Virus record (IMG/VR): IMGVR_UViG_3300009152_000029
Direction: 5' to 3' (one strand)
DNA length: 64,000 nucleotides
DNA from: an uncultured virus (IMG/VR IMGVR_UViG_3300009152_000029)
Taxonomy: Duplodnaviria > Heunggongvirae > Uroviricota > Caudoviricetes
In this document: positions 1 through 64,000 of the stretch, piece after piece
Layout: each line of letters opens with the position of its first letter
How positions within the stretch are numbered: position 1 is the stretch's first letter
Notes under the pieces: model-generated
Told to the model about the DNA's origin: nothing
Databases searched by the model: none
Seen by the model: the letters and a program-made list of their open reading frames with translations, nothing else
Translations under genes and position numbers: made by a program

Positions 1-866
1 CTCATTCCAATACAGTGAATTACAGGTCGAACAAGAGCAAGTCCCAATCCTTTATCATACAAGACTTCACCGCTAGTATCAGGCTCAGGAACTTCACTAT
101 CTGTCAAAACAGTCAACCTACGCTTAGATTCTAACACAATTTTCTGTGCTAGATATAACCTACAAGCATAATGATTTTCAAGCTTCTGAAATTCTGAAAG
201 TCTCTTACGAAATTCCTTATCTTCTTGCTCTGTAGTACCGATGCCATCAAAGAACTCGATATGCCAGTTTTCAGGGTGTTGTAAGGCTAAATCATAACGA
301 TTAGGAATATCATCAATATATTGCTTGTCATCACTATTTGTGCTTTGAATATACATCTTGCCTGGAAAACTAGAAATATATTCTTTGATTGAAATAAGTT
401 CGTGCTTTACTGCTTCGTGATATCCAATAAGCATATTTTCAAGTAATTTTTCAGCATCACGAATTTCTTCTTTTTCAAGGAATGACTCAAGCAGATATAA
501 ATCATCAAGAGACGTAGCAAGATCTTTAATGAAATCTAAAGCTTCTTGTTGTGAAAGCAAGATTTGATTCTTGAAAGTAGTAAGTCTTGGAGCAATTACT
601 TCAAAATGAGAAATTGACTTGATGATAATCTTAAAATATCCCCAAGCCATATGATTGATGTTTAAAAAACATTCGTGAATCAAATTGCCATCTGGACCAA
701 AAACTTCAGTAGGAACAATTCCCATAAAAGAGTTTTGATTTGTATCAACTAATCCTAAGTTAGTTGATACTGTAGCTAATTCAAGAGCGCACTTGACAAT
801 ATCTTGATTATCAGCAGTCCAAACAGCAATTCCAGCTTCTAATGCGTATTCTGGTGTTTTTTCCAT
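1..866 (-). CDS. hypothetical protein (runs off window edge)
   Basis: Manual translation from ATG at 866 (MEKTPEYALEAGIAVWTADN...) is open to position 1; absent from the ORF track because there is no stop in the window. Confidence 0.7.
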   Translation of the reverse strand, partial: MEKTPEYALEAGIAVWTADNQDIVKCALELATVSTNLGLVDTNQNSFMGIVPTEVFGPDGNLIHECFLNINHMAWGYFKIIIKSISHFEVIAPRLTTFKNQILLSQQEALDFIKDLATSLDDLYLLESFLEKEEIRDAEKLLENMLIGYHEAVKHELISIKEYISSFPGKMYIQSTNSDDKQYIDDIPNRYDLALQHPENWHIEFFDGIGTTEQEDKEFRKRLSEFQKLENHYACRLYLAQKIVLESKRRLTVLTDSEVPEPDTSGEVLYDKGLGLALVRPVIHCIGM

Positions 867-883
867 AATACGTTCATTGTACC

Positions 884-1339
884 TTATAAAATGAAAGAAC
901 CGGAAACAACTAATCTAGGGTCACTGAATTTATTAGAGTTTGGTAATAAATTATTATTATTTTCATAAGAAAATTTAAAATCACTCCATTTATTTTTGAG
1001 TACATAAGATGCAGAAAGTGATTTCTTATCTTCAACAAATCCTGGCATTTTTGTGTTCCCGGCAGAAAAATTGAACGTACCTATAGGTGACTTATAATTG
1101 TAACCCATCAGCAATTTGTGTTTTTCTGATGCAGATAAATCTGTGCCTTTATGCAAGCTATCAATGTTTACTTCAAAACCTGGAAGTTTTTTAAGTTTTA
1201 CATTTGCATTTAATAAAGTTTGATTAGGCTTTACAAAATATGATTCTGAATATGGATTTTGTGAAAAATTATTTCCAAATTGTTGGCCAAAACACAAAGA
1301 AGATAAAGATAATGTTAATAATAAAAATTGTGTTTTCAT
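884..1339 (-). CDS. secreted/outer-membrane-like protein with signal peptide
   Basis: MKTQFLLLTLSLSSLCFG signal-like N-terminus; GAGG RBS before ATG 1339; AAG-N18-AGAAT promoter upstream. Confidence 0.6.
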   Translation of the reverse strand: MKTQFLLLTLSLSSLCFGQQFGNNFSQNPYSESYFVKPNQTLLNANVKLKKLPGFEVNIDSLHKGTDLSASEKHKLLMGYNYKSPIGTFNFSAGNTKMPGFVEDKKSLSASYVLKNKWSDFKFSYENNNNLLPNSNKFSDPRLVVSGSFIL

Positions 1340-1357
1340 AATATTCCTCAAATTAAT

Positions 1358-1383
1358 ATTCTATGTTTTTATCATAGACACTT
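1358..1383 (-). promoter_or_regulatory. putative phage late promoter AAG-N18-AGAAT
   Basis: Exactly spaced motif shared with nine other loci. Confidence 0.55.
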
Positions 1384-1393
1384 AAAAAAGTAA

Positions 1394-2140
1394 AGGGCTA
1401 GAATGAGATTATTTCTAGCCCTGTAGTTTCGTTTGCAAGATTACTCTACTCGCAACTTATAGATTGCTTGCTTATCCACTTTACAGTCAAACTACACAAT
1501 CGCCTTTTTAAACTAGTGGCATTTCTAGTCTAATGTTAGTCTTTTAAACATAAGTGAAATTTTAGATGTTTAAGCATCTGCACTATGTTTTAAGTGTTTG
1601 TTGCATTACACTTTTTATTTTTTGATTGTTTACAACTAACACGAGATACGTCTATTTCTTGAGTGAATTATTGTTATCTTATCAACGGATTGCGATCTCT
1701 TTAATAATTCTATACCCGCTCTCTACAGAAGTGTGCGTATCTTGTTGCTCCTGGATAAGGAATACAACTCACTTCAATGCCTAATACTCCACAAAGTATT
1801 TAGACCTGATTTTGAGACTATAACGGAAGGAATTAAATTGTATCTTCCGCAAAACCTCTCATCATACTATAAAGCTCTTAATCGTGACTTCTCGAACCTT
1901 ATAATTACTCTTCATCTTTTAGGCTTCGATGATGCTGTGCTTGGCTTATATTCAGCGTATATAAGTCCGCTTTCATCTTATTCCATATTTCCAAGTTCTG
2001 TGCTTGAAACTCACAAAGATTGAGCTTGCTTGACTGACCAATTTTATTTGGCGGGAGCAGTAGAGAATTACTTTATCCCTTTATTATTATCTTACGACGT
2101 CAAGCCACCGATTTCCATATTCTTTTGTCAAATTGCTTAC
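1394..2140 (-). ncRNA. large structured ncRNA, GOLLD-like candidate (~750 nt)
   Basis: No credible ORF; TATAAT near 2150 on the minus strand; many stems (GAAGTG..CACTTC, TGTAGTTT..AAACTACA, AAGTG..CACTT); 3' motifs GTGGATAA, GAGTAATC and a terminal hairpin with ATAATCTCA resemble my recollection of the GOLLD 3' domain. Confidence 0.6.
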
Positions 2141-2159
2141 AAGATTATTATACTACAAA

Positions 2160-2576
2160 CTAATTAATTTTCCATTCCTTTTGTAAGTAGATTTTTATTA
2201 TATTTTCAGCCCAGCTTTTCCCATCATCCCCGCCATAACAAAGATATTCCCAATAAGTAGGATTGTCATCTTTTTTACTACGAGAATGCCATTTTTTTGC
2301 TGTAATTTTATGAATTTTCAAAACAGTATCAAGCTCAAGATAACTTCTTTGTGTAAGCTGCCTTGCAACTTCAATGTCTTCTATAGTTCCAAATTTTATG
2401 TCTTTATTTCTGTAACCATATGCTTTAGTAGCAGTTGATTTTACATTAGATGGAATTAATATTTGCTTTTTCAACAATTCATTATGAGTGTAGGCATATT
2501 TGTTAAAAAGTTTATCAGACTCCTCAATATAACCTAATTCATCCAAATCTGAACAAAATTTAAGAAAGCGTTTCAT
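2160..2576 (-). CDS. phage protein with N-terminal helical tag and a YGGDDGKSWA motif
   Basis: MKRFLKFCSDLDELGYIEESDKLFNKYA tag; C-terminus resembles WGGDAG-type phage head-associated domains. Confidence 0.65.
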   Translation of the reverse strand: MKRFLKFCSDLDELGYIEESDKLFNKYAYTHNELLKKQILIPSNVKSTATKAYGYRNKDIKFGTIEDIEVARQLTQRSYLELDTVLKIHKITAKKWHSRSKKDDNPTYWEYLCYGGDDGKSWAENIIKIYLQKEWKIN

Positions 2577-2611
2577 AGGATTTTTATTCTCGATTTAAGA
2601 ACAAATAACTT
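2577..2611. promoter_or_regulatory. overlapping divergent putative late promoters
   Basis: AGG-N18-AGAAC on + (2577-2602) and AAG-N18-AGAAT on - (2586-2611). Confidence 0.55.
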
Positions 2612-2626
2612 GTATAGGAGTTTATT

Positions 2627-3025
2627 ATGGCAATCGGAATAACTGTTTCTGTAAACTACACAATCAATTCAATCACAAAATCTGGAAGTATTGTTGAAGT
2701 TTTTTATACATTGACCAATTCAGTCGCACCCCTTACTAAAAAATACCTTAATATTTTTGATTTAACTACATTTTATGAGGGCATTGGTTCTACTACAAGT
2801 TATTCAGATGCAGTTGATTATGTAGAAACTAATTTTAGTGGTTTAGCTTATACTACAATGTCAACATTTGCAGATACAGCAAGACTTATAATCTTAAACT
2901 CTATTGGATCAACTGCAGGGACAGCAGTTACAGGCGTTGTGACATTTGGACTATTAAACAATCCAATTGTTTCTGTTGGACTTACGCCTTTTACTTATGA
3001 TTTTACTTTCAAGGCAGGAATATAA
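2627..3025 (+). CDS. putative virion structural protein
   Basis: Thr/Ser/Gly-rich, beta-rich composition; GGAG RBS. Confidence 0.55.
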   Translation: MAIGITVSVNYTINSITKSGSIVEVFYTLTNSVAPLTKKYLNIFDLTTFYEGIGSTTSYSDAVDYVETNFSGLAYTTMSTFADTARLIILNSIGSTAGTAVTGVVTFGLLNNPIVSVGLTPFTYDFTFKAGI

Positions 3026-3026
3026 T

Positions 3027-3596
3027 ATGTTAGAAATATTAGCCGATTTAGCTAACGAACTTGACAACAATCAAGCACATAGATTAGCAGATAAAATTAC
3101 ATCTTTGATAAAGACTGCTTCCAATGATTATGATCACGAATACGATATGGTCAGAAATCAAATGGAAACAGCAGAAAGAGCAATCGAAAACATTGAAGAT
3201 GTCGTAGGTGAAGAAGGCGAAGGCAATCTTATGGCTTGGGTTCAGTCAAAGATTACTAATGCTGTAGAAATGCTTGATGGAGTGTCTGATTACTTAAAAA
3301 GTGAACATAAAACAGCATCGGATAAGAACAAAGGCAAGAAACTTAATAAGCCTTTTCGTACTCCAGGTGGTCCAAAGAAATTTTCTGTTTATGTAAAGAA
3401 TGACAAGGGAAATATCATCAAAGTTAACTTCGGCGATCCAGGCCTCAGCATAAAAAGAAACAACCCAAATAGAAGAAAGAATTTTAGAGCTAGACATAAT
3501 TGCGATAATCCAGGGCCAAAAACTAAAGCTCGTTACTGGTCGTGCAGAAATTGGGAAGCTGGCAGGTCTGTATCTGATAACTTGAAAGGCAAATAA
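3027..3596 (+). CDS. head-associated protein with N-terminal tag and basic C-terminal domain (DUF6321-like)
   Basis: Start at ATG 3027 (MLEILADLANELDNNQ); AWVQSKIT motif and KKFSVYVKN...FGDP...RKNFRARHNC...YWSC motif typical of large myovirus proteins. Confidence 0.65.
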   Translation: MLEILADLANELDNNQAHRLADKITSLIKTASNDYDHEYDMVRNQMETAERAIENIEDVVGEEGEGNLMAWVQSKITNAVEMLDGVSDYLKSEHKTASDKNKGKKLNKPFRTPGGPKKFSVYVKNDKGNIIKVNFGDPGLSIKRNNPNRRKNFRARHNCDNPGPKTKARYWSCRNWEAGRSVSDNLKGK

Positions 3597-4357
3597 TGAA
3601 TATTTTCAATTTACTTAAGCTTGCAAACAAATTAGATAAACAAGGCAAATATAGTACTTCAGATTCTATTTTTAAATTTGTTCAAGCTCAAACAGATGAT
3701 TTTGATTTTTCACAAGATCCTTTAGGTATGAGTGTCCCAAACGAAAGAAAAGATAAATTTGCTGATCTAAGGGCAAAACTTGAAAGAGGCGAAATATCAG
3801 AGGATGAATTCAACAATCTTTTTATTGAGATGGTAGAAGCAACTCCTGTCGCTAATGCTGCAGATATTGATAATTTCCAAACTCGATTGCAAGAATCTGG
3901 TGTTCAAACTTTCGGACAAGATAGAGCTTTTTTAGAACAAGCAACTGAATTCGCAGATGATACTTCTGTTATGTGGATTTCAGATCTTGAAGATGATGCA
4001 GAAGATTTTTTTAGAGAAAATGGTGTTGATGTAAATTACCCAGGACAAGCAGGAGATATGTTGCTAGATCTTGCTCAAGCAAATCCAATCAATAACTTAA
4101 CCATAAATGATGCAATTAGAGCAATAACTCCATTCCAAGATTTCTATGATTACTTTGATGATTATTTAAAATCAAGAGTGCCTGAAATGGTAGATATGAT
4201 TGAAGAAGCAGCTTCACGCTCACCTTACAATAAAGATATTCAAGTGACGGAACAAGAAGTTCTTACAGCATTAGAAGAGGCCAATGTTAATCAAAGAAAC
4301 GTAAATACAGCGCTGGAAAATGTTCTTGTTAAAATTCTTGTTTCTAAGGTCAGATAA
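3596..4357 (+). CDS. acidic protein with N-terminal helical tag
   Basis: MNIFNLLKLANKLDKQGKYSTSDSIFKFVQAQ; translationally coupled. Confidence 0.7.
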   Translation: MNIFNLLKLANKLDKQGKYSTSDSIFKFVQAQTDDFDFSQDPLGMSVPNERKDKFADLRAKLERGEISEDEFNNLFIEMVEATPVANAADIDNFQTRLQESGVQTFGQDRAFLEQATEFADDTSVMWISDLEDDAEDFFRENGVDVNYPGQAGDMLLDLAQANPINNLTINDAIRAITPFQDFYDYFDDYLKSRVPEMVDMIEEAASRSPYNKDIQVTEQEVLTALEEANVNQRNVNTALENVLVKILVSKVR

Positions 4358-5055
4358 TGTGGTATAGAACTGCTATTGATCTTGCAGAATTGTTTGGGCT
4401 AAAGGAACCAGAACAACCAAATGCTCCTACACCAGTTGAAAAACCGGGTGTTCCAGATGATGTTTTTAAAGATTTAGTCAGAGCAAATATTCCTCAGCCA
4501 GTTGATCAAATAGACCATTCCAAAGGAGATCATCACTTAATTCTTACTGGTTCTGGAGGTATTCATCAAGGTTCAAGTCATAGCAATTATATCGATAAAG
4601 TATTAGAACAAACTCGTAAAAGTCTTCGTGACAATCCAGAAATATCAGAAAAGTATAATATCAGAAACTTGCCAGATAAAGCTTATGGCCCAATGGATTA
4701 TGCAGAAAGAATAAATTTTGATTCTGGACCTGAACAACCTTTTATGGAACAAGAGGACGCTGTAACTGAAATTCTTCACGATTATTTTGACAAAGGTATC
4801 AGAATAAGCAATATGGGTTCGGTGATGACTGTAAATGCTGTACACGTTCCAACATTTACACAAATGCAAAAATTATTTGAAATTGTCCATTTGTTGCAAC
4901 CTCAAAATATAAGATTTAAAGTAAGAACTGGCAAAGGTGTATTTGACGAAGTTTACGACATTGATGCTGCTGCTGATTTTAAAAATGATATCAAGCAATT
5001 TGAAATGCACGGAAAAAAGAAACCATCTACTATGAGACAATGGAGAGATTATTAA
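4357..5055 (+). CDS. MWY-tag protein 1
   Basis: Starts MWYRTA; TAATG overlap. Confidence 0.7.
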   Translation: MWYRTAIDLAELFGLKEPEQPNAPTPVEKPGVPDDVFKDLVRANIPQPVDQIDHSKGDHHLILTGSGGIHQGSSHSNYIDKVLEQTRKSLRDNPEISEKYNIRNLPDKAYGPMDYAERINFDSGPEQPFMEQEDAVTEILHDYFDKGIRISNMGSVMTVNAVHVPTFTQMQKLFEIVHLLQPQNIRFKVRTGKGVFDEVYDIDAAADFKNDIKQFEMHGKKKPSTMRQWRDY

Positions 5056-5697
5056 ATGTGGTACAGAAAAGCCATTGACACTTCTAAGCCTCCTTTTGAA
5101 ATAGAAGAACCAAAAGTAAAAATGCATCCGCTTCTTGCAAATTTACATCAGAGAATTGAATCCGGAGAGATAAGTGAGGTTGAGTTTTTTCCAACATTAG
5201 TAGCTATGGCAAGAGACTATCCTGAAATTTTAGATAGTGTTTCACCTCCATTGAAACAAACAGTTTTGGGAATTTTAAATCAATCAACCAAACCAGCTGA
5301 TTTCTTGTCTGACCTTTTGGAAAGAGGTAGTACTTATATGCATCCAATCGAAATTGATGAAGTGCAAGGAAGATTGGTAGACAATGGAATTAACTTGGAT
5401 GCTAAAGAAAGAGAACTTATTCCTTTATTTAGAAAAGTTGCTAATCAAATAGACAGCGACTGGTTTGAAACTTATGAAAATGAAATGTCTCAGCCAGTAG
5501 ATGATCATTTTAAAAATTTCATTGTTTATAAAATACCAAATCTTACTTATGAATTAAGTTCTATATCTGGTCAAAAAATTGACAGAGATAAACTTGAAGA
5601 AATGCTTTTGTCAGAAACATATTCTAATGATGAAGATATAAGAAATAAAATTGAAATCACATTTATCAAGCTTTATCTAGAGGCAAAAAATAAATAA
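5056..5697 (+). CDS. MWY-tag protein 2
   Basis: Starts MWYRKA. Confidence 0.7.
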   Translation: MWYRKAIDTSKPPFEIEEPKVKMHPLLANLHQRIESGEISEVEFFPTLVAMARDYPEILDSVSPPLKQTVLGILNQSTKPADFLSDLLERGSTYMHPIEIDEVQGRLVDNGINLDAKERELIPLFRKVANQIDSDWFETYENEMSQPVDDHFKNFIVYKIPNLTYELSSISGQKIDRDKLEEMLLSETYSNDEDIRNKIEITFIKLYLEAKNK

Positions 5698-5921
5698 TGT
5701 GGTACAGAGAATCTGGAAAAGTTAAGTATTATTTTTTCAATGGAGAATCTAAACCATTGAAAGATCATTTACAAGATATATTCCCTTATGCTAATAGTGT
5801 AGATATTTTTTATATGGCAGATAGAGTGAGAAAAATGGCGCTTAATGACGATGATGTTTCCAGAGTATTATATGAAGCAGCAGTTGGTCATTTATTTCCA
5901 AGATACGAGGATAAGCGCTAA
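5697..5921 (+). CDS. MWY-tag protein 3
   Basis: Starts MWYRES; TAATG overlap. Confidence 0.65.
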   Translation: MWYRESGKVKYYFFNGESKPLKDHLQDIFPYANSVDIFYMADRVRKMALNDDDVSRVLYEAAVGHLFPRYEDKR

Positions 5922-6700
5922 TGTGGTACAGGGAAGCAGTTACAAGAGTTGATCCTTCTGGTCAAATAAATATGGATTTTCCTGATATTAAACCTAAGCC
6001 GTTTGACTTAAAAAATATTCAATTTGATATCGAAGTCTATAATGAATACCTTTACTCTATAAAAGCAAATCTTTACGGTAGAGTTTTAGGTTATATAGAT
6101 TTTAAAGCCAAAGATTATTCAGACACTGCTTTTGTTCAGTTAGTATCTTTGAATGAGTATCCATTAAGACCAGGAAGAGAAGAATGGGAAAAACCAATCA
6201 ATCCAGCAGATAGAAATAAAATGGATTTGACTGATGAACTTAGAAATGCTGGATATGATGTTGATGAATCTTCTATTACAAGAGCAAAATGGGGTTTGGG
6301 AAGAAAATTATATCAAGAAATGAAAAAGTTTCTTCAAAATCATAAACCTCAAATACAGTATATTTCTGGAGATGTTCATTCCAAAGATGCTTTCGAAGTA
6401 AGAAATTCAGTCTTTGGTTTACCTGTTGAATCTTATGATCCTTCTGAATCTTTCGGCTATAAAATTGACGAAAAAACTCCGAGAAGTGAAAGAGAAGAAT
6501 TATCAAAAAAGATGCCAAATGAACTTGTACCAGCAAGATTTGATGCGATGGGTAGTGGCGATATTCCTCCCGATAGTTTTATGGTCAAGCACAGATTAAA
6601 GAGACTTCCATATAATAAAACGCAGAAATATAAGGATTCTGTGAAAATACCTCAAACTTATAGTACTAGTTCATTGGAGACAGATACAGATGTGGTATAA
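5921..6700 (+). CDS. MWY-tag protein 4, possible GNAT acetyltransferase
   Basis: Starts MWYREA; RAKWGLGRKLY resembles GNAT motif A. Confidence 0.55.
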   Translation: MWYREAVTRVDPSGQINMDFPDIKPKPFDLKNIQFDIEVYNEYLYSIKANLYGRVLGYIDFKAKDYSDTAFVQLVSLNEYPLRPGREEWEKPINPADRNKMDLTDELRNAGYDVDESSITRAKWGLGRKLYQEMKKFLQNHKPQIQYISGDVHSKDAFEVRNSVFGLPVESYDPSESFGYKIDEKTPRSEREELSKKMPNELVPARFDAMGSGDIPPDSFMVKHRLKRLPYNKTQKYKDSVKIPQTYSTSSLETDTDVV

Positions 6701-7850
6701 ATTTGCTGCTTATGGCACTATAGATTTACAAAAGTATATATCTGAAAATGAAGGCAAAGATTATGACTTTGACGCTGAACTTGAAGCGTTGTTACAATCT
6801 GGTGTAAGTCCTAATTTTGGAATTATATATTTTCATACATTAAATGAAAATTTAGCAAAATCAAAATTACAAAACTACATTTCTTCATTTGTACCAATTA
6901 GAACTGATAAAGCTTTAGCAACATTTGATCCAAAAACAAAAGAAGTTGGATTAAGAGATTTGCAACGTGGTGACACTATTGATGATATGGCTCAATCAAT
7001 CAAACACGAATTAAGACACTCAGTAGACAAAGGCCGCACTTTTAGAAAACCTTATATAAGCAATCTAATACTTGATATGGCTGCTGATTATTTTAGTAAA
7101 TACAAAGAACAATTGGTAGATCCTGACACTAAAAAACTAAAAGATAGCCCAGATAAATTAATGCTTATGATGGTATATGATTTTTTATCAACTAAAGAAA
7201 AAGATTTATTTATGAGATTGCCTCCAGATAGAAAGGCACAACAAGTAGCAAAATTTGTTGATACATTAATTAAGCGACCAGACCAAGTTTACGAAGTGTT
7301 CCAAAGATTGGCCACTGGTGAAGATGAAAAGAGCGTTATATCTTATTACAATGTCAATCATCCTCAAGAATACAGCACACTTCTTTCTGACATAAATGAC
7401 TTTTTCAGTCCAGCCGTATTTAGTAAGTTTGCTGAAAAATATTCTTTCTTAGATAAGCAATCCATAATAAAAGCTTTAAAATTTGTTATTCAAGATCCGA
7501 TGAGTTTAAATGCATCTAATGTACTCAAGGATATAAGTTGGCAAGGTGAATACTTAATATCACAAATTTTGCAACATACTGAAAATGAACAAATGAGAAG
7601 AAATGTATACAAAATTATTTATGATAATTTTCAAAAATTTCTTGAAGAGTTTATGAAAGAGCCAGTAGAAACATCTGATCAATTCAAAGAAGCAAAAAAA
7701 GATTACAATGCTCCTCGTACTGGCAAAATGAAAAAGAGATGGTCAACAAAGTACAAAGGAAGCATTAATTGCAGTAATCCAAAAGGCTTTTCTCAGAAAC
7801 AATATTGCAAAAGAAAAAGAAGTGGTGGAAAATACAAAACGGAGGGATAA
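6690..7850 (+). CDS. MWY-tag protein 5, possible zincin metallopeptidase with basic C-terminal domain
   Basis: Starts MWYKFA; HELRH (HExxH) motif; C-terminal WSTKYKGSINCSNPKGFSQKQYC motif. Confidence 0.55.
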   Translation: MWYKFAAYGTIDLQKYISENEGKDYDFDAELEALLQSGVSPNFGIIYFHTLNENLAKSKLQNYISSFVPIRTDKALATFDPKTKEVGLRDLQRGDTIDDMAQSIKHELRHSVDKGRTFRKPYISNLILDMAADYFSKYKEQLVDPDTKKLKDSPDKLMLMMVYDFLSTKEKDLFMRLPPDRKAQQVAKFVDTLIKRPDQVYEVFQRLATGEDEKSVISYYNVNHPQEYSTLLSDINDFFSPAVFSKFAEKYSFLDKQSIIKALKFVIQDPMSLNASNVLKDISWQGEYLISQILQHTENEQMRRNVYKIIYDNFQKFLEEFMKEPVETSDQFKEAKKDYNAPRTGKMKKRWSTKYKGSINCSNPKGFSQKQYCKRKRSGGKYKTEG

Positions 7851-7863
7851 ACCCTCCGTTTTT
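7836..7863. terminator. bidirectional intrinsic terminator
   Basis: AAAACGGAGGG-ataaa-CCCTCCGTTTTT between convergent genes. Confidence 0.7.
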
Positions 7864-8374
7864 AGTATGCAGTCAAGTAATAAGACCAATACTCATCTTC
7901 TCTATCAATTGGCCTGTTAAGCAAGTAATTAAAGGTATATCTGGGCACTTTGGGTTTGGAGAGCAATTTCATTCCAGTAAGATCTAACTTCTTTCCGCCT
8001 TTTTTATGATTACAATCCGAACAACAAGTAACTAGATTCTCCCATACGTGTTGTCCTCCTAAGTGTCTAGGATGTACGTGATCAAGAGTTAAGTTCTGTT
8101 TTCTTATTCCGCAGTATTGGCAAGTGAAATTATCTCTACTGAAAATTCCCATTCTACTAACTTTGTAAACTGGGTTGCCTTTTTTCTTGATGTTATATTT
8201 TAGTCTAATAACAGAAGGAACTTGATATTGTTGTCCAGCTCCTGTAAAAAAATACGTGTCATCTTTGAAATGAAGTGTCTCAGCTTTGCCCATTATCAAC
8301 AATTTCATCGCTCTAGATAAGGAACAAACGTATAATGGCTCGTAGTTTAAATTAAGCAGTAAAATTCTGTTCAT
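7862..8374 (-). CDS. HNH endonuclease (McrA-like)
   Basis: RDNFTCQYCG...LTLDHVHP..LGG...WENLVTCCSDCNHKKG. Confidence 0.9.
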   Translation of the reverse strand: MNRILLLNLNYEPLYVCSLSRAMKLLIMGKAETLHFKDDTYFFTGAGQQYQVPSVIRLKYNIKKKGNPVYKVSRMGIFSRDNFTCQYCGIRKQNLTLDHVHPRHLGGQHVWENLVTCCSDCNHKKGGKKLDLTGMKLLSKPKVPRYTFNYLLNRPIDREDEYWSYYLTAY

Positions 8375-8419
8375 TTCAAATGAAATTATACCATATTGAA
8401 AAAATATTAGGAAAGAAAA

Positions 8420-8722
8420 ATGAAGTTAGATTCAACAAATTTTTACGACAGTATCAGTGATGGAAAATGCTTAGTAAAGTTCGAAGCATCTTGGTGCGGA
8501 CCTTGCAAAGCTTATGCTCCAATCTATAAAGAGTTTTCAGAAGAGAATGACAAAGTAAAATGTTTTTCTGTAGATTGTCAAGTTGCTCCTGAAATTGCTG
8601 AAGATTTTGATGTCAAGAGTATTCCAGTAACAATTCTCTTCAACAATGGAGAAATGATCGCAAGAAAACCTGGCAAGTTGACAAAAGATCAATTACTAGA
8701 TTTTATTGATCAAGATTTTTAA
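8420..8722 (+). CDS. trxA: thioredoxin
   Basis: WCGPCK active site; SIP cis-Pro motif; 100 aa. Confidence 0.92.
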   Translation: MKLDSTNFYDSISDGKCLVKFEASWCGPCKAYAPIYKEFSEENDKVKCFSVDCQVAPEIAEDFDVKSIPVTILFNNGEMIARKPGKLTKDQLLDFIDQDF

Positions 8723-8893
8723 TTTACTTAAGTTGTTTTTCTAATTGAGATAATCTATTATCTATTTTTTGCAGTTCAGTCTCATCATTTGAAAATTGTT
8801 CAACCTGACGTTTATTTTGATGAGACTTGAATGAAAATAAAAAATATACTAAGCAGCCAATTATATTTATTGAAAAAAATAAAATATCCATAA

Positions 8894-9148
8894 TTATTTT
8901 TCCTTCTTTAGGTTTTCACAAGGATCGTAAGAAAAATATACTTTTTCTTTATCTTCTACTACAGTTATTTTAGAATTTTTATTTTCTAAACCACCAATCT
9001 TAATTTTGCTTGATTGAATTTGATAAGAAGAATTATTTCCCTTTTCAAATAATGTTTTTTTTAACTCCCAAGCACAAGTTGCAAAGTTCATCCAAATTAA
9101 AATATTGCCAATCAAAATAGGCCAGTTTGTATTTTTCTCGTTATTCAT
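8894..9148 (-). CDS. small membrane protein
   Basis: N-terminal hydrophobic segment; AAG-N18-AGAAT at 9179-9204. Confidence 0.5.
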   Translation of the reverse strand: MNNEKNTNWPILIGNILIWMNFATCAWELKKTLFEKGNNSSYQIQSSKIKIGGLENKNSKITVVEDKEKVYFSYDPCENLKKEK

Positions 9149-9215
9149 TTCCAGGTACTCACAACTATTATTTATAATATTCTAAGTAAGATTAATTTTT
9201 TCTTGGGATAAAAAA

Positions 9216-9497
9216 ATGAACAATAATATTCTCGATAGTTTGCACAAGATTGCTTCTTTTTTTGAAAATAATGGCAAAGAGGATTTAGCAGCGGAAATTC
9301 ACGATGTTTTTGTGAAAGTTTCTGCTAAGAAAAAGAAAAAAAGTTCAGGAAAAAACGTTCCTAACAATCCATCTTTATGGTCAAGTTGTAAAGCACAAGC
9401 AAAAGCTAAATTTGATGTATATCCTTCAGCTTATGCAAATGGCTGGGCTGCTAAACAGTATAAATCAAAAGGTGGAACTTGGAGAAAGGAAAAGTAA
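9216..9497 (+). CDS. N-terminal tag protein with basic PSAYANGW domain
   Basis: LHKIASFFENNGKEDLAAEIHDVFVKVSA tag; KFDVYPSAYANGWAAKQYKSKGG motif seen in large dsDNA viruses. Confidence 0.65.
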   Translation: MNNNILDSLHKIASFFENNGKEDLAAEIHDVFVKVSAKKKKKSSGKNVPNNPSLWSSCKAQAKAKFDVYPSAYANGWAAKQYKSKGGTWRKEK

Positions 9498-10358
9498 ATG
9501 GCATTTGAACTCAACACATCTCTATCAACAGGTGTGTCAGGAAATTATTGGTATTTAGGCTACGTTGAAGTTATCTGTAACGAAAATCCATTTGTCAACG
9601 CCTCTATGGATTTGTATTTAGACAGACAAGCCAAACTTGATGGTAAATCAATTATGGAGAGAAGAACTACTAGAATGTCTCTTTATGATATTGATGCATC
9701 TGTTTCATATGATTTTAGAGTTTGTATTTACAGTGCATTGATGCAAAGGTCAGAATGGGCAAACGCTGTGATGATTTATGATGATCCAGTGCAAAACCCA
9801 AAATGTCAAGATGCTTCTGTAACAACTGAAATGGAAACTCCTGTAGCAATTACAATCGGTGCATATGACCCATACAATGTTCCTTTTACGTTTTCAATTG
9901 TAGACCAACCAGCAAATGGTTCAGTCACTATCGAAATGGCAAATGTTGATTTTGGAGCTGGAACATTATCAAGCCCAGTTTTTACATACACTCCTGATGC
10001 TGGTTTCGCCGGTCAAGATTCATTTTCTTACACTGCTACAAACGACAATGGAATTGTGGGTAATACAGCGATTGTTACAATTGCAGTTCCTACTCAAATT
10101 CCAAGCGCATCGTCTTTTTCATTAACAACTGGAATGAACGTTGCAGTAGTTTTACCATTTAGCGCAACAGACCCTAATGATTTAGCATTGACATATTCTG
10201 TTTCAAGTAATCCAGCTAATGGTTCTGTAAGTCAGTCTGGAGATGTATTTACATACACTCCTAATCAAGATGTAATTGGCACTGACTCATTTACATATAA
10301 AGCTTCTAATGGTTCTTTTGAGAGTAAAGCTGCAAATATTAATATCAATATAGGATAA
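9498..10358 (+). CDS. Ig/cadherin-like (Big_9-type) repeat virion protein
   Basis: Two repeats of PANGSV...FTYTP...G.DSF.Y.A. Confidence 0.75.
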   Translation: MAFELNTSLSTGVSGNYWYLGYVEVICNENPFVNASMDLYLDRQAKLDGKSIMERRTTRMSLYDIDASVSYDFRVCIYSALMQRSEWANAVMIYDDPVQNPKCQDASVTTEMETPVAITIGAYDPYNVPFTFSIVDQPANGSVTIEMANVDFGAGTLSSPVFTYTPDAGFAGQDSFSYTATNDNGIVGNTAIVTIAVPTQIPSASSFSLTTGMNVAVVLPFSATDPNDLALTYSVSSNPANGSVSQSGDVFTYTPNQDVIGTDSFTYKASNGSFESKAANININIG

Positions 10359-10362
10359 ATAT

Positions 10363-10530
10363 ATGGAAGAAAAAAATATTGTTGAAGATAAAAAAGCACA
10401 ATCAAATCCACTTAAAGCAATCAACGATGTCATTGCTGAACTTGAAAAAGATCCAGAAATGACCAAAGAAGTTGAAGCATTGCATAAAGTTTTTATCAAA
10501 GTATCAAAAGCAATCTATAAGAGCAAATAA
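10363..10530 (+). CDS. 55-aa protein consisting mostly of the helical tag
   Basis: Manual translation MEEKNIVEDKKAQSNPLKAINDVIAELEKDPEMTKEVEALHKVFIKVSKAIYKSK; fills the gap with a TAATG overlap. Confidence 0.6.
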   Translation: MEEKNIVEDKKAQSNPLKAINDVIAELEKDPEMTKEVEALHKVFIKVSKAIYKSK

Positions 10531-10952
10531 TGGATACGAATAAATTAAGATTTTTATCATCATTAGTTGAGAAGTTAGAAAACGAAGGCAACATAATTGA
10601 AGCAAACGTAGTTCATAATCTTTTTATGAAACAAGCCTCAGAGTTTGATAAAGATTATAATGTGAAATTTCCTATGAATCTTAATCAAGCTCTAGATGAA
10701 TTTGACGCTGATTCTTATGAAGTGGATAAAGATGGACATTGGGAAGATACTGAAACTATAAGTGATTTTAGAGAAGAAACTTCTGACGATATGATGCACA
10801 GTCCAGCTGCAGTAGATGACGATCACTTAATTTTTTATAATGAAGACAAAAATCATGTCGAAGTTATGAATATGATTCCAAAACATCACTTAGAAACTTT
10901 ACATAATAATCCAAGTAAGAAAACAAGATTTATTAAAAGAGCTGACGATTAA
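10530..10952 (+). CDS. acidic protein with N-terminal helical tag
   Basis: LSSLVEKLENEGNIIEANVVHNLFMKQAS. Confidence 0.65.
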   Translation: MDTNKLRFLSSLVEKLENEGNIIEANVVHNLFMKQASEFDKDYNVKFPMNLNQALDEFDADSYEVDKDGHWEDTETISDFREETSDDMMHSPAAVDDDHLIFYNEDKNHVEVMNMIPKHHLETLHNNPSKKTRFIKRADD

Positions 10953-10953
10953 A

Positions 10954-11745
10954 ATGGAAATTAAGCGAATTGTTGAATGTAAAAATCACGGCGGACTTGA
11001 TGATTGGTTTAAGAAAGAAAAGTGGGTGGATGTATCAAGACCAAAGAAAAAGGGTAAGGGATTTGAACCTTGTGGAAGAGGAGATACTTCAAAAGGTAAG
11101 AAGCCTGTATGTACTCCTGCCAACAAAGCTAAAAATTTATCTGACAGACAAAGAAAAAATAGAATTCGTCAAAAGAGAAAGAAAGAAAGAGATCCAAACC
11201 CAGATAAAAAGCCTAATGTAACAAAGTATACAGAACAAGCTGGCGGAAAATCTAATGTTTCTAATACATCTAGGTTTAGAATTGTTACAAGCAATGAAAG
11301 CCCGAGATTTGTAAAAGTTGCATTGATGGGCGAAGAGGATGAAGAAAGAACATCTGATCTCAGCAAATACTTTAATGATATTGATACGATTGTTCAGGAA
11401 ATGACTAGAGCTATAACAGTTGGCTCTTTAATGTCTGTAACAGATTCGATAGAACCAGGCTTAACAGGTCCAGGAGATCCATTTACTGGCAAAGACACTT
11501 CAGCACCTGAGATTTTGCAAAAACTTCCAGATGCAAATCAAGATGAAATGACTGAAAGAGAATATCTTAGGTATATCAGATTTGCAGTTAAAGCAAGAAA
11601 TAATCTATATGAAAAAGCAGTCAAAAGCCAAGACGCAAAAATGGCAGAAATTGCATTATTGTTACGTAAAAACAATATCAATCCATTCAATTCTGGTGAT
11701 GTATCTGGCGTAGTCAGAGAAGTTTTAGAAAAAAGAATGAAATGA
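10954..11745 (+). CDS. basic Cys-containing phage head-associated protein
   Basis: GGLDDWFKKEKWVD...CGR...PVCTPA motif; internal RFVKVA motif. Confidence 0.6.
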   Translation: MEIKRIVECKNHGGLDDWFKKEKWVDVSRPKKKGKGFEPCGRGDTSKGKKPVCTPANKAKNLSDRQRKNRIRQKRKKERDPNPDKKPNVTKYTEQAGGKSNVSNTSRFRIVTSNESPRFVKVALMGEEDEERTSDLSKYFNDIDTIVQEMTRAITVGSLMSVTDSIEPGLTGPGDPFTGKDTSAPEILQKLPDANQDEMTEREYLRYIRFAVKARNNLYEKAVKSQDAKMAEIALLLRKNNINPFNSGDVSGVVREVLEKRMK

Positions 11746-12038
11746 AATTAGATGATTATTGTATTGTAAAATATGGTTTGTCTGAAGCAGATTTTTGGAT
11801 TTACGCAAGAGGTTCAGAAAAAAGTTTGGGCCAACCTACAAAAGATTCTGAAAATATAGCTAAAAAAATAGGAATAAAAGTTAAAGAAGATTCACTAAAT
11901 GTTTTGGATCCTGGATATTTGTATTATGTTTTTATGCATTTACACAATACTCAATTTTGGCAAAAAAATGGTTTGGTATATGGCTCTTTAGACTTGAAAA
12001 ATTTAAGAGTTGAAGATATAAAAAATTTATCTTTTTGA
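11742..12038 (+). CDS. hypothetical phage protein
   Basis: ORF overlaps the upstream gene by ATGA. Confidence 0.6.
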   Translation: MKLDDYCIVKYGLSEADFWIYARGSEKSLGQPTKDSENIAKKIGIKVKEDSLNVLDPGYLYYVFMHLHNTQFWQKNGLVYGSLDLKNLRVEDIKNLSF

Positions 12039-12052
12039 AAAGGAATAAAAAA

Positions 12053-12637
12053 ATGATTAGATTTGCTGGAAATGTCATCGAAGTAAAAAAACTTTTTCCA
12101 AAAGCTGAGAAGAGACAAAGATTCGTTAAGGTCTCTATGGGCATTGGTTTGTCTATGCTTTCGGGTGGTTTAGAAAAAGCTGTAAGTATGTTAGCTTCAA
12201 AATTACACGAGAATTGGGCATCAGGCTACAGAGCTGGAGAATCAGCCAAAGGTAATGAAAATCCAACCAGAATGAAAGATGACGGTATGGGTGGGCAAGT
12301 TGATATCTTGAATACATCTTACACTGACTTACCACCAAAATGGCAAGCAGAAAATAAAGCTCAAGCAGAATCAGCTATTAGTTTAGTAGCTGAAAATATG
12401 GATAATGCAATGGGCAATATTGATGGTCTTGCTTCTGAAGTTCACGAGCAATGGTTGTCAAGAAACTCTTGGGCAAAAGATGGTCCTTTAGGCGTACCTT
12501 ATTCTGAATTGCCAGAAGAAGAAAAACAAAAGGATAAAGATGTTATTACTGCAGCTTACGAAATCTTAAGCCAAATGATGAGTGCTCAAGATGAAGAAAT
12601 GCCAGAAGATATGGAAGAAGAACCAAGCGAAATTTAA
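12053..12637 (+). CDS. RyR-domain protein (two repeats)
   Basis: LASKLHENW...YTDLPPKWQAEN and LASEVHEQW...VPYSELPEEEKQKD match the RyR repeat; AGGA RBS before ATG 12053. Confidence 0.7.
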   Translation: MIRFAGNVIEVKKLFPKAEKRQRFVKVSMGIGLSMLSGGLEKAVSMLASKLHENWASGYRAGESAKGNENPTRMKDDGMGGQVDILNTSYTDLPPKWQAENKAQAESAISLVAENMDNAMGNIDGLASEVHEQWLSRNSWAKDGPLGVPYSELPEEEKQKDKDVITAAYEILSQMMSAQDEEMPEDMEEEPSEI

Positions 12638-13050
12638 TATTTAGAAATATAAATTTTCTTTCCCAAAATAATCTTCCAAATCAGCTTAAGTCTCTCTAAG
12701 AAACTTAAGCTGATTTCTTTTTCTACAAACTCTTCAACAGTTTCTATAAGTACTTCGTCAAGATTACTTGTAACCGGAGAATAATCAGAACTAATTGAAT
12801 CTACTACAAATTCTAAATAATTTGTTGCAATTTTGTCAACTGGATTATAATTAACTATAAAATCTTCGTGCAATATCATATCAATACTGTCTGTATCTTC
12901 TGAATAAATTACCCACATCCCAGAATCTACTTCCAAATACATTTCAGTGTTTGGAATTTCAACTAGCTCAGATTCAAAACAATATTTTGCCTGAACTTCA
13001 TATCCGTATGCATTTATAAAAGATTGATAAAGATAGCTATTTTTTAACAT
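12634..13050 (-). CDS. hypothetical protein
   Basis: ORF in the minus-strand operon. Confidence 0.6.
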   Translation of the reverse strand: MLKNSYLYQSFINAYGYEVQAKYCFESELVEIPNTEMYLEVDSGMWVIYSEDTDSIDMILHEDFIVNYNPVDKIATNYLEFVVDSISSDYSPVTSNLDEVLIETVEEFVEKEISLSFLERLKLIWKIILGKKIYISKY

Positions 13051-13057
13051 TTCAAGC

Positions 13058-13627
13058 CTAATTTGACACAGACATTTTTTCTCGTAATTTTTTTAAACTT
13101 TTATTTGCAGTGTTGTTAATTGCCTGTCTACTTACATTGTACATAATAGCTACTTCATCGTAAGTAAAACCTTGCAAATAAATTAAGCTCAAAATTTCTT
13201 TTTCTTTTTTATTTAATTGACAAAGCATATTGTCTAATAATATTTTATTTTCATAAGAACTAATATCTTCAAAAGGATGATTTTCTGTGGAATTGTCATA
13301 AAGAAAATCATTTTGAACTATTTCTGGCTTAATCTTTTCTTTATTGTCTAAAACTCTTGATGGAATTTTGATCAATCCAGTGTCGCTTCTAAAATAGTGG
13401 CTTAAGTAAAAATTGATATAATTGTAAAGATGAGTAATGAGCTTTGTGTTTTTGCTAGGATCATAATTCCTAAAGGCTCTTATTGCACTTATTTTAGCTT
13501 CTTGCAAAACATCTTCTAAAGGATATTTCTTGTTGTAGCGAAGATATTGTTTGTTAGCTAATTTGAATATCAACTTTTCAAAATCACGTAAAACTTTTTC
13601 TTCTTTCCGCTTATCAATAGCTATCAT
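13058..13627 (-). CDS. RNA polymerase sigma-70 family factor
   Basis: Region 2 (EDVLQEAKISAIRAFRNYDPSKNTKLITH) and region 4 HTH (TYDEVAIMYNVSRQAIN). Confidence 0.85.
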   Translation of the reverse strand: MIAIDKRKEEKVLRDFEKLIFKLANKQYLRYNKKYPLEDVLQEAKISAIRAFRNYDPSKNTKLITHLYNYINFYLSHYFRSDTGLIKIPSRVLDNKEKIKPEIVQNDFLYDNSTENHPFEDISSYENKILLDNMLCQLNKKEKEILSLIYLQGFTYDEVAIMYNVSRQAINNTANKSLKKLREKMSVSN

Positions 13628-13636
13628 TGTTTGCCC

Positions 13637-14278
13637 TCAGCTATTAGATGCAACAACTTCTTTTTTTGTTCTCGCAAAACTCTTCCAAACTTCTAAATCA
13701 AAATCTGCAACATTTTTATTATTCTTTGCACACCAATTTAAAAACATATCTTCCCAGTATCTATAGGTCAATGGGATTACAGGAGTAGATTTAGGCGCTC
13801 TATCATCAATGTTTTCTTTTATAAACTTTAAAATATGAGTATCTAATATTGCAATTTTGTCCTTATAAAATGTGTCTGAATGCAATAGGAAAAATCTACT
13901 TGTTTTCATTCCAACACCAGGAATTTCTTCTAGTATTTTTGGTGTCATTCTGTTCAAGTTATATTCACGTTCAGAAATATATTTGAATCCAGAAAAGATT
14001 TTTTTGTATTGACCTAGTTTTGCTAATTTAATTTCTTCAAACAAAATACCGTGTTGTTCTGCGCTTTTAATTGTTTGAAATGGCTTTACATTTTCTGGCA
14101 TTAACAATCTTTTGTTTACAGAAATTAAAAATTGTTCAAGTTTCTCTGCTTGTATATATGCAGTTTTTCCAGCCACTACAATGCAAAACAAGAGGAAAAG
14201 CTGAAGCTCTTCCTCTGTCCTGTTATAATTAGTTATCTTGTAAGGGTCAATCTTCGTCGTCATCATCTTCATCTTCAC
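13637..14278 (-). CDS. HhH-GPD DNA glycosylase (OGG2-like)
   Basis: IPGVGMKTSRFFL HhH motif and AILDTHILKF. Confidence 0.7.
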   Translation of the reverse strand: MKMKMMTTKIDPYKITNYNRTEEELQLFLLFCIVVAGKTAYIQAEKLEQFLISVNKRLLMPENVKPFQTIKSAEQHGILFEEIKLAKLGQYKKIFSGFKYISEREYNLNRMTPKILEEIPGVGMKTSRFFLLHSDTFYKDKIAILDTHILKFIKENIDDRAPKSTPVIPLTYRYWEDMFLNWCAKNNKNVADFDLEVWKSFARTKKEVVASNS

Positions 14279-14900
14279 TAATTATCATATCACCAACTTG
14301 GATAAAATCAAATATCGATAATTGCTTAGACCATTGTTTAATTTCTTTTTTTGCTTTCTGAAAATTCTTTTTTCTTGTATTTTCTTGTCTTGTTTCTTTG
14401 AGGAATTCAGCATATTCAGATAATTCTTCCCAAGAGAGATTTTCATCAATCCAAGCTAAAAGTTTTTGATCATCCAATAGCAGTTCATCGCCTAAATCAA
14501 CTTCAGAGTTTTCATCACCCGACAGTTTATTTCTTAAAGATAAAACATCTAAAATCCTAACTTGCCATTTTGTTTTGTCCGGGAAAGTTATAATTAAGTC
14601 TTTGCAGAACAATTTGTTTTTATTCTTTTGATATTCATCAAAAAGACTTACCCAATCTTCAAATAAATCAAAATATTCTGCACCTTCATCATAATTGCTT
14701 TCAAGAAAACTTGTAACTTCTGCTCTTGTTATATCAAAAACTAAGCCAAAATCTTCAGAATTATAAAGACTGTTATTTTTATGGATTACTTGATGAGTCA
14801 TAGACGCAATAAGAACATCTACATCAGCGTCAAAAATATTCTTGCCAATCTTAATTTTGACACTCTCTGGAAGGTACTTATCCTTCTGTACTGTCTTCAT
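14247..14900 (-). CDS. hypothetical protein
   Basis: 217-aa ORF in operon. Confidence 0.6.
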   Translation of the reverse strand: MKTVQKDKYLPESVKIKIGKNIFDADVDVLIASMTHQVIHKNNSLYNSEDFGLVFDITRAEVTSFLESNYDEGAEYFDLFEDWVSLFDEYQKNKNKLFCKDLIITFPDKTKWQVRILDVLSLRNKLSGDENSEVDLGDELLLDDQKLLAWIDENLSWEELSEYAEFLKETRQENTRKKNFQKAKKEIKQWSKQLSIFDFIQVGDMIISEDEDDDDED

Positions 14901-15192
14901 TTATTGCTTTTTCTACTCTTTCATAATCAAGCAAATACATATCGTCTTGAATATCACCACTGTCAGTTACAAACTTTACTTTGCCAACTCTGAGTCCAAT
15001 GTCTTTCATAAATCGCTTGGGATCTTCACCATTTACTTTAACAACAGGCTTGAAGTCAATTGCAGTATCAGCAAAAAATGCAGTCCACATACTCATTTGT
15101 TTTTCTTTTAAAAACATCCAAACTGCAAAATATTCTTCTAATGCCACAGCTTGAGCTTCAGTCAAATTGTCAAATTCAACATTAATTTTCAT
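14878..15192 (-). CDS. hypothetical protein
   Basis: ORF in operon with GAGG RBS. Confidence 0.6.
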   Translation of the reverse strand: MKINVEFDNLTEAQAVALEEYFAVWMFLKEKQMSMWTAFFADTAIDFKPVVKVNGEDPKRFMKDIGLRVGKVKFVTDSGDIQDDMYLLDYERVEKAINEDSTEG

Positions 15193-15210
15193 AACATTAC
15201 CTCAATCAAC

Positions 15211-16395
15211 TTATACATCATCAAACAGTCTTCCAGGATCCCCAAAAGAAATTCTATCAGGAACTTCATATAATTCTTTAGCTTCAAATGTTGGAAAAAA
15301 ATCCAAATCAAATAGCTGTAAGTTTATATCTTCTTGTTTGATTGTTCTTGTAAATCTAATGCCAACAATTAAAGGAATCGCTCTCAAATCTAATTCTGGC
15401 ATCTTTTTCCATAAAGAATTAGCAATGACAGACCAATAAGTATAATCCATTGAAGCAATAGCAATAGGACTTACTTTTTTATAAGTACCTCTTCGTTTAG
15501 TTTCAGTATTGCGCCAAGATAAATAAACAGATATTCTTTTAGCCCCAATTCTGTTCTTATTTAGCCTTTCTAAGCCTTTATAGAGTAATGCCTCAAAAAC
15601 TTCGTAAGCACCAGAATCATCTCGTTTATTAGGGGGTAAAACGTGAGTATGCCCAAATGATTTAGGTATGTCATTTCCAGATAAACCGTAATCACATTGC
15701 AAAGACCCACGAATCATATGATACCAACGAGCACCAATTATACTCCCCCAAGCTTTTTTCAATTTCAACTCTTCCATACTAAATAAATCATTAACAGTTT
15801 TTATTTTAGATTTATTTAGACGAGCCTCCATTCTTTCTGCTATTCCTGGAAGATCTGTCAAGCCTAAAGTCTCCAACTGCTCCTGGGCTTTTTGGCCCAG
15901 GGCAGTGAATCCATTAGGCTTTTCCATATCAGCAGCTACTTTAGACAAAAATACATTTCTAGCAACACCTATTGAACAAGTCATATGCTCTCCCAACTCG
16001 TCCATCAAATCAAGCTTCAATAAGGCTGCTATCATTTCACACTCAAACTCATCGTCCTCATCAATTTCACAAGCCATTTCATCAATACTTAGAACTTGTA
16101 CTTTTTCAAAATGACGATATAAAATTTCAACTATTTTATTATGCACTTCTACATATCGATGAGGTCTAGCCCCACAAACAAAAAGACCTGGGATTTTTTC
16201 CTTCGCCGTTTTTACACGGGTTCCAGTCTTTACCCCAAGTCTTTTAGCCTGATATGATGCAGCAATTGCACACGTATAGTCAGAAACAACAGGAACTACA
16301 ATTACAGGCTTCCCACGATACTGTTCATTATCTTGCTGTTCCACACTAGCATAGAATGAATTAAAATCAATAAATAATCGCCTATAAAATGCCAT
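15211..16395 (-). CDS. dinB: Y-family DNA polymerase (DinB/UmuC-like)
   Basis: FIDFNSFYASVEQ, AASYQAKRLGVKTG, SIDE, CSIGVA..LSKVAAD..KPNG. Confidence 0.9.
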   Translation of the reverse strand: MAFYRRLFIDFNSFYASVEQQDNEQYRGKPVIVVPVVSDYTCAIAASYQAKRLGVKTGTRVKTAKEKIPGLFVCGARPHRYVEVHNKIVEILYRHFEKVQVLSIDEMACEIDEDDEFECEMIAALLKLDLMDELGEHMTCSIGVARNVFLSKVAADMEKPNGFTALGQKAQEQLETLGLTDLPGIAERMEARLNKSKIKTVNDLFSMEELKLKKAWGSIIGARWYHMIRGSLQCDYGLSGNDIPKSFGHTHVLPPNKRDDSGAYEVFEALLYKGLERLNKNRIGAKRISVYLSWRNTETKRRGTYKKVSPIAIASMDYTYWSVIANSLWKKMPELDLRAIPLIVGIRFTRTIKQEDINLQLFDLDFFPTFEAKELYEVPDRISFGDPGRLFDDV

Positions 16396-16402
16396 ACATA
16401 CA

Positions 16403-16759
16403 CTATACCATAAATGGCACAGCTAGATTCAACTCAACTAATTTTTGATTTAAACAAACCCAAAGATTTTCTGCTTCTTTGTAATATACCCAAGCTAAAT
16501 ATCTACCATACTTTTCTTTAGTATCTTTTTTGGTCAAGATACAAACTTCTTTATTTAAGATTTTACTCTCAACATATTCTTTTGAAGCTAATCCTGCCGT
16601 TCTATTTTCACCTCTGATTTCAGGTGTGTTTATTTCAGCAAGTCTAAACTCCATTTTTCTTGCACCAAAATTGAAACCAAGATCAACATCACCATAAATT
16701 GTATCTCCATCAACAACTCTGGTTACTGTCATTTTGTAATGATATAAAAATTCTGTCAT
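16403..16759 (-). CDS. thermonuclease (SNase) family protein
   Basis: RVVDGDT, RLAEINTPE, KYGRYLA. Confidence 0.85.
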   Translation of the reverse strand: MTEFLYHYKMTVTRVVDGDTIYGDVDLGFNFGARKMEFRLAEINTPEIRGENRTAGLASKEYVESKILNKEVCILTKKDTKEKYGRYLAWVYYKEAENLWVCLNQKLVELNLAVPFMV

Positions 16760-16945
16760 TTAGTTTTCGGGATAAACAAAATATGCTTCTCCCATCTCCT
16801 CTTTTTTATTATGCTTGCGCAATAAATAAAGCTGATATGAAACAGAAGTCAGCACAAGAAGTATTGCGCTGACTGTAAATAATTGCCCTTTTGAAAGCTT
16901 GATTCTAAGATTTCTGATCTCCATAATAACCCTCCACACACTCAT
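16760..16945 (-). CDS. small membrane protein
   Basis: One hydrophobic helix; abuts the SNase gene. Confidence 0.5.
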   Translation of the reverse strand: MSVWRVIMEIRNLRIKLSKGQLFTVSAILLVLTSVSYQLYLLRKHNKKEEMGEAYFVYPEN

Positions 16946-16995
16946 AGATATTATACTTAATTTATAATCTGGTGTATGAAATATATTATGAAAAA

Positions 16996-18609
16996 TTAGA
17001 AACTTCCTTCTTGAATTAAGACCTTTTCATTTGTTACTGGCTTGTCTACAATTAAGGCTTCTGTAGTCAATACTAAAACAGCAATTGATACTGCATTTTG
17101 GACAGCTGAACGAGTGACTTTAGCAGGATCGATAATGCCTTCTTGTATCATATCAACATACTTACCTGACCTTGCATTAAGTCCAATTCCGTTGTCTCTT
17201 GAACACACTGTATCAACAACAACATCAGGACTAATACCAGCGTTGAAAGCAATTTGTCTGATAGGTTCCATAAGTGCTTTTCTAACAATTTCAAAACCAA
17301 CTTTCTCATCTTCTTCAGTGAGAACATTCATAGTTTCTAATTGTTGAGAAATACGTAAGAGAGTTGTACCACCACCAGGAACGATACCTTCTTCAACAGC
17401 AGCACGAGTAGCAGCCAAAGCATCTTCATATCGATACTTCTTCTCAACTAATTCTGCTTCAGTACTGGCGCCGACCTTAATGATTGCAACACCACCCGAA
17501 AGCTTTGCAATTCTTTCATTGAGCATTCTAGCTTCATAATCACTCTCTACTTGTGAAAGAGTAACTTTTAATTGAGAAATACGATCTTCAATCTTAACGT
17601 CATCACCTTCTCCACCAATAATAGTAGTAGTTTCTTTGTTGATGATAACACTTTTTGCTTTACCTAAATTTTCAATAGTACAATTTTCAAGAGTAGTTCC
17701 CATCTCTGAGGAAATAACATCGGCGCCAGTTAAAGCAGCAATGTCATAAAGATATTCTTTCTTTTGTCCAGCAAATCCAGGAGTCTTTACAGCAACCCAA
17801 GGCATAGCACCCTTATGGACATTGATAACGAGCATTTGAAGAGCTGGACCGTCAACATTGTCAGCAACGATTACGATGGGTTTCTTTTGCTCGTTTACCT
17901 TAGTGAGAATTGGTAGAATTTCTGCTGGGTCTGAAATTTTGCCATCATAAAGAAGAATAAATGGTTCTGAATGACGACACTGCATCTTTTCTGCATTATT
18001 TACAAAGAATGCAGAAACATAACCCTTGTCAAATTTCATACCTTCAACAAGTGATAAGCATGTTTCTCGACCTCTAGATTCTTCAATGGTAATGACACCA
18101 TCTTTGCCAACAGCTTCCATAGCATCAGCAACAATTTGTCCAACTTCAGCTTCATTGCCTGAGATAGTTGCAACAAATGTAATTTGTTCTTTGCTTTCGA
18201 TAGGTTTTGCAAGACTTTCAATAATTTCAACTGCTTTATTTGCAGCATATTCCATACCAACCTTAACGCTGATTGGATTGCCACCAGAAGAAATATATTT
18301 AAGGCCACCATTAACTAAAGCTTGCGCAAGAACCGTAGCGGTAGTAGTTCCGTCACCAGCTACATCATTAGTCTTGCTGGAAACTTGCTTACATAATTGT
18401 GCACCCAAATCTTCATAAGGGTCTTCAAGTTCTACGTGTTTAGCTACTGTTACGCCATCTTTAGTAACAATTGGCCCTGAAGGTGATTGGATGACTACAT
18501 TGCGACCTTTAGGGCCTAATGTGGTTTTTACTGCGTTACTTACGATATCAACTCCACGACCCATAGCTTGTCGTGCATCATCATTGAAAGATAATTGTTT
18601 TGCTGGCAT
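16996..18609 (-). CDS. groEL: chaperonin GroEL
   Basis: TTLGPKGRNV, DVAGDGTTTATVLAQ, AAVEEGIVPGGG; 537 aa. Confidence 0.97.
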   Translation of the reverse strand: MPAKQLSFNDDARQAMGRGVDIVSNAVKTTLGPKGRNVVIQSPSGPIVTKDGVTVAKHVELEDPYEDLGAQLCKQVSSKTNDVAGDGTTTATVLAQALVNGGLKYISSGGNPISVKVGMEYAANKAVEIIESLAKPIESKEQITFVATISGNEAEVGQIVADAMEAVGKDGVITIEESRGRETCLSLVEGMKFDKGYVSAFFVNNAEKMQCRHSEPFILLYDGKISDPAEILPILTKVNEQKKPIVIVADNVDGPALQMLVINVHKGAMPWVAVKTPGFAGQKKEYLYDIAALTGADVISSEMGTTLENCTIENLGKAKSVIINKETTTIIGGEGDDVKIEDRISQLKVTLSQVESDYEARMLNERIAKLSGGVAIIKVGASTEAELVEKKYRYEDALAATRAAVEEGIVPGGGTTLLRISQQLETMNVLTEEDEKVGFEIVRKALMEPIRQIAFNAGISPDVVVDTVCSRDNGIGLNARSGKYVDMIQEGIIDPAKVTRSAVQNAVSIAVLVLTTEALIVDKPVTNEKVLIQEGSF

Positions 18610-18611
18610 AT

Positions 18612-19694
18612 TTACTCCGGTTTGACACTCAAGGCTTCATTATTAAACCAACCTTGCTTCTGAAGAGACTGGCAGAGCTTAATGTATTTGTAAGCAGCTT
18701 CCAACGCAATTCTCCCCTTACTTGTTATACGAACAAATGGTGAAATTATAACAACAGTTTGTCCATTTGATGGGTTTATGTATTCAAGAGTTATATCAGA
18801 AAGAAGAAATGGTTCAATCATTGATATGACGGTACTTTCTTGTTCCTGACACATATTTGCGATGGAGCGACTACCTAAAGGCCGACTCTCACGTAACATT
18901 TTTGTAATGTAATTTCGGCTTGCATAGTCAAGACCTACAATAGGGTCTATTTGGTGCAGTCTAAGCATTTTATACAATAATGTTTTGGTAAGCATATCTC
19001 TAGTAACTCTACCAGGAGTAGATGCCTCAGCGATATCTACAAAGTGGCGAAGAAGAGTGTAGCAGATTCTGGCAGTTTTACGTGAAAGCTGGGCGATTCT
19101 ACGAGCAATATCTTCAGGAATGTCAAGATTGTAAACTCTTTCTCCAGCAGTTATTGCCATATTTGTAAGCTCGTCAACAGTGTAAGGAACAAGCTGTCCT
19201 TTATATTGAAAACGTGACAGCAAGGCGGTCTTTAAGTCGCCAGTGTGCGTAGTTGCACCAATAAGAGTGAACTTTGGTAGATTGATAATTCTTTGGCGCT
19301 GGAGATTCTTGTCTTCGATAGTACATTTAAAATCTTCCATTACACCGTAAAGATTTTCTTGCACATCACTAGACAATGCGTGAATTTCATCAATAAACAG
19401 GACATCGTTTTCTTCTACGTTGCGAAGAATTGCGTAAAAATCATTCCAGTTTTTAATTCTGGTAGCCATAACTTGATGAAAAGTAACACCCATTTCATTT
19501 GCCACTACATTTGCAAGAGTTGTCTTTCCCGCACCAGAAAATCCAAGGAAAAGCATATGAACAACGCTTTTTTGTGTCTTCTTGAAAGCAGTAATTTTAA
19601 GTCTAAGATTCTCTTTAATTTCTTCTTGACCAATAACTTGATCAAATGTTTTTGGCCTAAAGTCAGTGTCCATATTATTCACTTGTGTAGTCAT
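18612..19694 (-). CDS. ruvB: Holliday junction branch migration ATPase RuvB
   Basis: RPKTFDQVIGQE, Walker A GFSGAGKT, VLFIDEIH, FTLIGATT, IEPFL. Confidence 0.85.
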   Translation of the reverse strand: MTTQVNNMDTDFRPKTFDQVIGQEEIKENLRLKITAFKKTQKSVVHMLFLGFSGAGKTTLANVVANEMGVTFHQVMATRIKNWNDFYAILRNVEENDVLFIDEIHALSSDVQENLYGVMEDFKCTIEDKNLQRQRIINLPKFTLIGATTHTGDLKTALLSRFQYKGQLVPYTVDELTNMAITAGERVYNLDIPEDIARRIAQLSRKTARICYTLLRHFVDIAEASTPGRVTRDMLTKTLLYKMLRLHQIDPIVGLDYASRNYITKMLRESRPLGSRSIANMCQEQESTVISMIEPFLLSDITLEYINPSNGQTVVIISPFVRITSKGRIALEAAYKYIKLCQSLQKQGWFNNEALSVKPE

Positions 19695-19776
19695 TTAGTA
19701 ATAAACCTTCGGATTCGATATAACGATAATATCATAAGCTGACCAAATTGCAAACTTCAGCCTGTATAAAACAGTC

Positions 19777-20496
19777 GTGAACAATCTAGTGTGTTTCTTA
19801 ATAAAATCGCAGGAAGAGCTTGAAAAAGTAGCTTATCAGACCAGTCAAATTAACTACCACAGATATTTTATTCTGGTAGGTTTTGAAGCTTCCAAAACCT
19901 CAAGATTTACAATTGATACTGATTCTTTTTTGGAAATAAAAAGTTATGATGATGACACAAATTTACTGAAAAGATTAATTCTGTGTTACTCTTTACCTAA
20001 TTATGAAAACATTGCTGTATATTTATCAAATAATGTTTTAAGCTTAAATGATTTACAGCAATGTTTTCATTCTTTATTGAATGGAGAACATACAAATAAA
20101 GATTATTTATTTTCAATTTCACGAGCAGATTTTGTGTTCAATAGTGTTCTAGAACCTTTGGACATAAAACAATCCATAACTAATTATTCAGACATCATTT
20201 CGCAAGCTATGAATGGTGAGCTAATTTCATATGGAGATTTCAAAATAGCAATGAAAGAACTTTTACCTGAAAAAAATCTAATTATGGATGCTAGTTGTGA
20301 GTTTATGCCATTTGAGTTGCAAAATATAATAATTGAACATAATAAAAATAATTATTTGACAAAAATCAATTTTTATTACAATAGAATCAAAGAACACGAT
20401 GACTGCATTATGTTATTTGATTTACCTACTACTGTTTCTAATTACTCTATGCAAATAAAATCCATAGAAGGTTTTGAGCTTTACTACAGAATCTAA
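19777..20496 (+). CDS. hypothetical protein
   Basis: 239-aa ORF with GTG start. Confidence 0.55.
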   Translation: MNNLVCFLIKSQEELEKVAYQTSQINYHRYFILVGFEASKTSRFTIDTDSFLEIKSYDDDTNLLKRLILCYSLPNYENIAVYLSNNVLSLNDLQQCFHSLLNGEHTNKDYLFSISRADFVFNSVLEPLDIKQSITNYSDIISQAMNGELISYGDFKIAMKELLPEKNLIMDASCEFMPFELQNIIIEHNKNNYLTKINFYYNRIKEHDDCIMLFDLPTTVSNYSMQIKSIEGFELYYRI

Positions 20497-21879
20497 CTAT
20501 TCTGGTTCTGCGCTGCCTTCAAATATTAACCCATTTGTTTGAGGATATTTTTGATACCAGAGTTCTAAAGCTTTATGGCAATGTTCTGCATATTTATAAT
20601 GAGAACCAACTCCAGTCCTTAATTCCATTTCGTAAATAAAATTATTTGCAGTAGTTGTATGCTCAAAGAAATATTTATGACCTAAAGAAGTAAAATAAAT
20701 ATATTCTGGAATTGAGTTCATAAGTTTTCTTGCAGCTTCAGATGATTGGCTGAAATTACTATGCAACAGATTTATTTTTTCGGAAACTGCAGACTGTTCG
20801 TTTGGAATCTGATCTGTTGCACCATAAAAGCCTATTGGAACTAGAGAACAATACTTAGAGCCAGTTCTATGACGATTTAGGTCTCTTATTTCTCCAAATG
20901 TAATACCTTCCCAGCTAAATGTTACTGGAATTTGAGATATTGTATGACCAAATGGAGAATATCTATTAGTTCTGAAAGATAAAGCTTCAATGTCAAGTTT
21001 TTTATTTGTATGTACTTTCAGTGAAGTATCACATTGATTTGAAGAAGGCAAGAACTTATTCTTCATTTTGCAATACTTTTTCTCAAAGTTATTTTCAAAA
21101 GAATAAAAATCTTTTATTGCTTGTGTTGGACGACAATGTTTTACAAGTCGTGATGCACCAATCTTTAGTTTTTCTTCAATTTCTTTACCAATAAGGTTCA
21201 ATTCACGTAAAGAATGAGACTGTAGATGTGCTGACATATTTGCCCAAGCACGAGCAGATTGAATCATCATCACGCCAGTCATTGCAGAAACAGGAAGATA
21301 AACTCTAGCTCTGTCAAATGCAAAATTACGCATCATTCTGGATACTTGTTTCTTATCTTTATCAGATGACGAATTGAGCAAAAGAGATGATATTTTGGTT
21401 AATTCTGGATGTAAATTGCCTAGATCAGTCCAATATTCAAGTGCTAATTCATAAGATTGAAATGATTTTTCAACATATTTCCAATAATCTAATTTTAAAT
21501 GTTCAGGAATGCCTAAAGTGTCATCATCAACTACACTATTAGCATCTAACTTAATGTATCTTGTTGAACATTCTTGTCCACCAGCAGTAGGAGCTAATGT
21601 CCAAAGAAAATATGCTGCAAACAAAGAGATATCATCAATAAATAAGGCGACTGGAGCCATATCCGCAATAGAAGCGTGTCCGTAATCTACCATCTTGAAA
21701 ATACCATCAACTGATTTGTCTGTATTTGAGAAATCAATCTTTGATACAATAGCATCAAGCCCTTCATTATTCCTAGAATAACGAGCTCCTGTGGCTGCAA
21801 GTAATTCGGGAGTTAATGCATAGCAATCATTTTGTTTAGCAGATTCAGTTGGGCATATTGAAACGTATTGTATTTTCAT
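20497..21879 (-). CDS. thyX: FAD-dependent thymidylate synthase ThyX-like (long form)
   Basis: YGHASIA, ECSTRY, FDRARVYLP, RDLNRHRT, ELRT motifs. Confidence 0.75.
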   Translation of the reverse strand: MKIQYVSICPTESAKQNDCYALTPELLAATGARYSRNNEGLDAIVSKIDFSNTDKSVDGIFKMVDYGHASIADMAPVALFIDDISLFAAYFLWTLAPTAGGQECSTRYIKLDANSVVDDDTLGIPEHLKLDYWKYVEKSFQSYELALEYWTDLGNLHPELTKISSLLLNSSSDKDKKQVSRMMRNFAFDRARVYLPVSAMTGVMMIQSARAWANMSAHLQSHSLRELNLIGKEIEEKLKIGASRLVKHCRPTQAIKDFYSFENNFEKKYCKMKNKFLPSSNQCDTSLKVHTNKKLDIEALSFRTNRYSPFGHTISQIPVTFSWEGITFGEIRDLNRHRTGSKYCSLVPIGFYGATDQIPNEQSAVSEKINLLHSNFSQSSEAARKLMNSIPEYIYFTSLGHKYFFEHTTTANNFIYEMELRTGVGSHYKYAEHCHKALELWYQKYPQTNGLIFEGSAEPE

Positions 21880-21985
21880 AATTTATACCTTTGTTCAAGA
21901 GCAGAGCGCCTTTCCCTTTTTACATAGACGATACTCTTGAACAATCTTATTTTACAGAAACCATTGCTGAAAGTCAATGGATAAA

Positions 21986-22011
21986 AGGAAATAAAAAGCT
22001 CTCGCAAGAAA
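21986..22011 (+). promoter_or_regulatory. putative late promoter AGG-N18-AGAAA
   Basis: Same spacing as the other copies; precedes a structural-like gene. Confidence 0.5.
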
Positions 22012-22050
22012 AATAATCAATAAGAAGTCTGCTAAAACGGAGCATCATTT

Positions 22051-23073
22051 ATGAGTGTCGTCAATGGTTTATATAATCAAATATTAAAGTCATCAGTTGG
22101 ATTTACAGTTTCAGGCACATCTGTATATGCAACTATACCTTGGTATCCCCAATCAACAATAGATGAATTAAGAATTACAAATGTATCAGGCACAGCATTT
22201 ACAGTATCTGCATTTAGTATTTTAAATACGGGAGCTCATTACAGAAATAGTACTACAGATGGTAAAGCTCATTTAATTTACAGAGATGGCACAGATGTAA
22301 ATGCTACCGCTGCAGAATCTTTCATTGCCAGATGGGGTTTTAATCCTGCAATTTACCACGAACAATTATATAATAGACCTTTCTTAAATGTTGCTTTTAC
22401 ATTTACTGAGTCTAGAAGCAATATTGCCTTAAGAATATCAGCGATTGGTAAGAAAGCGTTACCTTTAGATTATCCTAGATCTGATACTCAAGGTATAGAA
22501 AGTATTGATGATTATAGAGTTTTGGTTGGAAAAGCACAAACTGGAACTGGCGGTACTGCTGGAACAATATACGATGTGACAGGTATTGCAAAAGGTAATG
22601 GTGGAGAAAATGCTTCTCAATTTAACCTTAATGCTACAACAGACTATATCTATATTGGGTCAAGAAAGAAAATTGATCACTGGGAATTCCAAGTTGGTAC
22701 TGGCCTTACTGCTCCTGCTAATTTACTAGGACAAGTTTGGAGTGGGACCGCTTGGTCTTCCTTTACAGTAATTGATGATACTTCTACAGGTAATTCAGAT
22801 ACTATGAAATTCTCTGGCATTGTAGAAGGCTCTGGTCTTGGTAGTTCAACATGGGTTCCAGTAAAAGCTGATTTTTCCGCTAACACTTTACTTCCTAACG
22901 ATCCATTAACAGTTCAACAAAATAGAATAATTGCTGGTGGATATCCAATTGTTGTTCTTCCGCCTAATCCTGAAAGATATTGGGTAAGATTCAATCTTTC
23001 AGCTGTAGCAGCTGATGGATTAGTAACATTCAATAAAATACTTCCAGTATCAGAAACTTACGAAACATACTAA
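22051..23073 (+). CDS. putative virion structural/tail protein
   Basis: G/T/S-rich, beta-rich; YWVRF motif; late promoter and terminator. Confidence 0.6.
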   Translation: MSVVNGLYNQILKSSVGFTVSGTSVYATIPWYPQSTIDELRITNVSGTAFTVSAFSILNTGAHYRNSTTDGKAHLIYRDGTDVNATAAESFIARWGFNPAIYHEQLYNRPFLNVAFTFTESRSNIALRISAIGKKALPLDYPRSDTQGIESIDDYRVLVGKAQTGTGGTAGTIYDVTGIAKGNGGENASQFNLNATTDYIYIGSRKKIDHWEFQVGTGLTAPANLLGQVWSGTAWSSFTVIDDTSTGNSDTMKFSGIVEGSGLGSSTWVPVKADFSANTLLPNDPLTVQQNRIIAGGYPIVVLPPNPERYWVRFNLSAVAADGLVTFNKILPVSETYETY

Positions 23074-23075
23074 AT

Positions 23076-23105
23076 AAAAAAAGCTCCCAAAAGGGAGCTT
23101 TTTTT
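23076..23105. terminator. bidirectional intrinsic terminator
   Basis: AAAAAAAGCTCCC-aaaa-GGGAGCTTTTTTT. Confidence 0.75.
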
Positions 23106-23637
23106 ATATCCTTTCAACTTGAGCGTATTCAATTTCGATTGGTGTATCTCGGCCAAATAAGGAAATCATTACCTTGAGTATTTCTTTATCTTCGTAAACA
23201 GTTTCAATTTTACCAGTAAACTCTGAAAACGGGCCTTCAATAATTCTTACAAGCATATCTTTTGAAAACTTCTTTTTAGGAGTGAATCCTTTGTTTGGGT
23301 CAAGGGAATCTAAGATAGCTTTAATTTCAGAGTCCTTAAGTGCTACTGGTTTTTTTGCACTAGATGAAACAAAATTTGTAACTCCCGGAACTCTTCTTAT
23401 AAAGTTAAAAGTTTCATCATCTAATTTCATTTTGACAAGAACGTATCCAGGAAAAACTTTATTTTGTTTTTCAATTTTTTTTCCTTGAACTCTCTTAACT
23501 TCTGTGTCAACAGGAACTATAATTTCTGTAACTTTATCTTCAAATCCACGTTCTTTCTTGACTTTTTCAATATAGCTCTTTACTTTATTTTCATATTGAG
23601 AAAGAACGTGAACAGCATACCAATTTTCTTTGACCAT
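23104..23637 (-). CDS. nusG: transcription termination/antitermination factor NusG
   Basis: WYAVHVLSQYENKV, FPGYVLVKM, KOW motif VRIIEGPFSEFTG, FGRDTPIE. Confidence 0.95.
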   Translation of the reverse strand: MVKENWYAVHVLSQYENKVKSYIEKVKKERGFEDKVTEIIVPVDTEVKRVQGKKIEKQNKVFPGYVLVKMKLDDETFNFIRRVPGVTNFVSSSAKKPVALKDSEIKAILDSLDPNKGFTPKKKFSKDMLVRIIEGPFSEFTGKIETVYEDKEILKVMISLFGRDTPIEIEYAQVERI

Positions 23638-23972
23638 TAGACTGTTTTCTTCCTCGTTCTTTTAGGCTTAGTAGCATTTTCCACCCACATCCAGACTTGT
23701 ACATATGCTCCATCCTTCATAGTGGAAATCATTGCATCATCATCAACAATAAAATCTTCATTATCAATAGAATCAACATCATAAGATTTGAGCTTGCTAA
23801 TTGCAGTTGTCTTGTATTCTAAATTCTTTTTAATATTTTCTTTGGTGCACAAATTCTTGTAATAGTCAAGCTTGTGAATGAAATTATTCACGTCAATATC
23901 TTTGTCATTTTTCAATCTATTCTTGATTAAATTGATTTCTTGCTCACTCATAAGAACATAATTACTTTTCAT
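23637..23972 (-). CDS. hypothetical phage protein
   Basis: Coupled to nusG; DGAYVQVWMWV motif. Confidence 0.6.
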   Translation of the reverse strand: MKSNYVLMSEQEINLIKNRLKNDKDIDVNNFIHKLDYYKNLCTKENIKKNLEYKTTAISKLKSYDVDSIDNEDFIVDDDAMISTMKDGAYVQVWMWVENATKPKRTRKKTV

Positions 23973-24517
23973 TACTTAATCTTCCCCCATTTAAAATCGT
24001 GAAGTGCGTTACTTCCAATGCCATCGTGACACAATGATTTCTTTTTGCGTTCGATGATTCTCCACAAAAATTTACCTGATTTTACTAAAAATTTTGCTTC
24101 TAAATCTTTAATTGCAAACATTTGGTCGAGAGTTGGTCTAATGCAAGTTTCTACATAAATCGCTTTATTCTTGGAAATAAAAACTTTCATACAACCAGAA
24201 AAATACATTATATCAAGAGCTGGACTGTTTGAAAAGCTCATGTTAGCAAGTTCTCTGGTAATTTTTCTAGCAGATTTGTCAAAATCTTCAATTTGATTTG
24301 AAATTTTTCCATTTCTGTATATCCAAAACCCATAACACTCGTGTTCACAATCTTCAGATTCCATAGTTTCGATATATTCATCTGGAGAGACATATTCAAA
24401 AAATTCATCTATGATATTGGTATTTTTAAGCATAGAATTTCTTGGCAAATCATTAGCAATATAGCTAAATGCATTTTCCATTTTTCTATTTAACAAATCA
24501 CATAAATCATAATTCAT
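23972..24517 (-). CDS. hypothetical protein
   Basis: Coupled ORF. Confidence 0.6.
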   Translation of the reverse strand: MNYDLCDLLNRKMENAFSYIANDLPRNSMLKNTNIIDEFFEYVSPDEYIETMESEDCEHECYGFWIYRNGKISNQIEDFDKSARKITRELANMSFSNSPALDIMYFSGCMKVFISKNKAIYVETCIRPTLDQMFAIKDLEAKFLVKSGKFLWRIIERKKKSLCHDGIGSNALHDFKWGKIK

Positions 24518-24574
24518 ACAAAAGATTATACTGCGATAAATTTTTATTTTAAGAAAATAGAAATAATTTTTTAA

Positions 24575-24600
24575 AGGTTTTTATTTTTAACCAGTAGAAT
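24575..24600 (+). promoter_or_regulatory. putative late promoter AGG-N18-AGAAT
   Basis: Exact consensus upstream of the tagged LysM gene. Confidence 0.55.
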
Positions 24601-24637
24601 AAATTAGTAAATATCTACATTAGATAAGGATTTTATA

Positions 24638-25135
24638 ATGTCAAAGTTTCAAAAATTAGCTCAAATTAATAAAATTGCAAATGAATGCGCACAAGATGGT
24701 GATTTTGTTTTAGCGTCAAAATTTCACAATGAATTTATGAAAGTTGCACAGGAAAAGAGAACATATAAAGTTACAGATTTTAGAGAATTTTTAAGAGACA
24801 TTGCTGAAAAAACTGGCGTATCAGTCATGCAATTAAAAGGATACAATCCTGGAGTTAAAAATGTACTTTATGAAGGTCAAACAATAAATTTAGGTCCAGC
24901 ACCAAGGAAAGATGCTCCTGGGGTGTATACAGTTTCCCAAGGCGATTCATTAAGTTCAATCGCATCACGTAAGGGAATAAGCTTACAAATGTTATTAAAA
25001 TTAAATCCTCAAATCAACCCTAAAAATGTTTTGCAACCTGGAACTAAACTTAAAGTTCCAGCAATGAAAAGCTCATTAGAAGAAAGTCCAATGGATTTTA
25101 TGGCAGAAGAAATGCCTGAAATGCCAGAAATGTAA
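24638..25135 (+). CDS. two-LysM-domain protein with N-terminal helical tag
   Basis: YTVSQGDSLSSIA...LLKLNP...LQPGTKLKVP; tag INKIANECAQDGDFVLASKFHNEFMKVAQ. Confidence 0.85.
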   Translation: MSKFQKLAQINKIANECAQDGDFVLASKFHNEFMKVAQEKRTYKVTDFREFLRDIAEKTGVSVMQLKGYNPGVKNVLYEGQTINLGPAPRKDAPGVYTVSQGDSLSSIASRKGISLQMLLKLNPQINPKNVLQPGTKLKVPAMKSSLEESPMDFMAEEMPEMPEM

Positions 25136-25136
25136 T

Positions 25137-25161
25137 AAAAATCCCCTTCGGGGGATTTTTT
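25137..25161 (+). terminator. intrinsic terminator
   Basis: AAAAATCCCC-ttcg-GGGGATTTTTT. Confidence 0.75.
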
Positions 25162-25278
25162 ATTTAAAAGGAATATTTTTCTCTAAACTTGGTATAATAT
25201 TTACTGAGTGCATTCACTCAGGTGATCTTTCAGACACCTATTATCAAGCGTACCTAATGGGCGCAAATGGAGAAATAT

Positions 25279-25776
25279 ATGGCTAGTATAGATGATGTAT
25301 TAAATCTACCTCAGCGTAGAATTTTAATGCCACAACGTAATATGATCATGGCTCAACATGAACAGATTATTAATAAGTTTTTTGACGATTTTTTAGGTAA
25401 TCGTAAAAACTTTATTCATTCCAACACTTCTTATCCAAAAATGGATATCTTTGAAGACGATTTTTATTTCTGCTTGGATTTTGCTGTACCAGGTGTTGTA
25501 GAAAAAGATCTTGACATTGAAGTTGTCAAGGAAACAAAACTTCTTACAATTACTGGAAGTTCAAGAATTTTAAGAGAGAAAAGTTATTTCTATCATCTTA
25601 AGGAATTAAAACAATCTGCTTTTACAAGAACAATTCAATTACCAGATGATCTTGAACTTGAACCTGAAGTTTGTCATTTAGAAGATGGTGTCTTGAAATT
25701 AGCTTTCAAAAAGATTATTCTGAAAGCTGAAGAACCAAAAGAAACAGTTAAGAAGATTTCAATCAAGAAATCATAA
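25279..25776 (+). CDS. small heat shock protein Hsp20
   Basis: YPKMDIFE, AVPGV, FTRTIQLP, LEDGVLKL and C-terminal ISI motif; GGAG RBS before ATG 25279. Confidence 0.88.
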   Translation: MASIDDVLNLPQRRILMPQRNMIMAQHEQIINKFFDDFLGNRKNFIHSNTSYPKMDIFEDDFYFCLDFAVPGVVEKDLDIEVVKETKLLTITGSSRILREKSYFYHLKELKQSAFTRTIQLPDDLELEPEVCHLEDGVLKLAFKKIILKAEEPKETVKKISIKKS

Positions 25777-25829
25777 ACAAAAAGGGGAAGAAGCAATTCT
25801 TCCCCTTTTTTATTCTGTATCATAAATTT

Positions 25830-26597
25830 ATGCAAACAAAAAATATTTTAATAGGCCCTAAGCTTGGTGATTTATTCCATATGCTTACTGTCCCCAAATA
25901 TTTGTATTATTTTTATGGAGTAAAATCTAACATATATATAACTGAAAAGTTTGATAAATTTAGCACTGGATTAGAAGATACTTATCATAGCTTGTATCAA
26001 ATTATTATTTCGCAATCTTTTACCCAATCATTTCAAATTTACAATGGCGAAAAAATTGATTATGATTTAAATTTATTCCGCACTAATGGAATGTGGTGTA
26101 CTCGTCCTTTCTGGGCAATATTTTTGCATACAGCTTTTCCAAATTGTCCAACTATTCCAAAAAATTTTAAAGTTTTAAATTGGAAGAAAAATGATCAATA
26201 CAAAGATCACTTGATTGTTCATAGAAAACCACTTTTTGATTTTAATAGTTTTGTTGAAAAACAATACCTGCAGTTGTTTGAACAATATGATAAAAAATTA
26301 TTTATTACTTATGATGAAAAGCTCTATGATGATTTCCCACTTAAGAAAAAAATAGATTTATTAGTTTGCAAGAATTTAGAAGAACAACTTACTATAATCA
26401 ACAGCGCTAAAATGAATTTATTTAATGCTACAGCTCCAATTACAATGGCATCTGTGTTAAATGCTCCTAGAATCGGTGAATTAGGTAAATGGATAAATAC
26501 ACTATATGGCTCAGATCATTTGTTTTATGACAATGTTGAATTTTTTGATGAATTTGAAATACTTTCACCAAATCCAAAAATATTAAGCTTGACATAA
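25830..26597 (+). CDS. putative glycosyltransferase-like protein
   Basis: LGDLFH N-terminal motif and LEEQLTIINSAKM..NATAP resemble GT-B/GT9-like proteins. Confidence 0.45.
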   Translation: MQTKNILIGPKLGDLFHMLTVPKYLYYFYGVKSNIYITEKFDKFSTGLEDTYHSLYQIIISQSFTQSFQIYNGEKIDYDLNLFRTNGMWCTRPFWAIFLHTAFPNCPTIPKNFKVLNWKKNDQYKDHLIVHRKPLFDFNSFVEKQYLQLFEQYDKKLFITYDEKLYDDFPLKKKIDLLVCKNLEEQLTIINSAKMNLFNATAPITMASVLNAPRIGELGKWINTLYGSDHLFYDNVEFFDEFEILSPNPKILSLT

Positions 26598-26608
26598 TCG
26601 AAAATATA

Positions 26609-27208
26609 GTGGATAATCAATATATGATTATTCCAACAGTTCTCGAAAAATCTGCTACAGGCGAACGTGCTTATGATCTGTATTCACGTTTGCTCAAGGA
26701 TCGCATCATTTTCCTTGGCGAAGAAGTCAACGAACATTCTATGAACCTCTGTATTATGCAGATGTTGTTTCTTGATCGTGAAGATCCTCATATGGCTATT
26801 GAATTTTACATTAATAGCCCAGGAGGAAGTGTAGTAGATGGTTTAGCATTATATGACGTTATGCACACCATTTCTGCACCAATTAATACTACCTGTGTTG
26901 GAACTGCTGCTAGTATGGGAGCAATCCTATTATGTGGAGGAACTGGTACTCGTTCTGCACTTCCACACTCTCGTATTATGATTCACCAAGTATCATCTGG
27001 ATATCGTGGAACAGCTGCTGACATCAACATTCAAGTAAAAGAGACTAATAAGCTTTATGACCAGTTGCTTGAAATTCTTTCTGTAAAGTCAGGACAAACA
27101 GTAAAGAAGCTTCGAAATGATTGTGACCGTGATTACTATATGAGCGCAGATGAAGCAAAGGCATATGGAATCATCGACACTGTGATTGAAAGCAAGAAGA
27201 CAAAATAA
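26609..27208 (+). CDS. clpP: ATP-dependent Clp protease proteolytic subunit
   Basis: YDLYSRLLKDRIIFLG, INSPGGSV, AASMGA, RIMIHQ, DRDYYMSA. Confidence 0.96.
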   Translation: MDNQYMIIPTVLEKSATGERAYDLYSRLLKDRIIFLGEEVNEHSMNLCIMQMLFLDREDPHMAIEFYINSPGGSVVDGLALYDVMHTISAPINTTCVGTAASMGAILLCGGTGTRSALPHSRIMIHQVSSGYRGTAADINIQVKETNKLYDQLLEILSVKSGQTVKKLRNDCDRDYYMSADEAKAYGIIDTVIESKKTK

Positions 27209-27240
27209 AAAAAGGGGAGAATAAATCTCCCCTTTTTTGT
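27207..27240. terminator. bidirectional intrinsic terminator
   Basis: AAAAAAGGGGAGA-ataaa-TCTCCCCTTTTTT. Confidence 0.75.
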
Positions 27241-27747
27241 TTAATAACTAGATTTTTCGTCTCTTTCTCTTTCATACGCCATAGCACCAGTATCAGGCAT
27301 AAAAGGTCTTGGCTTTGTTCTATCTTTAACTGTGAATAAAATATCGTATTTTTCTCCAAGTTCATCTGCCCATTCTTGTGCATATACAATAGCATCCATT
27401 TTATTATTTTCAAACTTGGCCATGTATCCTCCAGCTGATTCTCTTCCATGTTTTTCGCCAAGATAAATATTATCTTTATCTGTTGATAAGGTTGCACTTA
27501 CGTAAAAACCTCTATCACCTTTGCGCACTGCAACATTTGAGTTATTTCCAGGTGGATCAGGAAGGTTTGGCTCACGATCATCATCCATTTCCCCAAACAT
27601 TTCGTCGTATGTGCCTTCTTCGTCAAAATCACGGTCAAAAGCCAATTTCTTCATTACGCTTGTAAGAGCATTTGCTTCAACGTAAAACCCGCTACTGTCT
27701 AATTGATTAGCAATATTATTAATTTTTGCTATAATTTGTCTTTTCAT
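27241..27747 (-). CDS. protein with N-terminal helical tag
   Basis: MKRQIIAKINNIANQLDSSGFYVEANALTSVMKKLA; AGG-N18-AGAAG at 27780-27805. Confidence 0.7.
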   Translation of the reverse strand: MKRQIIAKINNIANQLDSSGFYVEANALTSVMKKLAFDRDFDEEGTYDEMFGEMDDDREPNLPDPPGNNSNVAVRKGDRGFYVSATLSTDKDNIYLGEKHGRESAGGYMAKFENNKMDAIVYAQEWADELGEKYDILFTVKDRTKPRPFMPDTGAMAYERERDEKSSY

Positions 27748-27853
27748 AGTGAATTCCTTTTTAGGATTTATAAAGTTTTCTTCTTACTTTTTTTTCATAG
27801 TTCCTCTTGCATTGTTTGTTTGTAAGCTATAATATTATTTTGAAGGGTACCAT

Positions 27854-28855
27854 ATGGCACAAATACTTAAGACAAAATCTATTTACTACAATGATGTAAA
27901 TCTTGTAGCTCAACCTTGTAAAGTTAAGTCACGCAAAGATATTCCTGTTGAATTAAATAGGATTATTGTATCTCCTATGGAAGCAATTGTAGGAAAGACA
28001 TTTGCTCTTAAAGCTAACGAACTTGGTCTCACTGTCTGTCTACATCGCTTCTGTTCTATCCAAGAGCAAGTAGAGCTTTATAATTCTTTACCTAACAGCA
28101 GAAATGTTTTTGTTTCCATAGGCTTAAATGATTGGGACAGAGTTGATGCGTTAGCCGAAGCAGGAGCAACGTCTTGGTTGATTGATATGGCAAATGGCTA
28201 TATGCATCAAGAAATTAACGATTGTGTCATTAAGCTTTCCGACAGAGCAAGAATTCACAATTTGATGATGGGCAACGTACACTCTGAACGTGGTTTTCAG
28301 ATGTTGTCAGCAATCAGAACTGATAAAACATTTATGAGATATGTCCGTGTAGGTATTGCTGGTGGTAGTCCTTGTGCAACCAATGATTCTACTGGATACA
28401 ATCGTGGGCCAATTACTGAAATTATGGAAATTGACCAGTCTAATCCTTGGGATCCTTTTTTAGATCATAGGCATAAACCATTTATTATTGCTGATGGTGG
28501 AATAAAGAATTCTGGCTATGCTGCTAAAGCTTTTGGTGCTGGCGCTGATTATGTAATGATGGGTGGATATTTTGCTAAAGCATTTGAAGCAGAGACTCAT
28601 CAAATAGGCGATGGTACTTATTGGGGTGGTGCATCTCATAAACAGCAGATTCTTTCCACTGGCAAAGCATATCGACATTCAGAAGGGAAAGAAGTAACAA
28701 TTCTTGATGAATTAAGCCCCCTTGAAACACTTGTCGATGAACTGTGGGGTGGTATATCTTCTGCTGTTTCTTATGGCGGTTATGATACACTTACTAACTT
28801 CATCGGCAATGGTGTTTTTGAAATTAAACAAAACTCATTACCACCAAGGAGATAA
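27854..28855 (+). CDS. guaC: GMP reductase / IMPDH family protein
   Basis: IDMANGY, VGIAGGSPCAT, IIADGGIK, AFGAGADYVMMGG, SEGK. Confidence 0.8.
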   Translation: MAQILKTKSIYYNDVNLVAQPCKVKSRKDIPVELNRIIVSPMEAIVGKTFALKANELGLTVCLHRFCSIQEQVELYNSLPNSRNVFVSIGLNDWDRVDALAEAGATSWLIDMANGYMHQEINDCVIKLSDRARIHNLMMGNVHSERGFQMLSAIRTDKTFMRYVRVGIAGGSPCATNDSTGYNRGPITEIMEIDQSNPWDPFLDHRHKPFIIADGGIKNSGYAAKAFGAGADYVMMGGYFAKAFEAETHQIGDGTYWGGASHKQQILSTGKAYRHSEGKEVTILDELSPLETLVDELWGGISSAVSYGGYDTLTNFIGNGVFEIKQNSLPPRR

Positions 28856-28857
28856 AT

Positions 28858-29160
28858 ATGATTAAAAGATTTTTTACCGAAGAACAATACGATGCTTTAA
28901 ATAAGGCATTAGTCAATTTTGATTTTATGATTTTGGAAAGAGGATGTAAAAGTCGCTTTGATTCACAAAAATCTCATTTAACTATCGTAGAAGATTTATA
29001 TCGAGCTATCTTGAGAAATTATGATTTACCTCAAGATAAATTTGAGGCTTCTTCGGCTGGGTGGTTAGTCAGAGTTGAAAAGCCATATAAAGTTACCGTA
29101 GAATGGAGTCCAAGAAACTCAGAAAACTATGGATGGACTATGAATTATGTCAAGAAATAA
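28858..29160 (+). CDS. hypothetical protein
   Basis: GGAG RBS; in operon. Confidence 0.6.
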   Translation: MIKRFFTEEQYDALNKALVNFDFMILERGCKSRFDSQKSHLTIVEDLYRAILRNYDLPQDKFEASSAGWLVRVEKPYKVTVEWSPRNSENYGWTMNYVKK

Positions 29161-29677
29161 ATTTTACGATAAAACTATTTTCGAAATCAAAAGTATGTTT
29201 AAAGACGAAACAGCTTTAGATATTCTTGATAATATGCAAGCAGTCTACGAAGCAAAGGATAATGATTATTCTGCTACTGGTCTTCCTATGGGCAATCTGC
29301 GCAAGTGTGAGGATGCTGGGATTGATGCTTGGCGAGGTTGTTTAGTAAGAATTGGCGATAAAATGTCTCGTCTTGAAAACTTTCTCAAAGAAAAAGAATA
29401 TCTTGTTCTTTCTGAAAAAGCTGAAGATACAGTAATTGATCTTGCTAACTATGCTATTTTGATGTCTTGTCTCATTCAGGAAATTAAAAAACCACATTCA
29501 AACTTTTATGAGAATTTATCTAATCGTGCTCAAGAAAATCTAGTAAGTCTTTCTTATTATTGTGTTTTTCAGGCAATGTTATGGAAAAACAATGATACTG
29601 AAAATGGTTTGGTGTTTCTTGAAAAAGCATTGAGTTATTGGAAACCTTTGTGCGATTATTCATTAGAAATGCAATGA
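29147..29677 (+). CDS. nucleotide modification associated domain 1 (DUF1599-like) protein
   Basis: KDNDYS..., RIGDKMSRLEN, EDTVIDLANYAIL. Confidence 0.7.
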   Translation: MSRNKFYDKTIFEIKSMFKDETALDILDNMQAVYEAKDNDYSATGLPMGNLRKCEDAGIDAWRGCLVRIGDKMSRLENFLKEKEYLVLSEKAEDTVIDLANYAILMSCLIQEIKKPHSNFYENLSNRAQENLVSLSYYCVFQAMLWKNNDTENGLVFLEKALSYWKPLCDYSLEMQ

Positions 29678-30213
29678 CAAAAGAATTACAAATTTGTAGT
29701 TATAGAGAATTCTTACATAATTACTTGTTTAGAAAATTTCCCAAAGCCAGAAGAGAAGATGTTGAAGATGCAGTGCAAAATGCAATTATTAAAGCAGTAA
29801 AATTTGTTGATAAATGGCAAGGTGATTCCTCGCTAAAAACTTGGCTTACTGTAATTGCTGTTAATATGTATCTTGATACATTTAGAAAAACATACAATAA
29901 AAATGAATATACTTTAGATTCTTCTGAAGATTTATTTCTATTTGAGCAAATTTCGGTGGATGACTTTTCTGAAACTTTGTGTAATTTTGATAGTCAAACT
30001 AATTTAGTCAAAGAATTATTGTCTCATTTTGAAGATAATATTCACGTAAATACTTTTAAATTGAATGTAGTTCACGATGTAGACTACAAAGATATTGCAA
30101 TTCAACAAAAAATTCCAATTGGCACTGTTAAATCTCGTGTCTTTAGGGCTAAGAAGTTGTTGCAAGAAAAATACCGTGAAATTTCTCATAGATATGAAGA
30201 AACAACGGTATAA
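29674..30213 (+). CDS. ECF-type sigma factor
   Basis: VEDAVQNAIIKA...SSLKTWLTVIAVN and YKDIA...IPIGTVKSRVFRAK; ATGA overlap gives start 29674. Confidence 0.88.
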   Translation: MTKELQICSYREFLHNYLFRKFPKARREDVEDAVQNAIIKAVKFVDKWQGDSSLKTWLTVIAVNMYLDTFRKTYNKNEYTLDSSEDLFLFEQISVDDFSETLCNFDSQTNLVKELLSHFEDNIHVNTFKLNVVHDVDYKDIAIQQKIPIGTVKSRVFRAKKLLQEKYREISHRYEETTV

Positions 30214-30247
30214 TGGTTAAAGTTTCATTTGAAAAAGGAAAAATAAA

Positions 30248-30769
30248 ATGAAGAATATTTTACTTTCATTAGTTGCACTTTGTGTTGCAACATCAGCATT
30301 TGCTGCAGATCCAATCTTTGGACCAGCAAAGCCTCCAGTCAAGGAAGGCACTGGCACTTTTCATGCTAAGTCATATGGCGTTGAAGTTAAGAGCGTCAAT
30401 GATGTAAAGTTTGTTGGCATCTATGATAATAAGAATGGTAATGGTGCAGTACAAAAGACTTTGCAATCATTCAGCTTTCAAGGACTGAAATTCTATACAA
30501 CTGCAACACTTTCAACTAATAAGAATGTAGACAAGGCATATGCTGGTGCTTCTGCAATGGTTGAATTTGGGCCAGTTGCTCCAGGTCTTTCAGTTGCTGC
30601 TGGTGTCACTGTACGTGGCGTTGAATTGCAACGTGGTTTCAATGTCAACAATTCTTACTACCCAACAGTTGCAGTGGCTGTTGATCCTATGACTCTTGTT
30701 CGCAACGTTATGAGTACTCCGGCGAAAGCTGAGAAAACTGTACGTAATTTCGTAAAGCAAGTATTCTAA
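30248..30769 (+). CDS. secreted/outer-membrane protein
   Basis: Signal peptide MKNILLSLVALCVATSAFA. Confidence 0.65.
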   Translation: MKNILLSLVALCVATSAFAADPIFGPAKPPVKEGTGTFHAKSYGVEVKSVNDVKFVGIYDNKNGNGAVQKTLQSFSFQGLKFYTTATLSTNKNVDKAYAGASAMVEFGPVAPGLSVAAGVTVRGVELQRGFNVNNSYYPTVAVAVDPMTLVRNVMSTPAKAEKTVRNFVKQVF

Positions 30770-30820
30770 CTTAAGACTAAAGGGGAAGATAAATTTTATC
30801 TTCCCCTTTATAATATAAGT

Positions 30821-31162
30821 ATGAGTTTAATTGATAAAACACTCATATCTCGTAAAAGTTCCCACACGTATAAGCCGTGGTGGGAAATTTGTACATTTTG
30901 CAAACAGCCATTTACTACTGACACATTTGACAAAACTTGCCAAAGATGTAAGCACTTTGAAAAATATAAAGATGAGTTTTCTTCTAAAATAATGCTCAAA
31001 TTTATTTTTTTCACAATGGCCAGTATTATTGCATCCTCTGCTTTTGGACCATTCTTATATAAATATATTCAAAATAATTACCATTTAGCTCTGATATTAT
31101 TGATGCTAAATGTAATAATAGGTATAAGTTTATGGAGAGCAGTAAAAAAAATAAGTAATTAA
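30821..31162 (+). CDS. membrane protein with CxxC..CxxC Zn ribbon
   Basis: CTFC...CQRC followed by two TM helices. Confidence 0.55.
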   Translation: MSLIDKTLISRKSSHTYKPWWEICTFCKQPFTTDTFDKTCQRCKHFEKYKDEFSSKIMLKFIFFTMASIIASSAFGPFLYKYIQNNYHLALILLMLNVIIGISLWRAVKKISN

Positions 31163-31193
31163 TCTCTTTTACTAGCGGTAAGGAAAAACAAAA

Positions 31194-31742
31194 ATGCCAA
31201 GACCTAAAAAAGTTGATATTCCACATATTGAAATTGACGAACCTTTTGTAGTTGATAATAACGAAATTTCTTCTGAGCTTATATCAGATTTGGAAGCTAA
31301 GAAAGAATTTGATTCAATTGTAGAAGCTATTGCTGAAGAAATGCCAGAGCCTGTTGAACAATCAAACGTTGCAGAAGTTGAATCCACACGAAAATATAAA
31401 GTTTACGAAAAAGGAACTTTATTGGAAGAACTTCCAGATAACTCAAAAAAGCTTGAAGAATATTTGCTTAAAAATAAACTACAATTGGAAAACTATATAG
31501 TTACCCTTAGCCAACCTACAACTAACGAAGAAGATTTAGTTCTTTTTAACGTAAATCCTTTTGACAATCGCACTTATAAAAACTTAACTCAGTACTATGT
31601 TCAAAATGGTTTAGCTCCAAAGCCACCAGTAATTAGTGATTGGTTGTCATATTATAAATTTAAATACCCACTCTCAACAGAAGAAGAAATTGCAATAACA
31701 GTTTTTGGTCCTTTGGACTTTAGTTTTGAAATTTTAGATTAG
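31194..31742 (+). CDS. hypothetical protein
   Basis: AGGA RBS; acidic N-terminal half. Confidence 0.6.
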   Translation: MPRPKKVDIPHIEIDEPFVVDNNEISSELISDLEAKKEFDSIVEAIAEEMPEPVEQSNVAEVESTRKYKVYEKGTLLEELPDNSKKLEEYLLKNKLQLENYIVTLSQPTTNEEDLVLFNVNPFDNRTYKNLTQYYVQNGLAPKPPVISDWLSYYKFKYPLSTEEEIAITVFGPLDFSFEILD

Positions 31743-31743
31743 T

Positions 31744-32415
31744 ATGTTGTATGATTTCAAAATAAGATTTGAGATTGCTCACATCAAACTTATTTCCAAA
31801 TCTTTGGATATTTTGAAATCAATTAGTAAAGGCGAACTTACCCGAATAGAATCATTATTCATAGAAAATAAAAAAACTTATTTAGAAAACAAAATCGATC
31901 TCCCAGAAATATTTGACTCAAGAATGATTAAGCTTCATCATTTTTTAGCAGATATGCAAGTAAAACATTATAATAACAAATTATTAAATGTTTTACAACT
32001 GGGAGATTTTGGTTTTTTATTAGTAGATGTAAAGCAAAAATTTATTGATACTGGCATAATTATGAAAAATAAAAGAATTAATAATATTAATGTCAAATTA
32101 TCAGAAAATGAATTACGTATTATAAATATAGCTTGCACTTTGTATTGGAAAATCTTAGTTGGAGATTTTTCTTATATAATATCTTTTAAAAAATACAACA
32201 CTTTAGATGATTTTGAAACAGATTTATTTGCAGCTGGTTTGTTAGCAAGAAATTTAGTTGAAAGTAATTATTATTTTTCAATTGAAGATAAATTTATTAA
32301 TCGTAAAGCGAAATGGGCTTATGACATTTGTAAGTGCATTGACAGTATTGATAATGATGATATAATCAAGAATATAGGAACACTACCTAGACTTAAGATT
32401 ATAAAAAATGGCTAA
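31744..32415 (+). CDS. hypothetical protein
   Basis: ORF in operon. Confidence 0.55.
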   Translation: MLYDFKIRFEIAHIKLISKSLDILKSISKGELTRIESLFIENKKTYLENKIDLPEIFDSRMIKLHHFLADMQVKHYNNKLLNVLQLGDFGFLLVDVKQKFIDTGIIMKNKRINNINVKLSENELRIINIACTLYWKILVGDFSYIISFKKYNTLDDFETDLFAAGLLARNLVESNYYFSIEDKFINRKAKWAYDICKCIDSIDNDDIIKNIGTLPRLKIIKNG

Positions 32416-32995
32416 ATACAAACATTCTTTTTGGCGATACGTACCAAGCACAGAAAAATACAAATCTGAATTCAAATTTGTTGAATCGTTTGAGACAGAT
32501 TCTGATACAGTCCCTGAATTCCACGATCATTATTGCATTGATCATATGATTAATTTAGAGACAGGACAAATGCGAGTCAAAAATCATTCTGCTCCTGAAT
32601 ATTGTGTTTCAAAATATATAGGCTGGTCTCTAGAATTACCACCAGTTGAAAAAGCTAATAAACAAGAGATTTATGTCGTTATTCATAAAAGCTCATTCTC
32701 TCATAAAAAGATTGAATTTGATGAGTTTTTAGAGCCAGAAAATGACAGATATAACCAAGAAGAATGGGATTTTCTTTTGTCTGTTATAGAGAGTAGATTT
32801 ACCAAACAAAAAGAATGGGCAAAAGTCGGCATCAGAACTCCAAGCCAATATGATGATGGTACACAAGTATTTAAAACAGAATCCGAATTTCGTGCGTTTT
32901 CTTTTGGTAGACGGGCTTATTTTCTTTACCATCTTGTTCGCAATTATAATTTCACCCATCTTATTCGTAGATTAAATATAGGATACACTCAATAA
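32408..32995 (+). CDS. hypothetical protein
   Basis: ORF in operon. Confidence 0.6.
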   Translation: MAKYKHSFWRYVPSTEKYKSEFKFVESFETDSDTVPEFHDHYCIDHMINLETGQMRVKNHSAPEYCVSKYIGWSLELPPVEKANKQEIYVVIHKSSFSHKKIEFDEFLEPENDRYNQEEWDFLLSVIESRFTKQKEWAKVGIRTPSQYDDGTQVFKTESEFRAFSFGRRAYFLYHLVRNYNFTHLIRRLNIGYTQ

Positions 32996-33240
32996 TGTTA
33001 GTATGTGATGTTTCTGCAATCGATAAACTCATTGATCTTTATTTTGAAAATTTATCAGTAATTTATAATGGTAAGGAATTCCTATTATATGATCTTCGTG
33101 ATGATTTTGTAGATAATAATAGAGAATGCTCTATCGATGTTCATGAAATTACTACCTCAGGTATTTATTTTAAAGATTCATTGATTGTTGCAATTAACAA
33201 ACAACAAGATTTTAGAAAAGACGATACAATCAACCTATGA
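32995..33240 (+). CDS. hypothetical protein
   Basis: TAATG-coupled ORF. Confidence 0.55.
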   Translation: MLVCDVSAIDKLIDLYFENLSVIYNGKEFLLYDLRDDFVDNNRECSIDVHEITTSGIYFKDSLIVAINKQQDFRKDDTINL

Positions 33241-33695
33241 AATCAAGTCTTAAAGATTTTCTAAACAAAATTAAATTTGATGATCCAAGCGAATACGACT
33301 TTGATGCTGACAGCTCTATAGATACAAGCATCAAAGAAACTATCAAAAACATCAATAAATCTTCCTGGTGCTGGACTTTGTTTAGTTGTGAAGGACATAA
33401 CCATGATGATAATTCACAATCACTGCCTTATTTTGTATTTATTGTTAAGAAAAAATGCATTCCTGTCTTATTAGGATTGTTATTTAATACTTTAGACCCC
33501 AAAATTGACGAAATAACCCCATTGCCATTATGCAACACTAATGGAATCAATGTATCTTGGGGATTTACTGATGATAAATATGCTATTATTTCAGTTCATT
33601 GGGCTCATAATTTTTTAGAAGATGAAAATCAGCACAAAAAATTATTATCTGATTTCTACGATATGAGTTTTAAAATATTAGAGGCAAAGTTATGA
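33237..33695 (+). CDS. hypothetical protein with TxxSCEGH motif (Tyw3-like fold possible)
   Basis: IDTSIKETIKNIN...WTLFSCEGH. Confidence 0.45.
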   Translation: MKSSLKDFLNKIKFDDPSEYDFDADSSIDTSIKETIKNINKSSWCWTLFSCEGHNHDDNSQSLPYFVFIVKKKCIPVLLGLLFNTLDPKIDEITPLPLCNTNGINVSWGFTDDKYAIISVHWAHNFLEDENQHKKLLSDFYDMSFKILEAKL

Positions 33696-33961
33696 AAAAT
33701 GTTGGCATTGAAATAGATAAAGTTTTACATCAAGAATTATTAGGCTCTTTCATTAGTTTTATCGAGCATTTCTCTCCTGTATTATCTAAAGCAGAAGAAT
33801 TCAAGATGCACGTTGTTTCTGAAAATTTGATTGACACAGACAATGAATCAAAAGATAAATTAGAAAATATCAATGAGATAACAGAATTACTATCTTCACT
33901 TGTTCCATATTTTATAAAGTTTGCTCAGTTAGAAAATAAATTGGAAAAGTTTTACAAATAA
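33692..33961 (+). CDS. hypothetical protein
   Basis: Coupled ORF followed by a terminator at 33960-33988. Confidence 0.55.
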   Translation: MKNVGIEIDKVLHQELLGSFISFIEHFSPVLSKAEEFKMHVVSENLIDTDNESKDKLENINEITELLSSLVPYFIKFAQLENKLEKFYK

Positions 33962-33989
33962 AAAAAGGTCTCGAAAGAGACCTTTTTTA

Positions 33990-34754
33990 CTATCTGATGA
34001 TAATTTGTTTTTCGTGTCCGACAATAACTTCAGGATCAACCCAAACCTTGACTCCAGCATCCTTCCACTTCCAACATAATGAAACGTCTTCTGATGAAAA
34101 ATCACGACTGATATCAATTTCGTGCATTGCTGGCTCGAACCAAGGATATGTAACTTTCTCCAATGCGCCTTTTCGACACATCATAAAGCCCATACCTGCG
34201 TAGAATACTTCAGCAAGCTTCTTTGGTGATTCGCTTGCAATGTTCTTTAAATCTGCTGGACTTAAGAATGGGAACATACCCGTCTTTAAGAAGAAATCCA
34301 AATCCCAATCCTTGACAATGGTAGAGTGAGTGCCAGAAGTAGTAAGATAAATTCCACAAAGAACTTCCAACGAACGATCTCTTTGCATTTTTGTGAAAAG
34401 CTGTAATACTTGCTCAGGCTCAAAAACGATATCTGAGTCAAACCACATAATGTAATCGTAATCAATTTTTCCTTGGAATGGAATTTGATGAACACCTGCT
34501 CTGTTGTCAGCACCTAGTAAGTTTGCTCTACAGTGAAAAATTACAGGAGAATAATGTCGTGAAACAATGATGTCAAAAGGAAGACCACGAGAAGTAGCAA
34601 GTGTAAGCTTTGTCCAAGAATCAAAAAAACCAGGGGTAAATTCTTTTCCGGGAATACAACAAACTACTACTGGTTTTCTTACAGGCGCACCAATTACAGG
34701 ACTTGCCACAGGAGCAGAAAGATTAGTATTGAATTTCATATTCTTATTATACAA
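33990..34754 (-). CDS. GT-A fold glycosyltransferase
   Basis: YIMWFDSDIVF (DxD), GMGFMM, YPWF, SEDVSLC, VDPEVIVGHEK. Confidence 0.8.
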   Translation of the reverse strand: MYNKNMKFNTNLSAPVASPVIGAPVRKPVVVCCIPGKEFTPGFFDSWTKLTLATSRGLPFDIIVSRHYSPVIFHCRANLLGADNRAGVHQIPFQGKIDYDYIMWFDSDIVFEPEQVLQLFTKMQRDRSLEVLCGIYLTTSGTHSTIVKDWDLDFFLKTGMFPFLSPADLKNIASESPKKLAEVFYAGMGFMMCRKGALEKVTYPWFEPAMHEIDISRDFSSEDVSLCWKWKDAGVKVWVDPEVIVGHEKQIIIR

Positions 34755-34838
34755 GTTTGTATTTTATTTTGAATGCCAGGAAAAAACATTTCTTACTTGT
34801 AAAAATAAATTATAAATCCGAATAAGGAAAAAGTTTTT

Positions 34839-35297
34839 ATGAACAGATTGATAATTACTAAAGAATTAATCAAGATTGCAAACCTTCTTGACAATTCTAA
34901 ACTTCACGGCGAAGCAAACTCTTTGACAAAAATAGCCGAAGATATGATGGACGATAAATTCGATCCTATGGTATACAATCCAGATGACGAAGCTTCAGAT
35001 GATTTGGATGCTAAAACAGATGAATTTGACACACTTATTGATTCTCTTATGAAGGCACATTCTGAAGGCGATCTTAATGACGAGGATATTTCTTCTATTA
35101 TGAATATCCTAAATCAAGAATCTGGCAGAGCATCAGAAATGTCATTTGATGAAGATGATGAATATGCCGAAGATATGGAAGATGATTTCGATATGGGACC
35201 TGAAGAAGATGAATTCGACTATGAATCACCAGAAGACGATGAAGATATGTATGGTGATGACAAGAAAGGATACTTTGATAAAGACTCAGATTTCTAG
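34839..35297 (+). CDS. very acidic protein with N-terminal helical tag
   Basis: ELIKIANLLDNSKLHGEANSLTKIAED followed by a D/E-rich tail. Confidence 0.7.
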   Translation: MNRLIITKELIKIANLLDNSKLHGEANSLTKIAEDMMDDKFDPMVYNPDDEASDDLDAKTDEFDTLIDSLMKAHSEGDLNDEDISSIMNILNQESGRASEMSFDEDDEYAEDMEDDFDMGPEEDEFDYESPEDDEDMYGDDKKGYFDKDSDF

Positions 35298-35349
35298 ATA
35301 ATAAAATCCCCCCAGAAATGAGGGGATTTTTTTGTGATATAATAGCCCT

Positions 35350-36159
35350 ATGAAAACGTTTATGAAATGGGCTGGAAATAAATCTTCCATCATTGAGAAA
35401 ATTGCTCCTTGCCTTGTTGGCGAAACATTAATTGAACCTTTTGCTGGAAGTTGCGCTGTTTCACTAAATACAAATTTTAAAAAATATATTTGTAATGACA
35501 TTAATGCTGATATGATTAATATGTATCAGCTAATTCAAAAAAATCCCACAGAGTTTATAAAATTAGCGCAAGACTTTTTCCTAAATGGTAATGAAGAAAC
35601 AAGATTTTATGAATTACGTGAACTATATAATAACACCCCTGATAAAAATCTCAAATCTGCACTGTTTTTATATCTAAATAGACACTGCTTCAATGGATTA
35701 TGTAGATACAATAGTAAAGGTAAGTTTAACGTGCCTTTTGGCAAATTTAAAGCACCTTATTTTCCAGAGAAAGAAATTATTGAATTCCATGATTATACTA
35801 AAAATAATTTTGTATTCCTTAATGAAGATTTTTCTGAACTTTTCAAACAAGCAGATGAAAATACAGTAATTTATTGCGACCCACCATACTTACCACTTAC
35901 TGATACTGCTGATTTTAGTAAATACTCTACAAACGATTTTTCTATCAAAGAACACTTGCAATTAAGAGATTTAGCAATACAATATTCTAAAGAACGTTCT
36001 TGCACTGTTGTAATATCAAATCACGATACAAAAGATATTCGAGATATATATAAAGACGCAGATGATATAATTTCTTTTGACGTTAAGAGAACTATAGCAA
36101 GTAAAGCAGAAAATAGGAAGAACGCTCCTGAATTGCTTGCAATATATAAAGGTAAATAA
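35350..36159 (+). CDS. dam: Dam-family DNA adenine methyltransferase
   Basis: FMKWAGNK, EPFAGS, LYLNRHCFNGLCRYNSKGKFNVPFG, YCDPPY. Confidence 0.93.
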   Translation: MKTFMKWAGNKSSIIEKIAPCLVGETLIEPFAGSCAVSLNTNFKKYICNDINADMINMYQLIQKNPTEFIKLAQDFFLNGNEETRFYELRELYNNTPDKNLKSALFLYLNRHCFNGLCRYNSKGKFNVPFGKFKAPYFPEKEIIEFHDYTKNNFVFLNEDFSELFKQADENTVIYCDPPYLPLTDTADFSKYSTNDFSIKEHLQLRDLAIQYSKERSCTVVISNHDTKDIRDIYKDADDIISFDVKRTIASKAENRKNAPELLAIYKGK

Positions 36160-36160
36160 T

Positions 36161-36637
36161 ATGCCAGATACAAAAAGCGGAAAACAATTAGAAAGATTTG
36201 TTTATGATTTCTTTATCAGCAACAAGTTTCGAGAAATTTCTTACGCAGATTATATCAAAAACAATGATACAGAACGCACTATCATTAAACACATTCCATA
36301 CATCTCAATCTATGGAAGCAAATGCCGTACAGAATTTTTAATCTGCTTTGATGACAGAAAAATAAGAATTGAATGTAAATGGCAAAGTGTATCTGGAAGT
36401 GTAGATGAAAAATTCCCATACTTACTACAAAATGCTGCAGAAGTATGGGCAGAAGACGAAATCATAATCATACTAGATGGCGGAGGATATAAACCTAAAG
36501 CTTTCGAGTGGATTAGGACAGCTGCAAATAATAAAAAGTATCTTGACCCCAATAGCAAAAAGATTATCAAAGTATTTACTATTGAAGACTTTGTAAACTG
36601 GGTGGGATACGGAATGAAACATTTATCTGAAATGTAA
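36161..36637 (+). CDS. PD-(D/E)xK nuclease, putative restriction endonuclease partner of Dam
   Basis: SGKQLE, RTEF...RIECKWQSVSGSVDEKFPY, IILDGGG; directly follows dam. Confidence 0.7.
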   Translation: MPDTKSGKQLERFVYDFFISNKFREISYADYIKNNDTERTIIKHIPYISIYGSKCRTEFLICFDDRKIRIECKWQSVSGSVDEKFPYLLQNAAEVWAEDEIIIILDGGGYKPKAFEWIRTAANNKKYLDPNSKKIIKVFTIEDFVNWVGYGMKHLSEM

Positions 36638-36672
36638 ATTCAAATATTATTACCTAAACGTATAATCTTTTT

Positions 36673-37290
36673 ATGAATGAAAATTTAGGAATAGTTTATA
36701 TTTTAAGCAATATTGGTATGCCAGATATTTATAAGATTGGATTTACTGAAAAGAATGATGTTAAGGAAAGAGTCAAAGAACTATCCTCATCAACATCAGT
36801 TCCATATCCATTTGGAATTTATTACGCTTGCAAAGTCCAAAATGCACAAAAAGTTGAAGATACTATTCACAAATTATTTAATTCGAGTAGAGTCAATCCT
36901 AGACGTGAATTTTTTAACGTGGATCCAGAACAAGTTAAAACAGCACTTTCTTTGGCAAATCCTGTAGATGTTACTCCAGAAGAAAATACATACATTGAAC
37001 CAGATGAACTTAAAGAAATAGAAAAAGTTGCAAGGAAAAGAGAAGCTAATTTTACTTTTTCGAAAGCTTATATCCCACTAGGCTCTGTACTTTACTTTTG
37101 TAAAAATGAAGAAATTACTTGCACTGTATTTTCAGAAAATACAGTTTTATTTAATTCTCAAGTACTTACCCTAACAGAAGCTGCAAGAAAAACAGGACTT
37201 ATTTCTCAAAAAGAAATTCAAGGCCCTAAATACTGGTGCTATGAAGATGAGACACTGACTAATCGAAGAAAAAGACTACAAGACAACTAA
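36673..37290 (+). CDS. GIY-YIG / T5orf172 domain protein
   Basis: GIVYILSN...YKIGFT...RVKELS.STSVP.PF...RVNPRREFF. Confidence 0.85.
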   Translation: MNENLGIVYILSNIGMPDIYKIGFTEKNDVKERVKELSSSTSVPYPFGIYYACKVQNAQKVEDTIHKLFNSSRVNPRREFFNVDPEQVKTALSLANPVDVTPEENTYIEPDELKEIEKVARKREANFTFSKAYIPLGSVLYFCKNEEITCTVFSENTVLFNSQVLTLTEAARKTGLISQKEIQGPKYWCYEDETLTNRRKRLQDN

Positions 37291-38352
37291 TTATCTTGAA
37301 TATCCCATTCCTCCAGATCCAGGACTGTAAACATAATTCTTTTGATTTTGTTTTTGAGCTTGATCACGGGCTCTCTTGTAGCTGGAAATTTGATACTGTC
37401 CATTTGCTGGCGGAAGAATACCTTGAGCAATGTGAGCACTCATCAAAGCCATTCTTCCAGGCTCATTGCCAAGTTTTGTAATCATTTCTGGAACTGTGGC
37501 TTTTTTATTTACATAATCTAACAAAACATTATAAACTTCACCATACTTTAGCGCTAATTCATCTAATGGCATCGTGGCACCTTTAGCTTTCATTCCTTGG
37601 CTAGTATATGCTTGTGCTTGTGGAATTTGTTCTATTCTATTACTACCTTTATTTTCCATATTTCCATAAAATGTTCCAAGGGATTCTGCTCCACTAACCA
37701 TTAAACCCATTCCCGAACTTAATGTATTTAAAGCCATCAATTGTGGTTGTAATGGCAATATAGGAGGAAAATATTTTGTCAAGTTTGGATTTGTAAAAGT
37801 ACTAACGATCCTAGCTAAATATTTTGTTACTCCGCCTGGGTCATTTTTATACATTGCATTAAATCCCGACTTATAAATATTTGTTAAAAATTCAACTGAA
37901 TCTTTGATAAGATTTACAATGTCTAAAGTTTGAAAAACTTTTTGTGCAAGTGGATACTTACTAAACACATCAAGCTTTTGTTCAGCAGCATCTAATGTTT
38001 TTATCATTGAGGGAATATTTTTAGTAAACCAACCTGTTAAGTTTCCAATTGAAGCAATTGTTTTTGCATTACTTACAGGAGATTTAACTTGTTCTGATAA
38101 TTCTTGAACTTTACTAGCTCCCTGATAAACTGGATTAGCTTGAGCTTCATCTATAACTTTTTTTTCAATAGCTAAACCTTCGGGAGATAAAGCTATTCCC
38201 ATCATAGGATTTAAGGCTTTTAAATATTTTGGAATTCCTTTGGAATTATTTGGAAGGACTGTACTTAATTGCGCTATTTTAAATAGTTTGTCTGAAAGCT
38301 CGTAATCACCACAATTGTCAAAATGTTCAGCTAAATAAATAAAGTTTTCCAT
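37291..38352 (-). CDS. protein with N-terminal helical tag
   Basis: MENFIYLAEHFDNCGDYELSDKLFKIAQ; GGG-N18-AGAAT at 38362-38387. Confidence 0.7.
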   Translation of the reverse strand: MENFIYLAEHFDNCGDYELSDKLFKIAQLSTVLPNNSKGIPKYLKALNPMMGIALSPEGLAIEKKVIDEAQANPVYQGASKVQELSEQVKSPVSNAKTIASIGNLTGWFTKNIPSMIKTLDAAEQKLDVFSKYPLAQKVFQTLDIVNLIKDSVEFLTNIYKSGFNAMYKNDPGGVTKYLARIVSTFTNPNLTKYFPPILPLQPQLMALNTLSSGMGLMVSGAESLGTFYGNMENKGSNRIEQIPQAQAYTSQGMKAKGATMPLDELALKYGEVYNVLLDYVNKKATVPEMITKLGNEPGRMALMSAHIAQGILPPANGQYQISSYKRARDQAQKQNQKNYVYSPGSGGMGYSR

Positions 38353-38434
38353 ACTATATTTATTCTACTTAAAAAGAAAAATCTCCCACTTTTTCGAGGG
38401 ATAGCAGTACATCATAACGTATAAAACTTATGAA

Positions 38435-40195
38435 ATGTATTATAGAATCAAGATAAGAATGCCAAAAAGCAAAATCGTTCAATACGATATGCCAGCTCCT
38501 ATTTCAGTCAATGATCTATCCCCAGAAGAATTTAACAATTTATTAAAAGATACAAAAGATCACATAACTTTACTATCAAAAACTAAATTTGCAAGTAAAC
38601 AAATTTTTATTGAAAGATTATCTCAAGAAAAAGCAACTCAACTTACACAATTTTATTCTTCTTCACCACATTATTTTGCTGATATAAACACAGAACCTGG
38701 ACAAAATAATACTTTAATACTAAGAATTGGAAAACCCTTATTAAAAGATCTTCCAAATTTAGATATAATACAAAATGCATATGCACAACTCGGAGTGCAA
38801 CCTATACCTTTTATTAGAAAAAACAATAAAAATATACGTTATCCTGATTATGAAATAAATAATAAATACAGAATTGACTTTATAACTCCTGATGCTCAAA
38901 CATTCTTAAATATTTTAAGAGATATGAAAAATAAAAATATAATATCAAATAGATTTTCTGAAACAGTATATGAAGGTTTGCCAAAACAATATTATTTTAA
39001 TGATGTGTGGTATCAATTAAAATCTAAAAGCAATCTTAATGCTCTAGACAAACAACAATTAAATATCTTTAGGAATGAAATGAATCCAAAAGTTTTATCA
39101 TTCAGAGAAAATCCTATTGCTTGGGAAAGTTTCCTAAGAACACTACCAAAAGACATTACTGAAAGAACATATAAAATATCTGTAGAACAAAAATATGATA
39201 AAATTATAGATATCAATAATAAAGAAATATCAATATATAATTTCAACAATGAAAATTATCATATATTATCACTCAGACAATTAAGAGATCCATTTAATAG
39301 TGATTTAAAAACTGTTTACGAAGAATTGATCATTGATAAAAGAGAGCCAACATCAAGTCTTGGTGATAAAGTTTTTTTTAACATTCAACAAACCAATCTT
39401 ACTCAAAATATACTTCCACAAAATTTATTTTTTAAGCAAGGATTTCTATGTAAACTCGATCCCAGATTCGAAGAGTTTGTTGAAACACAAATCAAAAAAG
39501 ATAGAAACAAAGACATTTTTACTTATCTCTTTAGTAGCATAAAATCACATAAAACAGTAATCGAAAGAAATGGAAAAACTATCCATTGCTTCAATTTATC
39601 TAACACTGAATTTGAAAAAATCCCAGAAGTAAAAGATGGCTGGTCGTATAGAAAAAATCTTACACCTGAAGATCCAGATTTCGAAGATAAAAAATTATAT
39701 GAGTTTGAGCTAGAGTGTGCAGAAACTGCAAATGATGAAATGAGATCCTGCACTAAATGGAAATGTACAACTTACACACCTAATAAAGATGGTTTTGCAG
39801 ATTCTTATTCTATCTTTTTGAATAATAATAATTTTGATCCACTATCATATTCTTTTGATGCTGTTGTTTTAGACAGTAGTAAAAGAATTCAATATATTTT
39901 AGAATTTGATGGAAGTGATCATTATTACGCAAGACCAAACACAGAGATGGATATTACAAATAAAATTGTTTCTGATCAAATTAAAAACAACTTTGCAAAT
40001 TATTTCTCAATACCAATTAAAAGAATTCCCTTTTTTGCAAGACGTAAGGCAGCTGATTTTGAAGAACAATTTCAGGATTTTGTTTTAAGATTACTCTCAG
40101 AACAATACGTGCCAAATTACACATCCACTCCTGAAACTGTAAACCCAGGCATATATACAAAAGCAGCATATAAAATAAAACAAATAATTAAATAA
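38435..40195 (+). CDS. large protein with C-terminal Vsr/DUF559-like endonuclease domain
   Basis: FDAVV...ILEFDGSDHY...DQIKNNFA...IKRIPF. Confidence 0.6.
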   Translation: MYYRIKIRMPKSKIVQYDMPAPISVNDLSPEEFNNLLKDTKDHITLLSKTKFASKQIFIERLSQEKATQLTQFYSSSPHYFADINTEPGQNNTLILRIGKPLLKDLPNLDIIQNAYAQLGVQPIPFIRKNNKNIRYPDYEINNKYRIDFITPDAQTFLNILRDMKNKNIISNRFSETVYEGLPKQYYFNDVWYQLKSKSNLNALDKQQLNIFRNEMNPKVLSFRENPIAWESFLRTLPKDITERTYKISVEQKYDKIIDINNKEISIYNFNNENYHILSLRQLRDPFNSDLKTVYEELIIDKREPTSSLGDKVFFNIQQTNLTQNILPQNLFFKQGFLCKLDPRFEEFVETQIKKDRNKDIFTYLFSSIKSHKTVIERNGKTIHCFNLSNTEFEKIPEVKDGWSYRKNLTPEDPDFEDKKLYEFELECAETANDEMRSCTKWKCTTYTPNKDGFADSYSIFLNNNNFDPLSYSFDAVVLDSSKRIQYILEFDGSDHYYARPNTEMDITNKIVSDQIKNNFANYFSIPIKRIPFFARRKAADFEEQFQDFVLRLLSEQYVPNYTSTPETVNPGIYTKAAYKIKQIIK

Positions 40196-40232
40196 AAAAT
40201 CCCCCGATTAAAGATTCGAGGGATTTTTTTCT

Positions 40233-40817
40233 TTAAAACAAAACTTCCAACATATCTCCAATTTCTGTCTCACTAAACATTCGAGGATTAGATTTTATCT
40301 GCATATATAATTTCTTTAATTGAGGGATATTCTTTATACTCTGATTATTATATGTTGCACCACTATCAGCATAAGCATCAAAAGCAGCTGTCAAATTATT
40401 CATCCCATTCTTTCTACCAAACTCAAATAAACTAGTAACAAAACTTCTCGGATTACTACTGTTACTTACACTATCCCCACTCTCATAACGACTAATCTCA
40501 TTCCTGAAATTAGTAGGGATTAATTTTTTTCTAATATCTAATATTTCTTTCGGAGTATATGGATTGTCACGATACATACTGCCATCCATAACGGCTGTAC
40601 CTGATAAATTCTTAGGCATATTCTTCATTCGAGAAATCATCATCTCATCATAAGATTTACTTCCCGGAGCCCTGTAATCATTATAATGCCTCTTGTCAAC
40701 ACCCTCATAAAATTCAACAGGAGGAATATACAATTCAGCAATCTTATATAACTTATCAGATAAAACATAACTACCAAGATTATCTAATAAACTTGCAACC
40801 TTTAATAATTTATCCAT
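40233..40817 (-). CDS. protein with N-terminal helical tag
   Basis: MDKLLKVASLLDNLGSYVLSDKLYKIAE; AAG-N18-AGAAT at 40827-40852. Confidence 0.7.
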   Translation of the reverse strand: MDKLLKVASLLDNLGSYVLSDKLYKIAELYIPPVEFYEGVDKRHYNDYRAPGSKSYDEMMISRMKNMPKNLSGTAVMDGSMYRDNPYTPKEILDIRKKLIPTNFRNEISRYESGDSVSNSSNPRSFVTSLFEFGRKNGMNNLTAAFDAYADSGATYNNQSIKNIPQLKKLYMQIKSNPRMFSETEIGDMLEVLF

Positions 40818-40852
40818 ACAATATATATTCTACTTAAATTATCCATCTACTT

Positions 40853-42025
40853 TTCGAGCATTTCTTTTTTGCCCATTAGTAGAAAAGCTTATATAATATT
40901 CTGAGCAATTTAAAAAACCCATTAGAGAGAACAAAAGAAATGTTAGACTACATAGAACAAACATCTTTAAAATTCCATATAGAAAGATTTATCATAGACA
41001 ATATAGATGAACAATATAAATTTCAAAAACACTATTAGAGAAACAAACATTTTCGAGCAAATAATGAAAAACATAAAACCATACATAACATTAATCTTTC
41101 TCATCATTATATTATTTTTCGCCATTAAAGAAAAACAAACAACAATCAAAATAATTAATAATCTACTATACCAAGATGAAATATTACAAACTAAAACAAT
41201 ACACCACTAAACAACAATATATTTCGAGCTTTTATAAACACCATTAGAGTAAAACAATTTTCGAGCATATCAAACACTATTAAAATTATATAAAGACTTT
41301 GTCTCTTCTACATATAAGAAACATATTCCTTTAATGAATCAGCTACCTTGCATTAATACAGACTTATCCTCAAATATAAGTTTTTGATACCTTTTGAGCA
41401 TAAAAATTTACAGAAAAAAGAAAATATAAAAACAGTGGAGACCTTATAACATTATTCACATATTATAATTACAAAATTATAATACTAGTGGAGGTTGAGT
41501 GGAGACAGGGTGGAGACTATATGGAGAATAATATTTTTATTACATTATTAGAGAAGGAATATATTAACACATTATAGAACAATACATATCCTAAAACACC
41601 ATTATTAAAAAAGAAATAGATCCTTCAAATTCGAGGGATCTATTTTTTGTTATATAAGAAAGAAAATATATTTCGAGCTTTTTAATAAGGGAGAAAAATA
41701 ATTATTACCATAGAGAAAAAAAAGAAATATTAGATTAAAGAATGGTCTAATATAGATAAAGATTGTTCACACTAGAAGAAAGATTGGTCTCAGTTATCGG
41801 GGCTCTTAAGAAAAAGCGAGAACAATCTAAATTGAACTATAAATTTTGGGACGTAATAAGTATTATTCTATGTAAGATAAATCTTTACCTTCATCTCCCA
41901 AACAATTAGAGAGGCCAAATTTTCGAGCCTATTTCTTTTAGAATATTCTTATGTTAGTGCATAAGAATATCTTTCTTATTTAGCTTCAACATTTTATCAT
42001 TAGAGGGGAGACAGATTTCGAGCCT
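40853..42025. other. non-coding A-rich locus, candidate replication origin and/or packaging (pac) region
   Basis: ~1.2 kb without a credible ORF; repeated TTTCGAG, CATTAGAG and GTGGAG; + strand shifts from C-rich to G-rich across it (judged by eye). Confidence 0.5.
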
Positions 42026-42601
42026 ATGAATATTCGAGGTTATTGTTTAAGTAAAGTAAATGGCCCAGGATTAAGATTTGTATTATGGACTCAAGGTTGT
42101 TCTAAAGGATGTAAGAATTGTTTTAATCCTGAGACTTGGAGCTATGAAGTTTATAAAGAACTTTCTCCTAGACAAATTTTCGAGCTAATAAAAAATTTCG
42201 AGGTAGATGGAATAACAATATCTGGCGGAGATCCTTTAGAGCAAGAGAGAGAATTGTTAGAGCTTTTATTTCTCTTAAAAGAAATAAAACTCCCTAAAGG
42301 AATTATATTGTTTACTGGATTTTCTCGTAATGAAATCCGAGAAAATCCTCTTAGAGAAAAATGTTTAGAGTATATAGATGTTTTAATTGATGGACGGTAT
42401 GAGGAAGAGTATAAGACAGAAGATTCTCTTAGAGGTAGCCTTAATCAAGAGTTTTATTTCTTCTCTAATAAGATTTCCAAGGAAGAGTTATTTTTCGATC
42501 AAGAGATAGAACTTTCTTTAGAGAGTGATAAAATAGTTATGACTGGTTTTCCTAACATTTCGAGGAAAGTTTTAAAAGATTTAGGTGTAATTTTGAAATA
42601 A
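42026..42601 (+). CDS. radical SAM protein, NrdG-like activase
   Basis: VNGPGLRFVLWTQGCSKGCKNCFNPETW, GITISGGDP, IDVLIDGRY, LRGSLNQ. Confidence 0.85.
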   Translation: MNIRGYCLSKVNGPGLRFVLWTQGCSKGCKNCFNPETWSYEVYKELSPRQIFELIKNFEVDGITISGGDPLEQERELLELLFLLKEIKLPKGIILFTGFSRNEIRENPLREKCLEYIDVLIDGRYEEEYKTEDSLRGSLNQEFYFFSNKISKEELFFDQEIELSLESDKIVMTGFPNISRKVLKDLGVILK

Positions 42602-42645
42602 GAATAAAAGAGTTATTAGGATAGGATTTCGAGTAAAAGATATTA

Positions 42646-42873
42646 ATGAAAATATATCTTGAGGTGTGGGAGATGACAAAGAAAAATAAAATGTTATATG
42701 ATGCTTTGATAGACTATGTTTCTTATTTTTACAATTGCTCAGATATGCCAGATAGTGCTAAATATAATGCGCTAAAGATTTTCGAGGTATTACAAGATGA
42801 GAAAATCGATGTTAATGATTTTATCCCTGTAATGAGACAAATACAATTCAGTTTAGATTTACTAGCAGCGTAA
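42646..42873 (+). CDS. hypothetical protein
   Basis: Short ORF ending at a bidirectional terminator (42876-42903). Confidence 0.5.
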   Translation: MKIYLEVWEMTKKNKMLYDALIDYVSYFYNCSDMPDSAKYNALKIFEVLQDEKIDVNDFIPVMRQIQFSLDLLAA

Positions 42874-42901
42874 AGAAAAAGAGGAGCTTTGCTCCTCTTT
42901 T

Positions 42902-43573
42902 TTATCTTTTCTTAAACACTCCAGAAAGAATGTTAGAGTATTCTTCTTTACTCTTTCTCACTACATCTTCAAAATTAGAGGTGTTGACTTCTGAGTATCC
43001 TTGTGCATCAAAGAACCTAATTAAAGATTCTTGATTAAAATGCCAAAGATGTTCATTTGGTTTTCGATGTTTCCAATTCTCAAACCATTCATCAGAAAAA
43101 TTATAGCAATGTGGTAGAGAGCAAACAATATAATTACAATTTAAATTTTCGAGGAAGTATGGATTGGGAAAATGTTCTAATACATCAAAAAAAGTTATTA
43201 CATCAAAATGTTTTTCAGATATATCTTTTACAAATTCAACACCTTCTGGAATTGGATAATGAGAAATATCGTGTCCATAACATTTCGAGTAATTTTTTGC
43301 TAAATTTAAAAAAGCACCATTACCATATCCAACATCTAAAATTGATTCTGGCATTTTTCCCAAAGAACCAATGATGTAGCCTAAACGCAAGTGAGACATA
43401 ATATCATTTGTAGGAAGTGTATTATAATTGTCTGCGTAAGAATAATCGTATAAGAATGGTTCTCTATCTTTTTGAAATATTACACCATTAGAATCTTTTT
43501 CATAATTGTCTAGCATAAAAGGATTATACAGGATAGAGTTGATAAGATCTAATTGAAGAGACGAATAAGACAA
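42902..43573 (-). CDS. class I SAM-dependent methyltransferase
   Basis: ILDVGYGNGAFL, FDVITFFDVLEH, EHLWHF. Confidence 0.8.
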   Translation of the reverse strand: MSYSSLQLDLINSILYNPFMLDNYEKDSNGVIFQKDREPFLYDYSYADNYNTLPTNDIMSHLRLGYIIGSLGKMPESILDVGYGNGAFLNLAKNYSKCYGHDISHYPIPEGVEFVKDISEKHFDVITFFDVLEHFPNPYFLENLNCNYIVCSLPHCYNFSDEWFENWKHRKPNEHLWHFNQESLIRFFDAQGYSEVNTSNFEDVVRKSKEEYSNILSGVFKKR

Positions 43574-43657
43574 TGAAGTACTGAATCTACTCTTCCCTAA
43601 ACACTTTAATTGTGGAATTAAATAAAAAAGGATTCTTTCTAGAAGAATCCTTTTTTA

Positions 43658-44071
43658 TTATTGCTGTAAAAAGTTATCTAATTCATCAGCACTACTAGAT
43701 TGATTATTTTCTATTAGTAATGTAGATATTTTATTTCCCGCTTCTTCTAAACTATCTACTAGTGATCTTCTGTAATCATAGAATGCAGAATCATCAGGAC
43801 CTTCTTCACCTTCTAAGAATTGAGGTAGAGATTTAGCTGTATTTAAAATTTGAATAATTTGAGATTTTAAATTTTCTAATACAATTTCAACATTACTATA
43901 ATCTTGTTGAATACTAGATCTATCTTCTCCTGGCATTATAATATCTCTAGGATCAATTTGAGCTTCTCTTTTTAAAAGCATTTCGAGAGCAATACTATTA
44001 TAACCGAGCTTCTTTAAAATCTCTTCGTTCATAGGAAATAACTTCTTAATATTAGTGTTTTCTTCCTGCAT
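43658..44071 (-). CDS. hypothetical acidic protein
   Basis: 137-aa ORF between a promoter and a terminator. Confidence 0.55.
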   Translation of the reverse strand: MQEENTNIKKLFPMNEEILKKLGYNSIALEMLLKREAQIDPRDIIMPGEDRSSIQQDYSNVEIVLENLKSQIIQILNTAKSLPQFLEGEEGPDDSAFYDYRRSLVDSLEEAGNKISTLLIENNQSSSADELDNFLQQ

Positions 44072-44087
44072 ATGATATCATCTTTAT

Positions 44088-45005
44088 ATGAATCTTTCCT
44101 TATGCTGCATTTCGAACATTTTGGCAGAACAGGGCCATAAATTTCGAACAATGACTTATAAATCTTTTTCGAGTAAAGAAAGATCCGAATCATTAGAGAA
44201 GCTGTCAGAGATAATAATTAATAATTTTACTGTGTCTGAGAAAATCGTTCGTCATTGTGCTGCTAATAATATTCAGGGATATAGACTTTCGAGCGATTTA
44301 ACTCCAGTAATAAAACATCCTGAAGTAATGTTGGCCCTGGAAGATCTGCCAAATTATAATCTTATTAATAAATCAATAGAAGATTTATCCCATACGATTA
44401 AAGAAACAGGTATTAGAGTAAGCGCACATCCTAGTGAATATATAACTCTTACCTCTGATGACGACGTTAAAATAAAACATTCCTTAATTGATTTAGAAAT
44501 GCACGGGGAAATATTTGATAGATTAGATTTAAGTAGGTCCCATTACAATCCTTTAAATATACATATACGTAAAGAAGGAGATGCAGAAGATTTATCAGGA
44601 ACGTTTATTAAAAATTTCGAGCGCTTATCTGAAAGTGTAAAGAGTAGACTAGTATTAGAGAACAACGATACTGGCAATACTTGGACTGTATCTAATCTTA
44701 AAAAATATTTTTATAATAGGTGTGAAATTCCCGTTACATTTGATAATTTGCATCACGAAATGTTGAATCACGGAACTTCTCATAAGGATGCGTTTTTCGA
44801 TGCATTTTCTACCTGGAATTGTGCTCCTATATTCCATTACTCTGAAGGCAAGAATGGAACTAGAGCTCACAGTGATATGGCCGAGAATCTTCCAGTACAT
44901 TATGATAAAGATGTATTGTTTGATGTAGAATTAAAGAATAAAGACTACGCAATATTAGATATATTAAAGAGATACAATGAAAGAGAAATTCTTACAACTG
45001 TCTGA
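44088..45005 (+). CDS. uvsE: UV damage endonuclease
   Basis: YRLSSDL.P, RVSAHP, LNIH, RLVLENND, VTFDNLHH, FHYSE, RAHSD, VELKNKD. Confidence 0.9.
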   Translation: MNLSLCCISNILAEQGHKFRTMTYKSFSSKERSESLEKLSEIIINNFTVSEKIVRHCAANNIQGYRLSSDLTPVIKHPEVMLALEDLPNYNLINKSIEDLSHTIKETGIRVSAHPSEYITLTSDDDVKIKHSLIDLEMHGEIFDRLDLSRSHYNPLNIHIRKEGDAEDLSGTFIKNFERLSESVKSRLVLENNDTGNTWTVSNLKKYFYNRCEIPVTFDNLHHEMLNHGTSHKDAFFDAFSTWNCAPIFHYSEGKNGTRAHSDMAENLPVHYDKDVLFDVELKNKDYAILDILKRYNEREILTTV

Positions 45006-45189
45006 TTCCTTAAATGAAATTGAATCAGATAATATTATCACACTGCTAACAAATTTGCTTGAGTCCTGGGAAGATGATAAGATCAATTTACACACTTCAA
45101 TTCAGGATTTTGAGCTCAGCACTATTTATAAGGTATTAAATTTATTTACAGATGAAAGAGAAGATTCAAGCGCTAGCGCAAATTCTTAA
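44977..45189 (+). CDS. hypothetical protein
   Basis: Overlapping ORF chain. Confidence 0.5.
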   Translation: MKEKFLQLSDSLNEIESDNIITLLTNLLESWEDDKINLHTSIQDFELSTIYKVLNLFTDEREDSSASANS

Positions 45190-45373
45190 TGACGATGAAG
45201 CTGCGTTATTATTTCAATTATTATTAAAGAGTTTTGAGACAGCTAATTATCAAAAAGTAGAATATCAAAATAAAGATTTAATTGGAGAACAGTCTTTAAT
45301 GGTAAACGTTGAGTTAGATTTAAAAAACGTGCCTGCAAGAGTAATAGAAAGATTACTAGGACTTTTAAAATGA
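45152..45373 (+). CDS. hypothetical protein
   Basis: Overlapping ORF chain. Confidence 0.5.
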   Translation: MKEKIQALAQILNDDEAALLFQLLLKSFETANYQKVEYQNKDLIGEQSLMVNVELDLKNVPARVIERLLGLLK

Positions 45374-45672
45374 GTACCTTATATCCAGAACTAATAGAAG
45401 AAGATGATGAAGCCACCTTTTCGAGCAATCTTTTTAAATTATATAAGCTTGATGAACGTTGCGGCAAATTAGAGGCACCAAACTTTCGAGTAATATATTT
45501 AAAAGATAAGAAAACCCAAATACATATATCTAATCATTTTAATAGCCCTACATGCATTATATCATATTATAATATAAAAGATAAATCTTGTATCGATGCA
45601 AGAACAATCTCAAAACGATTATATAATAAAATTCATGACCATTATTTCGAGATTAAGAAAAAAATCTTTTGA
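45370..45672 (+). CDS. hypothetical protein
   Basis: Overlapping ORF chain. Confidence 0.5.
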   Translation: MSTLYPELIEEDDEATFSSNLFKLYKLDERCGKLEAPNFRVIYLKDKKTQIHISNHFNSPTCIISYYNIKDKSCIDARTISKRLYNKIHDHYFEIKKKIF

Positions 45673-45727
45673 CACACCCTTAAACATCTGATACTATAAG
45701 ACATCAAACGAAAGGGTCGAAGCCAAA

Positions 45728-46402
45728 ATGACCTTCCAGAGTGTTTTAGAGAGTGTTGATAGCCATAAGGTGAATGGATATAAAGAGTATTGGAATAACA
45801 TTGCTCCACAGACAGATGGAGAATTTTTCCAAAGATGGTTGTTCGCATATACATCAATTCATACTACGTGGGAAAGTAATGTTCGTGCATACAATCATAT
45901 CAAGAATTTCGAGTCTTGGATTAGTGATAAAGACCAACTTGCTCATTTATTATATATAGGTAGAGCAGGTTGTCATAATCAGCGCACAAAGTATATTTGG
46001 GACTTTTCGAGTAAGTTTTGGGCGAATCCAGAAAAGTTTAAAAAGACTAATAGAGAGAACTGGTTTAAGTTTCGCAATCGTCTCTCTCTTGAATTGTGGG
46101 GAATTGGATTAGCAAAAACAAGTTTTGCTCTTGAATTATGTTATCCAGAAAAATGTCAAGCGGTATGTCTTGATGTTCATATGCTCCGTTTACTTGGAAT
46201 GAATGAACAGGGATATAAGAAAGATAACTCTAAAGATGTTGCCGAGTATGAACAAGGCGAAAGAAAATGGCATTATCGAGCAGAGAAAATGAAAGCACCC
46301 AATTATATAGCCAGATGTATTTATTGGGATGTCAAACAAGGTTATAAAAATTCGAGGTATTGGTCTTCTTGTTTAGAGAATCAATTGCACTTTGATTTTT
46401 AA
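45728..46402 (+). CDS. HhH-GPD DNA glycosylase-like protein (second paralog)
   Basis: GIGLAKTSFALEL...VCLDVHMLR; sigma70-like promoter TTGACA..TACTAT upstream. Confidence 0.7.
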   Translation: MTFQSVLESVDSHKVNGYKEYWNNIAPQTDGEFFQRWLFAYTSIHTTWESNVRAYNHIKNFESWISDKDQLAHLLYIGRAGCHNQRTKYIWDFSSKFWANPEKFKKTNRENWFKFRNRLSLELWGIGLAKTSFALELCYPEKCQAVCLDVHMLRLLGMNEQGYKKDNSKDVAEYEQGERKWHYRAEKMKAPNYIARCIYWDVKQGYKNSRYWSSCLENQLHFDF

Positions 46403-46543
46403 AAAGATTGCTACAGGATGATTTTGGCTTCTTGTCCTGTAGCGATTAGAGGGAGAACAATGTCGTTCTCCCTCCCAATAAAGAAGCTTTTATTGTTTGC
46501 GTTATTATGTCTCTTATGATATATTACATTAGAGAGAGCCAAT

Positions 46544-46798
46544 ATGAAAAAGATGCGTGTTACAGTTGTCGCAGAATTCACTGTTCCTGATGGTGTTATT
46601 TTGCACGATACAGTTTTCGAGGCAGAGGGTGTATTCTTTCATCCAGAAATTTCTTTTGATTGCATAGAAATTGACCCATCCTTTCCAGAAGACTTATTAA
46701 GATTTCCTAATGATATTTCTAGCATTGAGGAATTCGAGATAAAAAATATTAGTATGGAATCAAATGTAGAGTATATTGATTTTGAGGAAGCCAAATGA
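46544..46798 (+). CDS. small acidic protein (paralog family A)
   Basis: MRVTVVAEFTVPDGV similar to 46795 and 48334. Confidence 0.55.
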   Translation: MKKMRVTVVAEFTVPDGVILHDTVFEAEGVFFHPEISFDCIEIDPSFPEDLLRFPNDISSIEEFEIKNISMESNVEYIDFEEAK

Positions 46799-47034
46799 AA
46801 ATCAATTTTAAAATTACAGGTACAATGGAAATACCTGATGACGTAATAAAGCACTATGATGTTGCTGGTAAATTATATGCATTAGAATTCAATGACATAA
46901 TGTATATGCTGCAAATGTGTATTGTTGCTGAAGCTGGTGCTGGTGGATATGATATTGTTCATCAATTCGAGGAAATGGAAAATCATAGCATAACTAATGT
47001 GCGCTATGATGATGCAGAATTTTTTGAAGACTAG
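46795..47034 (+). CDS. small acidic protein (paralog family A)
   Basis: MKINFKITGTMEIPDDV...YDDAEFFED. Confidence 0.6.
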   Translation: MKINFKITGTMEIPDDVIKHYDVAGKLYALEFNDIMYMLQMCIVAEAGAGGYDIVHQFEEMENHSITNVRYDDAEFFED

Positions 47035-47239
47035 TGCAGCAAAACAACTTGCTGCAGAAATTAAATACTTAGAGTGGGACCAAGTAACATTTAATTTCTA
47101 TCATAAGAGCTTTAAGGGATATAATTTCTACAAGAGAAATATATCCCTTAATTACTGGCAATACACTGTTGTAGATGATATAACATCCTGTACATTTATG
47201 ATGTACGAGAAAGAAGCCAAAAGATGCCTAACTGGGTAA
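46997..47239 (+). CDS. hypothetical protein
   Basis: Fills the gap in the operon; start uncertain. Confidence 0.45.
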   Translation: MCAMMMQNFLKTSAAKQLAAEIKYLEWDQVTFNFYHKSFKGYNFYKRNISLNYWQYTVVDDITSCTFMMYEKEAKRCLTG

Positions 47240-47856
47240 TGAACGAACTCACCTGTATTTTCCAAACACAGGAAGAGTATAATGTTTTTAAAGAGAAAGT
47301 CAATCTTGAAGGATTGTTCAACTCCTTCATCCCTATGCCTGAAGTTTTAAAGGGAACATCATCTCCTCATCTTGCTCCAGGTGATTATATCAATGAAGTG
47401 AATAAGCACAAGAATACTAATTTTCTTACATTAGAGGAAGTTGCTACTTGTGATGATGAGTGGGTTGTTCATCGTGCTAAAGAGATTATTCAAAACATCA
47501 AAGCGTTCGAGGAAACAGGTTATCATGACTGGTATTCTTGGAACCTTAATAATTGGGGTGTTAAGTGGGATGCTGTAAGACCAACTGCTAAGTATGACCT
47601 TCTTACAATTACCTTTAGTTTTGACTCTCCTTGGGGTTGTCCTGAACACTTTGTCAGAGAGTTGTCTAAACTGTACCCTAACGCTACATTTGAGATGGTT
47701 TCTGGCTCCATTGAAAACGATACCCATTACGAGTTTACCTGTGAAGATGGTAAATTCGAGGAAACCTGCTCCTATGAAACATTTAAGGAAGCAGTAGCAG
47801 ATGGTAAATGGGGCGGATGGGATGAATGGTCTGATATGTTTGAGGAAAGCATATAA
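47224..47856 (+). CDS. DUF1281/YubB ferredoxin-like domain protein
   Basis: MPNWVMN...IPMPEVL...WYSWNLNNWGVKWD...FDSPWGCP. Confidence 0.75.
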   Translation: MPNWVMNELTCIFQTQEEYNVFKEKVNLEGLFNSFIPMPEVLKGTSSPHLAPGDYINEVNKHKNTNFLTLEEVATCDDEWVVHRAKEIIQNIKAFEETGYHDWYSWNLNNWGVKWDAVRPTAKYDLLTITFSFDSPWGCPEHFVRELSKLYPNATFEMVSGSIENDTHYEFTCEDGKFEETCSYETFKEAVADGKWGGWDEWSDMFEESI

Positions 47857-48077
47857 TGACACTCAGAGAACTAATTTTAAAACTTCAAGAATTAGAAAAG
47901 AAATATGAACAGTATAGCCAAGACACTGAAGTTGTAATTGCTGTACATTCTAAAAATGAATTCAACCCAGAAGTATCTTTAGATTATATTGATGAAGTAG
48001 TACATCCCGCTCTAGATACATTCTCTGGTTATATTTGCCGGATTGTCTTATGTGGAGAAATCGAGGGAGAAGACTAA
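47856..48077 (+). CDS. hypothetical protein
   Basis: MTLRELILKLQ phage-type start; TAATG overlap. Confidence 0.6.
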   Translation: MTLRELILKLQELEKKYEQYSQDTEVVIAVHSKNEFNPEVSLDYIDEVVHPALDTFSGYICRIVLCGEIEGED

Positions 48078-48142
48078 ACTATTTCGAGGGGAGATTTTCG
48101 AGTCTCCCCTTTCTTATATGTTAGAGATGATATAATACAGCT

Positions 48143-48334
48143 ATGGAAAACATTAAGTGGATTCGAGCAATGAGTGACCGTTTGAGAGATGAACTTTCGA
48201 GCGAGTATGATGATGAAACAAAAGATTTAATTATTCGAGCTTTTATGCGAGGGTTATATCAAGACCCATCTATAGTAGAAGAACTAAAATCGAGCTCTCT
48301 TATTGAATCTGATTATTTTGAGGATGCAGAGTAA
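48143..48334 (+). CDS. hypothetical protein
   Basis: TGnTATAAT promoter just upstream. Confidence 0.55.
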   Translation: MENIKWIRAMSDRLRDELSSEYDDETKDLIIRAFMRGLYQDPSIVEELKSSSLIESDYFEDAE

Positions 48335-48561
48335 TGAAAGAATTTAAATTTTCAATCACAGGCACTATCTTTGTTCCTGACAATGTAGAGTATGAGTACG
48401 ATTTCGAGAATCAAATCTACTCTTTTAAAATCAATGATAAGACATATTCCTTAATCGCTGGTTTAGAAGCAGATGATAAAGAAATAATTGTAACAGATGA
48501 AAATTTTAAATCTCATGAGCTTGGAATTTTCGAGTATGAGGATGCCTACTTTGAAGATTGA
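48334..48561 (+). CDS. small acidic protein (paralog family A)
   Basis: MKEFKFSITGTIFVPDNV...YEDAYFED. Confidence 0.6.
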   Translation: MKEFKFSITGTIFVPDNVEYEYDFENQIYSFKINDKTYSLIAGLEADDKEIIVTDENFKSHELGIFEYEDAYFED

Positions 48562-48772
48562 AAAATTTATCTATATGGCTGATGGATTCTATGTTTACAA
48601 AATGGAAGAGGGATATGCTGTCAAAGACCAATTTGGATATACTTTAAAAACAGCTAAGACAGTTAAGACTTGCGAAAACTATGTCCAGCTCCAATTACAA
48701 ACAAGACGTGCAGCAGAAAGATACGCAATTGAAAAGATTAATCAAGACAAGAATCAAAGTAGAGCCGTATAA
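48497..48772 (+). CDS. hypothetical protein (start uncertain)
   Basis: ORF chain; weakly similar to the next ORF. Confidence 0.5.
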   Translation: MKILNLMSLEFSSMRMPTLKIEKFIYMADGFYVYKMEEGYAVKDQFGYTLKTAKTVKTCENYVQLQLQTRRAAERYAIEKINQDKNQSRAV

Positions 48773-48950
48773 GATATATCAAATAGATGATTCTTATGTG
48801 GCTGAATTAGATAGTGTTGAAGTTTATAGAACAAAACATCAACATCTCTGCACAAGCTTCTGTCAAATAAAATTAGCAGAAGAAAGAAACCGACGCAACC
48901 AGATGATTCTAGAAAATATTAATACACTAAAGGCACAGGGAATTTTATGA
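48681..48950 (+). CDS. hypothetical protein (start uncertain)
   Basis: ORF chain. Confidence 0.5.
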   Translation: MSSSNYKQDVQQKDTQLKRLIKTRIKVEPYKIYQIDDSYVAELDSVEVYRTKHQHLCTSFCQIKLAEERNRRNQMILENINTLKAQGIL

Positions 48951-49201
48951 TAGCTCTAATTAGTATTTTTCTCTTAACCGCACTGGACCCAATAAAGAAT
49001 TTTGTATCTTTAAAAACTTACATATCAGAGAATGCAAAAGCTCACTGTTATGTTTATTTTATTAATGAAGATATCCCAGACTTTCCAAGAGTTAATATAA
49101 TTGAGAAAAATAAATTTGATTTCTTCGCATATCTTGATACAATAGGCATAGAACATTCTAAAGTAGGAAGTTACTATTTCTTTAACAGGAAGCCAAAATG
49201 A
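48947..49201 (+). CDS. hypothetical protein
   Basis: ATGA-coupled. Confidence 0.5.
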   Translation: MIALISIFLLTALDPIKNFVSLKTYISENAKAHCYVYFINEDIPDFPRVNIIEKNKFDFFAYLDTIGIEHSKVGSYYFFNRKPK

Positions 49202-49509
49202 CAAATAAAGAAAGAAAGATATTGGATAAAGAACTCCAATATCTTTGCGATTACCAAGACCGAGTTAAGGCAATCAGAGAATACACTGGAATTCATCCAC
49301 ATAAAACATTTCTCAATGAAGTAGAGACAATTGAAAGTCTTTATAAGTCAGTACTAGAGAACCGCAAACAATGCAAGTCAACTTACTTCTCTGTTGGAAC
49401 TGCTGGTTGGTTTGTTGTTTACCTAAGAGACAAGAAGAAATATAAAGAGGGTGAAGAATTTAGTATTAAAATCTATCACACTTTTGTCTGGTCTGATAAT
49501 CTTGATTGA
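49198..49509 (+). CDS. hypothetical protein
   Basis: GGAAGCCAAA leader; terminator follows. Confidence 0.6.
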   Translation: MTNKERKILDKELQYLCDYQDRVKAIREYTGIHPHKTFLNEVETIESLYKSVLENRKQCKSTYFSVGTAGWFVVYLRDKKKYKEGEEFSIKIYHTFVWSDNLD

Positions 49510-49625
49510 ACCTAATATCCCAAAGAATTTTCTTTGGGATATTTTTTAGTAATATCTTTGATATTACTCATTTAAAAAACAAAAAATATATTTTGCACCT
49601 TTATGACAATATGATATAATACGTT

Positions 49626-50186
49626 ATGTCCGAAGAGAATACCCCAACCTTAATACTTGATAATGACGTGCCTAAGGGAGAAAAGAAATTTACTTACTTC
49701 ATTACAGAACGTCACGGTTATGTTCAAACTACATTGCCCTATCTGCGTAAACTAAAGATTTCAAAACTCATCAGCAAGTTTTCCCGTAGAGACCGCAATA
49801 AAGTATTCATTGAAGAAGACGGTGATTTGAGACTATTCTTAAAGCGACATAGAGTAGACGGCATCAATGTTATATTAGAAGAAGATTTCTCATTACCACA
49901 ATATCGTTTTGATAATATGATAAATCACGACGATTACTCTTGGACTGGCGAACAATTTGATGGATTCAAAAGCGATTGGACATTATCCTTCCAATGCATC
50001 TTCTCAAAAACAGACAGCATCAAACACGTTAGAGATGGTATCTTTGAGACTAAAGATGGCAAACAAATCAAGATATATCCTACAGTGTATGTTGACGGAA
50101 AACCACTCAAGGCACATCAGGCAAAGAAACTAGGCTTTGAGCCCATCGCTATTGATACGAAAGACTTGGAAGAATACAATGACTGA
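49626..50186 (+). CDS. hypothetical protein
   Basis: TTGCAC..TGnTATAAT promoter immediately upstream. Confidence 0.6.
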   Translation: MSEENTPTLILDNDVPKGEKKFTYFITERHGYVQTTLPYLRKLKISKLISKFSRRDRNKVFIEEDGDLRLFLKRHRVDGINVILEEDFSLPQYRFDNMINHDDYSWTGEQFDGFKSDWTLSFQCIFSKTDSIKHVRDGIFETKDGKQIKIYPTVYVDGKPLKAHQAKKLGFEPIAIDTKDLEEYND

Positions 50187-50478
50187 AACACAAACTATCC
50201 GGGAATATATTGAAACACTTGATGGAGCAATTACATACGATGGTTGTGATTCAGCTCTCGTCGGTACTGCTAAAGTAATTAGAGAAGAACAATGGGTGGA
50301 AATTGCAATCTACTCATATGAAAGACTTGTTGAACATTTTAAAAACGAATATCTCTCTGACTCTGAAAATCCAATCTCTGAAGACGAAGCAGAAGAGGAC
50401 GCTTTCGAATGGGTAGATTTTAATATTGCAGGTGGATATCTTGGAATTAGAACTCCTATGATAATCTCCACCGAATAA
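50137..50478 (+). CDS. hypothetical phage protein (likely start MTETQ)
   Basis: DGCDSALVG...AIYSYE...EWVDFNIAGGYLG..TP motif common in phages. Confidence 0.65.
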   Translation: MSPSLLIRKTWKNTMTETQTIREYIETLDGAITYDGCDSALVGTAKVIREEQWVEIAIYSYERLVEHFKNEYLSDSENPISEDEAEEDAFEWVDFNIAGGYLGIRTPMIISTE

Positions 50479-50492
50479 TGTAAAAAAAATAT

Positions 50493-51149
50493 ATGGACAT
50501 TTTCTTTCACGTATATTTAAAATCTGGATATTCTCGTATCCTTATTGATAAATTTAAAAAGTTCAAATCTTCTGGCCTCTATGATAGTGCTAATAAGATT
50601 TATCTTACATTATATGGAGACATTGAATTTAACTCTGAATTCTTAAATGAATTAAAAGATATGTATTCAAAAATAGAATACGGAATTGTCTCTAATGCTG
50701 TTTTTAATAATGAACCTGATACTCTCAACTTAATGTTAAAAAAAGCAAATGAATATGAATCTAATACTCCTATGCTCTATCTGCACACTAAAGGTTTATC
50801 TTACACAAACCCTGATGTAAAAAAGAATGTAGAGGCCTGGGTTAGATATTTAGATTTATATGTAATTAATAAATGGAAAGAATGCGTAGAGTCTTTAAAA
50901 GATAATGATTCAGCTGGCGGATTTTACGTGGAAGAACCAAAACACTTCCAAGGAAATTTCTGGTGGGCTAATTCAGATTACATAAAGAATCTTCCAAAAC
51001 TTACACCAGATAATATTGAAAATTATAATAGGGGAGAATTTTGGATTCTTTCACAGACAGATAAAGTATATCCGCTATCAGGTGTTACTCCCGTCAATAT
51101 GTATCAAAACTATTATTGCAAAGTAGAAGACTTTCCAGATGGATGGTAA
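50493..51149 (+). CDS. putative glycosyltransferase-like protein
   Basis: LYLHTKG and HFQGNFWWANSDYIKNL motifs. Confidence 0.55.
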   Translation: MDIFFHVYLKSGYSRILIDKFKKFKSSGLYDSANKIYLTLYGDIEFNSEFLNELKDMYSKIEYGIVSNAVFNNEPDTLNLMLKKANEYESNTPMLYLHTKGLSYTNPDVKKNVEAWVRYLDLYVINKWKECVESLKDNDSAGGFYVEEPKHFQGNFWWANSDYIKNLPKLTPDNIENYNRGEFWILSQTDKVYPLSGVTPVNMYQNYYCKVEDFPDGW

Positions 51150-51163
51150 ATTTAAAATATAAG

Positions 51164-51203
51164 AACTTTCTTAAGCCGGGGATTTCCCCGGCTTAAGAAA
51201 GTT
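51164..51203. repeat. perfect 19-bp inverted repeat
   Basis: AACTTTCTTAAGCCGGGGA-tt-TCCCCGGCTTAAGAAAGTT. Confidence 0.9.
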
Positions 51204-51346
51204 GTCAAGTTTTTTATTTTCTTGACAAAAACAAGCTTTTGTGATAGTCCTGGCATTCAAAAATATATTTAAAATACTTGTGGCAACTAGTATACACAGA
51301 TGGTAATATTCAGTATCACATTGTTTGATAAGGAAGCCAACCCGTT

Positions 51347-52663
51347 ATGTCGAATACACCTAAATCGTTCCTTGAACTGGACGATGCACCAGTCAAGGTC
51401 ACACCAAACACCTCTGTTTTCACCAATGCCCAGTCCCTTCAACCCCGTGAAGGTGCTGTAGCCAAGCAAGATGCTAGTGGTAATTGGGTGAATGCCATTG
51501 GGCTTCAGTCCTCTGCATCACACCGCCACGTTGCCAAGCAATGGCAGGCTAAATGTACACCGCTTGCCGATTTCATCGAAACAATTAAGTCACAATCGAC
51601 CAACAAGGTAGATGTAATCAAGCCAGAATCAGAAATTCGCCTCAAGGATGTTGAAACCTTGATTGACGGTACACCTCTTACCGATTCAGGTATCAATTCC
51701 TTACGTATGTTCACAGACATTCCATCGTCAATGGTTAACTTTCTCAAGGAAAGGGAATACAACGATGACTTGGTCAAGTTTGTCAATGCAGACTTAGACC
51801 GCCGTGAAACTGACTGGAATAACAAGGGTAAGGAAAAGCGTTCCTTTAATGTCCGCATCCGTCACGATGATGATGGTAACGATGTTATCCGGGCTATTGT
51901 ATCAGAACGATACGGCGTGATTGACAATCACGAAGCAATGGAAATGGTAGCCAATGCTCTGCCATCTTTGAATGATGCTCTTGCTTCACACCTCTTCAAT
52001 GATGGTGATGATATCTATGGGAACATCCTCTTGCCAGACTATATGAAGAGTGAACCAGACTCTGACTATGGCGTGGGCATTGCATTCAAGAACAGTGAGA
52101 TTCGTAATTCAACATTCAAGATTTCGCCTTTCCTGTTTAGAGCAATCTGCCTCAATGGTATGATATGGGGACGTATGAATTCAGAAATCAACGTCAACCA
52201 ACGCCATATGGGTAAGATTGACCTTGGAGACCTTCAATTGCAAGTTACCCAAGCAATCAAGGTTGCATTGACACAAGGCAATGATATGTTGACCTTGTTA
52301 GGATATGCAAAGCAAGTCAAGGTTAAGAACCCTGTTGCTGTAATTGCTCAGTTGGCTAGGGATGAAAAGATGACCATCGAACAGGGTAAACTCTGGCACA
52401 AGGGCTACTTGGATTCCTTGCACGAACGCCACGGCGATGTTCACGAAAAGTCTGCCTTTGGTATCATCAATGGCTTGACCCGCTCTGCCCAAGATTACAC
52501 CGGGGCAACCCGTGAAGAGATGGAAACCTTAGCAAGCAAGATACTTGCACCATCCATTGATTCTTCATTGGAAGAGATTTCCAAGCGATGGGGTCTAATT
52601 GACGCTAGAGCAAACCAAATGGAAGAAAAGGTCTCACGACAATACCAGTTTGTGGGCGTTTAG
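51347..52663 (+). CDS. DUF932-family protein
   Basis: RAIVSERYGVIDN, GIAFKNSE, FLFRAICLNGMI, RHMG. Confidence 0.75.
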   Translation: MSNTPKSFLELDDAPVKVTPNTSVFTNAQSLQPREGAVAKQDASGNWVNAIGLQSSASHRHVAKQWQAKCTPLADFIETIKSQSTNKVDVIKPESEIRLKDVETLIDGTPLTDSGINSLRMFTDIPSSMVNFLKEREYNDDLVKFVNADLDRRETDWNNKGKEKRSFNVRIRHDDDGNDVIRAIVSERYGVIDNHEAMEMVANALPSLNDALASHLFNDGDDIYGNILLPDYMKSEPDSDYGVGIAFKNSEIRNSTFKISPFLFRAICLNGMIWGRMNSEINVNQRHMGKIDLGDLQLQVTQAIKVALTQGNDMLTLLGYAKQVKVKNPVAVIAQLARDEKMTIEQGKLWHKGYLDSLHERHGDVHEKSAFGIINGLTRSAQDYTGATREEMETLASKILAPSIDSSLEEISKRWGLIDARANQMEEKVSRQYQFVGV

Positions 52664-52767
52664 CCCACAAATCTTCCAATAAGGACGTTATAATTGCACT
52701 AAATGCTCTTATAGCGTCCTTATTTGTGCTTAAATGCAGCTAAAAAAATAATTTGACATTCTATGAC

Positions 52768-52789
52768 AGGTCTGGTAGACACCAGACCT
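52768..52789. repeat. 22-bp palindrome family member
   Basis: AGGTCTGGT-agac-ACCAGACCT. Confidence 0.8.
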
Positions 52790-52876
52790 AAAAAAATTTG
52801 TCAATTTTTTTTATTTCAAATATAGTACTTGCACACCATATACACAGATGGTAATATTCTAGTGAGGAAACCTATT

Positions 52877-54985
52877 ATGAAAATCGCTGAATCGACAATT
52901 CAAGTCCAGTCATCTGGCATCCAGTCCGAAGCATTCTTTACTGTCAAGCAGTCTAACATTGGTCATATCTTTGGCATTCTCCGCAACCAGTTGTATAGCA
53001 ACAAGCCTCTTGCCATCATTCGTGAATACTGCACAAATGCATTTGACGCACACATTGATGCAGGTATTCCAAGCCGACCGATTGAGGTATCATTCCCAAC
53101 AGCATTCAAGAATTCTTTGACTATCCGTGATTTTGGCAAGGGTCTGTCAGAGTCTGAAGTTTACAATATCTTTGTTTCGTATGGCGAATCAACCAAACGT
53201 GGAACAAATGAGCAGGTTGGAATGTTGGGTCTTGGTAGCAAGTCTGCATTCTGTTATGTAAACGATTTCACCATCACGTCATATCACAATGGTGTAAAGT
53301 CAGTTTACCTCGCATATATTGATGAAACCAACATCGGTAAGATTTCCAAGATATCTGAGGAAGCAACATCTGAAACTGGATTGGCAATTGATATCGTTGT
53401 TAAGACAATCGACCTGTCCCAATTCCGTGAGGTAGCAGGTTCGTTCCTTGCAGAATTCAACCCACAGCCAATAGTTAAGAATGATGACCGGGTTGTAAAT
53501 TTGTTGCAACGTCAGGTCGAAAAATCTTTCGTTGTCAGTACTGAAGACTATGCTATTCACACTTGGGGATTCAATCAAAAGTCTTGTGTCAGAATGGGGA
53601 ATGTTAACTATCCATTTCACATTGATGATTTGGGTTTGACGAGTGATGAATTCAAGACTGTAGAGTGCTTCCGCAATCTAAAGGTTAAGCTCTATGCCCC
53701 GATAGGTAGTGTTGTTCCATCTGCCTCCCGTGAATCTTTGGAAATGAATACAAAGACCAAACAATATATCTTTGAGGCACTGAAAGGAATTCATTCCACA
53801 GTCAAGGGTCAAATTGATGAGAGACTATCTGAATGCAAGAGTTTCTATCAATTTGCTCTTGAATTTGAAAACACTAATCAGATAAGAGATGTTTTTAATC
53901 TCATTTCAATCTATGGTGGCAAAGCATATAGAACAAATTCCAATATGCTTCTTTACAGGAAAGATTACCCTGCCATTAAGGAGATAGAAGAAATCCGAAA
54001 TGATGCACGTTCGTCATTCAAAAATTCATCATCTCTGAACATAGTAGAGGGACAAACCTTATTTGCCTACTATGGCAATGTCCCTCAAAATTCGATTCGC
54101 CAGAGAATTATGAATTCTGGTTATTCAAAGTTGTCGGGATTCCTTTTGCGTTTTGCGTCAAAGGCTGATTGCGATTCAATTGTTAACCACCCAGAATGGC
54201 AGGGTGCAAATTTTGTCGATGTATCAACATTGCAATACAGCAAGGTCACAGGCAAATCTGCTGGGTCGTTTGCCACAAGCGAAGTCTACAGTTATTGTCC
54301 CCATCAAAGCACCTTGCGAAACACTTGGAAATCGACCACGCTTTCTCTCCAACAATCCGAAGGAATCTATGTTGAGATTAAGCGATTCCTCCCTGTAGCC
54401 AAACACCCTAATGGTACAAATATTAAGACAATGGAAGCATTCAAAGAATTGCTGTCCAATGCTCATACATTAGGAATCAGATGTGACAACATTTACGGTG
54501 TCAAGTATTGCGACATTGAAAAATTGGGTTCTGGATGGATTGAGATAACTGATTACATCCAGCAGTCGCTTTACAATCAAACCGATGAAGAAATTATGAA
54601 ATTCAATCAGTATCTGATATCGCTTGATGTGTCTGATGAATGGCAATATGCCTTCAGAAAAAATATGGTAGACACTGACAGAGACTTAACCCGTCTAAAG
54701 GAAATCATATCAGAGTATTACAGTTCTGGTTTGTCCATTTCAAACCAAGGTGAAAGAGTTTCATTCCTTAAGAAGCAAGGTTATGGTTTGTATCTTGACA
54801 TTTACAATGAATGCATAGAATTAGTAGATAAAACCCTAATTAAATACCCAATTTTGCGTAATTTGTTCGGATATTCACAAAAATCATCACATTATAGTGA
54901 ATCTCCGACCGAAAAGTACTGGTATATTGTCAATGAGTACCTTAAGTCGCAAGATTATCTGAAAAGTGAGGGCTTATTGGACTAA
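52877..54985 (+). CDS. rIIA: rIIA-like protein (GHKL ATPase N-terminus)
   Basis: LYSNKPLAIIREYCTNAFDAH, IRDFGKG, YGESTKR, GMLGLGSKS, ASRESL; adjacent to rIIB; GAGG RBS before ATG 52877. Confidence 0.85.
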   Translation: MKIAESTIQVQSSGIQSEAFFTVKQSNIGHIFGILRNQLYSNKPLAIIREYCTNAFDAHIDAGIPSRPIEVSFPTAFKNSLTIRDFGKGLSESEVYNIFVSYGESTKRGTNEQVGMLGLGSKSAFCYVNDFTITSYHNGVKSVYLAYIDETNIGKISKISEEATSETGLAIDIVVKTIDLSQFREVAGSFLAEFNPQPIVKNDDRVVNLLQRQVEKSFVVSTEDYAIHTWGFNQKSCVRMGNVNYPFHIDDLGLTSDEFKTVECFRNLKVKLYAPIGSVVPSASRESLEMNTKTKQYIFEALKGIHSTVKGQIDERLSECKSFYQFALEFENTNQIRDVFNLISIYGGKAYRTNSNMLLYRKDYPAIKEIEEIRNDARSSFKNSSSLNIVEGQTLFAYYGNVPQNSIRQRIMNSGYSKLSGFLLRFASKADCDSIVNHPEWQGANFVDVSTLQYSKVTGKSAGSFATSEVYSYCPHQSTLRNTWKSTTLSLQQSEGIYVEIKRFLPVAKHPNGTNIKTMEAFKELLSNAHTLGIRCDNIYGVKYCDIEKLGSGWIEITDYIQQSLYNQTDEEIMKFNQYLISLDVSDEWQYAFRKNMVDTDRDLTRLKEIISEYYSSGLSISNQGERVSFLKKQGYGLYLDIYNECIELVDKTLIKYPILRNLFGYSQKSSHYSESPTEKYWYIVNEYLKSQDYLKSEGLLD

Positions 54986-55060
54986 TAGGTTTCCTCAAAA
55001 CAAATAGTCCAATAGGAAAAGGAGGCTTTCGAGCCTCCTTTTTTTTTGATAGAATTTCGA

Positions 55061-55082
55061 AGGGATGGTAATTACCATCCCT
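55061..55082. repeat. 22-bp palindrome family member
   Basis: AGGGATGGT-aatt-ACCATCCCT. Confidence 0.8.
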
Positions 55083-55209
55083 AAAAAATATATGCAAGAA
55101 AATATTTTTTTCGAGCTTGCACTATTTATTTTTCGAGTTTGGCTTGCAGATGATTGTAGATATGGTAAACTGGTATATCGTTCCAGTTATAAAGGTAAAA
55201 AGAAACACT

Positions 55210-56355
55210 ATGACCGTTACAGCCCGTATTGTAAATCCTGACCCTCAATCAGGTTTCATTACTGTAGTATTGGATGGCAAGTCCCATTCAATCAACGCAG
55301 GAAACAAATTGTTCACGAATGCTTTAGAAGCATATAAGGTAAATGACTGGGATGCATTCATCTCTTTTGTCAATCCAGAATTGCGCCTTAAGAGCCTCTA
55401 TGCCAAGTATGAGGGCATTGAAGTTAAGGATGGCAACCTCTACGTCTTTGATGAGCCAGTTCACTCCACTCTTGCAACCCGTGTGCTTTCGTTCCTTGAG
55501 GCAGGGTTGGATTGTGTACACCTCTTCAAGTTTATCTTGAAGTTAAACCTCAATCCATCAAAACGTGCAGTCGATGAATTGTACACCTTCCTTGAGCATC
55601 GTGCATTGCCTATCACAGATAATGGCAATTTCTGTGCTTACAAAGCAGTCCGTGAAGATTACACCGACAAGCACTCTGGCAAGTTCCTCAACACTGTAGA
55701 TGCAGTTCTTGAGATGCCACGCAACAAGGTGGACGATGATAAGAATATTGGATGTTCATATGGCTTTCACGCTGGAACCATTGAATATGCAAAGCAATTT
55801 TCAGGTGGGTATGGTCACATTATGTTGGTGGAAATCAATCCATCTGACGTTGTATCCATTCCAACCGACTGTGAATTCCAGAAACTCCGCACCTGTAAGT
55901 ATAAGGTAGTTGGGGAGTATGAAATCGACCTCACTGACCCATTGTATGCTTCACGCTTCCAGACTGACCAAGATGATGATGTTGATATCTGGAACGATGA
56001 TGATGAAGAAGACCTCTGCTCTGGTTGCGATTCAGAATACAATTCTTGGTGTTGTGAGTGTGAACAGTGCGGAAACTGTTGCGACTGTGAGAATGAGGAT
56101 GAGGAATCTAAGACTGAAATCCAATTGACTCTTCCTCTTGACAACAAGATTCAGAGTGTAGATTGGACGAAGCAAACGGTCAATCTTATCCAATTGGTTG
56201 GTCATCTGTTCTCATCTCGTCGTCCGGCTTTGGCTATGTCAATCAGACGTGAGTTTGATTTCTATGATGACCAGACCCGGATTGCCTTTGAGACACTCCT
56301 TCATCATACTACCCAAGATGATGTCAAGCGCATCTACAACGAACTGAACCCATAG
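55210..56355 (+). CDS. rIIB: rIIB-like protein with Cys-rich acidic C-terminal extension
   Basis: NPSKRAVDELYTFLEH..LPITD.G...YKAVR.DYTD, EMPRNKVDDD...CSYGFH, VEINPSDVVSIP.D...KLRTCKYKVV. Confidence 0.88.
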   Translation: MTVTARIVNPDPQSGFITVVLDGKSHSINAGNKLFTNALEAYKVNDWDAFISFVNPELRLKSLYAKYEGIEVKDGNLYVFDEPVHSTLATRVLSFLEAGLDCVHLFKFILKLNLNPSKRAVDELYTFLEHRALPITDNGNFCAYKAVREDYTDKHSGKFLNTVDAVLEMPRNKVDDDKNIGCSYGFHAGTIEYAKQFSGGYGHIMLVEINPSDVVSIPTDCEFQKLRTCKYKVVGEYEIDLTDPLYASRFQTDQDDDVDIWNDDDEEDLCSGCDSEYNSWCCECEQCGNCCDCENEDEESKTEIQLTLPLDNKIQSVDWTKQTVNLIQLVGHLFSSRRPALAMSIRREFDFYDDQTRIAFETLLHHTTQDDVKRIYNELNP

Positions 56356-56419
56356 TTTCGGTTTTGTCAAGAAAATCCCCCGAAGAAATTTGGGGGATAT
56401 TTTTTTGTCATTTTATTGG

Positions 56420-56441
56420 AGGAATGGTCTTTACCATTCCT
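56420..56441. repeat. 22-bp palindrome family member
   Basis: AGGAATGGT-cttt-ACCATTCCT. Confidence 0.8.
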
Positions 56442-56517
56442 AAAAAAACTTATCAGAAATATTTTTAAACAGGATTAGAGGTAGAGAAAAAAGAAAATCC
56501 ATATAGAGGAAAAACTT

Positions 56518-57267
56518 ATGCCGTATGTTTATCAAGCTGGTGTGTTTACAAGTATTGCAATTAATTTGGGATTAGCTGATAAGCAATTTCAAGATGAATT
56601 GTTGCTTTTAGCTGGGACTGCTGCTTCATATACCAAGACAACTCGTGACTTAATTATTGATTCTTGGGATAATAGCAGCACTGACGCAAATACTGATTCT
56701 ACATTAACACTTTCACAAGCTTTAAGAAGTGCTGAAATTTCTTTGCCATCAACCATTGATCCTGTATATTCTGGGACTTTAGGAGCTTTGAATTCATATT
56801 TCAATGCTGTAGTCGGAGAATCATTCAGAGATTACTTTAATTCAAAAACAACTAGTAGAACAGTAAATTTCGTACAAACTACACCAACATCAACTGGCAC
56901 TGGCTTATCAAGCTTTAGAGACATATATAGAAGAACTTACAATAACGAATTGATTTACAAGCTGCACGAGAGAAATACTGCTGGAACATTTTCAGGAACA
57001 TCAGGTACATATGATAATGCTGGTGCTCTTTTAGAAGTAAGAAAATACGGGGCAGCAAATAGTACTGGAACAATTAGCTTAAGTTGTGTTAGAGCAAATG
57101 ATGGCGGAAGTGATGCTATTGTTTTATCATACACTGCTGGTATTCTTGTCACATACACAAATGCTGCAAAATTAACAACACTTGACAGACGATACTTATA
57201 TGTTTCAGGTGTTGCTATAACTGGAATGTCTGGTTCTGGAGCCAGTTTCGAGGTTTGGACTAGATAA
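56518..57267 (+). CDS. putative virion structural protein
   Basis: T/S/G/A-rich; AGG-N18-AGAAA promoter at 56471-56496. Confidence 0.55.
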   Translation: MPYVYQAGVFTSIAINLGLADKQFQDELLLLAGTAASYTKTTRDLIIDSWDNSSTDANTDSTLTLSQALRSAEISLPSTIDPVYSGTLGALNSYFNAVVGESFRDYFNSKTTSRTVNFVQTTPTSTGTGLSSFRDIYRRTYNNELIYKLHERNTAGTFSGTSGTYDNAGALLEVRKYGAANSTGTISLSCVRANDGGSDAIVLSYTAGILVTYTNAAKLTTLDRRYLYVSGVAITGMSGSGASFEVWTR

Positions 57268-57287
57268 AATATTTAGTATATTTTAAA

Positions 57288-57309
57288 AGGGATGGTGAAT
57301 ACCATCCCT
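57288..57309. repeat. 22-bp palindrome family member (doubles as terminator)
   Basis: AGGGATGGT-gaat-ACCATCCCT followed by a T-run. Confidence 0.8.
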
Positions 57310-57387
57310 TTATTTTTTTGTCAAAGAAAAATAAATGTATAGATAGTTCTTGAATCGGCTAACCCTAATGGTATAATATTAGCGTAT

Positions 57388-57468
57388 CCTCCGGTGGTGG
57401 AACGGTATACACGACGGACTTAAAATCCGTTGGCGCAAGCCTTACGAGTTCGAATCTCGTCTGGAGGA
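57388..57468 (+). tRNA. tRNA-Leu(UAA)
   Basis: CCTCCGG/CTGGAGG acceptor, ACGGA-CTTAAAA-TCCGT anticodon arm, long variable arm, TTCGAAT T-loop; CCA not encoded. Confidence 0.9.
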
Positions 57469-57472
57469 TTTT

Positions 57473-57589
57473 GAGAGAGGTTAGACAAAAGAGTAATCTG
57501 AGTCTTGTCGTGAAAGAAATTTTTAATGTGAAGTGGGAATTGTGCTCTGGATAACTAGTCTCCATCACAGGCAACACATAACCTCTTTC
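57473..57589 (+). ncRNA. unidentified structured RNA between tRNAs
   Basis: Ends pair over 11 bp (GAGAGAGGTTA/TAACCTCTTTC) enclosing two stem-loops. Confidence 0.4.
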
Positions 57590-57598
57590 TTTTAGTTT

Positions 57599-57670
57599 GG
57601 TTCCATAGCTTAACGGTAAAGCAGAATCCTTTTAAGATTTTGAGTGCAGATTCGACTTCTGCTGGAGCCA
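57599..57670 (+). tRNA. tRNA-Lys(UUU)
   Basis: GGTTCCA/TGGAGCC acceptor, GAATC-CTTTTAA-GATTT, GCAGA-TTCGACT-TCTGC. Confidence 0.88.
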
Positions 57671-57770
57671 CTTTTCACTTGTCTTATCTCCACAAGTGAA
57701 ACCAATCCCCTTCTCCGACAAGAAGGGGATTTCCTATTGCAGTACATACAACATATGATATAATACAGGT

Positions 57771-58265
57771 ATGGAAAACACTATTATTACCCCAACCTAC
57801 GAAGTCAATGTTAAGTTTAGTTGGAAATATCCCGGTAAGCCAATTATAAATGTTGAAAAGCAAGGGTATATCCAAACAACCAATACCGAAGATAAATTGA
57901 TTGCTGAAGAATATATTAATTCATTTATTGGCAATTATGAGGTTGGTATTTGTGAAGTGACAGAGATGAATATTCTTTCTCTTAGGAGAGTATTTACCTA
58001 TGATGAATGGGTTGAGAAATACAAACCATTAAAGAATCAATTCGAGGAAACTAGTTTCGAGGGATGTTCTTTCGATTACTCTGAAGATGACCAATGGGAA
58101 TTTGTAAAGAAGCAGAATCCAGAAAACATTTGGACAATGGTTGATTCTGATGATTGCTTTGTTGTAATCTCTGGATGCCATTGGGTAAATCGAGAAAGTT
58201 ATTTTGTCACTGAAAAGCCTGTCCAAAAAGAAGACTTGTCAACTGAATTTCTTGTGATAGAATAG
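57771..58265 (+). CDS. hypothetical phage protein
   Basis: IWTMVDSD...ISGCHWVNRESYFVTEKP motif; TGnTATAAT promoter. Confidence 0.65.
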   Translation: MENTIITPTYEVNVKFSWKYPGKPIINVEKQGYIQTTNTEDKLIAEEYINSFIGNYEVGICEVTEMNILSLRRVFTYDEWVEKYKPLKNQFEETSFEGCSFDYSEDDQWEFVKKQNPENIWTMVDSDDCFVVISGCHWVNRESYFVTEKPVQKEDLSTEFLVIE

Positions 58266-58348
58266 AGTACACAGAATCCGCTCATAATTCTGTGTTCTAT
58301 CCCTCTTCTTCGCTCATAGGAAGAGGGATTTTTTTGCAATTATTCTTA

Positions 58349-58370
58349 AGGAATGGTAAATACCATTCCT
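58349..58370. repeat. 22-bp palindrome family member
   Basis: AGGAATGGT-aaat-ACCATTCCT. Confidence 0.8.
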
Positions 58371-58445
58371 AAAAATATTGATCAAATAATTTTTTAAACT
58401 TGCATACCCTAAAGATATATCGTATTATGAATAAGAGGAAGCCAA

Positions 58446-59177
58446 ATGTCTATCGTTTTAAATAATGAATCTTGTCTTGATTTTTTGCCTCGTGTTGCAG
58501 ATAAATCAGTAAATCTTGTTTTGATTGACCCACCATATACAATTTCACGAGCAACAGGATTCGAGAGTTGTGGAGAGAAGGGTGTTGAAAGATTTAAGAT
58601 GTCCTATGAATTTGGAGAGTGGGATAATGAAATCTTTGTTCTTGATAAGGTTATGGAAGAATCTTATCGTATCCTCAAGCCAGGTGGAACATTAATTTGT
58701 TTCTATGACTTGTGGAAAATCGAGACTCTTAAGAATTGGATTGAGAGTGCCAAGTTTAAGCAACTCCGGTTTATTGAATGGGTAAAGACAAATCCTGTTC
58801 CTATCAATTCGAAGATTAATTATCTCACCAATTCAAGAGAGATAGCCCTTACTGCTATCAAAGGAAGTAAACCAACATTTCATTCTCAATATGATAAGGG
58901 AATTTATGAGTTTGCAATCTGTCATGAGAGAGACCGTTTCCATCCTACTCAAAAGCCTCTCAATTTACTGCAAGCTTTAATTACCAAACACTCCAATGAA
59001 GGCGATACTGTTTTGGATTGTTTTGCTGGCTCTGCTTCTTGTGCAGTGGCTTGCTATAACACTGGACGAAACTTTATGGGTTGTGAATTGGATGAAACTT
59101 ATTACACAAAAGCAACAGAGAGAATCGCTAAATTAAATGACAAAAGTACAAATGTTTCTTCAAGCGTCACAACCTGA
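58446..59177 (+). CDS. N6-adenine/N4-cytosine DNA methyltransferase (beta class)
   Basis: LIDPPY precedes HPTQKP and VLDCFAGS. Confidence 0.9.
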   Translation: MSIVLNNESCLDFLPRVADKSVNLVLIDPPYTISRATGFESCGEKGVERFKMSYEFGEWDNEIFVLDKVMEESYRILKPGGTLICFYDLWKIETLKNWIESAKFKQLRFIEWVKTNPVPINSKINYLTNSREIALTAIKGSKPTFHSQYDKGIYEFAICHERDRFHPTQKPLNLLQALITKHSNEGDTVLDCFAGSASCAVACYNTGRNFMGCELDETYYTKATERIAKLNDKSTNVSSSVTT

Positions 59178-59733
59178 TAGTGATGGTAAAACTCGTCTTT
59201 GGCTATATAGTGAATTGGAAACTTTATATCCCGGCGTAGAATTCCAAACTAAAAATGGTGGAGATTGGAACCGCTCTGATGGACAATTAAAAGATTTCAT
59301 TGTTCATAGAGAAAAAGATAAAAATCGCACTATAGGAATTCGTCTTGATGGTTATAGAGAAACATCAATTGAAAAACGTATACGAACTGATATTTTCAAA
59401 TCAATAAGAAAACAAAGATGCCGTGTTGTTGATGTTGGTGGAGAAAATATCGAGTGTGACCATAAAGACGGACGATATAGTTCTGATACTTATAATAGCG
59501 TAGAAAATCAAAATGAAGATGATTTTCAGCCATTATTGAGGAACGTAAATTTATCAAAGAGAACTCATTGTAAGACGTGTGAGGAAACAAATGAAAGATA
59601 CGATGCAAAAAGGCTTGGTTATTCATTTGGATGGATTGTTGGAGAGTCTAATTATGCAGGCACTTGTGTTGGATGCTATTGGTATGACCCTAGGCAATTT
59701 AATAAAGTAATCTCCAAAGATTATAAACCTTGA
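59137..59733 (+). CDS. IceA1/NlaIII-like HNH restriction endonuclease
   Basis: NGGDWNR, IRLDG, IECDHKDGR, DFQPL...N..KR..CK.C, C.GCYWYDP; overlaps the MTase gene. Confidence 0.7.
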   Translation: MTKVQMFLQASQPDSDGKTRLWLYSELETLYPGVEFQTKNGGDWNRSDGQLKDFIVHREKDKNRTIGIRLDGYRETSIEKRIRTDIFKSIRKQRCRVVDVGGENIECDHKDGRYSSDTYNSVENQNEDDFQPLLRNVNLSKRTHCKTCEETNERYDAKRLGYSFGWIVGESNYAGTCVGCYWYDPRQFNKVISKDYKP

Positions 59734-59757
59734 CAATAGTGTTTTCTTAATGTACAC

Positions 59758-59994
59758 TTGTATATGAAACACGTATTATATGAAGTCACAGATGATTTTG
59801 ACATTATCATCAAATTGACTTTTGAAAATTACAGTTATCTCAATGCCTTTATCGAACAACATACTAAAGAAAAAAAGTATGAGCCAAAATTTCTAGTTCT
59901 TGAAATTAATGATGAGGGTGATATTGATTTCATTAGAACATATAATGGAACCAAAGAAGTTTCCAAAAAACTTGTTGTGGACTACATAGATTAA
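59758..59994 (+). CDS. hypothetical protein
   Basis: TTGACA..TACACT promoter upstream. Confidence 0.55.
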   Translation: MYMKHVLYEVTDDFDIIIKLTFENYSYLNAFIEQHTKEKKYEPKFLVLEINDEGDIDFIRTYNGTKEVSKKLVVDYID

Positions 59995-60132
59995 TGATAT
60001 GCTATATTTGTTCAAGGTGATTACAGCATCAAGAACAAACTCAGAATGTGGTGATTCTGGAAAAATGTGAGAAGAGTGGAAATAACATGGTTCGTATGCC
60101 CGTTACATTCTTCTCACATCTTGGGTAATATT

Positions 60133-60390
60133 ATGAACGACATTCTTCTAAAAGTAGATTTTCCAGTAAAACCACAAACCCTTTATCTATATAAGGGTAA
60201 ATATAAGGTTATTAAAGATGAATTTTTAGAAGGAGTGAATGTCATTAGAACTTATAAATGCTCCGAAGGTTATTTCAGTTATACTTCTATATGGCATCCA
60301 GGTTTTCAGTACCATTATGAAATAGAAACCGAAAAATGTAAATCAAGATTCTTTGAGGGCGAATGGTTTGAAATTATTGATGGTGGATAG
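60133..60390 (+). CDS. hypothetical protein
   Basis: ATG start MNDILLK preferred over the GTG inside the upstream hairpin. Confidence 0.5.
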   Translation: MNDILLKVDFPVKPQTLYLYKGKYKVIKDEFLEGVNVIRTYKCSEGYFSYTSIWHPGFQYHYEIETEKCKSRFFEGEWFEIIDGG

Positions 60391-60445
60391 CTTAAATAAA
60401 GCAGAGGAATAAACCTTTGATATGGGTGTAAGTCCCATTCCACCT
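60381..60445 (+). pseudogene. degenerate tRNA-like element
   Basis: GGTGGA/TCCACC acceptor, GCTT/AAGC D-stem, 6-nt anticodon loop, ATGGG-TGTAAGT-CCCAT T-arm. Confidence 0.5.
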
Positions 60446-60449
60446 TTTG

Positions 60450-60522
60450 GGGCGATTAGCTTAATGGTTAAAGCAGGGGACTCATAATCCCTTGAGTGGG
60501 GGTTCGAGTCCCTCATCGCCCA
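60450..60522 (+). tRNA. tRNA with CAT anticodon (Ile2-like; Met not excluded)
   Basis: GGGCGAT/ATCGCCC acceptor, GGGGA-CTCATAA-TCCCT, TTCGAGT T-loop; resembles bacterial ileX. Confidence 0.88.
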
Positions 60523-60638
60523 TTGTTTCTGGTTGGTTGGTGTTTTGCATGTCCTACTCCTCCCCTCATTGAAATATATGAGGGGATTTTTTTTGACACT
60601 GCTATAACTTTATGATATATTGTTTGTAGAGAAATATT

Positions 60639-60830
60639 ATGCCAAACGATACATTAAACTATTTATCAGACAAATCAGAACACGATTTGCTGGTCATTCT
60701 TGAGGGATTTAAACTACTCTTGGCTGATGCAGAATTATTTGATATGCTTGCTGAAAAGTTAGATATATCTGACGATGTTCTTGTTGAAATCCGTGAAGAT
60801 ATTAGCAAGTTTATGGCAGACGAGGTATAA
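60639..60830 (+). CDS. small acidic protein
   Basis: TTGACA promoter upstream. Confidence 0.55.
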   Translation: MPNDTLNYLSDKSEHDLLVILEGFKLLLADAELFDMLAEKLDISDDVLVEIREDISKFMADEV

Positions 60831-60840
60831 TTTACCTATT

Positions 60841-60927
60841 GGAAGAGTGAGCAGAATGGTATTGCAACCGCCTTGAAAGCGGTCTCACCCTTGACGGGGT
60901 GTGCGGGTTCGAATCCTGTCTCTTCCT
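60841..60927 (+). tRNA. tRNA-Ser(UGA)
   Basis: GGAAGAG/CTCTTCC acceptor, ACCGC-CTTGAAA-GCGGT, long variable arm, TTCGAAT. Confidence 0.88.
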
Positions 60928-60951
60928 TATTCCATAAATAAATAAAACACT

Positions 60952-61242
60952 ATGACACTAGAACAAGCAAATAAAATTAGAGACAGAGTGGATGAATTAA
61001 ATAAATTATATCCAATCAAACTGCGTTACCAGATGATTTGCACAAGTCTTAATAATTTTGCTGTCACCATCACTTTTAATTACACTGAAAATGAGTGGAT
61101 GGAATTTTACGGTATCAATCATATTTATGCTCAAGTTATGGATAAGCTTAATGGATATCAGTTTGCCTTGGAAGCAATACAAGCATATCAAGAAGAGTAT
61201 GGCAATTTAAAGTTTTCTCAATCTGACTTGCCTTTGGGGTAG
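60952..61242 (+). CDS. hypothetical protein
   Basis: ORF followed by a terminator. Confidence 0.55.
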   Translation: MTLEQANKIRDRVDELNKLYPIKLRYQMICTSLNNFAVTITFNYTENEWMEFYGINHIYAQVMDKLNGYQFALEAIQAYQEEYGNLKFSQSDLPLG

Positions 61243-61327
61243 GATAAATAATAAAACAGATTGAGTCTCATCCCTTCCAGTTTAGTAGTGTTTTCTGGAA
61301 GGGATTTTTTATTTGCATTTTATTTTC

Positions 61328-61349
61328 AGGCATTGAGTATACAATGCCT
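61328..61349. repeat. palindrome family variant
   Basis: AGGCATTG-agtata-CAATGCCT. Confidence 0.7.
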
Positions 61350-61443
61350 GATTTTATTATTAAAAATATTTGTTTTGGTGTTCCCAATACGTTGACAATG
61401 TATATATTATCCGAGTATACTATCAATGAAAGGAAGCCATACA

Positions 61444-61776
61444 ATGAGTGTAACAGTTGATTCGGATAAGCGTAAGGTTGGCAATCCTGAATGGAATTTT
61501 GTTCTTCCATATAATGAAGCCAGACTTATTGTCAAAAAGTATAAATTCAAATCAATGAGAGAATATACTGAATGGGTGAGAGAAGAGAAGCCATATGGTT
61601 TATCTACCAATCCATATCAAGTATATACTCGTCGTGGTGAGTGGGTTGGTACTGCTCACTATCTTGGTAAAATTGATTCAATTGTCCAAGAAGACCAGAA
61701 CGTCCACGAAGAAAAGCCCGTTAAATTCTGGAAGATTAGTAACATAATCAAACAGATATTCGGTCTTGGTCAATAA
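61444..61776 (+). CDS. phage-integrase-repeat-like domain protein
   Basis: LPYNEARLIV...KSMREYTEW...P.GL.TNP.QVY...EW.G..HYLG; AGGAAGCC leader gives start 61444. Confidence 0.6.
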   Translation: MSVTVDSDKRKVGNPEWNFVLPYNEARLIVKKYKFKSMREYTEWVREEKPYGLSTNPYQVYTRRGEWVGTAHYLGKIDSIVQEDQNVHEEKPVKFWKISNIIKQIFGLGQ

Positions 61777-61829
61777 ACAATTAGGATACACAATGAAGTG
61801 TATCCTAAAATTTTTTGTCAATAAGCTCT

Positions 61830-61851
61830 AGGAATGGTAATTACCATTCCT
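61830..61851. repeat. 22-bp palindrome family member
   Basis: AGGAATGGT-aatt-ACCATTCCT. Confidence 0.8.
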
Positions 61852-61977
61852 GAAATTTTTATGCAAATAAAAAATATATTCTAAAATATATAGCATAGTT
61901 TGTTGACAACATATAGTAGTTAGGTTATACTACTGGTGTAAGAACAACATAGTTAGTTCTTAGTTGAGAGAAGCCAA

Positions 61978-62463
61978 ATGGAAGATATTTACCCGTACAG
62001 TTATGCAAAGTCCTATGCAATGGGCAGTAAGTTCAAGACGATTAAACAGTACTCCGATGCTGTCAAGGCAGAAGGTCTCAGTTTTCACGCTGACCCTAAG
62101 CGTTACTCCGAGTATACCTCAGCCCATGAGTTCTTGGGTTACACCAAAGAGGAATACACCAAAGTCAAGTGTTCCGTAATGGTGTCTAACCGAAACCAAT
62201 CTGCGGTCAATGCTAAGATTAGGGCAACTTGGGCAAAGAACCGGGTATCACGTCAAGAAACGGCTGGTCAACTACCTTTGCCAAAGCCTAGCCAGTTGAA
62301 GGCTTTTACACCTGAAGAGGTTGTTGACATTCTAGTAAAGTCTAATGCAAGCAGTGAATACATTGCGGACTTTATCAAGACGCACAAGGTCAACAGTGAG
62401 TATGCTGTTGCGGTTTTGATTGACTTGTTGAAGCAAAGCCTTCCATCCGCAGTCACAGTCTAA
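61978..62463 (+). CDS. hypothetical protein, N-terminus weakly like the integrase-repeat unit
   Basis: YSYAKSYA...KTIKQY...DPKRY..Y...EFLG; GAAGCCAA leader. Confidence 0.55.
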   Translation: MEDIYPYSYAKSYAMGSKFKTIKQYSDAVKAEGLSFHADPKRYSEYTSAHEFLGYTKEEYTKVKCSVMVSNRNQSAVNAKIRATWAKNRVSRQETAGQLPLPKPSQLKAFTPEEVVDILVKSNASSEYIADFIKTHKVNSEYAVAVLIDLLKQSLPSAVTV

Positions 62464-62518
62464 CCTGACTATCTCCCCTCCAGAAGTGGAGGGGAGAATA
62501 ATCTTGACAAAATACTTA

Positions 62519-62539
62519 AGGCATTGTAGTACAATGCCT
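62519..62539. repeat. palindrome family variant
   Basis: AGGCATTGT-agt-ACAATGCCT. Confidence 0.7.
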
Positions 62540-62612
62540 ATTGACAATTGTCAAATTTTTTCATAAAATACTTATGCATGAAAATGCAAAATAAAGTTTC
62601 AAGGTAAATGAA

Positions 62613-62813
62613 TTGAAGAAAATTCACCTCTCTAATTTCCGTAAGAAGTTTGATGACAAGTCTTACCAGGCTGTCAAGGATGCTATTGGTAAGAATGCTT
62701 TTTTAGCTAATGAAATCAATATCAATAAGATTATTGATAGTATTACAGACCCAGTCATTAAGAAGAATTTTGTCAAGTGGTCTGATGGTTATGATTTTGC
62801 AATTCTTAATTAA
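62613..62813 (+). CDS. hypothetical protein
   Basis: TTG start with AAGG RBS. Confidence 0.5.
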   Translation: MKKIHLSNFRKKFDDKSYQAVKDAIGKNAFLANEININKIIDSITDPVIKKNFVKWSDGYDFAILN

Positions 62814-63034
62814 AAAGGTTTACTCTTAACATTTTTAGTAATAAGAAACTAGTTTGGTTCTCACGGAGTAAAAAAAGAAAAATTTCTGTTTTTACCATCC
62901 AGATGTTGATAGGTATATTGCCCTTAAGTCAATAATCTAGCAGGCCAACAAATATCCCTCTTTTCAGTAAGAGGGATATTTTTATTTGACAACTCCCAAT
63001 ATATGCGTTATTATATACACATAAGGAGAGCGAT

Positions 63035-63382
63035 ATGGGACTTGATAACCTTTGGAAAAAAAATGACAACGAAGACGCTATGGTAGAAGGCGATTTTTGC
63101 ATCTGTGGCGGTCTATGTTCTGACAATGGAAACTCTTCATTTCGTGGTAAAGTTTATGCTCGTTTTGTAGAAGATGTCACTGGTGTTTGTTTGTATGGCG
63201 ACCCAAAAACTTCCAAAATTTCAAACGAAACTGTAAAGCAGATGGCAACTGACTTGGAAGAAACTGAATGGCGAGATTCTTACATCCAAAACTATGATAT
63301 TGAAGAGCAAGAGTTTAAAGACCTTGCTAGGATGTTTAGACTTCACGCTGATGCTGGTCATTACTTGGTTGCTTTTTATTAA
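63035..63382 (+). CDS. hypothetical phage protein
   Basis: MGLDN start; AAGGAG RBS; TTGACA promoter. Confidence 0.7.
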   Translation: MGLDNLWKKNDNEDAMVEGDFCICGGLCSDNGNSSFRGKVYARFVEDVTGVCLYGDPKTSKISNETVKQMATDLEETEWRDSYIQNYDIEEQEFKDLARMFRLHADAGHYLVAFY

Positions 63383-63636
63383 TGACTATCAATCTACGTA
63401 AAAACATAGCACGGTTTATCTACATTATTGACCAAACAACAAATGTAGAAAGCCGTGCAAAAATTCTCAAAGAACTAGACCTAACTGAAAATGAATTTCA
63501 GGAGCTGGTAGTGAATCTATTGAAATTTAGTAATTCTAATAATAGGGAATTTTATTGCTGCAATCCTGAATATCATGGATTTATTGAAACATTCAAAATT
63601 ATTTCAGAAAAAACAAATACAGAGTTCTTAATCTAA
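63382..63636 (+). CDS. hypothetical protein
   Basis: TAATG-coupled. Confidence 0.55.
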   Translation: MTINLRKNIARFIYIIDQTTNVESRAKILKELDLTENEFQELVVNLLKFSNSNNREFYCCNPEYHGFIETFKIISEKTNTEFLI

Positions 63637-63748
63637 GTGCATCTGCGTTGAATATTATGTATAATATTATCAGACCTTAGTCAAATAAGGCAATAAAAAA
63701 CAGGCAAGACCCCTCCACTTGCCTGTTTTTTATTTAACAATTATCTTA

Positions 63749-63770
63749 AGGTGTGGTAAAGACCACACCT
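63749..63770. repeat. 22-bp palindrome family member
   Basis: AGGTGTGGT-aaag-ACCACACCT. Confidence 0.8.
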
Positions 63771-63920
63771 TTATAAATTTGTCAAAATATTTTTTTCAGC
63801 TCTAAAATAGGTAACTTTTTTTGTTACATATCTCCCGATTTCTATTGCACACTTTTAAAGTATGCCTTATACTATCTTTGTCAGTAAGGAAAAGCCCTTA
63901 ACTGTTGTTTGGAGAAGACA

Positions 63921-64000
63921 ATGTTTGAAGACCTTACACCCTTGAACGAGATTCGTTCAGTGGAACCAACCGTTTCATTCACCCGTAACCAGAACTCTGG
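63921..64000 (+). CDS. hypothetical protein (partial)
   Basis: GGAG RBS, then ATG; open to the window end. Confidence 0.45.
   Translation, partial: MFEDLTPLNEIRSVEPTVSFTRNQNS

Follow-up and report, generated by a model that had tools for sequence, protein, structure and literature searches.

The window, which is the whole stretch of 64,000 nucleotides that was analysed, belongs to a 358-kb phage genome that is 89% complete, and it features an early-gene zone in which the hexamer TTCGAG is scattered over one strand (Table 1). The zone encodes several nuclease- and methyltransferase-type proteins, which include PD-(D/E)XK, T5orf172, and D12 adenine methyltransferase proteins and UvdE. The A/C-rich non-coding stretch contains four of the window's five TTAGAG-N10/11-TTTCGAG pairs, and relatives feature an equivalent repeat-rich non-coding stretch where the densest run of the word begins. 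A sigma-70-like match (11/12, 41455-41483) lies ahead of the (G)TGGAGAC repeats, and a sigma-70 scan performed no better than shuffles (104 vs 92 ± 9). Two copies of these repeats occur at the matching place in the related locus L003 and none occur in more distant relatives, for which reason they were rejected as a conserved partner element. The SAM-methyltransferase gene is missing from the related locus L001 and from one strain variant, and the TTCGAG copy in the conserved gene next to it is retained in L001 and L005. The word-free island features a single copy at 38393, which is located in the gap between genes, and the 38-40 kb bin has a GC content of 27.4%. The segment that includes rIIA is free of the word, and the density is therefore patchy between transcription units. 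The known RNA families in the window are limited to four tRNAs, and a TTCGAG-type match at 60503 is the T-loop of the tRNA-Met gene.

Table 1. Features of the early zone and its surroundings (positions in the window).
Feature	Position	Strand	Remarks
Dense array	36038..48534	+	46 TTCGAG on +, 0 on -, ~1 per 280 bp; 25 TTAGAG (3 on -)
Word-free island in the zone	37291..40195	.	- strand gene that strain variants lack; + strand gene of 586 aa without the word
A/C-rich non-coding stretch, 1.2 kb	40818..42025	+	Peak word density; 8 TTCGAG copies
Five (G)TGGAGAC-type repeats	41436..41527	+	Sole such cluster in the 358-kb genome
SAM-methyltransferase gene	42902..43573	-	Methyltransf_23, E 2e-16; 2 TTCGAG and 2 TTAGAG on + strand, antisense
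Conserved gene	43658..44071	-	One + strand TTCGAG at 43982; 41% aa identity to L004 1561-1965, E 9e-16
UUCG-tetraloop terminator	48086..48111	+	GAGGGGAGATT-TTCG-AGTCTCCCCTT, word embedded; conserved in L004, L005, L009, L010
Early promoter (example)	48131..48145	+	TGATATAAT-N6-ATG, leaderless start
Genes incl. DUF932, rIIA, ~6.4 kb	48600..55000	+	0 copies; within the zone span
Second terminator of UUCG-tetraloop type	55016-55043		
Sparse tail, around rIIB and beyond	55028..58565	+	7 copies (55028, 55110, 55132, 57247, 58041, 58056, 58560); none on - strand

An unbiased scan of all hexamers determined that TTCGAG is the most strand-asymmetric hexamer between 36001 and 49000, where it occurs 46 times on the plus strand and never on the minus strand. 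The preliminary description of this DNA had reported dozens of plus-strand copies; the pattern is confirmed and proved stronger than described, and all 18 TTCGAG and all four TTAGAG positions that it listed were found within 1-2 bases. Its remark that the word is rare in the first 36 kb also holds, as the plus:minus counts are 0:4 for 1-36000 and 8:0 for 49001-64000. Over the full window the plus and minus strands carry 54 vs 4 copies of TTCGAG, 37 vs 2 of TTTCGAG, and 43 vs 8 of TTAGAG, and the complement is, as had been noted, not enriched. In the whole phage genome the same strand features 65 copies of TTCGAG, 55 of which are packed into one ~25-kb stretch of six adjacent 5-kb bins, and the other strand features 29 scattered copies. 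The consensus W-TTCGAG-B is exact, and TTAGAG is the only one of the 18 one-mismatch variants that has the same strand bias. Alignment of 119 sites revealed that the sequence information is limited to 6-7 positions, with no flank conservation at -30 to -6 or +7 to +35 and no conserved local structure around the word. The strand polarity is absolute, with ratios of 35:0 and 31:0 in addition to the 46:0 of the dense region.

Dinucleotide-preserving shuffles of 36001-49000 (n = 300) gave 2.16 ± 1.41 copies of TTCGAG with a maximum of 6, and the 46 copies seen represent an enrichment of more than 20-fold. Synonymous-codon shuffles (500) of 13 plus-strand ORFs with a combined length of 7158 nt gave 4.24 ± 1.84 copies with a maximum of 10, compared to 24 observed. 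The per-strand enrichment survives both the dinucleotide and the synonymous-codon null and is not symmetric between the strands. TTCGAG occupies all three reading frames and non-coding DNA, and 35 of the 54 sites in the window are found in called ORFs. Frame 0, which encodes Phe-Glu, is the commonest (19 of the 31 sites within plus-strand ORFs), and this is the one observation in favor of the array being a side effect of composition or codon usage, or of a peptide repeat or duplicated modules. That explanation has practically no probability, and both nulls, the variable flanks, and the spelling of Phe-Glu outside the zone refute it. The observed counts are far beyond both nulls, sites also occur in non-coding DNA and antisense to genes, and an origin from repeat modules was rejected because the flanks are not conserved. 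The Phe-Glu dipeptide is spelled TTCGAG in 14 of 24 cases in the zone, compared to none of 20 in the 22 plus-strand ORFs of the first 33 kb and just 4 of 322 outside the zone in the genome.

Selection on the word extends to the proteins. Zone proteins contain ~3 times more Phe-Glu dipeptides per codon (24 in 2386 codons compared to 322 in ~100,500), and aligned genes show replacements between FE and YN, YD, or YQ. Comparison of the window with L001 showed that 19 of 23 sites are retained, while background hexamers are retained at 37.5%. TTCGAG overrides codon choice and even amino acids. Outside the zone the word is mildly depleted on both strands (sense 18 vs 26.4 ± 4.8, antisense 16 vs 28.5 ± 4.6); a sense-specific avoidance was rejected because the depletion is mild and two-stranded. 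Restriction-site bias of the T7 type features the loss of one orientation without enrichment. A bias resembling Type III avoidance was rejected here on the basis of the >20-fold enrichment and the presence of both orientations outside the zone.

The preliminary description had also stated that the word lies inside genes of both orientations, and pooled ORFs from seven loci bear this out with a constant polarity. Plus-strand ORFs contain 95 top-strand sites in 23.9 kb and minus-strand ORFs contain 12 in 4.2 kb, and neither class contains a bottom-strand site. The minus-strand ORFs that bear the top-strand word include a Pfam-confirmed ClpP, a methyltransferase, and a conserved ORF. The ClpP gene of L010, which is located in the zone on the minus strand, was compared to its out-of-zone orthologue in the window (145 of 195 residues identical), and both of its top-strand sites result from synonymous choices, CGA for CGT and CTC for CTT. 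The window ORF at 40233-40817 was rejected as a counterpart of the L010 ClpP as it is not homologous. UvdE features 3-4 sites in the window and in L001 and none in L003, where the gene has been relocated, and none of 9 sites is shared with L002. The word tracks the zone rather than individual genes. As had been described, its orientation is the same on both sides of the non-coding gap at 40.8-42.0 kb. Locally inverted blocks were looked for and rejected; the bottom-strand sites of L005, L007, L009, and L010 are isolated and located in plus-strand genes outside the dense zone. The two methyltransferases were also rejected as an inversion pair since they are not homologous (E 0.11). The polarity is almost certainly a property of the zone and not of individual genes, and with the polarity set by the zone, the reader would therefore travel or face one way along the DNA. 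Polarity and nulls agree with the earlier proposal of a directional signal that overlies coding sequence and operates on the DNA strand itself. W-TTCGAG-B (TTAGAG being a weaker form) is very probably a positively selected one-strand cis-signal of a 20-30 kb hyperplastic early-gene zone in a freshwater jumbo-phage clade.

The array had been described as centered on the 41-kb gap. The density does peak there; however, there is no symmetric cloud around it, and in L003 the array begins sharply at the non-coding stretch and runs in one direction. A terminase (pac) recognition zone or a partition centromere, which had been offered as explanations, are both very unlikely and were set aside. Terminase/pac zones and partition centromeres consist of longer-repeat arrays within a few hundred non-coding bases. 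The array shares with them that it is directional, repeated, and densest beside a repeat-rich non-coding stretch, but it spans 13-30 kb of largely coding DNA with a bare word of 6-7 nt that lacks conserved flanks, and no ParB-type gene was found among the zone proteins scanned. The third explanation that had been offered, a loading signal, is conceivable if the term is taken broadly, as a polar signal that is read by a machine tracking along the DNA.

The ATGs at 35350, 44088, 49626, and 57771 are likewise preceded by promoters of the TGATATAAT-N6-ATG type. The word was rejected as a promoter element because it is not part of TGATATAAT-N6-ATG, has no fixed-spacing partner, and has no fixed distance to starts. 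It was likewise rejected as a component of intrinsic terminators. Terminator hairpins contain the word in 11 of 83 cases compared to ~4.7 expected, and this mild excess is driven by two conserved terminators, whose orthologous copies account for 8 of the 11.

The same terminator-loop excess is consistent with polar control of transcription elongation, in which the word would be an orientation-dependent stop, pause, or licence of rightward early-zone transcription. The reader would be either a monomeric roadblock protein on duplex DNA, as in stoperators, or RNA polymerase with a NusG-type factor that reads the non-template strand, as with TTNTTT and ops. It could serve, for example, early shut-off or antitermination, and copies in opposite-strand genes would act on rightward read-through. 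Orientation-dependent precedents are described for stoperators (PMC9283540) and for NusG TTNTTT (PMC9963633). Almost all early genes run in the direction of the word, its sites are patchy by transcription unit and individually conserved, as is the case for locally acting sites, and a NusG/KOW protein and several sigma factors are encoded in the phage genome. However, this reading, which is the main rival of the Chi-like reading given below, is doubtful. Opposite-strand genes have a near-equal word density that is reached via synonymous changes, so that elongation control requires pervasive antisense read-through, for example of the three-gene clpP operon at the zone edge in L010. G001 and G003 have the NusG-like gene, which was not found in G004 (88% complete) or in the fragments G005 and G006, and a reader encoded by the phage itself would be likely to drift in so deep a clade. 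The length of 6-7 nt is short for a duplex-binding repressor, given that stoperators are 13-mers (PMC9283540). Additionally, the majority of the sites are genic and not in intergenic gaps, and the word is absent from 72 of the 83 terminators.

Strand-specific nicking or base modification of the virion DNA by a phage enzyme, for injection, replication start, or recombination, is an unlikely explanation. The virion DNA of phage T5 carries one-strand nicks, and the signal in the window is strand-level, exact, short, and independent of gene orientation; in addition, the zone has the nuclease- and methyltransferase-type genes named above. However, no enzyme is linked to the word, and the confinement to one zone and the strong selection are left unexplained. 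It is also quite improbable that the signal is read in RNA, where a sequence-specific endoribonuclease or an RNA-binding protein would act on UUCGAG in early mRNAs and time their decay or protection. Most zone genes carry the word on their sense strand, it occupies all three frames, some copies are located in hairpin loops, and one metatranscriptome (run X20) contains pieces of relatives' zones, 85-95% alike, in its RNA library. In contrast, the density is equal in the antisense direction, the mRNAs of opposite-strand genes carry CUCGAA, and no conserved local structure is found. A search of the 89%-complete genome for RegB- and PemK/MazF-type genes gave no match, although the REGB_T4 control was silent in this search.

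The same word and polarity are found upstream of rIIA in relatives whose rIIA proteins are just 32-54% identical. The contigs of three relatives (G002, G006, and G007) begin or end in or at the zone, and the 316-kb contig G004 is missing exactly the zone, while the zone is internal in G000, G001, G003, and G005. In run X7 the depth of same-strain contigs is ~1.8 times higher to the right of 42 kb; since these depths are sums over contigs instead of local values, the step is no more than a hint. Strains differ in the zone in a mosaic manner, with numerous variant joints. No close isolated relative was found by rIIA or GroEL, and a packaging-type search gave no match to Terminase_6N. In a triplet scan of viral contigs for the same array in unrelated phages (at least 120 matches), nine of the strongly one-strand-biased loci among the matches listed were inspected (L034, L072, L061, L037, L096, L119, L132, L055, and L095), and none of these nine features a dispersed array like that of the clade; seven have regularly spaced tandem repeats and two have a local cluster of only three or four copies. 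A full-text search of a limited literature collection returned nothing relevant on TTCGAG or strand-specific hexamers in early genes. The closest cellular relatives of the phage GroEL are found in Clostridia/Bacillota MAGs, and GroEL points weakly to a Bacillota/Clostridia host. A GroEL copy with 93% identity is located in a lake 'Rickettsiaceae' MAG, on a 6.4-kb contig that probably represents phage DNA binned in error. Over-representation of the word was not seen in five Clostridia-type GroEL-donor genomes, none of which is an established host, and strand bias in these genomes is confounded by gene orientation.

The reading that we tentatively favor, with a probability of roughly 0.35, is a Chi-like polar array for a DNA-end-processing helicase-nuclease. 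A RecBCD/AddAB-type enzyme would enter at a DNA end adjoining the zone, scan one strand, and, upon meeting the word in the right orientation, switch from degradation to recombination. This switch would protect the incoming or replicating genome and would make the zone recombination-prone. A physical DNA end beside the zone, the strand and direction of reading, and recognition of the word by a nuclease are presumed in this reading. It is proposed that many copies are needed because the word is short and recognition per site is low, and that the same word is found across very divergent phages because the reader is host-encoded. The short, exact, and asymmetric word, which keeps one orientation whatever the gene direction, is consistent with the Chi-like reading, as are the strong selection on it, its tie to the zone, and the mosaic structure of the zone, and the constancy of the word at the rIIA identities given above is expected of a slowly evolving, probably host-encoded reader. 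The contig breaks, the repeat-rich dense edge, and the depth step in run X7 are weak hints of an end or repeat boundary near the zone. There are also observations that argue against Chi, among them the internal position of the zone in four contigs and the word counts in the GroEL-donor genomes. Well-known Chi words are G-rich and TTCGAG is not. The phage encodes a RecA/UvsX-type recombinase (E 2e-43) and an AAA_23 (Rad50/SbcC-type) ATPase (E 1.2e-11); a UvrD-type helicase was not found in the phage genome. The ~50 individually conserved sites seem more than a signal of diminishing returns would need, and the patchy density, with no sites in the 6.4 kb that includes rIIA, fits better with locally acting sites. 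A lambdoid survey reports that Chi-rich phages are those without a Rec module (PMC12315714), a correlate that does not hold here given the RecA-family and Rad50-type genes. A precedent in favor of the Chi-like reading is provided by end-clustered Chi arrays of one orientation in phages, with ratios of 20:3 in LLS and 32:0 in MD8 (PMC12315714).

It is possible, although uncertain, that TTCGAG is not Chi but a lineage-specific 'early-zone code', an undescribed and widespread phage device in which a one-strand word marks the hyperplastic early region for a directional reader. This reader could be a factor that tracks DNA or is coupled to elongation and distinguishes early phage DNA from that of the host, or a factor that gates genome entry, early shut-off, or local recombination. 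Selection rewrites synonymous sites and even amino acids every ~250 bp over 20-30 kb, and six letters are held fixed across very divergent giant phages. The strength and constancy of this selection point to a reader that is important in the first minutes of infection. If the array is of the Chi type, phage DNA alone would reveal which Chi sequence an uncultured freshwater host lineage uses, and jumbo phages would join the lambdoid phages as carriers of end-protective Chi arrays. Otherwise, the array would represent a testable new cis-regulatory layer of phage early regions. In both cases the word is a simple computational marker of the early/hyperplastic zone, and possibly of the leading end, in uncultured phages.

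The array resembles several known systems in part. RegB of phage T4 cuts GGAG in early mRNAs, mainly in ribosome-binding regions and in the RNA sense. The likeness is a short word in the early messages of a large virulent phage with rIIA/rIIB; however, the word in the window is fixed to a DNA strand, lies mostly within ORFs, has no fixed distance to starts, and is not accompanied by a detected RegB homologue. The stoperators of cluster A mycobacteriophages, which are bound by monomeric two-domain repressors of the L5 gp71 type, are also many asymmetric sites whose orientation matters, and they act on duplex DNA to block elongation in one direction only (PMC9283540). They are 13-mers in short intergenic gaps genome-wide in temperate phages and flip with transcription (PMC9283540), whereas the array is a genic hexamer in one zone with 6-7 informative positions, 35 of 54 sites in ORFs, and no flip in opposite-strand genes. 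The NusG TTNTTT (6 nt) and RfaH ops (12 nt) elements are strand-specific words that are single-stranded in the transcription bubble (PMC9963633), and the phage encodes a NusG paralogue. These elements matter on the non-template strand alone (PMC9963633), whereas opposite-strand genes in the zone carry the word on the template strand. The word is on the non-template strand for plus-strand genes, and for minus-strand genes only if rightward read-through crosses them; the NusG paralogue was also not found in every word-bearing record, some of which are fragments. The Chi arrays of LLS, MD8, and P1, which are RecBCD hotspots, differ in that the word here is 6-7 nt long and not G-rich and has a density of ~1 per 280 bp compared to ~1 per 1.9 kb in the Chi phages (PMC12315714). 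Additionally, the array is limited to the early zone, which covers 20-30 kb of a genome of 358 kb with RecA-type and Rad50-type genes of its own. Despite these differences, the array and these Chi arrays (PMC12315714) are alike in that a short asymmetric word occurs in almost one orientation in one part of the genome, lies over genes, exceeds codon expectation, and is common to the phages of related hosts.

The window carries 54 copies of TTCGAG on the top (+) strand, all of them beyond 36 kb, and 4 copies of its complement. When every hexamer in 36001-49000 was scored without prior selection, TTCGAG came out as the most strand-asymmetric word of that interval, with 46 copies on one strand and none on the other (46:0). 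Dinucleotide-preserving shuffles of the same interval (n=300) give 2.2 ± 1.4 copies with a maximum of 6, and synonymous-codon shuffles of 13 + strand ORFs (n=500; gene calls throughout are simple ORF calls) give 4.2 ± 1.8 with a maximum of 10, against 24 observed. The strand polarity and the rarity in the first 36 kb reported in the preliminary description are thus borne out, and the enrichment persists under both composition and codon nulls. Genome-wide, 55 of 65 same-strand copies fall within six adjacent 5-kb bins, while the 29 opposite-strand copies are scattered. The early-gene block that carries this one-strand array is called the zone here, with its dense part at 36038..48534. Beyond it, TTCGAG is mildly depleted in 289 ORFs in both the sense (18 vs 26.4 ± 4.8 expected) and the antisense orientation (16 vs 28.5 ± 4.6 expected), so the word is enriched in the zone alone and tends to be avoided elsewhere in the genome. 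We put the probability that TTCGAG is a selected, zone-wide signal acting at the level of the DNA strand at about 0.9.

The copies are placed on one strand irrespective of gene direction, as the preliminary description had held. In seven pooled loci, the + ORFs of the dense zone contain 95 top-strand sites in 23.9 kb and the - ORFs contain 12 in 4.2 kb, with zero bottom-strand sites in either. One site-bearing - ORF encodes ClpP in L010, a locus of a relative; its orthologue in the window lies outside the zone and is identical at 145 of 195 positions. The L010 gene features two top-strand TTCGAG copies, at Ser-Arg-Ile and Leu-Glu, residues that both proteins share; the only difference at either site is a synonymous base (CGA vs CGT, CTC vs CTT, L010 first). 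Sites in genes of both directions, together with these synonymous changes, indicate that selection acts on a single DNA strand across the zone, whatever the sense of the message. This weighs heavily against an mRNA-level target; the readers that remain are those which travel along DNA in one direction or face one way on it. TTCGAG as a target of an RNase or an RNA-binding protein is disfavoured by the antisense copies; additionally, no RegB- or PemK-type gene was found in the 89%-complete genome, in a search whose RegB control was silent. Strand-specific nicking or modification at TTCGAG would also act on one strand and is considered improbable.

The array is conserved in relatives. Three IMG/VR loci with UvdE 76-81% identical to that of the window have TTCGAG ratios of 35:0, 31:0, and 31:0. 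More distant members were recruited by an rIIA-alignment search, and at 32-54% rIIA identity the array upstream of rIIA has ratios of 31:0, 32:3, 28:1, 38:1, 20:4, and 30:0; the array is absent from phages of ~50% G+C whose rIIA is more distant still. In larger records it occupies 20-30 kb of one strand, as a block within which the sites form dense sub-clusters. At the level of single sites, 19 of 23 window sites are kept in L001 (80.5% DNA identity), compared with 37.5% of background hexamers, and 0 of 9 are kept in L002 (74% identity). UvdE carries 3-4 sites in the window and in L001; the L003 gene, which has moved outside the dense run, carries none. By these comparisons TTCGAG tracks the zone and not individual genes. 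Unconserved sites read TTTGAG/TTTGAA or TATAAT/TATGAT/TATGAC/TATCAG; the latter exchange Phe-Glu for YN, YD, or YQ, so the word costs conservative amino-acid changes.

When 119 sites, drawn from the window and from two relatives, were aligned, sequence information was limited to the hexamer, a W at -1 (T 82, A 33), and any base but A at +6; the 30 bases to each side hold no partner element. Only 1 of the 18 one-mismatch variants, TTAGAG, shares the strand bias (25:3, 20:1, and 11:4 in three genomes), and in five cases in the window it is followed by TTCGAG 16-17 bases on. All three frames of + ORFs are used (19, 4, and 8 copies), five copies lie within - ORFs of the window, and 19 lie outside the ORF list, some of them in small ORFs such as 48143-48334. 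Of 24 Phe-Glu pairs in the zone, 14 are encoded as TTCGAG, against 4 of 322 outside it, where codon usage predicts 12.7; the frequency of this dipeptide in zone proteins is ~3 times that in others. In contig G005 of a relative (reverse complement of locus L030, ~4527-4720), TTCGAG copies directly border tRNA genes, and one copy in the same stretch adjoins the apparent 5' end of a tRNA-like sequence.

TTCGAG was rejected as a promoter, as zone genes have ordinary promoters of the form TGATATAAT with the ATG six bases on. This layout is conserved in relatives (L003 cases near 10001, 9212, and 14382), and the spacing implies that transcripts would begin at the start codon as leaderless mRNAs. Internal genes of zone operons have GGAAGCCAAA upstream, and the GGAAGCCAA(A) motif is also found at orthologous starts in L001. 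A generic sigma-70 scan gave 104 matches against 92 ± 9 in shuffles, which is no excess. TTCGAG was also rejected as a terminator part: nine zone loci contain 83 terminator-like hairpins, and 72 of these lack it. The other 11 (~4.7 expected) always have the word overlapping the loop, and 8 of them represent two UUCG-tetraloop terminators, each present as orthologous copies and kept although the relatives' proteins are highly divergent. Searches of known RNA families (Rfam) returned tRNAs only.

Positions of sequence features in the window and in loci (L) and contigs (G) of its relatives
Feature	Position	Remark
Extended -10 box TGATATAAT or near variant	35341-35352, 44073-44090, 48131-48145, 49612-49628, 57757-57773	Exactly 6 bases 5' of ATG
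Conserved GGAAGCCAA(A) motif, 5' of internal operon genes	ATGs 45728, 47224, 49198, 51347, 58446	Replaces canonical Shine-Dalgarno
Two UUCG-tetraloop terminators	48086-48111, 55016-55043	Near letter-for-letter in L004, L005, L009, L010
Array block, G001	122.3-152.8 kb	42/45 of its forward copies
Array block, G005	101.4-123.5 kb	49 copies
Site-bearing - ORF, methyltransferase		Methyltransf_23, E 2e-16
Site-bearing - ORF, conserved		41% identity, E 9e-16
Site-bearing - ORF, ClpP in L010		E 4.9e-72
A-rich non-coding stretch	window 40818-42025; L003 about 2150-3150; L007 about 3700-4240
Five (G)TGGAGAC-type direct repeats	41436-41527	Sole such cluster in 358-kb genome

The densest run starts at a long, repeat-rich, A-rich non-coding stretch in the window, L003, and L007. 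In L003 the array begins abruptly there, and the following five genes hold 21 sites in 2.3 kb. In the window, this stretch contains the five (G)TGGAGAC-type repeats, which sit just 3' of an 11/12 match to a sigma-70-like promoter and have two copies at the equivalent place in L003 (2165-2190); the cluster could serve as an iteron/origin or be transcribed as a GGAG-rich leader RNA. No TTCGAG site is found in window 48.6-55.0 kb, rIIA included, or inside the genes of the 37.3-40.2 kb island, one of which is missing from strain variants. The zone is mosaic among strains with many variant joints, contigs G002, G006, and G007 begin or finish in or at it, and G004 (88% complete, 316 kb) lacks exactly the zone. 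In sequencing run X7, the same-strain depth over window 36001-56000 is ~3.1 left of 42.0 kb and ~5.5 right of it, these being contig and not local depths; the step could reflect the boundary of a terminal repeat or simply a larger number of strains that have the right part in common.

The patchy density, together with site-by-site conservation, suits locally acting sites better than Chi, the orientation-specific RecBCD/AddAB recombination signal. The main rival, orientation-dependent control of rightward transcription, accounts for this patchiness and for the co-orientation of the array with early genes. It could take the form of stoperator-like roadblocks, for which stoperators are a described precedent (PMC9283540), or of a signal on the non-template strand that a NusG-type factor helps to read; this, too, has a described precedent (PMC9963633). 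However, it requires pervasive antisense read-through across the opposite-strand genes, and a NusG-like gene is present in G001 and G003 but was not found in the 88%-complete G004 or in the fragments G005 and G006. Such control is held to be somewhat less likely than a Chi-like array.

The phage is large and of virulent type. The window is the reverse complement of 169585-233584 in one 358,269-bp virus contig (G000; 33.7% G+C, 89% complete by CheckV estimate, classed as linear in IMG/VR), from which it differs by 1 base in 64,000. The first 50 bases of the contig are repeated 681 bases inward and its last 30 bases are found again near the start, so the contig break falls among tandem repeats in a region of very large ORFs (2000-3500 aa), suggesting that a circular or permuted assembly was interrupted at a repeat. 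The gene set includes GroEL, ClpP, Hsp20, several sigma factors, a NusG/KOW protein, DNA polymerase, a clamp loader, rIIA/rIIB, and four tRNA genes. At the far zone edge (58446-59733) lies a DNA methyltransferase gene with an IceA-family gene (Pfam ICEA, E 2.8e-30) after it; the two look like a phage-borne restriction-modification-like pair. The phage and its strain variants occur in many freshwater/lake metagenome runs, and no close isolated relative was found by rIIA (best match 24-33% identical) or GroEL (best ~50%). The best GroEL matches are mostly cellular-like, with a weak affinity to Clostridia/Bacillota. TTCGAG is not over-represented in five genomes of that kind, where any strand bias is confounded by gene orientation. 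A GroEL 93% identical to the phage's (L151) lies on a 6.4-kb contig of a lake 'Rickettsiaceae' MAG, and it is most likely a related-phage fragment mis-binned owing to low G+C and not a host gene.

By analogy, the array may be Chi-like, a reading that is preferred tentatively, at less than even odds. A host-encoded reader would account for the persistence of the word throughout a deep clade, and Chi-like action would fit the recombinational mosaicism of the zone. A published case of a one-orientation word array in phages is that of Chi, with ratios of 20:3 in LLS and 32:0 in MD8, and the authors of that account infer positive selection of phage Chi arrays to engage RecBCD (PMC12315714). Unlike the Chi-rich lambdoid phages described there, the window phage has RecA-type and Rad50-type genes in its genome, which counts against the Chi-like reading. 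The array of the window clade resembles Chi in being a short exact word, in its strand-level action, and in its indifference to gene direction.

Follow-up and report, generated by a model that had tools for sequence, protein, structure and literature searches.

The phage genome described here raises the question of why GATC, a common tetramer over most of its length, is nearly missing from one stretch. The window, i.e., the whole stretch of 64,000 nucleotides that was analyzed, corresponds to positions 169585-233584 (minus strand) of G000:C1, a single 358,269-bp contig from an uncultured freshwater (lake) jumbo phage whose record is classed as 'linear' and 89% complete. An earlier note on the window had described a 19-kb GATC desert coinciding with an early-gene region, and had explained it as DNA that is injected first and must evade a GATC-directed host enzyme, perhaps a methyl-directed one given the phage's own Dam; a genome end would then lie near the TTCGAG zone.

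Extent of the desert and the words it lacks

The note's count of two GATC sites after ~45.1 kb, with GATC common before, was exact: of the window's 105 sites, all but those at 56758 and 58380 (103 in total) start no later than 45081. Observed/expected (O/E) values, which the note had suggested computing, were 0.03 to the right of 45085 (2 sites vs. 67.6 expected by a Markov model or 62.6 by base composition) and 0.61-0.77 to the left (103 sites vs. 169.3 and 133.9, respectively). The desert is thus real, and it is longer than described: it runs for 31.2 kb (31,186 bp), from 45082 to window-equivalent position 76267, extending 12 kb past the window's end, and holds 2 GATCs where 68-109 are expected (O/E 0.02, vs. 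0.63 in the bulk of the genome). It is also unique in the 358-kb contig, which has 741 GATC sites at a median gap of 304.5 bp and whose longest GATC-free gaps are 58380 to 76268 (17,888 bp) and 45081 to 56758 (11,677 bp), followed by a third of 4,181 bp. The near (left) edge is sharp and the far edge gradual, with the usual GATC density returning near 79.4 kb (window-equivalent). G+C content is slightly higher in the block (0.363 vs. 0.334). The features that define the desert in the window are:

45082..64000 (part within the window), + strand: desert, a restriction-site-poor early block, from counts of GATC, GGCC, GGWCC, CCWGG, and AGCT; ORFs nearly all on the + strand
45081..45084, no strand: final GATC before the desert, marking the sharp left edge, within a small ORF (44977-45189) right after the UvdE gene
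56518..57267, + strand: fast-evolving ORF containing the first desert GATC (56758); no family match, identity merely 29-50%
58380..58383, no strand: second desert GATC, intergenic, between ORFs 57771-58265 and 58446-59177

To call this a GATC desert proved too narrow, since other palindromes share its boundaries. When 2,666 words of 4-6 bases were compared between the desert and the rest of the contig, no word was as specifically depleted in the desert as GATC, by a wide margin (p=8e-27); the top depletions in this genome were GATC, GGCC, and GGACC, with the non-palindrome CACC listed third. Observed vs. expected counts in the desert were 5/33 for GGCC, 3/18 for GGWCC, 7/31 for CCWGG, and 52/90 for AGCT, the depletion of AGCT being weaker than that of the other three, and O/E in desert vs. 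bulk was 0.15 vs. 0.76 (GGCC), 0.17 vs. 1.09 (GGWCC), and 0.23 vs. 0.77 (CCWGG). We also examined six related uncultured lineages (a DUF932-family gene served as a probe for relatives, in which it is 57-90% identical), two of which, G001 and M, are represented by large contigs (166 kb, and 319 kb merged for M, from which roughly 40 kb of the genome is missing). The desert/bulk contrast in these two was as strong or stronger, and GATC was the strongest single signal in all three large genomes. The top depletions were GATC, AGCT, GCAGC, GGCC, CCAGG, and GGACC in G001 and GATC, AGCT, GGCC, CCAGG, GCGC, GGACC, and GCAGC in M, the extra avoided sites being lineage-specific. The palindromes TCGA, CCGG, TTAA, and ATAT showed no avoidance. 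That specific palindromes alone are avoided points to specific readers of double-stranded DNA, rather than to a general property of palindromes or to RNA. No genome-wide depletion was found for the block-specific words (GATC, GGCC, GGWCC, CCWGG, AGCT, GCWGC, and GCGC), whose bulk O/E is 0.6-1.25. However, CGCG is absent genome-wide (0 sites in 358, 166, and 319 kb) and CATG is depleted throughout this genome (O/E 0.15-0.23; the values for G001 and M are 0.67-0.79), so immunity of the bulk does not extend to all enzymes.

The manner in which sites are lost could be read from codon usage. Asp-Pro had been noted to be written GATCC on the left and GACCC on the right, a remark that holds in general form: within the desert, 1 of the 50 Asp codons that are followed by a codon beginning with C is GAT, vs. 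341 of the 467 others (Fisher 2e-24), whereas the corresponding values in the bulk are 503/692 and 4245/5584 (p=0.06). Likewise, desert Ile is ATC in 0/87 cases after a G-ending codon vs. 173/522, and desert Ser is TCN in 0/10 cases after an xGA codon vs. 428/601. Non-coding DNA avoids GATC as much as coding DNA does, with 1 site in 4,929 bp of desert vs. 23 in 14,652 bp of bulk. Within genes, sites are removed by context-dependent synonymous codon choice, and selection at the DNA level acts in all three reading frames.

Conservation, position-dependence, and methyltransferases

A desert was found in 6/6 related lineages, and the three large genomes have a single one apiece, of 28-31 kb (28-29 kb in both large-contig relatives). 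The deserts are not absolute, as 2-15 GATCs remain. In M, the GATC and AGCT edges agree to within about 1 kb on both sides, and the bulk carries 953 GATCs and 1,507 AGCTs. The block is collinear in L018 and L019, with the same left edge (syntenic positions 3254 and 1463, respectively) and, in L019, a 4.5-kb insert; it is also present in G001, L040, L043, and M. Since rIIA is just 34-54% identical among the relatives, silent sites are saturated, and conservation of the desert counts for maintained selection. A recent acquisition, named in the earlier note as what would overturn its account, is refuted by this distribution.

Two genes show how avoidance relates to position and to gene identity:

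44088..45005, + strand: UvdE UV-endonuclease gene (Pfam PF03851, 1.4e-42), just outside the desert, with 2 GATCs

Orthologs of UvdE that lie outside the block have 4 (L018) and 5 (L019) GATCs, while the G001 ortholog (130231-130989), which lies within the desert there, has 0; avoidance follows position, not gene. The ORF at 56518-57267, called late-type in the earlier note, gave no family match to bear out that label. Its orthologs keep GATC in 4/4 lineages where they were located, with 1 site here, 7 in L018 (14075-14666), 2 in L019 (12580, 12595), and 1 in G001 (137583).

The genes that bear on methylation are the following:

35350..36159, + strand: Dam-family (D12) methyltransferase (PF02086, 7e-62; TIGR00571, 259.6 bits), outside the desert
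36137..36637, + strand: PD-(D/E)XK nuclease gene (PF20472, 1.1e-33), overlapping the end of the Dam gene
58446..59177, + strand: N6_N4-class DNA methyltransferase (PF01555, 4.4e-32)
59137..59733, + strand: IceA/NlaIII-family endonuclease-like gene (PF05315, 2.8e-30 over 2-191 of 198 aa), overlapping the end of the methyltransferase gene

The Dam-family gene is the sole D12 match in this genome and shows no conservation: the D12 enzyme of G001, encoded at a different location, shares just 24% identity with it, and the stretch containing the gene varies among co-occurring strains. The adjoining nuclease gene had no NCBIfam match and no homolog in G001, L018, L019, or L020; judging by sequence, the two genes may form a restriction-modification (R-M)-like pair. 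The N6_N4-class methyltransferase and its IceA-like neighbor are a lineage-specific insertion, the methyltransferase being absent from the syntenic place in L018 and L019. The genome that carries this pair is also the one depleted of CATG. No C5 methyltransferase was found in this genome. In the 319 kb of lineage M, methyltransferases of the D12, N6_N4, and C5 classes are all lacking, and its desert is present nonetheless. Because M keeps both the desert and a bulk with 953 GATCs, the desert is independent of phage methyltransferases and is not explained by methylation.

Anatomy of the block and its left edge

The coincidence of the desert with an early-gene region, as claimed in the earlier note, was borne out, in that the block is a one-directional array of small genes with host-type promoters. 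It has about 65 mostly tiny genes in about 31 kb, and its ORFs are nearly all on the + strand in this genome, G001, and M. By Pfam and PHROGs, most are ORFans (e.g., the ORFs in 44977-45672 and most others had no family match), accompanied by rIIA/rIIB, an HTH regulator, and a Tad2-like anti-defence gene. Features of the block and of its border include:

40215..48529, + strand: dense array of the polar heptamer WTTCGAG, 41 copies and none of the complement, straddling the left edge
51347..52663, + strand: conserved DUF932-family gene (Pfam PF06067, 1.6e-6; phrog_1362)
52829..54985, + strand: rIIA homolog (phrog_612, 2.9e-89; HATPase_c_3)
55117..56355, + strand: rIIB homolog (phrog_609, 5e-62)
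57387..57671, + strand: tRNA-Leu(taa) at 57387-57469 and tRNA-Lys(ttt) at 57599-57671, inside the block
60450..60927, + strand: tRNA-Met(cat) at 60450-60522 and tRNA-Ser(tga) at 60841-60927, inside the block
60593..63014, + strand: five near-consensus sigma-70-type promoters (TTGACA-N17/18-TATAnT, 11/12 matches)

The five promoters start at 60593, 61392, 61903, 62541, and 62986, each followed by a small + strand ORF, with terminators in between. Overall, the region has 98 promoter-like sites (vs. 68.3 +/- 8.4 in shuffles) and 29 terminator-like sites (vs. 10.5 +/- 3.2), and 23 of the 111 strict + strand promoters fall within this 8.7% of the genome. A sigma-70-like + strand promoter lies -89 to +328 bp from the left edge in 4/5 lineages, and three such promoters occur within 900 bp of it in this genome. 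At the left edge, the first promoter-like site has GATC no more than 153 bp upstream of it, so a terminus free of sites would have hardly any space there.

Sparser copies of WTTCGAG extend over 36038-64952, so that 36-65 kb contains 55 copies, where about 5 are expected, and no CTCGAA. The array is mostly intragenic, with copies in all three frames of + strand genes (18/6/10), antisense in - strand genes (7), and intergenic (14). In 7/7 lineages (this phage, G001, G002, G003, L040, L043, and M), a polar WTTCGAG array lies at the left edge or no more than 2 kb from it, and in 7/7 lineages the edge is bridged by unbroken assembled contigs (here, the X1 record over 43963-45830); the ends of the IMG/VR record lie far from the block. 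In X1, contig depth is 26.6-29.2 before about 42.09 kb and 51.9-57.3 after it, a roughly 2-fold step. This point is not the edge at 45.08 kb but lies ~3 kb to its left, where one contig breaks off next to an island that varies among strains; a comparable ratio of about 1.7-1.9 was seen in X8 and X14. The step could be a repeat boundary or a mixture of strains.

Possible causes of the avoidance

We consider, with moderate confidence, that the desert reflects position-specific avoidance of restriction in DNA that is exposed before the phage is protected. The block would be an early host-takeover segment driven by host-type promoters, present in the cytoplasm and at work before restriction is neutralized, and the remainder of the genome would be exposed later. 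Selection would then clear the block of short palindromes cut by the Type II enzymes that the clade meets (GATC, GGCC, GGWCC, and CCWGG here, plus AGCT, GCWGC, and GCGC in relatives), whereas the other 90% of the genome carries the same sites at near-normal frequency. Staged entry might take the form of two-step injection, as in T5, or of slow, transcription-coupled entry, as in T7. Restriction enzymes would be the selective agent, and one edge of the block may be a genome end or an entry stop. This reading is favored because the avoidance is position-dependent, kept by selection, present in 6/6 relatives, and situated in a one-directional block with host-type promoters. Many jumbo phages use headful packaging and have permuted ends; such packaging would leave no fixed first-entering segment, which counts against staged entry. 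Of the earlier account, exposure before protection is indirectly supported, and the single GATC- or Dam-directed enemy is not; a genome end near the TTCGAG zone may exist, the array lying at or next to the left edge in 7/7 lineages. These results suggest that a giant phage and its relatives expose an early stretch of DNA to the host before the remaining genome is safe.

Several other explanations were weighed against exposure before protection. It is unlikely, but conceivable, that the genome enters whole, its bulk shielded by a non-methyl modification, by co-injected or condensing proteins, or by a protective compartment, with the block left bare for the host RNA polymerase and avoiding sites instead. 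The sequence facts would fit this equally with staged entry; the left edge lies near a host-type promoter in 4/5 lineages, no methyltransferase accounts for the tolerance of the bulk, and many sugar-nucleotide, glycosyltransferase, ThyX-like, and dUTPase/dCTP-deaminase-like genes could serve DNA modification. However, no pathway for DNA modification was recognized in the genome, any modification introduced through the nucleotide pool would affect all of the DNA alike, and the genome-wide absence of CGCG means that the bulk still avoids at least one specificity. Furthermore, no modification system is known to leave out one 30-kb stretch. A quite improbable alternative is that avoidance has nothing to do with cleavage, arising instead, e.g., because host methyltransferases or site-specific DNA-binding proteins would disturb early transcription, or from a signal at the RNA level. 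Methyltransferases do recognize the same palindromes as their cognate nucleases, and the block is the densest promoter/terminator region of the window; yet only a subset of palindromes is avoided, differing by lineage as restriction repertoires do, avoidance does not distinguish coding from non-coding DNA, and the symmetry of the avoided words argues for readers of double-stranded DNA over RNA.

The explanation given in the earlier note, a single GATC-directed and perhaps methyl-directed (DpnI-like) host enzyme, with the desert due to the phage Dam methylating GATC, now appears very improbable. It has in its favor the Dam-family gene at 35350-36159 and the strength of the GATC signal in three genomes, but at least three other palindromes (GGCC, GGWCC, and CCWGG) are missing within the same boundaries here, and six in relatives; the Dam gene is strain-variable and its G001 counterpart is divergent and elsewhere; and lineage M, with the same desert and none of the three methyltransferase classes, largely refutes it. 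There is scarcely any likelihood that the block was imported, making the genome a mosaic, from a lineage of phages avoiding GATC over their whole length, and has yet to take on the composition of the resident genome. The higher G+C content would agree with import, as would the lineage-specific insertions (the methyltransferase/IceA-like pair here, 4.5 kb in L019), but the same block and edges recur in 6/6 relatives despite the divergence of rIIA, UvdE lacks GATC only when inside the block, context-dependent codon choice shows selection to be still active, and the set of avoided sites differs between lineages.

Exposure before protection has parallels in other phages. According to PMC10644984, Type I and II R-M systems act in T5-like phages only on sites in first-step-transfer DNA (Davison and Brunel, 1979, is cited there). 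As in this phage, T5, BF23, and other Tequintavirus members have a site-poor stretch, the rest carrying sites that are safe without methylation; T5 pre-early DNA is likewise a small fraction of the genome with small host-takeover genes of obscure role and host promoters, and has a repeat-rich zone at its border (PMC10644984). The repeat of T5/BF23, at about 9.7 kb, is about a third as long as the block here, whose genes lie nearly all on one strand rather than in two inversely oriented units as in BF23. At the border of the block, a polar heptamer array, mostly within genes, stands where T5-type phages have non-coding DNA with DnaA boxes. For this phage, two-step injection and terminal repeats, both features of T5, would be hypothetical. 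Homologs of T5 pre-early genes, including A1, A2, and dmp, were absent among the Pfam and PHROGs matches of block ORFs. The resemblance to T5 is therefore in function and layout rather than by descent.

T7-like phages have genomes of about 40 kb. Co-orientation of the genes here would follow if the host RNA polymerase took part in pulling the DNA in, as in T7-like phages, and a gradual far edge with a sharp near edge fits such progressive entry. According to PMC12455610, only motifs in the leading region matter for restriction of T7-like phages, and the leading region of T7-like Autographiviridae is, as here, variable and has anti-defence genes; that study concerned a Type I motif, whereas seven Type II-like palindromes and a genome of about 360 kb are involved here. 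Unlike in a T7-type leading region, no anti-restriction protein, Ocr-like or other, was recognized in the block by Pfam or PHROGs sequence searches.

A more elaborate reading, which we regard as doubtful, joins these elements. This clade of freshwater ~360-kb phages might deliver its genome in stages, a ~30-kb site-free 'landing pad' entering or becoming accessible first. The WTTCGAG array might bound one side of this pad, serving to stop entry, to protect DNA ends in a Chi-like manner, or to signal packaging, and the ~2-fold depth from 42.09 kb might reflect a terminal repeat of >13 kb containing the pad, as in T5. The pad might then set up a general, methylation-independent protection, covering at least seven Type II specificities, for >300 kb of site-rich DNA.

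Position-dependent avoidance may also be compared with avoidance over whole genomes. Some phages, e.g., the GATC-free Staphylococcus Twort-like phages, avoid restriction sites genome-wide, losing them by synonymous choice under pressure from restriction by the host. The three large genomes resemble such phages with respect to CGCG; unlike in genome-wide avoiders, avoidance of GATC, GGCC, GGWCC, CCWGG, AGCT, GCWGC, and GCGC is confined to a single block.

A GATC-poor block and its conservation

The earlier note had described GATC as scarce after ~45.1 kb, and the counts bear this out: 103 of the 105 sites in the window lie at or before 45081, and the only later ones are at 56758 and 58380. To the right of 45085, 2 sites were found against 63-68 expected, whereas the observed/expected ratio (O/E) to the left was 0.61-0.77. 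The whole genome contig (G000) holds 741 GATC sites at a median gap of 304.5 bp and, since the next site beyond the window lies at window-equivalent 76268, the desert measures 31.2 kb, or 8.7% (~9%) of the genome. It contains two GATC-free gaps of 17,888 and 11,677 bp, the next largest in the genome being 4,181 bp. Its left edge is sharp; at the right edge, 3 GATC occupy 76.3-79.4 kb, past which density is normal again. Considering these counts and the relatives described below, the GATC desert is real, strongly significant, and conserved.

Codon choice within the desert depends on whether a GATC would be formed (see table). The bulk of the genome shows no such contrast for Asp (GAT in 503/692 vs 4245/5584; p=0.06), and non-coding DNA has also been cleared, with 1 GATC in 4,929 bp of the desert vs 23 in 14,652 bp of the bulk. 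The loss of GATC is selection acting on DNA.

Table. Codon use in the desert, GATC-forming vs other contexts
Asp as GAT before a C-starting codon: 1/50 vs 341/467 (Fisher, 2e-24)
Ile as ATC after a G-ending codon: 0/87 vs 173/522 (2e-14)
Ser as TCN after an xGA codon: 0/10 vs 428/601

Probing IMG/VR with rIIA, UvdE, and an alignment of the DUF932 gene of the block yielded six further lineages: G002 (26.5 kb), G003 (28.5 kb), G001 (166 kb; the same phage as the 92-kb G004), L040, L043, and M. The last is one phage represented by G005, G006, and a third contig, with G005 and G006 merged to 319,031 bp through a 99.998%-identical overlap. Where measured, rIIA identity to the window was 54%, 44%, 37%, and 34%, and silent sites are therefore saturated. 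A drop in GATC was nonetheless present in 6/6 relatives (see table). The G002 and G003 loci are collinear with the window, with the desert edge at the syntenic point, and G001 and M each have a single desert bounded on both sides.

Table. GATC sites in relatives, outside vs inside the desert
G002: 16 in the first 4.3 kb vs 15 in 22.2 kb
G003: 8 in 1.5 kb vs 9 in 27.1 kb
L040: 24 in 3.4 kb vs 9 in 17.9 kb
L043: 10 in 2.4 kb vs 6 in 18.9 kb
G001: 447 in 136.9 kb vs 4 in 29.0 kb
M: 953 in 291 kb vs 5 in 27.8 kb

The UvdE gene lies just outside the block in G000 (2 GATC), G002 (4), and G003 (5). In G001, where gene order differs, its ortholog (about 74-76% identical) is inside the block (130231-130989) and has 0 GATC; avoidance therefore tracks position and not gene history. 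Recent acquisition of the block, which the earlier note had put forward as an alternative, is ruled out by this position-dependence together with conservation of the block in 6/6 relatives.

One ORF within the block, at 56518-57267, kept GATC in 4/4 lineages where it was located (1, 7, 2, and 1 sites in G000, G002, G003, and G001; orthologs at L018 14000-14764, L019 12505-13266, and G001 137393-137959). At 29-50% identity, it has diverged far more than the neighbouring genes; it is flanked by terminators of its own and gave no family match. A cluster of GATC sites closes the low-GATC zone in G001 (156276-156506, 9 sites in 230 bp) and at window-equivalent 79498-80004 (locus L001 of G000). Six of the G001 sites overlap a promoter-like box (TTGACA) between divergent genes; an equivalent intergenic cluster is absent from the G000 genome. 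For the right-edge cluster, a methylation-sensitive promoter and an origin-like element are possible roles; a pac site was also considered.

Other avoided words and the phage methyltransferases

In an unbiased contrast of the desert with the rest of G000 over 2,666 words of 4-6 bases, the desert proved broader than GATC alone (see table). CACC, a non-palindrome and the third-ranked word, is depleted in relative terms only (161 vs 151 expected from desert composition), and no avoidance of the palindromes TCGA, CCGG, TTAA, ATAT, or AATT was found in the desert.

Table. Words avoided in the G000 desert, observed vs expected
GATC: 2 vs 68-109 (p 8e-27)
GGCC: 5 vs 25-33 (p 1e-6)
GGACC: 3 vs 18-20 (p 4e-6)
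AGCT: 52 vs 86-90 (p 5e-5)
CCAGG: 7 vs 24-31 (p 6e-5)

The avoided set is wider in the relatives and depends on lineage. In the G001 desert, AGCT occurs 13 times (82-84 expected), GCAGC once (20-24), GGCC 0 times (21-27), CCAGG twice (20-25), and GGACC 0 times (14-15). The top seven of 2,671 words in M were GATC, AGCT, GGCC, CCAGG, GCGC, GGACC, and GCAGC, and its edges agree within about 1 kb between words (GATC, 11,213 and 38,978; AGCT, 10,211 and 40,042). L043 has 0 CTAG against 27 expected. Unlike these block-specific words, CGCG is avoided genome-wide, with 0 sites in G000 (358 kb), G001 (166 kb), and M (319 kb) against Markov expectations of about 89, 41, and 55.

The earlier note had linked the desert to a phage Dam. 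G000 encodes one Dam-family enzyme (35350-36159) and two N6_N4 methyltransferases, and no C5 enzyme was found in it. In G001 there is a single N6_N4 enzyme, together with a D12 enzyme that shares only 24% identity with the window's and lies inside the G001 desert. In M, however, six-frame searches of G005 and G006 gave no match to the D12, N6_N4, or C5 families (about 40 kb of M was unrecovered), yet its desert is no less clean than those of the other lineages and its bulk holds 953 GATC and 1,507 AGCT. Going by the recovered part of M, phage methylation is therefore not what lets the bulk keep these sites, and the link to Dam does not hold.

At 35350-37290, the end of the Dam-family gene is overlapped by a PD-(D/E)XK (PF20472) nuclease gene, which is followed by a T5orf172 gene; this stretch varies among co-occurring strains (indel 37333->38411 in metagenome run X8), and the set may be a restriction-modification (R-M)-like or homing module. 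At 58446-59733, the genes for an N6_N4 methyltransferase and an IceA/NlaIII-family endonuclease-like protein overlap; this pair is an insertion absent at the syntenic place in G002 and G003. CATG is depleted across the whole of G000 (O/E 0.15 in the bulk, 0.23 in the desert) as opposed to 0.67-0.79 in G001 and M. Given this depletion in G000 alone, the gene pair suggests a phage-borne, CATG-type R-M system, its specificity being presumed from family namesakes. The single base that differs between window and genome contig (1/64,000) is at 59175, 2 bases before the end of this methyltransferase ORF; the genome copy of the ORF (58446-59180) has one extra codon.

Block contents, the WTTCGAG array, and possible termini

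The block comprises about 65 ORFs averaging about 100-150 aa, almost every one of them on the + strand. Named genes encode an Ogg-like glycosylase, DUF932, rIIA, rIIB, four tRNAs, a TPR protein, an HTH regulator, and a Tad2-like anti-Thoeris protein; the remaining ORFs gave no family match. The Tad2-like (Thoeris anti-defence 2) gene lies at window-equivalent 72972-73193 (L001:10808-11029, minus strand of the locus), and its product, 53% identical in G001, adjoins the HTH regulator. Between 45 and 64 kb of the window, we counted 98 sigma-70-like sites (shuffled sequence, 68.3 +/- 8.4) and 29 terminator-like sites (10.5 +/- 3.2); at 60.6-63.0 kb, five near-consensus promoters stand ahead of small ORFs. 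The block, at 8.7% of the genome's length, holds 23 of the 111 strict + strand promoter matches found genome-wide. Past the right edge, genes switch to the - strand in G000 and G001. Contigs from RNA library X20 matched block genes at 45698-45913, 46136-46332, 47552-47760, 48193-48361, 52693-53454, and 54245-54479, which shows contig matches and not transcription; almost none fell in 36-44 kb, where gaps prove nothing. Being 85-95% alike, these contigs derive from a relative.

The left edge is accompanied by an array of the bare heptamer WTTCGAG, which has no flanking consensus. On the + strand, 55 of the genome's 65 copies lie at window 36-65 kb (36038-64952), with a dense zone of about 8.4 kb (40215-48529) holding 41 copies against about 1.3 expected, and no copy of the complement occurs between 34 and 78 kb. 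Copies are found in + genes in all three frames (18/6/10), antisense in - genes (7), and in intergenic DNA (14), and a few form the loop of terminator hairpins. Since the motif occurs in every frame, in both gene orientations, and between genes, it is a strand-locked DNA signal. The array is at or adjoining the left desert edge in 7/7 lineages: it crosses the edge as a polar array in G002, G003, L040, and L043, and stops 1-2 kb before it in G001 (array extent 122338-152838) and M (5886-28051), both of which have sub-arrays inside the block. An entry-stop, an end-protection (Chi-like), and a packaging signal are candidates for its role.

Perfect-match contigs in the source-like metagenome run X1 had depths of 26.6 and 29.2 up to about 42.09 kb and of 51.9-57.3 beyond it, as far as 55.6 kb; runs X8 and X14 gave ratios of about 1.7-1.9 at the same step, left to right. 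A long terminal repeat holding the block, as in T5, could have its inner boundary at this step. The step could equally well reflect a strain mixture sharing the conserved side, or the edge of a strain-variable island, as it coincides with a contig break, loose ends at 41967 and 42001 in X14, strain indels, and the point where homology to G002 starts. The desert's own left edge is crossed unbroken by one X1 contig (43963-45830). The step (about 42083-42103) falls inside an NrdG-like radical-SAM gene (42026-42601). Contig ends of the relatives gave no consistent picture of the termini: those of G002 and G003 end inside the block, G005 starts inside it, and the ends of G001 and G004 are at most 780 bp apart, at 6-10 kb past the right edge. 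In G000, the contig ends share an imperfect, 97% direct repeat of 545 bp (120-664 of the reverse-complemented genome and its last 545 bp), within which the assembly probably broke, and GC skew of the assembly was uninformative on termini.

Proposed early exposure of the block, and its source genome

These facts call for an agent that reads specific double-strand palindromes, differs by lineage, and affects a single, fixed 9% of the genome. The simplest fit, for which there is direct precedent, is host Type II restriction on DNA exposed before the phage is protected; the main rival is a mechanism of shielding or modification from which the block is exempt. Early exposure, as the earlier note proposed, thus stands as the best reading on the basis of conserved positional avoidance, although its restriction to GATC and Dam is not supported: other palindromes are avoided, and no D12, N6_N4, or C5 enzyme was found in the recovered part of M. 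In T5-like phages, resistance to Type I and II systems needs no methylation and is lost only if sites are in the first-step-transfer DNA (PMC10644984), and motifs count only in the leading region of T7-like phages (PMC12455610). Early exposure could arise by T7-like, progressive entry from the left, which fits because genes are one-directional, promoters lie at the sharp edge, and the far edge is gradual. Alternatively, T5-like entry would proceed from the right and stop at the array, which fits because the array is at the left edge and a possible repeat boundary lies at 42.09 kb.

The block is an unusually large case of site-poor, probably early-exposed phage DNA, and since the rule itself is known from T5 and T7, its value lies in its scale, clean natural controls, and polar motif array. 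To our knowledge, how a jumbo phage passes several hundred kb of unmodified DNA through host restriction is poorly understood; here, sequence alone flags, in seven lineages, which 9% of the genome must survive unprotected. The block gives a short catalogue of about 65 genes that are candidates for host takeover and anti-defence, and predicts where to seek a genome end, an entry-control signal, and a broad, methylation-independent anti-restriction function. Which sites are avoided also serves as a fingerprint of the restriction enzymes that the hosts of each lineage possess.

The source of G000 is an uncultured jumbo phage. Its single contig of 358,269 bp, of which the window is G000:C1:169585-233584 (minus strand), is 'linear' in IMG/VR and 89% complete by CheckV. 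It codes for a large terminase and portal, a bacterial-type replisome (PolIII alpha, DnaB, clamp loader, gyrase A/B), RecA, RNR, chaperones, and several sigma factors. Megablast with window 45000-64000 and 20000-44000 found no cultured-phage relatives; by tblastn, rIIA was at most 33% identical to cultured phages, and the closest cultured relatives of the large terminase (L006:2-2113, phrog_2) were at most 27% identical. The first 16 kb of the record of one distant terminase relative, Streptomyces phage Comrade, has no annotated repeat. At least half of the sampled words from a 10-kb stretch were present in 19 DNA runs, all of them freshwater/lake metagenomes. A gene at L002:12606-13502 (window-equivalent about 90.1-91.0 kb) encodes a prepilin-type N-terminal methylation motif and DUF1559, a domain common in Planctomycetota and Verrucomicrobiota, and is a possible hint to the host.

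Follow-up and report, generated by a model that had tools for sequence, protein, structure and literature searches.

Promoter-early stem-loop (PeSL) cassettes are repeated intergenic units of phage genomes, described by Arbiol et al. in 2010 and by Comeau et al. in 2014. These cassettes occur in RB49/phi1, T4/PST and KVP40/nt-1, join a stem-loop to an AT-rich stretch, an early promoter of sigma-70-like type and a Shine-Dalgarno sequence, are repeated many times within a variable block full of small ORFs of unknown function, and are linked to gene insertions, deletions, replacements and reordering between relatives (PMC2839356, PMC4122927). We describe junctions that resemble them in all of these respects in a 358,269-bp record of an uncultivated giant freshwater phage, and the PeSL cassette of T4-type phages is the known kind that comes closest to them. 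A preliminary description had called the element undescribed. That is too broad for the cassette type, which has a described counterpart (PMC2839356, PMC4122927), but it stands for the perfectly self-complementary 22-base core, which is new: our literature search found no description of the palindrome itself.

All nine palindromes listed in the preliminary description are present in the window (the whole 64,000-nucleotide stretch analysed), and all nine are intergenic. Seven are exact AGGNNTGGT-N4-ACCANNCCT sites, given here without strand (52768..52789, 55061..55082, 56420..56441, 57288..57309, 58349..58370, 61830..61851 and 63749..63770), and none appeared in 100 shuffles. Both variants are genuine but do not match the pattern under which they had been grouped, with loops of N6 and N3: 61328..61349 reads AGGCATTG-AGTATA-CAATGCCT, with 8-bp arms and a 6-nt loop, and 62519..62539 reads AGGCATTGT-AGT-ACAATGCCT, with a 3-nt loop. 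The family in the whole record is larger, with 14 exact sites and 27 copies once variants are included. A covariance model built on these 27 and run over both strands of the record recovers exactly the same 27 as family, along with a weak non-member hairpin near window positions 51,160-51,217 (32.7 bits) and one noise match; it finds no convincing copy in the remaining 330 kb. The copies are thus restricted to one block and not spread evenly over the genome. Some 80 further copies occur in related IMG/VR phage contigs.

The array spans 26.6 kb (rc-genome 177,453-203,986, that is, from window position 52,768 to 15 kb past the window end), and all 27 copies of the record lie inside this roughly 27-kb block. 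The block contains an rIIA-like gene, tRNAs, a restriction-modification pair, a Tad2-like gene and small ORFs that mostly lack a Pfam family, a content that fits a variable accessory block. Its accessory genes are probably early, where "early", like "terminator" and "promoter" throughout, denotes a consensus match only. The preliminary description had confined the palindromes to a GATC-free region, which is nearly right: most copies lie in a GATC-poor block (rc 169,767-200,952; 2 GATC against 70.5 expected) that begins 7.7 kb ahead of the first palindrome, but the last six (rc 200,816-203,986) sit just beyond its end, where GATC is back.

Alignment of the 27 copies reveals a composite junction. 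Followed in the direction of the genes, it starts with a terminator hairpin and a T-rich linker (TTATCTTa), passes through the 22-bp palindrome, aAAAAa and a TTTGTCAAAT box, and continues over some 15 nt of A/T to a sigma-70-type -35/-10 pair and a ribosome site. Among 90 distinct flanks examined, 23 copies have a strong promoter match, and 20 of these place the -35 at +28/+29; canonical cassettes run on to TAAGGAGTT..ATG at +64. Where genes switch from the plus to the minus strand, the entire unit inverts along with them. The TTGTCA boxes noted earlier are present and prove to be fixed in position, TTTGTCAAA starting 7 nt after the palindrome. In the window, plus-strand boxes lie at 52797..52805 (TTTGTCAAA-type, 8/9 match, 7 nt past the palindrome), 57317..57325 and 63778..63786 (both TTTGTCAAA, 9/9) and 58378..58386 (variant TTGATCAAA, 7/9).

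The reported placement after terminators also holds: a GC-rich hairpin lies at most 50 nt upstream of 8 of the 9 window copies, with a T run in 7, as read from sequence (a terminator scan tool flags only three). The tool finds predicted plus-strand terminators at 56375..56405 and 58299..58336 (each a hairpin with a T run, before 56420 and 58349) and at 61781..61816 (a hairpin with a T-rich tail, before 61830). Read from sequence, with T runs, are AAGGAGGCT-TTCG-AGCCTCCTT at 55019..55049 (before 55061, unlisted by the tool), CCCTTCCAG..CTGGAAGGG at 61272..61312 (before 61328) and CAGGCAAG..CTTGCCTG at 63701..63733 (before 63749).

On the downstream side, sigma-70-like plus-strand promoters lie at 52829..52857 (TTGCAC-17-TAATAT, before the rIIA-like gene), 57350..57377 (TTGAAT-16-TATAAT, TG-extended, before tRNA-Leu), 58400..58428 (TTGCAT-17-TATTAT, its -35 at the canonical +29), 61392..61421 and 61903..61931 (TTGACA-18-TATACT and TTGACA-17-TATACT) and 62541..62569 (TTGACA-17-TAAAAT, directly after palindrome 62519). 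No such promoter was found between palindrome 56420 and the next gene; palindrome 55061 separates the rIIA-like gene from a probable, putative rIIB. The junction would close one gene, in the manner of PeSL cassettes, and open the next from a promoter read by host RNA polymerase. Palindrome-to-promoter distances in the window vary from 29 to about 74 nt and three copies lie between convergent genes without a promoter, which weakens a strict promoter-regulator role.

This anatomy bears on the suggestion that the palindromes act as hairpin promoters for an RNA polymerase that the phage injects. Phage N4 has three such promoters, with stems of 5-7 bp and 3-nt loops, and a giant injected polymerase. 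The palindromes are hairpin-capable sequences upstream of genes, and several very large ORFs without annotated function could hide a divergent polymerase. However, no RNA polymerase family was detected in 382 ORFs searched against Pfam or in 24 proteins searched against PHROGs (21 of at least 799 aa), while the presence of three sigma factors and a NusG homologue suggests reliance on the host enzyme. Good sigma-70-type promoters stand between palindrome and gene, copies occur between convergent genes, the palindrome is strand-symmetric, and 9-bp stems with 4-nt loops do not match the N4 dimensions. We consider N4-type promoters extremely unlikely.

The arms pair as the preliminary description stated. 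Of 919 arm pairs, 916 are Watson-Crick. Paired cells amount to 97.9%, with two-sided changes at 6 of 9 pairs (29 cells), which none of 500 shuffles equalled. Arms differ in 32 of 45 positionally matched comparisons between the genome and its relatives, and 31 of these 32 keep a perfect palindrome. For example, 55061 has arms AGGGATGGT/ACCATCCCT, and its matched site in relative L005 (L005:1538) has AGGTGTGGT..ACCACACCT, so that each arm is changed at two positions; the latter arms also occur at 63749, and AGGAATGGT/ACCATTCCT is found at both 56420 and 61830. The earlier argument from covariation to an extruded hairpin is reasonable. An alternative source of the symmetry is template switching during replication, a mutational process known to occur at quasi-palindromes, which would also hold arms symmetric. 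The loop had been described as free, but in 103 copies it is A/T-rich, AAAT (20 copies) and its complement ATTT (19) being equally frequent and AAAC accounting for 10.

The type of pairing also addresses whether the palindromes are back-up terminators, or RNA 3'-end hairpins, that stop or stabilise read-through transcripts, an alternative the preliminary description had itself named. A minority of copies fit. A T-rich tail follows 16 of 103, three stretches look terminator-like to the scan tool (57286-57311, 61326-61351 and 61829-61852), and palindrome 57288, which lacks a separate upstream terminator, may itself terminate because a T run follows it. But an A run follows 61 of the 103 and mixed sequence 26, a strong terminator already precedes most copies, and termination does not need conserved arm sequences. 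Moreover, the palindromes contain no G-T among their 919 pairs, unlike the RNA-type hairpins just upstream (88 of 1151 predicted pairs). A terminator role for the family as a whole is highly improbable, and on the reading we favour the palindrome functions as DNA and not as RNA.

Relatives share these genes but arrange and orient them differently, and both relatives and lake metagenome contigs display gain, loss, reordering and inversion of modules at the junctions. A swappable module at 58446..59733 (plus strand), bordered on the left by palindrome 58349, carries genes with Pfam matches to an N6/N4 DNA methylase and an IceA (NlaIII-type) nuclease. Relative L016 lacks this pair, and contigs from two lake runs skip it by joining 58371 or 58395 directly to 59729, although these joints rest on 85% likeness, a level at which the tool cautions against cross-organism artefacts. 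In the present genome the next promoter (TTGACA-17-TACACT, 59730..59758, plus strand) is fused to the IceA gene end, while in relative L007 the -35 of this promoter is immediately preceded by an insertion that comprises a terminator, a palindrome (AGGAATGAT..ATCATTCCT) and a box. L007 keeps a junction that the genome studied has lost. Together with palindrome-free terminator-to-promoter junctions in the block (60561-60621 and 62950-63014), this indicates that the palindrome is dispensable at single sites.

The earlier idea of recombination joints delimiting swappable cassettes is supported for the junction as a whole, though the ends spread over some ±70 bp and do not focus on the palindrome. 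Of 141 homology-block ends, 61 fall no more than 50 bp from a palindrome, against 12.1% for random places, and 3 fall inside one, against 2.2%; such BLAST ends mirror divergence as well as recombination. Because ends are not enriched inside it, the palindrome is not a defined crossover point. This weighs against a structure-driven hot spot, in which a cruciform or single-stranded fold would be cut or resolved by phage RusA-like and RuvB-like enzymes and the breaks would cause modules to be excised and inserted, so that the palindromes would parallel integron attC sites without needing a recombinase. In its favour, strict Watson-Crick symmetry with an A/T-rich centre and flanks would promote extrusion, and the predicted DNA hairpins are stable (-8.1 to -11.5 kcal/mol; -9.2, z -6.1, for 52768, with arms AGGTCTGGT/ACCAGACCT and loop AGAC). 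The genome encodes two RusA-like proteins, a RuvB-like protein and RecA; metagenome joint 58371 is the first base past a palindrome; and the loop is inverted with arms unchanged (AAAT to ATTT) in 3 of 13 same-arm matched pairs, with flanks 89-93% identical. An RB49 mini-circle crossover was also mapped to the loop of a PeSL stem-loop (PMC2839356). However, arms of 9 bp are short for a cruciform to be stable in phage DNA that is relaxed or linear, and second-order selection for shuffling is a weak force for maintaining over 100 copies so well conserved in sequence. We regard such a hot spot as unlikely.

A15, G16, C35 and T36 are invariant, conservation is at least 90% at G22, T23 and C30, and these AGG..GGT / ACC..CCT bases point to recognition by a specific protein. 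One possibility, which we hold only tentatively, is a plain operator array in which a dimeric helix-turn-helix regulator on duplex palindromes switches the whole block on or off; arm symmetry would then be a template-switching by-product with no functional hairpin, and module shuffling incidental. The regulator could be a host factor or a 93-aa XRE-type protein encoded within the array (L026:683-964; Pfam HTH_3, E 1e-12), whose gene matches "transcriptional repressor" families in PHROGs and is present in both relatives covering that part of the array. The invariant AGG/CCT and near-invariant GGT/ACC, the fixed box and -35 spacing of canonical cassettes, and the 5-4-5 arrangement of the inner part around an A/T-rich centre, which phage 434-type repressor operators resemble, are consistent with this idea. 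However, core half-site variants change on both arms together (TGGT to CGGT, TGAT or TTGT), which would impair binding of a single regulator at either half-site; some copies lie at promoterless convergent gene ends; promoter distances in the window are not constant; and the HTH gene is one small module of the array, found in only 2 IMG/VR loci. Operators of a host GntR/FadR-type regulator follow the pattern TGGT-Nx-ACCA, which the inner TGGT-N4-ACCA resembles. We consider these very improbable: the 382 phage ORFs scanned yielded no GntR domain, conservation extends over 22 bp and includes the invariant outer AGG/CCT, TGGT in the core varies symmetrically, and matches in cellular genomes are only short MAG contigs resembling mis-binned phage.

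The explanation we favour, at a probability of roughly 60%, is that the palindromes form the conserved core of the junctions and are a putative docking site for a symmetric protein. The composite junctions would separate self-contained transcription units within the variable accessory block, and their repeated homology could provide sites for module excision, insertion, reordering and inversion. Two-fold symmetry would be actively maintained, most simply by intrastrand hairpin pairing, whether through cruciform extrusion or through hairpins in single-stranded replication intermediates. The palindrome's job may be protein docking, cruciform extrusion or both; in the version to which we commit, a dimeric phage or host protein docks there and insulates or co-regulates the units.

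Set against known systems, the palindromes are like operators of the 434/P22 and GntR/FadR types in their two-fold symmetry, conserved outer bases, A/T-rich uncontacted centre and the presence of an XRE-type HTH gene in the array. Symmetry at positions that are uncontacted or variable is not required of such operators, whereas here every variable position co-varies across the dyad, core half-site bases included. In PeSL cassettes the arrangement differs as well: in the present phage the conserved palindrome (9+4+9) is distinct from the terminator hairpin, is sequence-conserved, strictly Watson-Crick and mostly without a T tail, and is followed by a fixed TTTGTCAAA box. The phage itself, at 358 kb and with a PolIII-alpha type polymerase, is not T4-like and no T4 relative. 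N4 promoters likewise place a short hairpin with conserved bases in the DNA ahead of early genes and depend for function on extrusion from duplex DNA, but the present 27 copies are strand-symmetric and followed by ordinary sigma-70 promoters, with no phage polymerase detected. Integron attC sites are likewise palindromic elements bordering mobile gene cassettes, keep their structure despite sequence change and are recognised as folded DNA. They are long and imperfect with extrahelical bases, require the IntI tyrosine recombinase and border promoterless cassettes, whereas the palindromes here are short and perfect, each module has its own promoter and terminator, and no integrase was found. The REP/BIME elements of enterobacteria are also dispersed intergenic palindromes that lie after genes and show compensatory change. 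REPs are imperfect, undergo transcription, occur genome-wide and owe their mobility to RAYT transposases; here a search for a Y1 transposase domain found none, and the palindromes described here lie after terminators, are perfect and occupy one block only.

The exact 22-base palindrome, two 9-nt arms around a 4-nt loop, occurs seven times in the window (52768, 55061, 56420, 57288, 58349, 61830 and 63749), as the preliminary description had claimed, and never in 100 shuffles; the variants reported at 61328 and 62519 are indeed palindromes of the same build, with a different core and loop length. All nine copies are intergenic, lying between ORFs or tRNA genes. The window corresponds to the minus strand of bases 169,585-233,584 of a 358,269-bp virus record that is linear by class, about 89% complete and 33% G+C, and none of 50,697 deposited phage records matched this genome at the nucleotide level. 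The sole difference between window and record across 64,000 bases is at 59175, where the window has T and the record A. Positions outside the window are given as rc coordinates (window + 124,685). The whole record holds 14 exact sites, with none for the reversed pattern used as a control, and 27 copies when variants such as AGGCACGGT, AGGTACGGT, AGGGATGAT and AGTTATGGT are included. All 27 fall inside 26.6 kb of the 358 kb (rc 177,453-203,986).

A covariance model built from the 27 copies (60 columns, 9 pairs) and searched against all 358 kb, a scan that the preliminary description had proposed, found no convincing copies outside this block. The 57 hits with E up to 1 comprise 54 at the 27 sites (both strands), two at one terminator hairpin and one noise hit; because they reduce to 27 clustered sites plus non-members, the even spread over the genome that had been named as contrary evidence is not seen. 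The 28th hit, at window ~51,160-51,217 (32.7 and 25.7 bits), is without AGG..CCT and is not a family member. The hairpin there (51164-51203) has an 18-bp stem and T-rich tails on both strands and follows the ORF at 50493-51149; several lake contigs differ, and from its sequence it looks like a strong bidirectional terminator. A stray palindrome at rc 283589, outside the block, with 8-bp arms and one mismatch, was removed as a chance match before counting.

Pattern scans located the same element in about 18 IMG/VR contigs of 4-114 kb. On IMG/VR contigs the covariance model gave 227 hits, with both strands and overlapping loci counted, and none in two loci that had a chance pattern match only. 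For a census we accepted palindromes of the form AG[GT]..CT that have arms of 8-9 nt, a loop of 3-6 nt, no more than one mismatch and, to one side, a TTTGTCAAA-like box. The resulting 103 copies, 22 from this genome and 81 from relatives (some of them in near-duplicate contigs), represent 61 distinct sequences and 23 arm types; five of the 27 copies in this genome failed the box filter and are left out. Public runs containing the stretch (window 54000-63900) are freshwater or lake metagenomes, none of them RNA. Host inference from matches to metagenome-assembled genomes was abandoned, as the two short contigs concerned were binned to unrelated phyla and were judged to be mis-binned phage.

The arms of the palindrome change while remaining paired. 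Among the 27 copies 97.9% of cells are paired, and two-sided changes in six of the nine pairs (29 cells) bear out the compensatory change noted in the preliminary description; the only G-U pair is at the closing position. None of 500 shuffles reached these values, and shifting the partner by one to three columns lowered pairing to 34-46%. Across the 103 census copies, 916 of 919 arm pairs are Watson-Crick, the others being two A-C and one T-T, with no G-T. By comparison, RNA folding of the 77 hairpins upstream of the palindromes put G-T at 88 of the 1151 pairs predicted, a control that depends on a program permitting G-U. Folded as single-stranded DNA, each of the nine copies in the window has a predicted energy between -8.1 and -11.5 kcal/mol (z -4.3 to -6.1).

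The same behavior is apparent at matched sites. In 45 own-versus-relative pairs lying in the same BLAST block with flank identity of 68-93%, some of them possibly paralogous, the arms agree in 13 and differ in 32, and in 31 of these 32 the palindrome of the relative has remained perfect. Thus AGGCACGGT at rc 196,720 is matched by AGGCATGGT and AGGTACGGT, AGTTATGGT at rc 197,192 by AGTCATGGT, and the GA/TC of the window copy at 55061 by TG/CA in the relative segment L005. The core half-site likewise changes symmetrically, to CGGT, TGAT or TTGT. The loop, described earlier as free, is instead A/T-rich and mostly 4 nt long, with AAAT in 20 and its complement ATTT in 19 of the 103 copies. In three of the 13 same-arm pairs (flank identity 89-93%) the loop is exactly inverted, a hint that the palindrome may flip as a unit.

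The palindromes are the core of a larger junction, described here in the orientation of the gene that follows. A terminator-type hairpin with a T run lies upstream, followed by the consensus TTG..A-TTTAT-TTt; on the 3' side the consensus is a-AAAat-TTTGTCAAAtatatTTtTt, with the box starting 7 nt past the palindrome in nearly all copies. A strong sigma-70-type match is present in 23 of 90 distinct downstream flanks, and in 20 of these 23 the -35 lies at +28 or +29, a shared spacing that reflects common descent of the cassette. Canonical cassettes extend to TAAGGAGTT..ATG at +64. In the window, a GC-rich hairpin read from the sequence lies at most 50 nt upstream of eight of the nine copies (with a T run in seven), and promoter-like sites lie 29 to about 74 nt past the palindromes; the promoter scan saw none after the copy at 56420. 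Both kinds of signal are in excess at 50,000-64,000, with 73 promoter-like sites against 46.6 +- 7.4 and 22 terminator-like sites against 8.6 +- 3.0. Beyond the window, segments L025 and L026 of this genome (rc 192,900-204,100) carry two repeated families of terminator hairpin beside the palindromes, ATCCCAAGA-N4/5-TCTTGGGAT and CCCTTGAC-N4-GTCAAGGG, the second of which contains a TTGAC mimicking a -35. Past rc 200.2 kb the genes switch strand and the whole unit switches along with them, and three copies (rc 193,001, 199,120 and 200,197) separate convergent genes; these have terminators on both sides and no promoter. The same block also holds two compact terminator-then-promoter arrangements without a palindrome (window 60561-60621 and 62950-63014), the classical layout of the promoter-early stem-loop (PeSL) cassettes of T4-type phages.

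Three identities for parts of this junction were considered and rejected. The TTTGTCAAA box is a poor IHF site, matching the strict pattern in none and a relaxed pattern in five of 102 flanks. An antisense promoter, in which the reversed box is the -35 TTGACA and the loop supplies the -10, is contradicted by the final base of that -10, which is always A and not T. An ECF-sigma promoter of the form GGAAT..TCAAA misfits in spacing, and the 'GGAAT' positions are variable.

That the palindromes act as back-up terminators is improbable. The scan tool did call three of them terminator-like on the plus strand (57286-57311, 61326-61351 and 61829-61852), and a minority of copies may double as terminators, since the copy at 57288 is without another. 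Taken overall, the palindromes do not form the GC-rich hairpin plus U run of an intrinsic terminator: the 8 nt on the 3' side are A-rich in 61 of the 103 census copies, mixed in 26 and T-rich in 16, and the opposite-strand tail is T-rich in five. Most copies therefore do not appear to be terminators. Rfam placed only tRNAs above gathering score and has no family for the palindrome; sub-threshold overlaps with His_leader (28.6 bits against 49) and STnc50 (28 against 55) are at chance level.

Pfam scans covered 382 of the 399 called ORFs, 17 being omitted because they span the borders of the 20-kb segments analysed, and they detected no RNA polymerase, integrase, tyrosine recombinase, GntR or Y1 transposase domain. 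PHROGs searches with 24 proteins (21 of at least 799 aa) gave structural matches and no virion RNA polymerase, several giant ORFs being without assignment. These results bear on two readings carried over from the preliminary description. Hairpin promoters of phage N4 have a stem of 5-7 bp and a 3-nt loop, start transcription just downstream and need no host-type promoter. The palindromes differ in having 9-bp arms, mostly 4-nt loops and sigma-70-type promoters between hairpin and gene, and with no phage RNA polymerase family among the scanned proteins an N4-type promoter is the least credible of the explanations. Operators for a host GntR/FadR regulator, suggested by the TGGT/ACCA core, are scarcely more credible: no scanned phage ORF has a GntR domain, and that core itself varies symmetrically.

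The exchange of cassettes between relatives that had been suggested for these sites is seen in BLAST comparisons with 18 relative segments, where shared genes differ in order and orientation. One 6.3-kb relative stretch strings together, from one end to the other, blocks from rc 202.4, 203.7, 202.7, 198.6 (inverted), 191.9 and 204.3 kb. The distance to a palindrome is at most 50 bp for 61 of the 141 block ends inside the array (43%, against 12.1% at random) and at most 10 bp for 11 (8%, against 4.1%), and three ends fall inside the palindrome (random, 2.2%). Because ends are enriched within 50 bp and near random inside the palindrome, exchange points are spread over the whole junction and not placed at one fixed site, as expected from homologous exchange between repeated cassettes. 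A recombination hot spot driven by the structure of the palindrome is rather unlikely; the stable DNA hairpins and the exact loop inversions agree with it, and the near-random count inside the palindrome does not.

A restriction-modification module provides an example. An N6/N4 methylase and an IceA-type (NlaIII-type) nuclease, whose site we take to be CATG, were identified by Pfam at window 58446-59733 and form one module. The relative segment L016 is without the pair, and its homology stops about 20 nt past the palindrome at 58349. In another relative, L007, the pair has a junction on each side, and the second one (terminator, AGGAATGAT..ATCATTCCT, box) is absent from this genome, where the end of the IceA gene falls within the next -35. 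Consistent with both relatives are joints in two lake metagenome runs that skip the pair, called at 85% likeness, a level that carries an artefact warning: in a contig from run X18, the first base past the palindrome (58371) is connected to 59729 via 26 nt resembling box and spacer, and in one from run X8, 58395 is connected to 59729. Summed contig depth at 58406-59806 is several-fold below the flanks in three runs, but contig depth is unfit to rank parts and only the joints are used here.

The surrounding region is also depleted of restriction sites. The 31.2 kb that run from window 45082 through 64000 and end at rc 200,952 contain two GATC sites against 70.5 expected at the rest-of-genome rate, 52 AGCT against 130 and five GGCC against 19. 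T5 first-step transfer is an example of a block that has to survive restriction before the remaining genome, and one idea, by analogy, is that the GATC-poor block is DNA that faces restriction ahead of the rest. CGCG is wholly absent from the 358,269 bases and CATG is scarce, with 26 sites inside the block and about 13 per 31 kb outside it, which looks like strong restriction-site avoidance. Nine kb ahead of the GATC-poor block, a D12-class Dam-like adenine methylase (window 35350-36159, +) directly adjoins a PD-(D/E)XK nuclease (36161-36637, +), itself adjoined by a T5orf172-domain protein (36673-37290, +); methylase and nuclease may be a GATC-type restriction-modification pair.

Most small ORFs of the block are without a Pfam family. 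Two small Tad2-like (Thoeris anti-defence 2) genes are encoded (L026:392-613 and L024:4042-4266), one of them within the array and adjoining an XRE HTH gene (L026:683-964). A fifth tRNA-like match (window 60381-60446, +; Rfam tRNA, 36.1 bits where the gathering score is 29), not called by ARAGORN, lies directly 5' of tRNA-Met. Elsewhere, Pfam identified PolIII-alpha, beta clamp and clamp loader instead of a T4-type polymerase, which was not seen, together with RecA, RecJ, RuvB-like, UvsW-like and GyrA proteins, two weak RusA-like proteins, the chaperones Hsp70, DnaJ and GroEL, and ribonucleotide reductase. With known phages an rIIA-like gene shares 24-33% identity. Staged use of host RNA polymerase is suggested by a NusG homologue and three ECF-like sigma factors (window 23104-23637, -, and 29674-30213, +; L021:8634-9317 and L021:4302-4868).

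We favor action of the palindrome as DNA, because it has no G-T pairs and no bias in loop orientation, and because single copies are common to convergent units and sit between terminator and promoter. Invariant bases combined with symmetric change elsewhere would fit a sequence-specific protein that reads a hairpin. They would also fit a dimer on duplex DNA, with site symmetry kept by hairpin-templated strand switching in replication, a known quasi-palindrome process. The one obvious candidate binder is the 93-aa XRE-type HTH protein encoded in the array (L026:683-964), whose gene was found in only two related loci, too few for judging a universal partnership. An array of operators and nothing else is a possible but doubtful reading; the invariant bases and the constant spacing to box and -35 in the canonical cassettes speak for it, and the promoterless copies between convergent genes against it. 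In that case the core would still define the regulon of an unknown early regulator.

A more novel and rather unlikely reading, at a probability of roughly 15%, sees in the palindromes the folded-DNA joints of a cassette-exchange system that works without a recombinase. A dedicated phage protein would recognise a hairpin or cruciform at the sequence-specific 9-4-9 palindrome, and RusA/RuvB-type junction enzymes of the phage, or replication template switching, would process it, so that promoter-gene-terminator modules, including defence and anti-defence genes, could be excised, inserted and inverted. If true, the palindromes would serve phages much as attC sites serve integrons and would also insulate adjacent transcription units. 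Integron attC sites come with an adjacent IntI integrase, form imperfect palindromes with extrahelical bases and accompany promoterless cassettes; here, by contrast, pairing is nearly perfect, modules have their own promoters and the scanned ORFs lack a tyrosine recombinase. REP/BIME elements, which are genome-wide, transcribed, imperfect palindromes associated with a RAYT (Y1) transposase, differ as well, since the present copies are confined to one block and no scanned ORF has a Y1 transposase domain.

In large phages the fastest-changing genes lie in variable blocks (anti-defence, restriction-modification, tRNAs, small unknown genes), and it is understood only in part how such blocks are freely rebuilt while gene expression stays intact. 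The present clade of lake phages offers a natural system, with a single type of junction present in more than 100 copies, a restriction-modification module that is gained and lost at a junction within the population, and a core whose perfect symmetry persists through sequence change. Should that core prove to be a DNA hairpin, extruded or bound by protein, it would supply a defined cis element and a testable mechanism for the PeSL idea, so far based on homology alone, as well as a portable 'terminator-insulator-promoter' part for phage engineering.

A literature search that did return the PeSL papers yielded no description of the palindrome. As outlined there, PeSLs consist of a strong sigma-70-like promoter, an upstream AT-rich region and a transcription-terminating stem-loop, occur in clusters within hyperplastic regions and give rise to indels, replacements and mini-circles (PMC2839356, PMC4122927). 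The junctions share with them a stem-loop, an AT-rich region, a sigma-70-like promoter and a Shine-Dalgarno sequence directly 5' of the gene (TAAGGAG..ATG at +64), a concentration in a hyperplastic region whose genes are small and mostly unknown, and indels, replacements and rearrangements between relatives that fall at the cassettes. By this analogy, the whole junction behaves like a PeSL. It differs in that the conserved stem-loop is not the terminator, a separate terminator hairpin preceding most copies, and in that this phage is not a T4-like myovirus; for these two reasons we file it as a variant and not as a PeSL member. The junction is thus most likely a new variant with a PeSL-like way of working.
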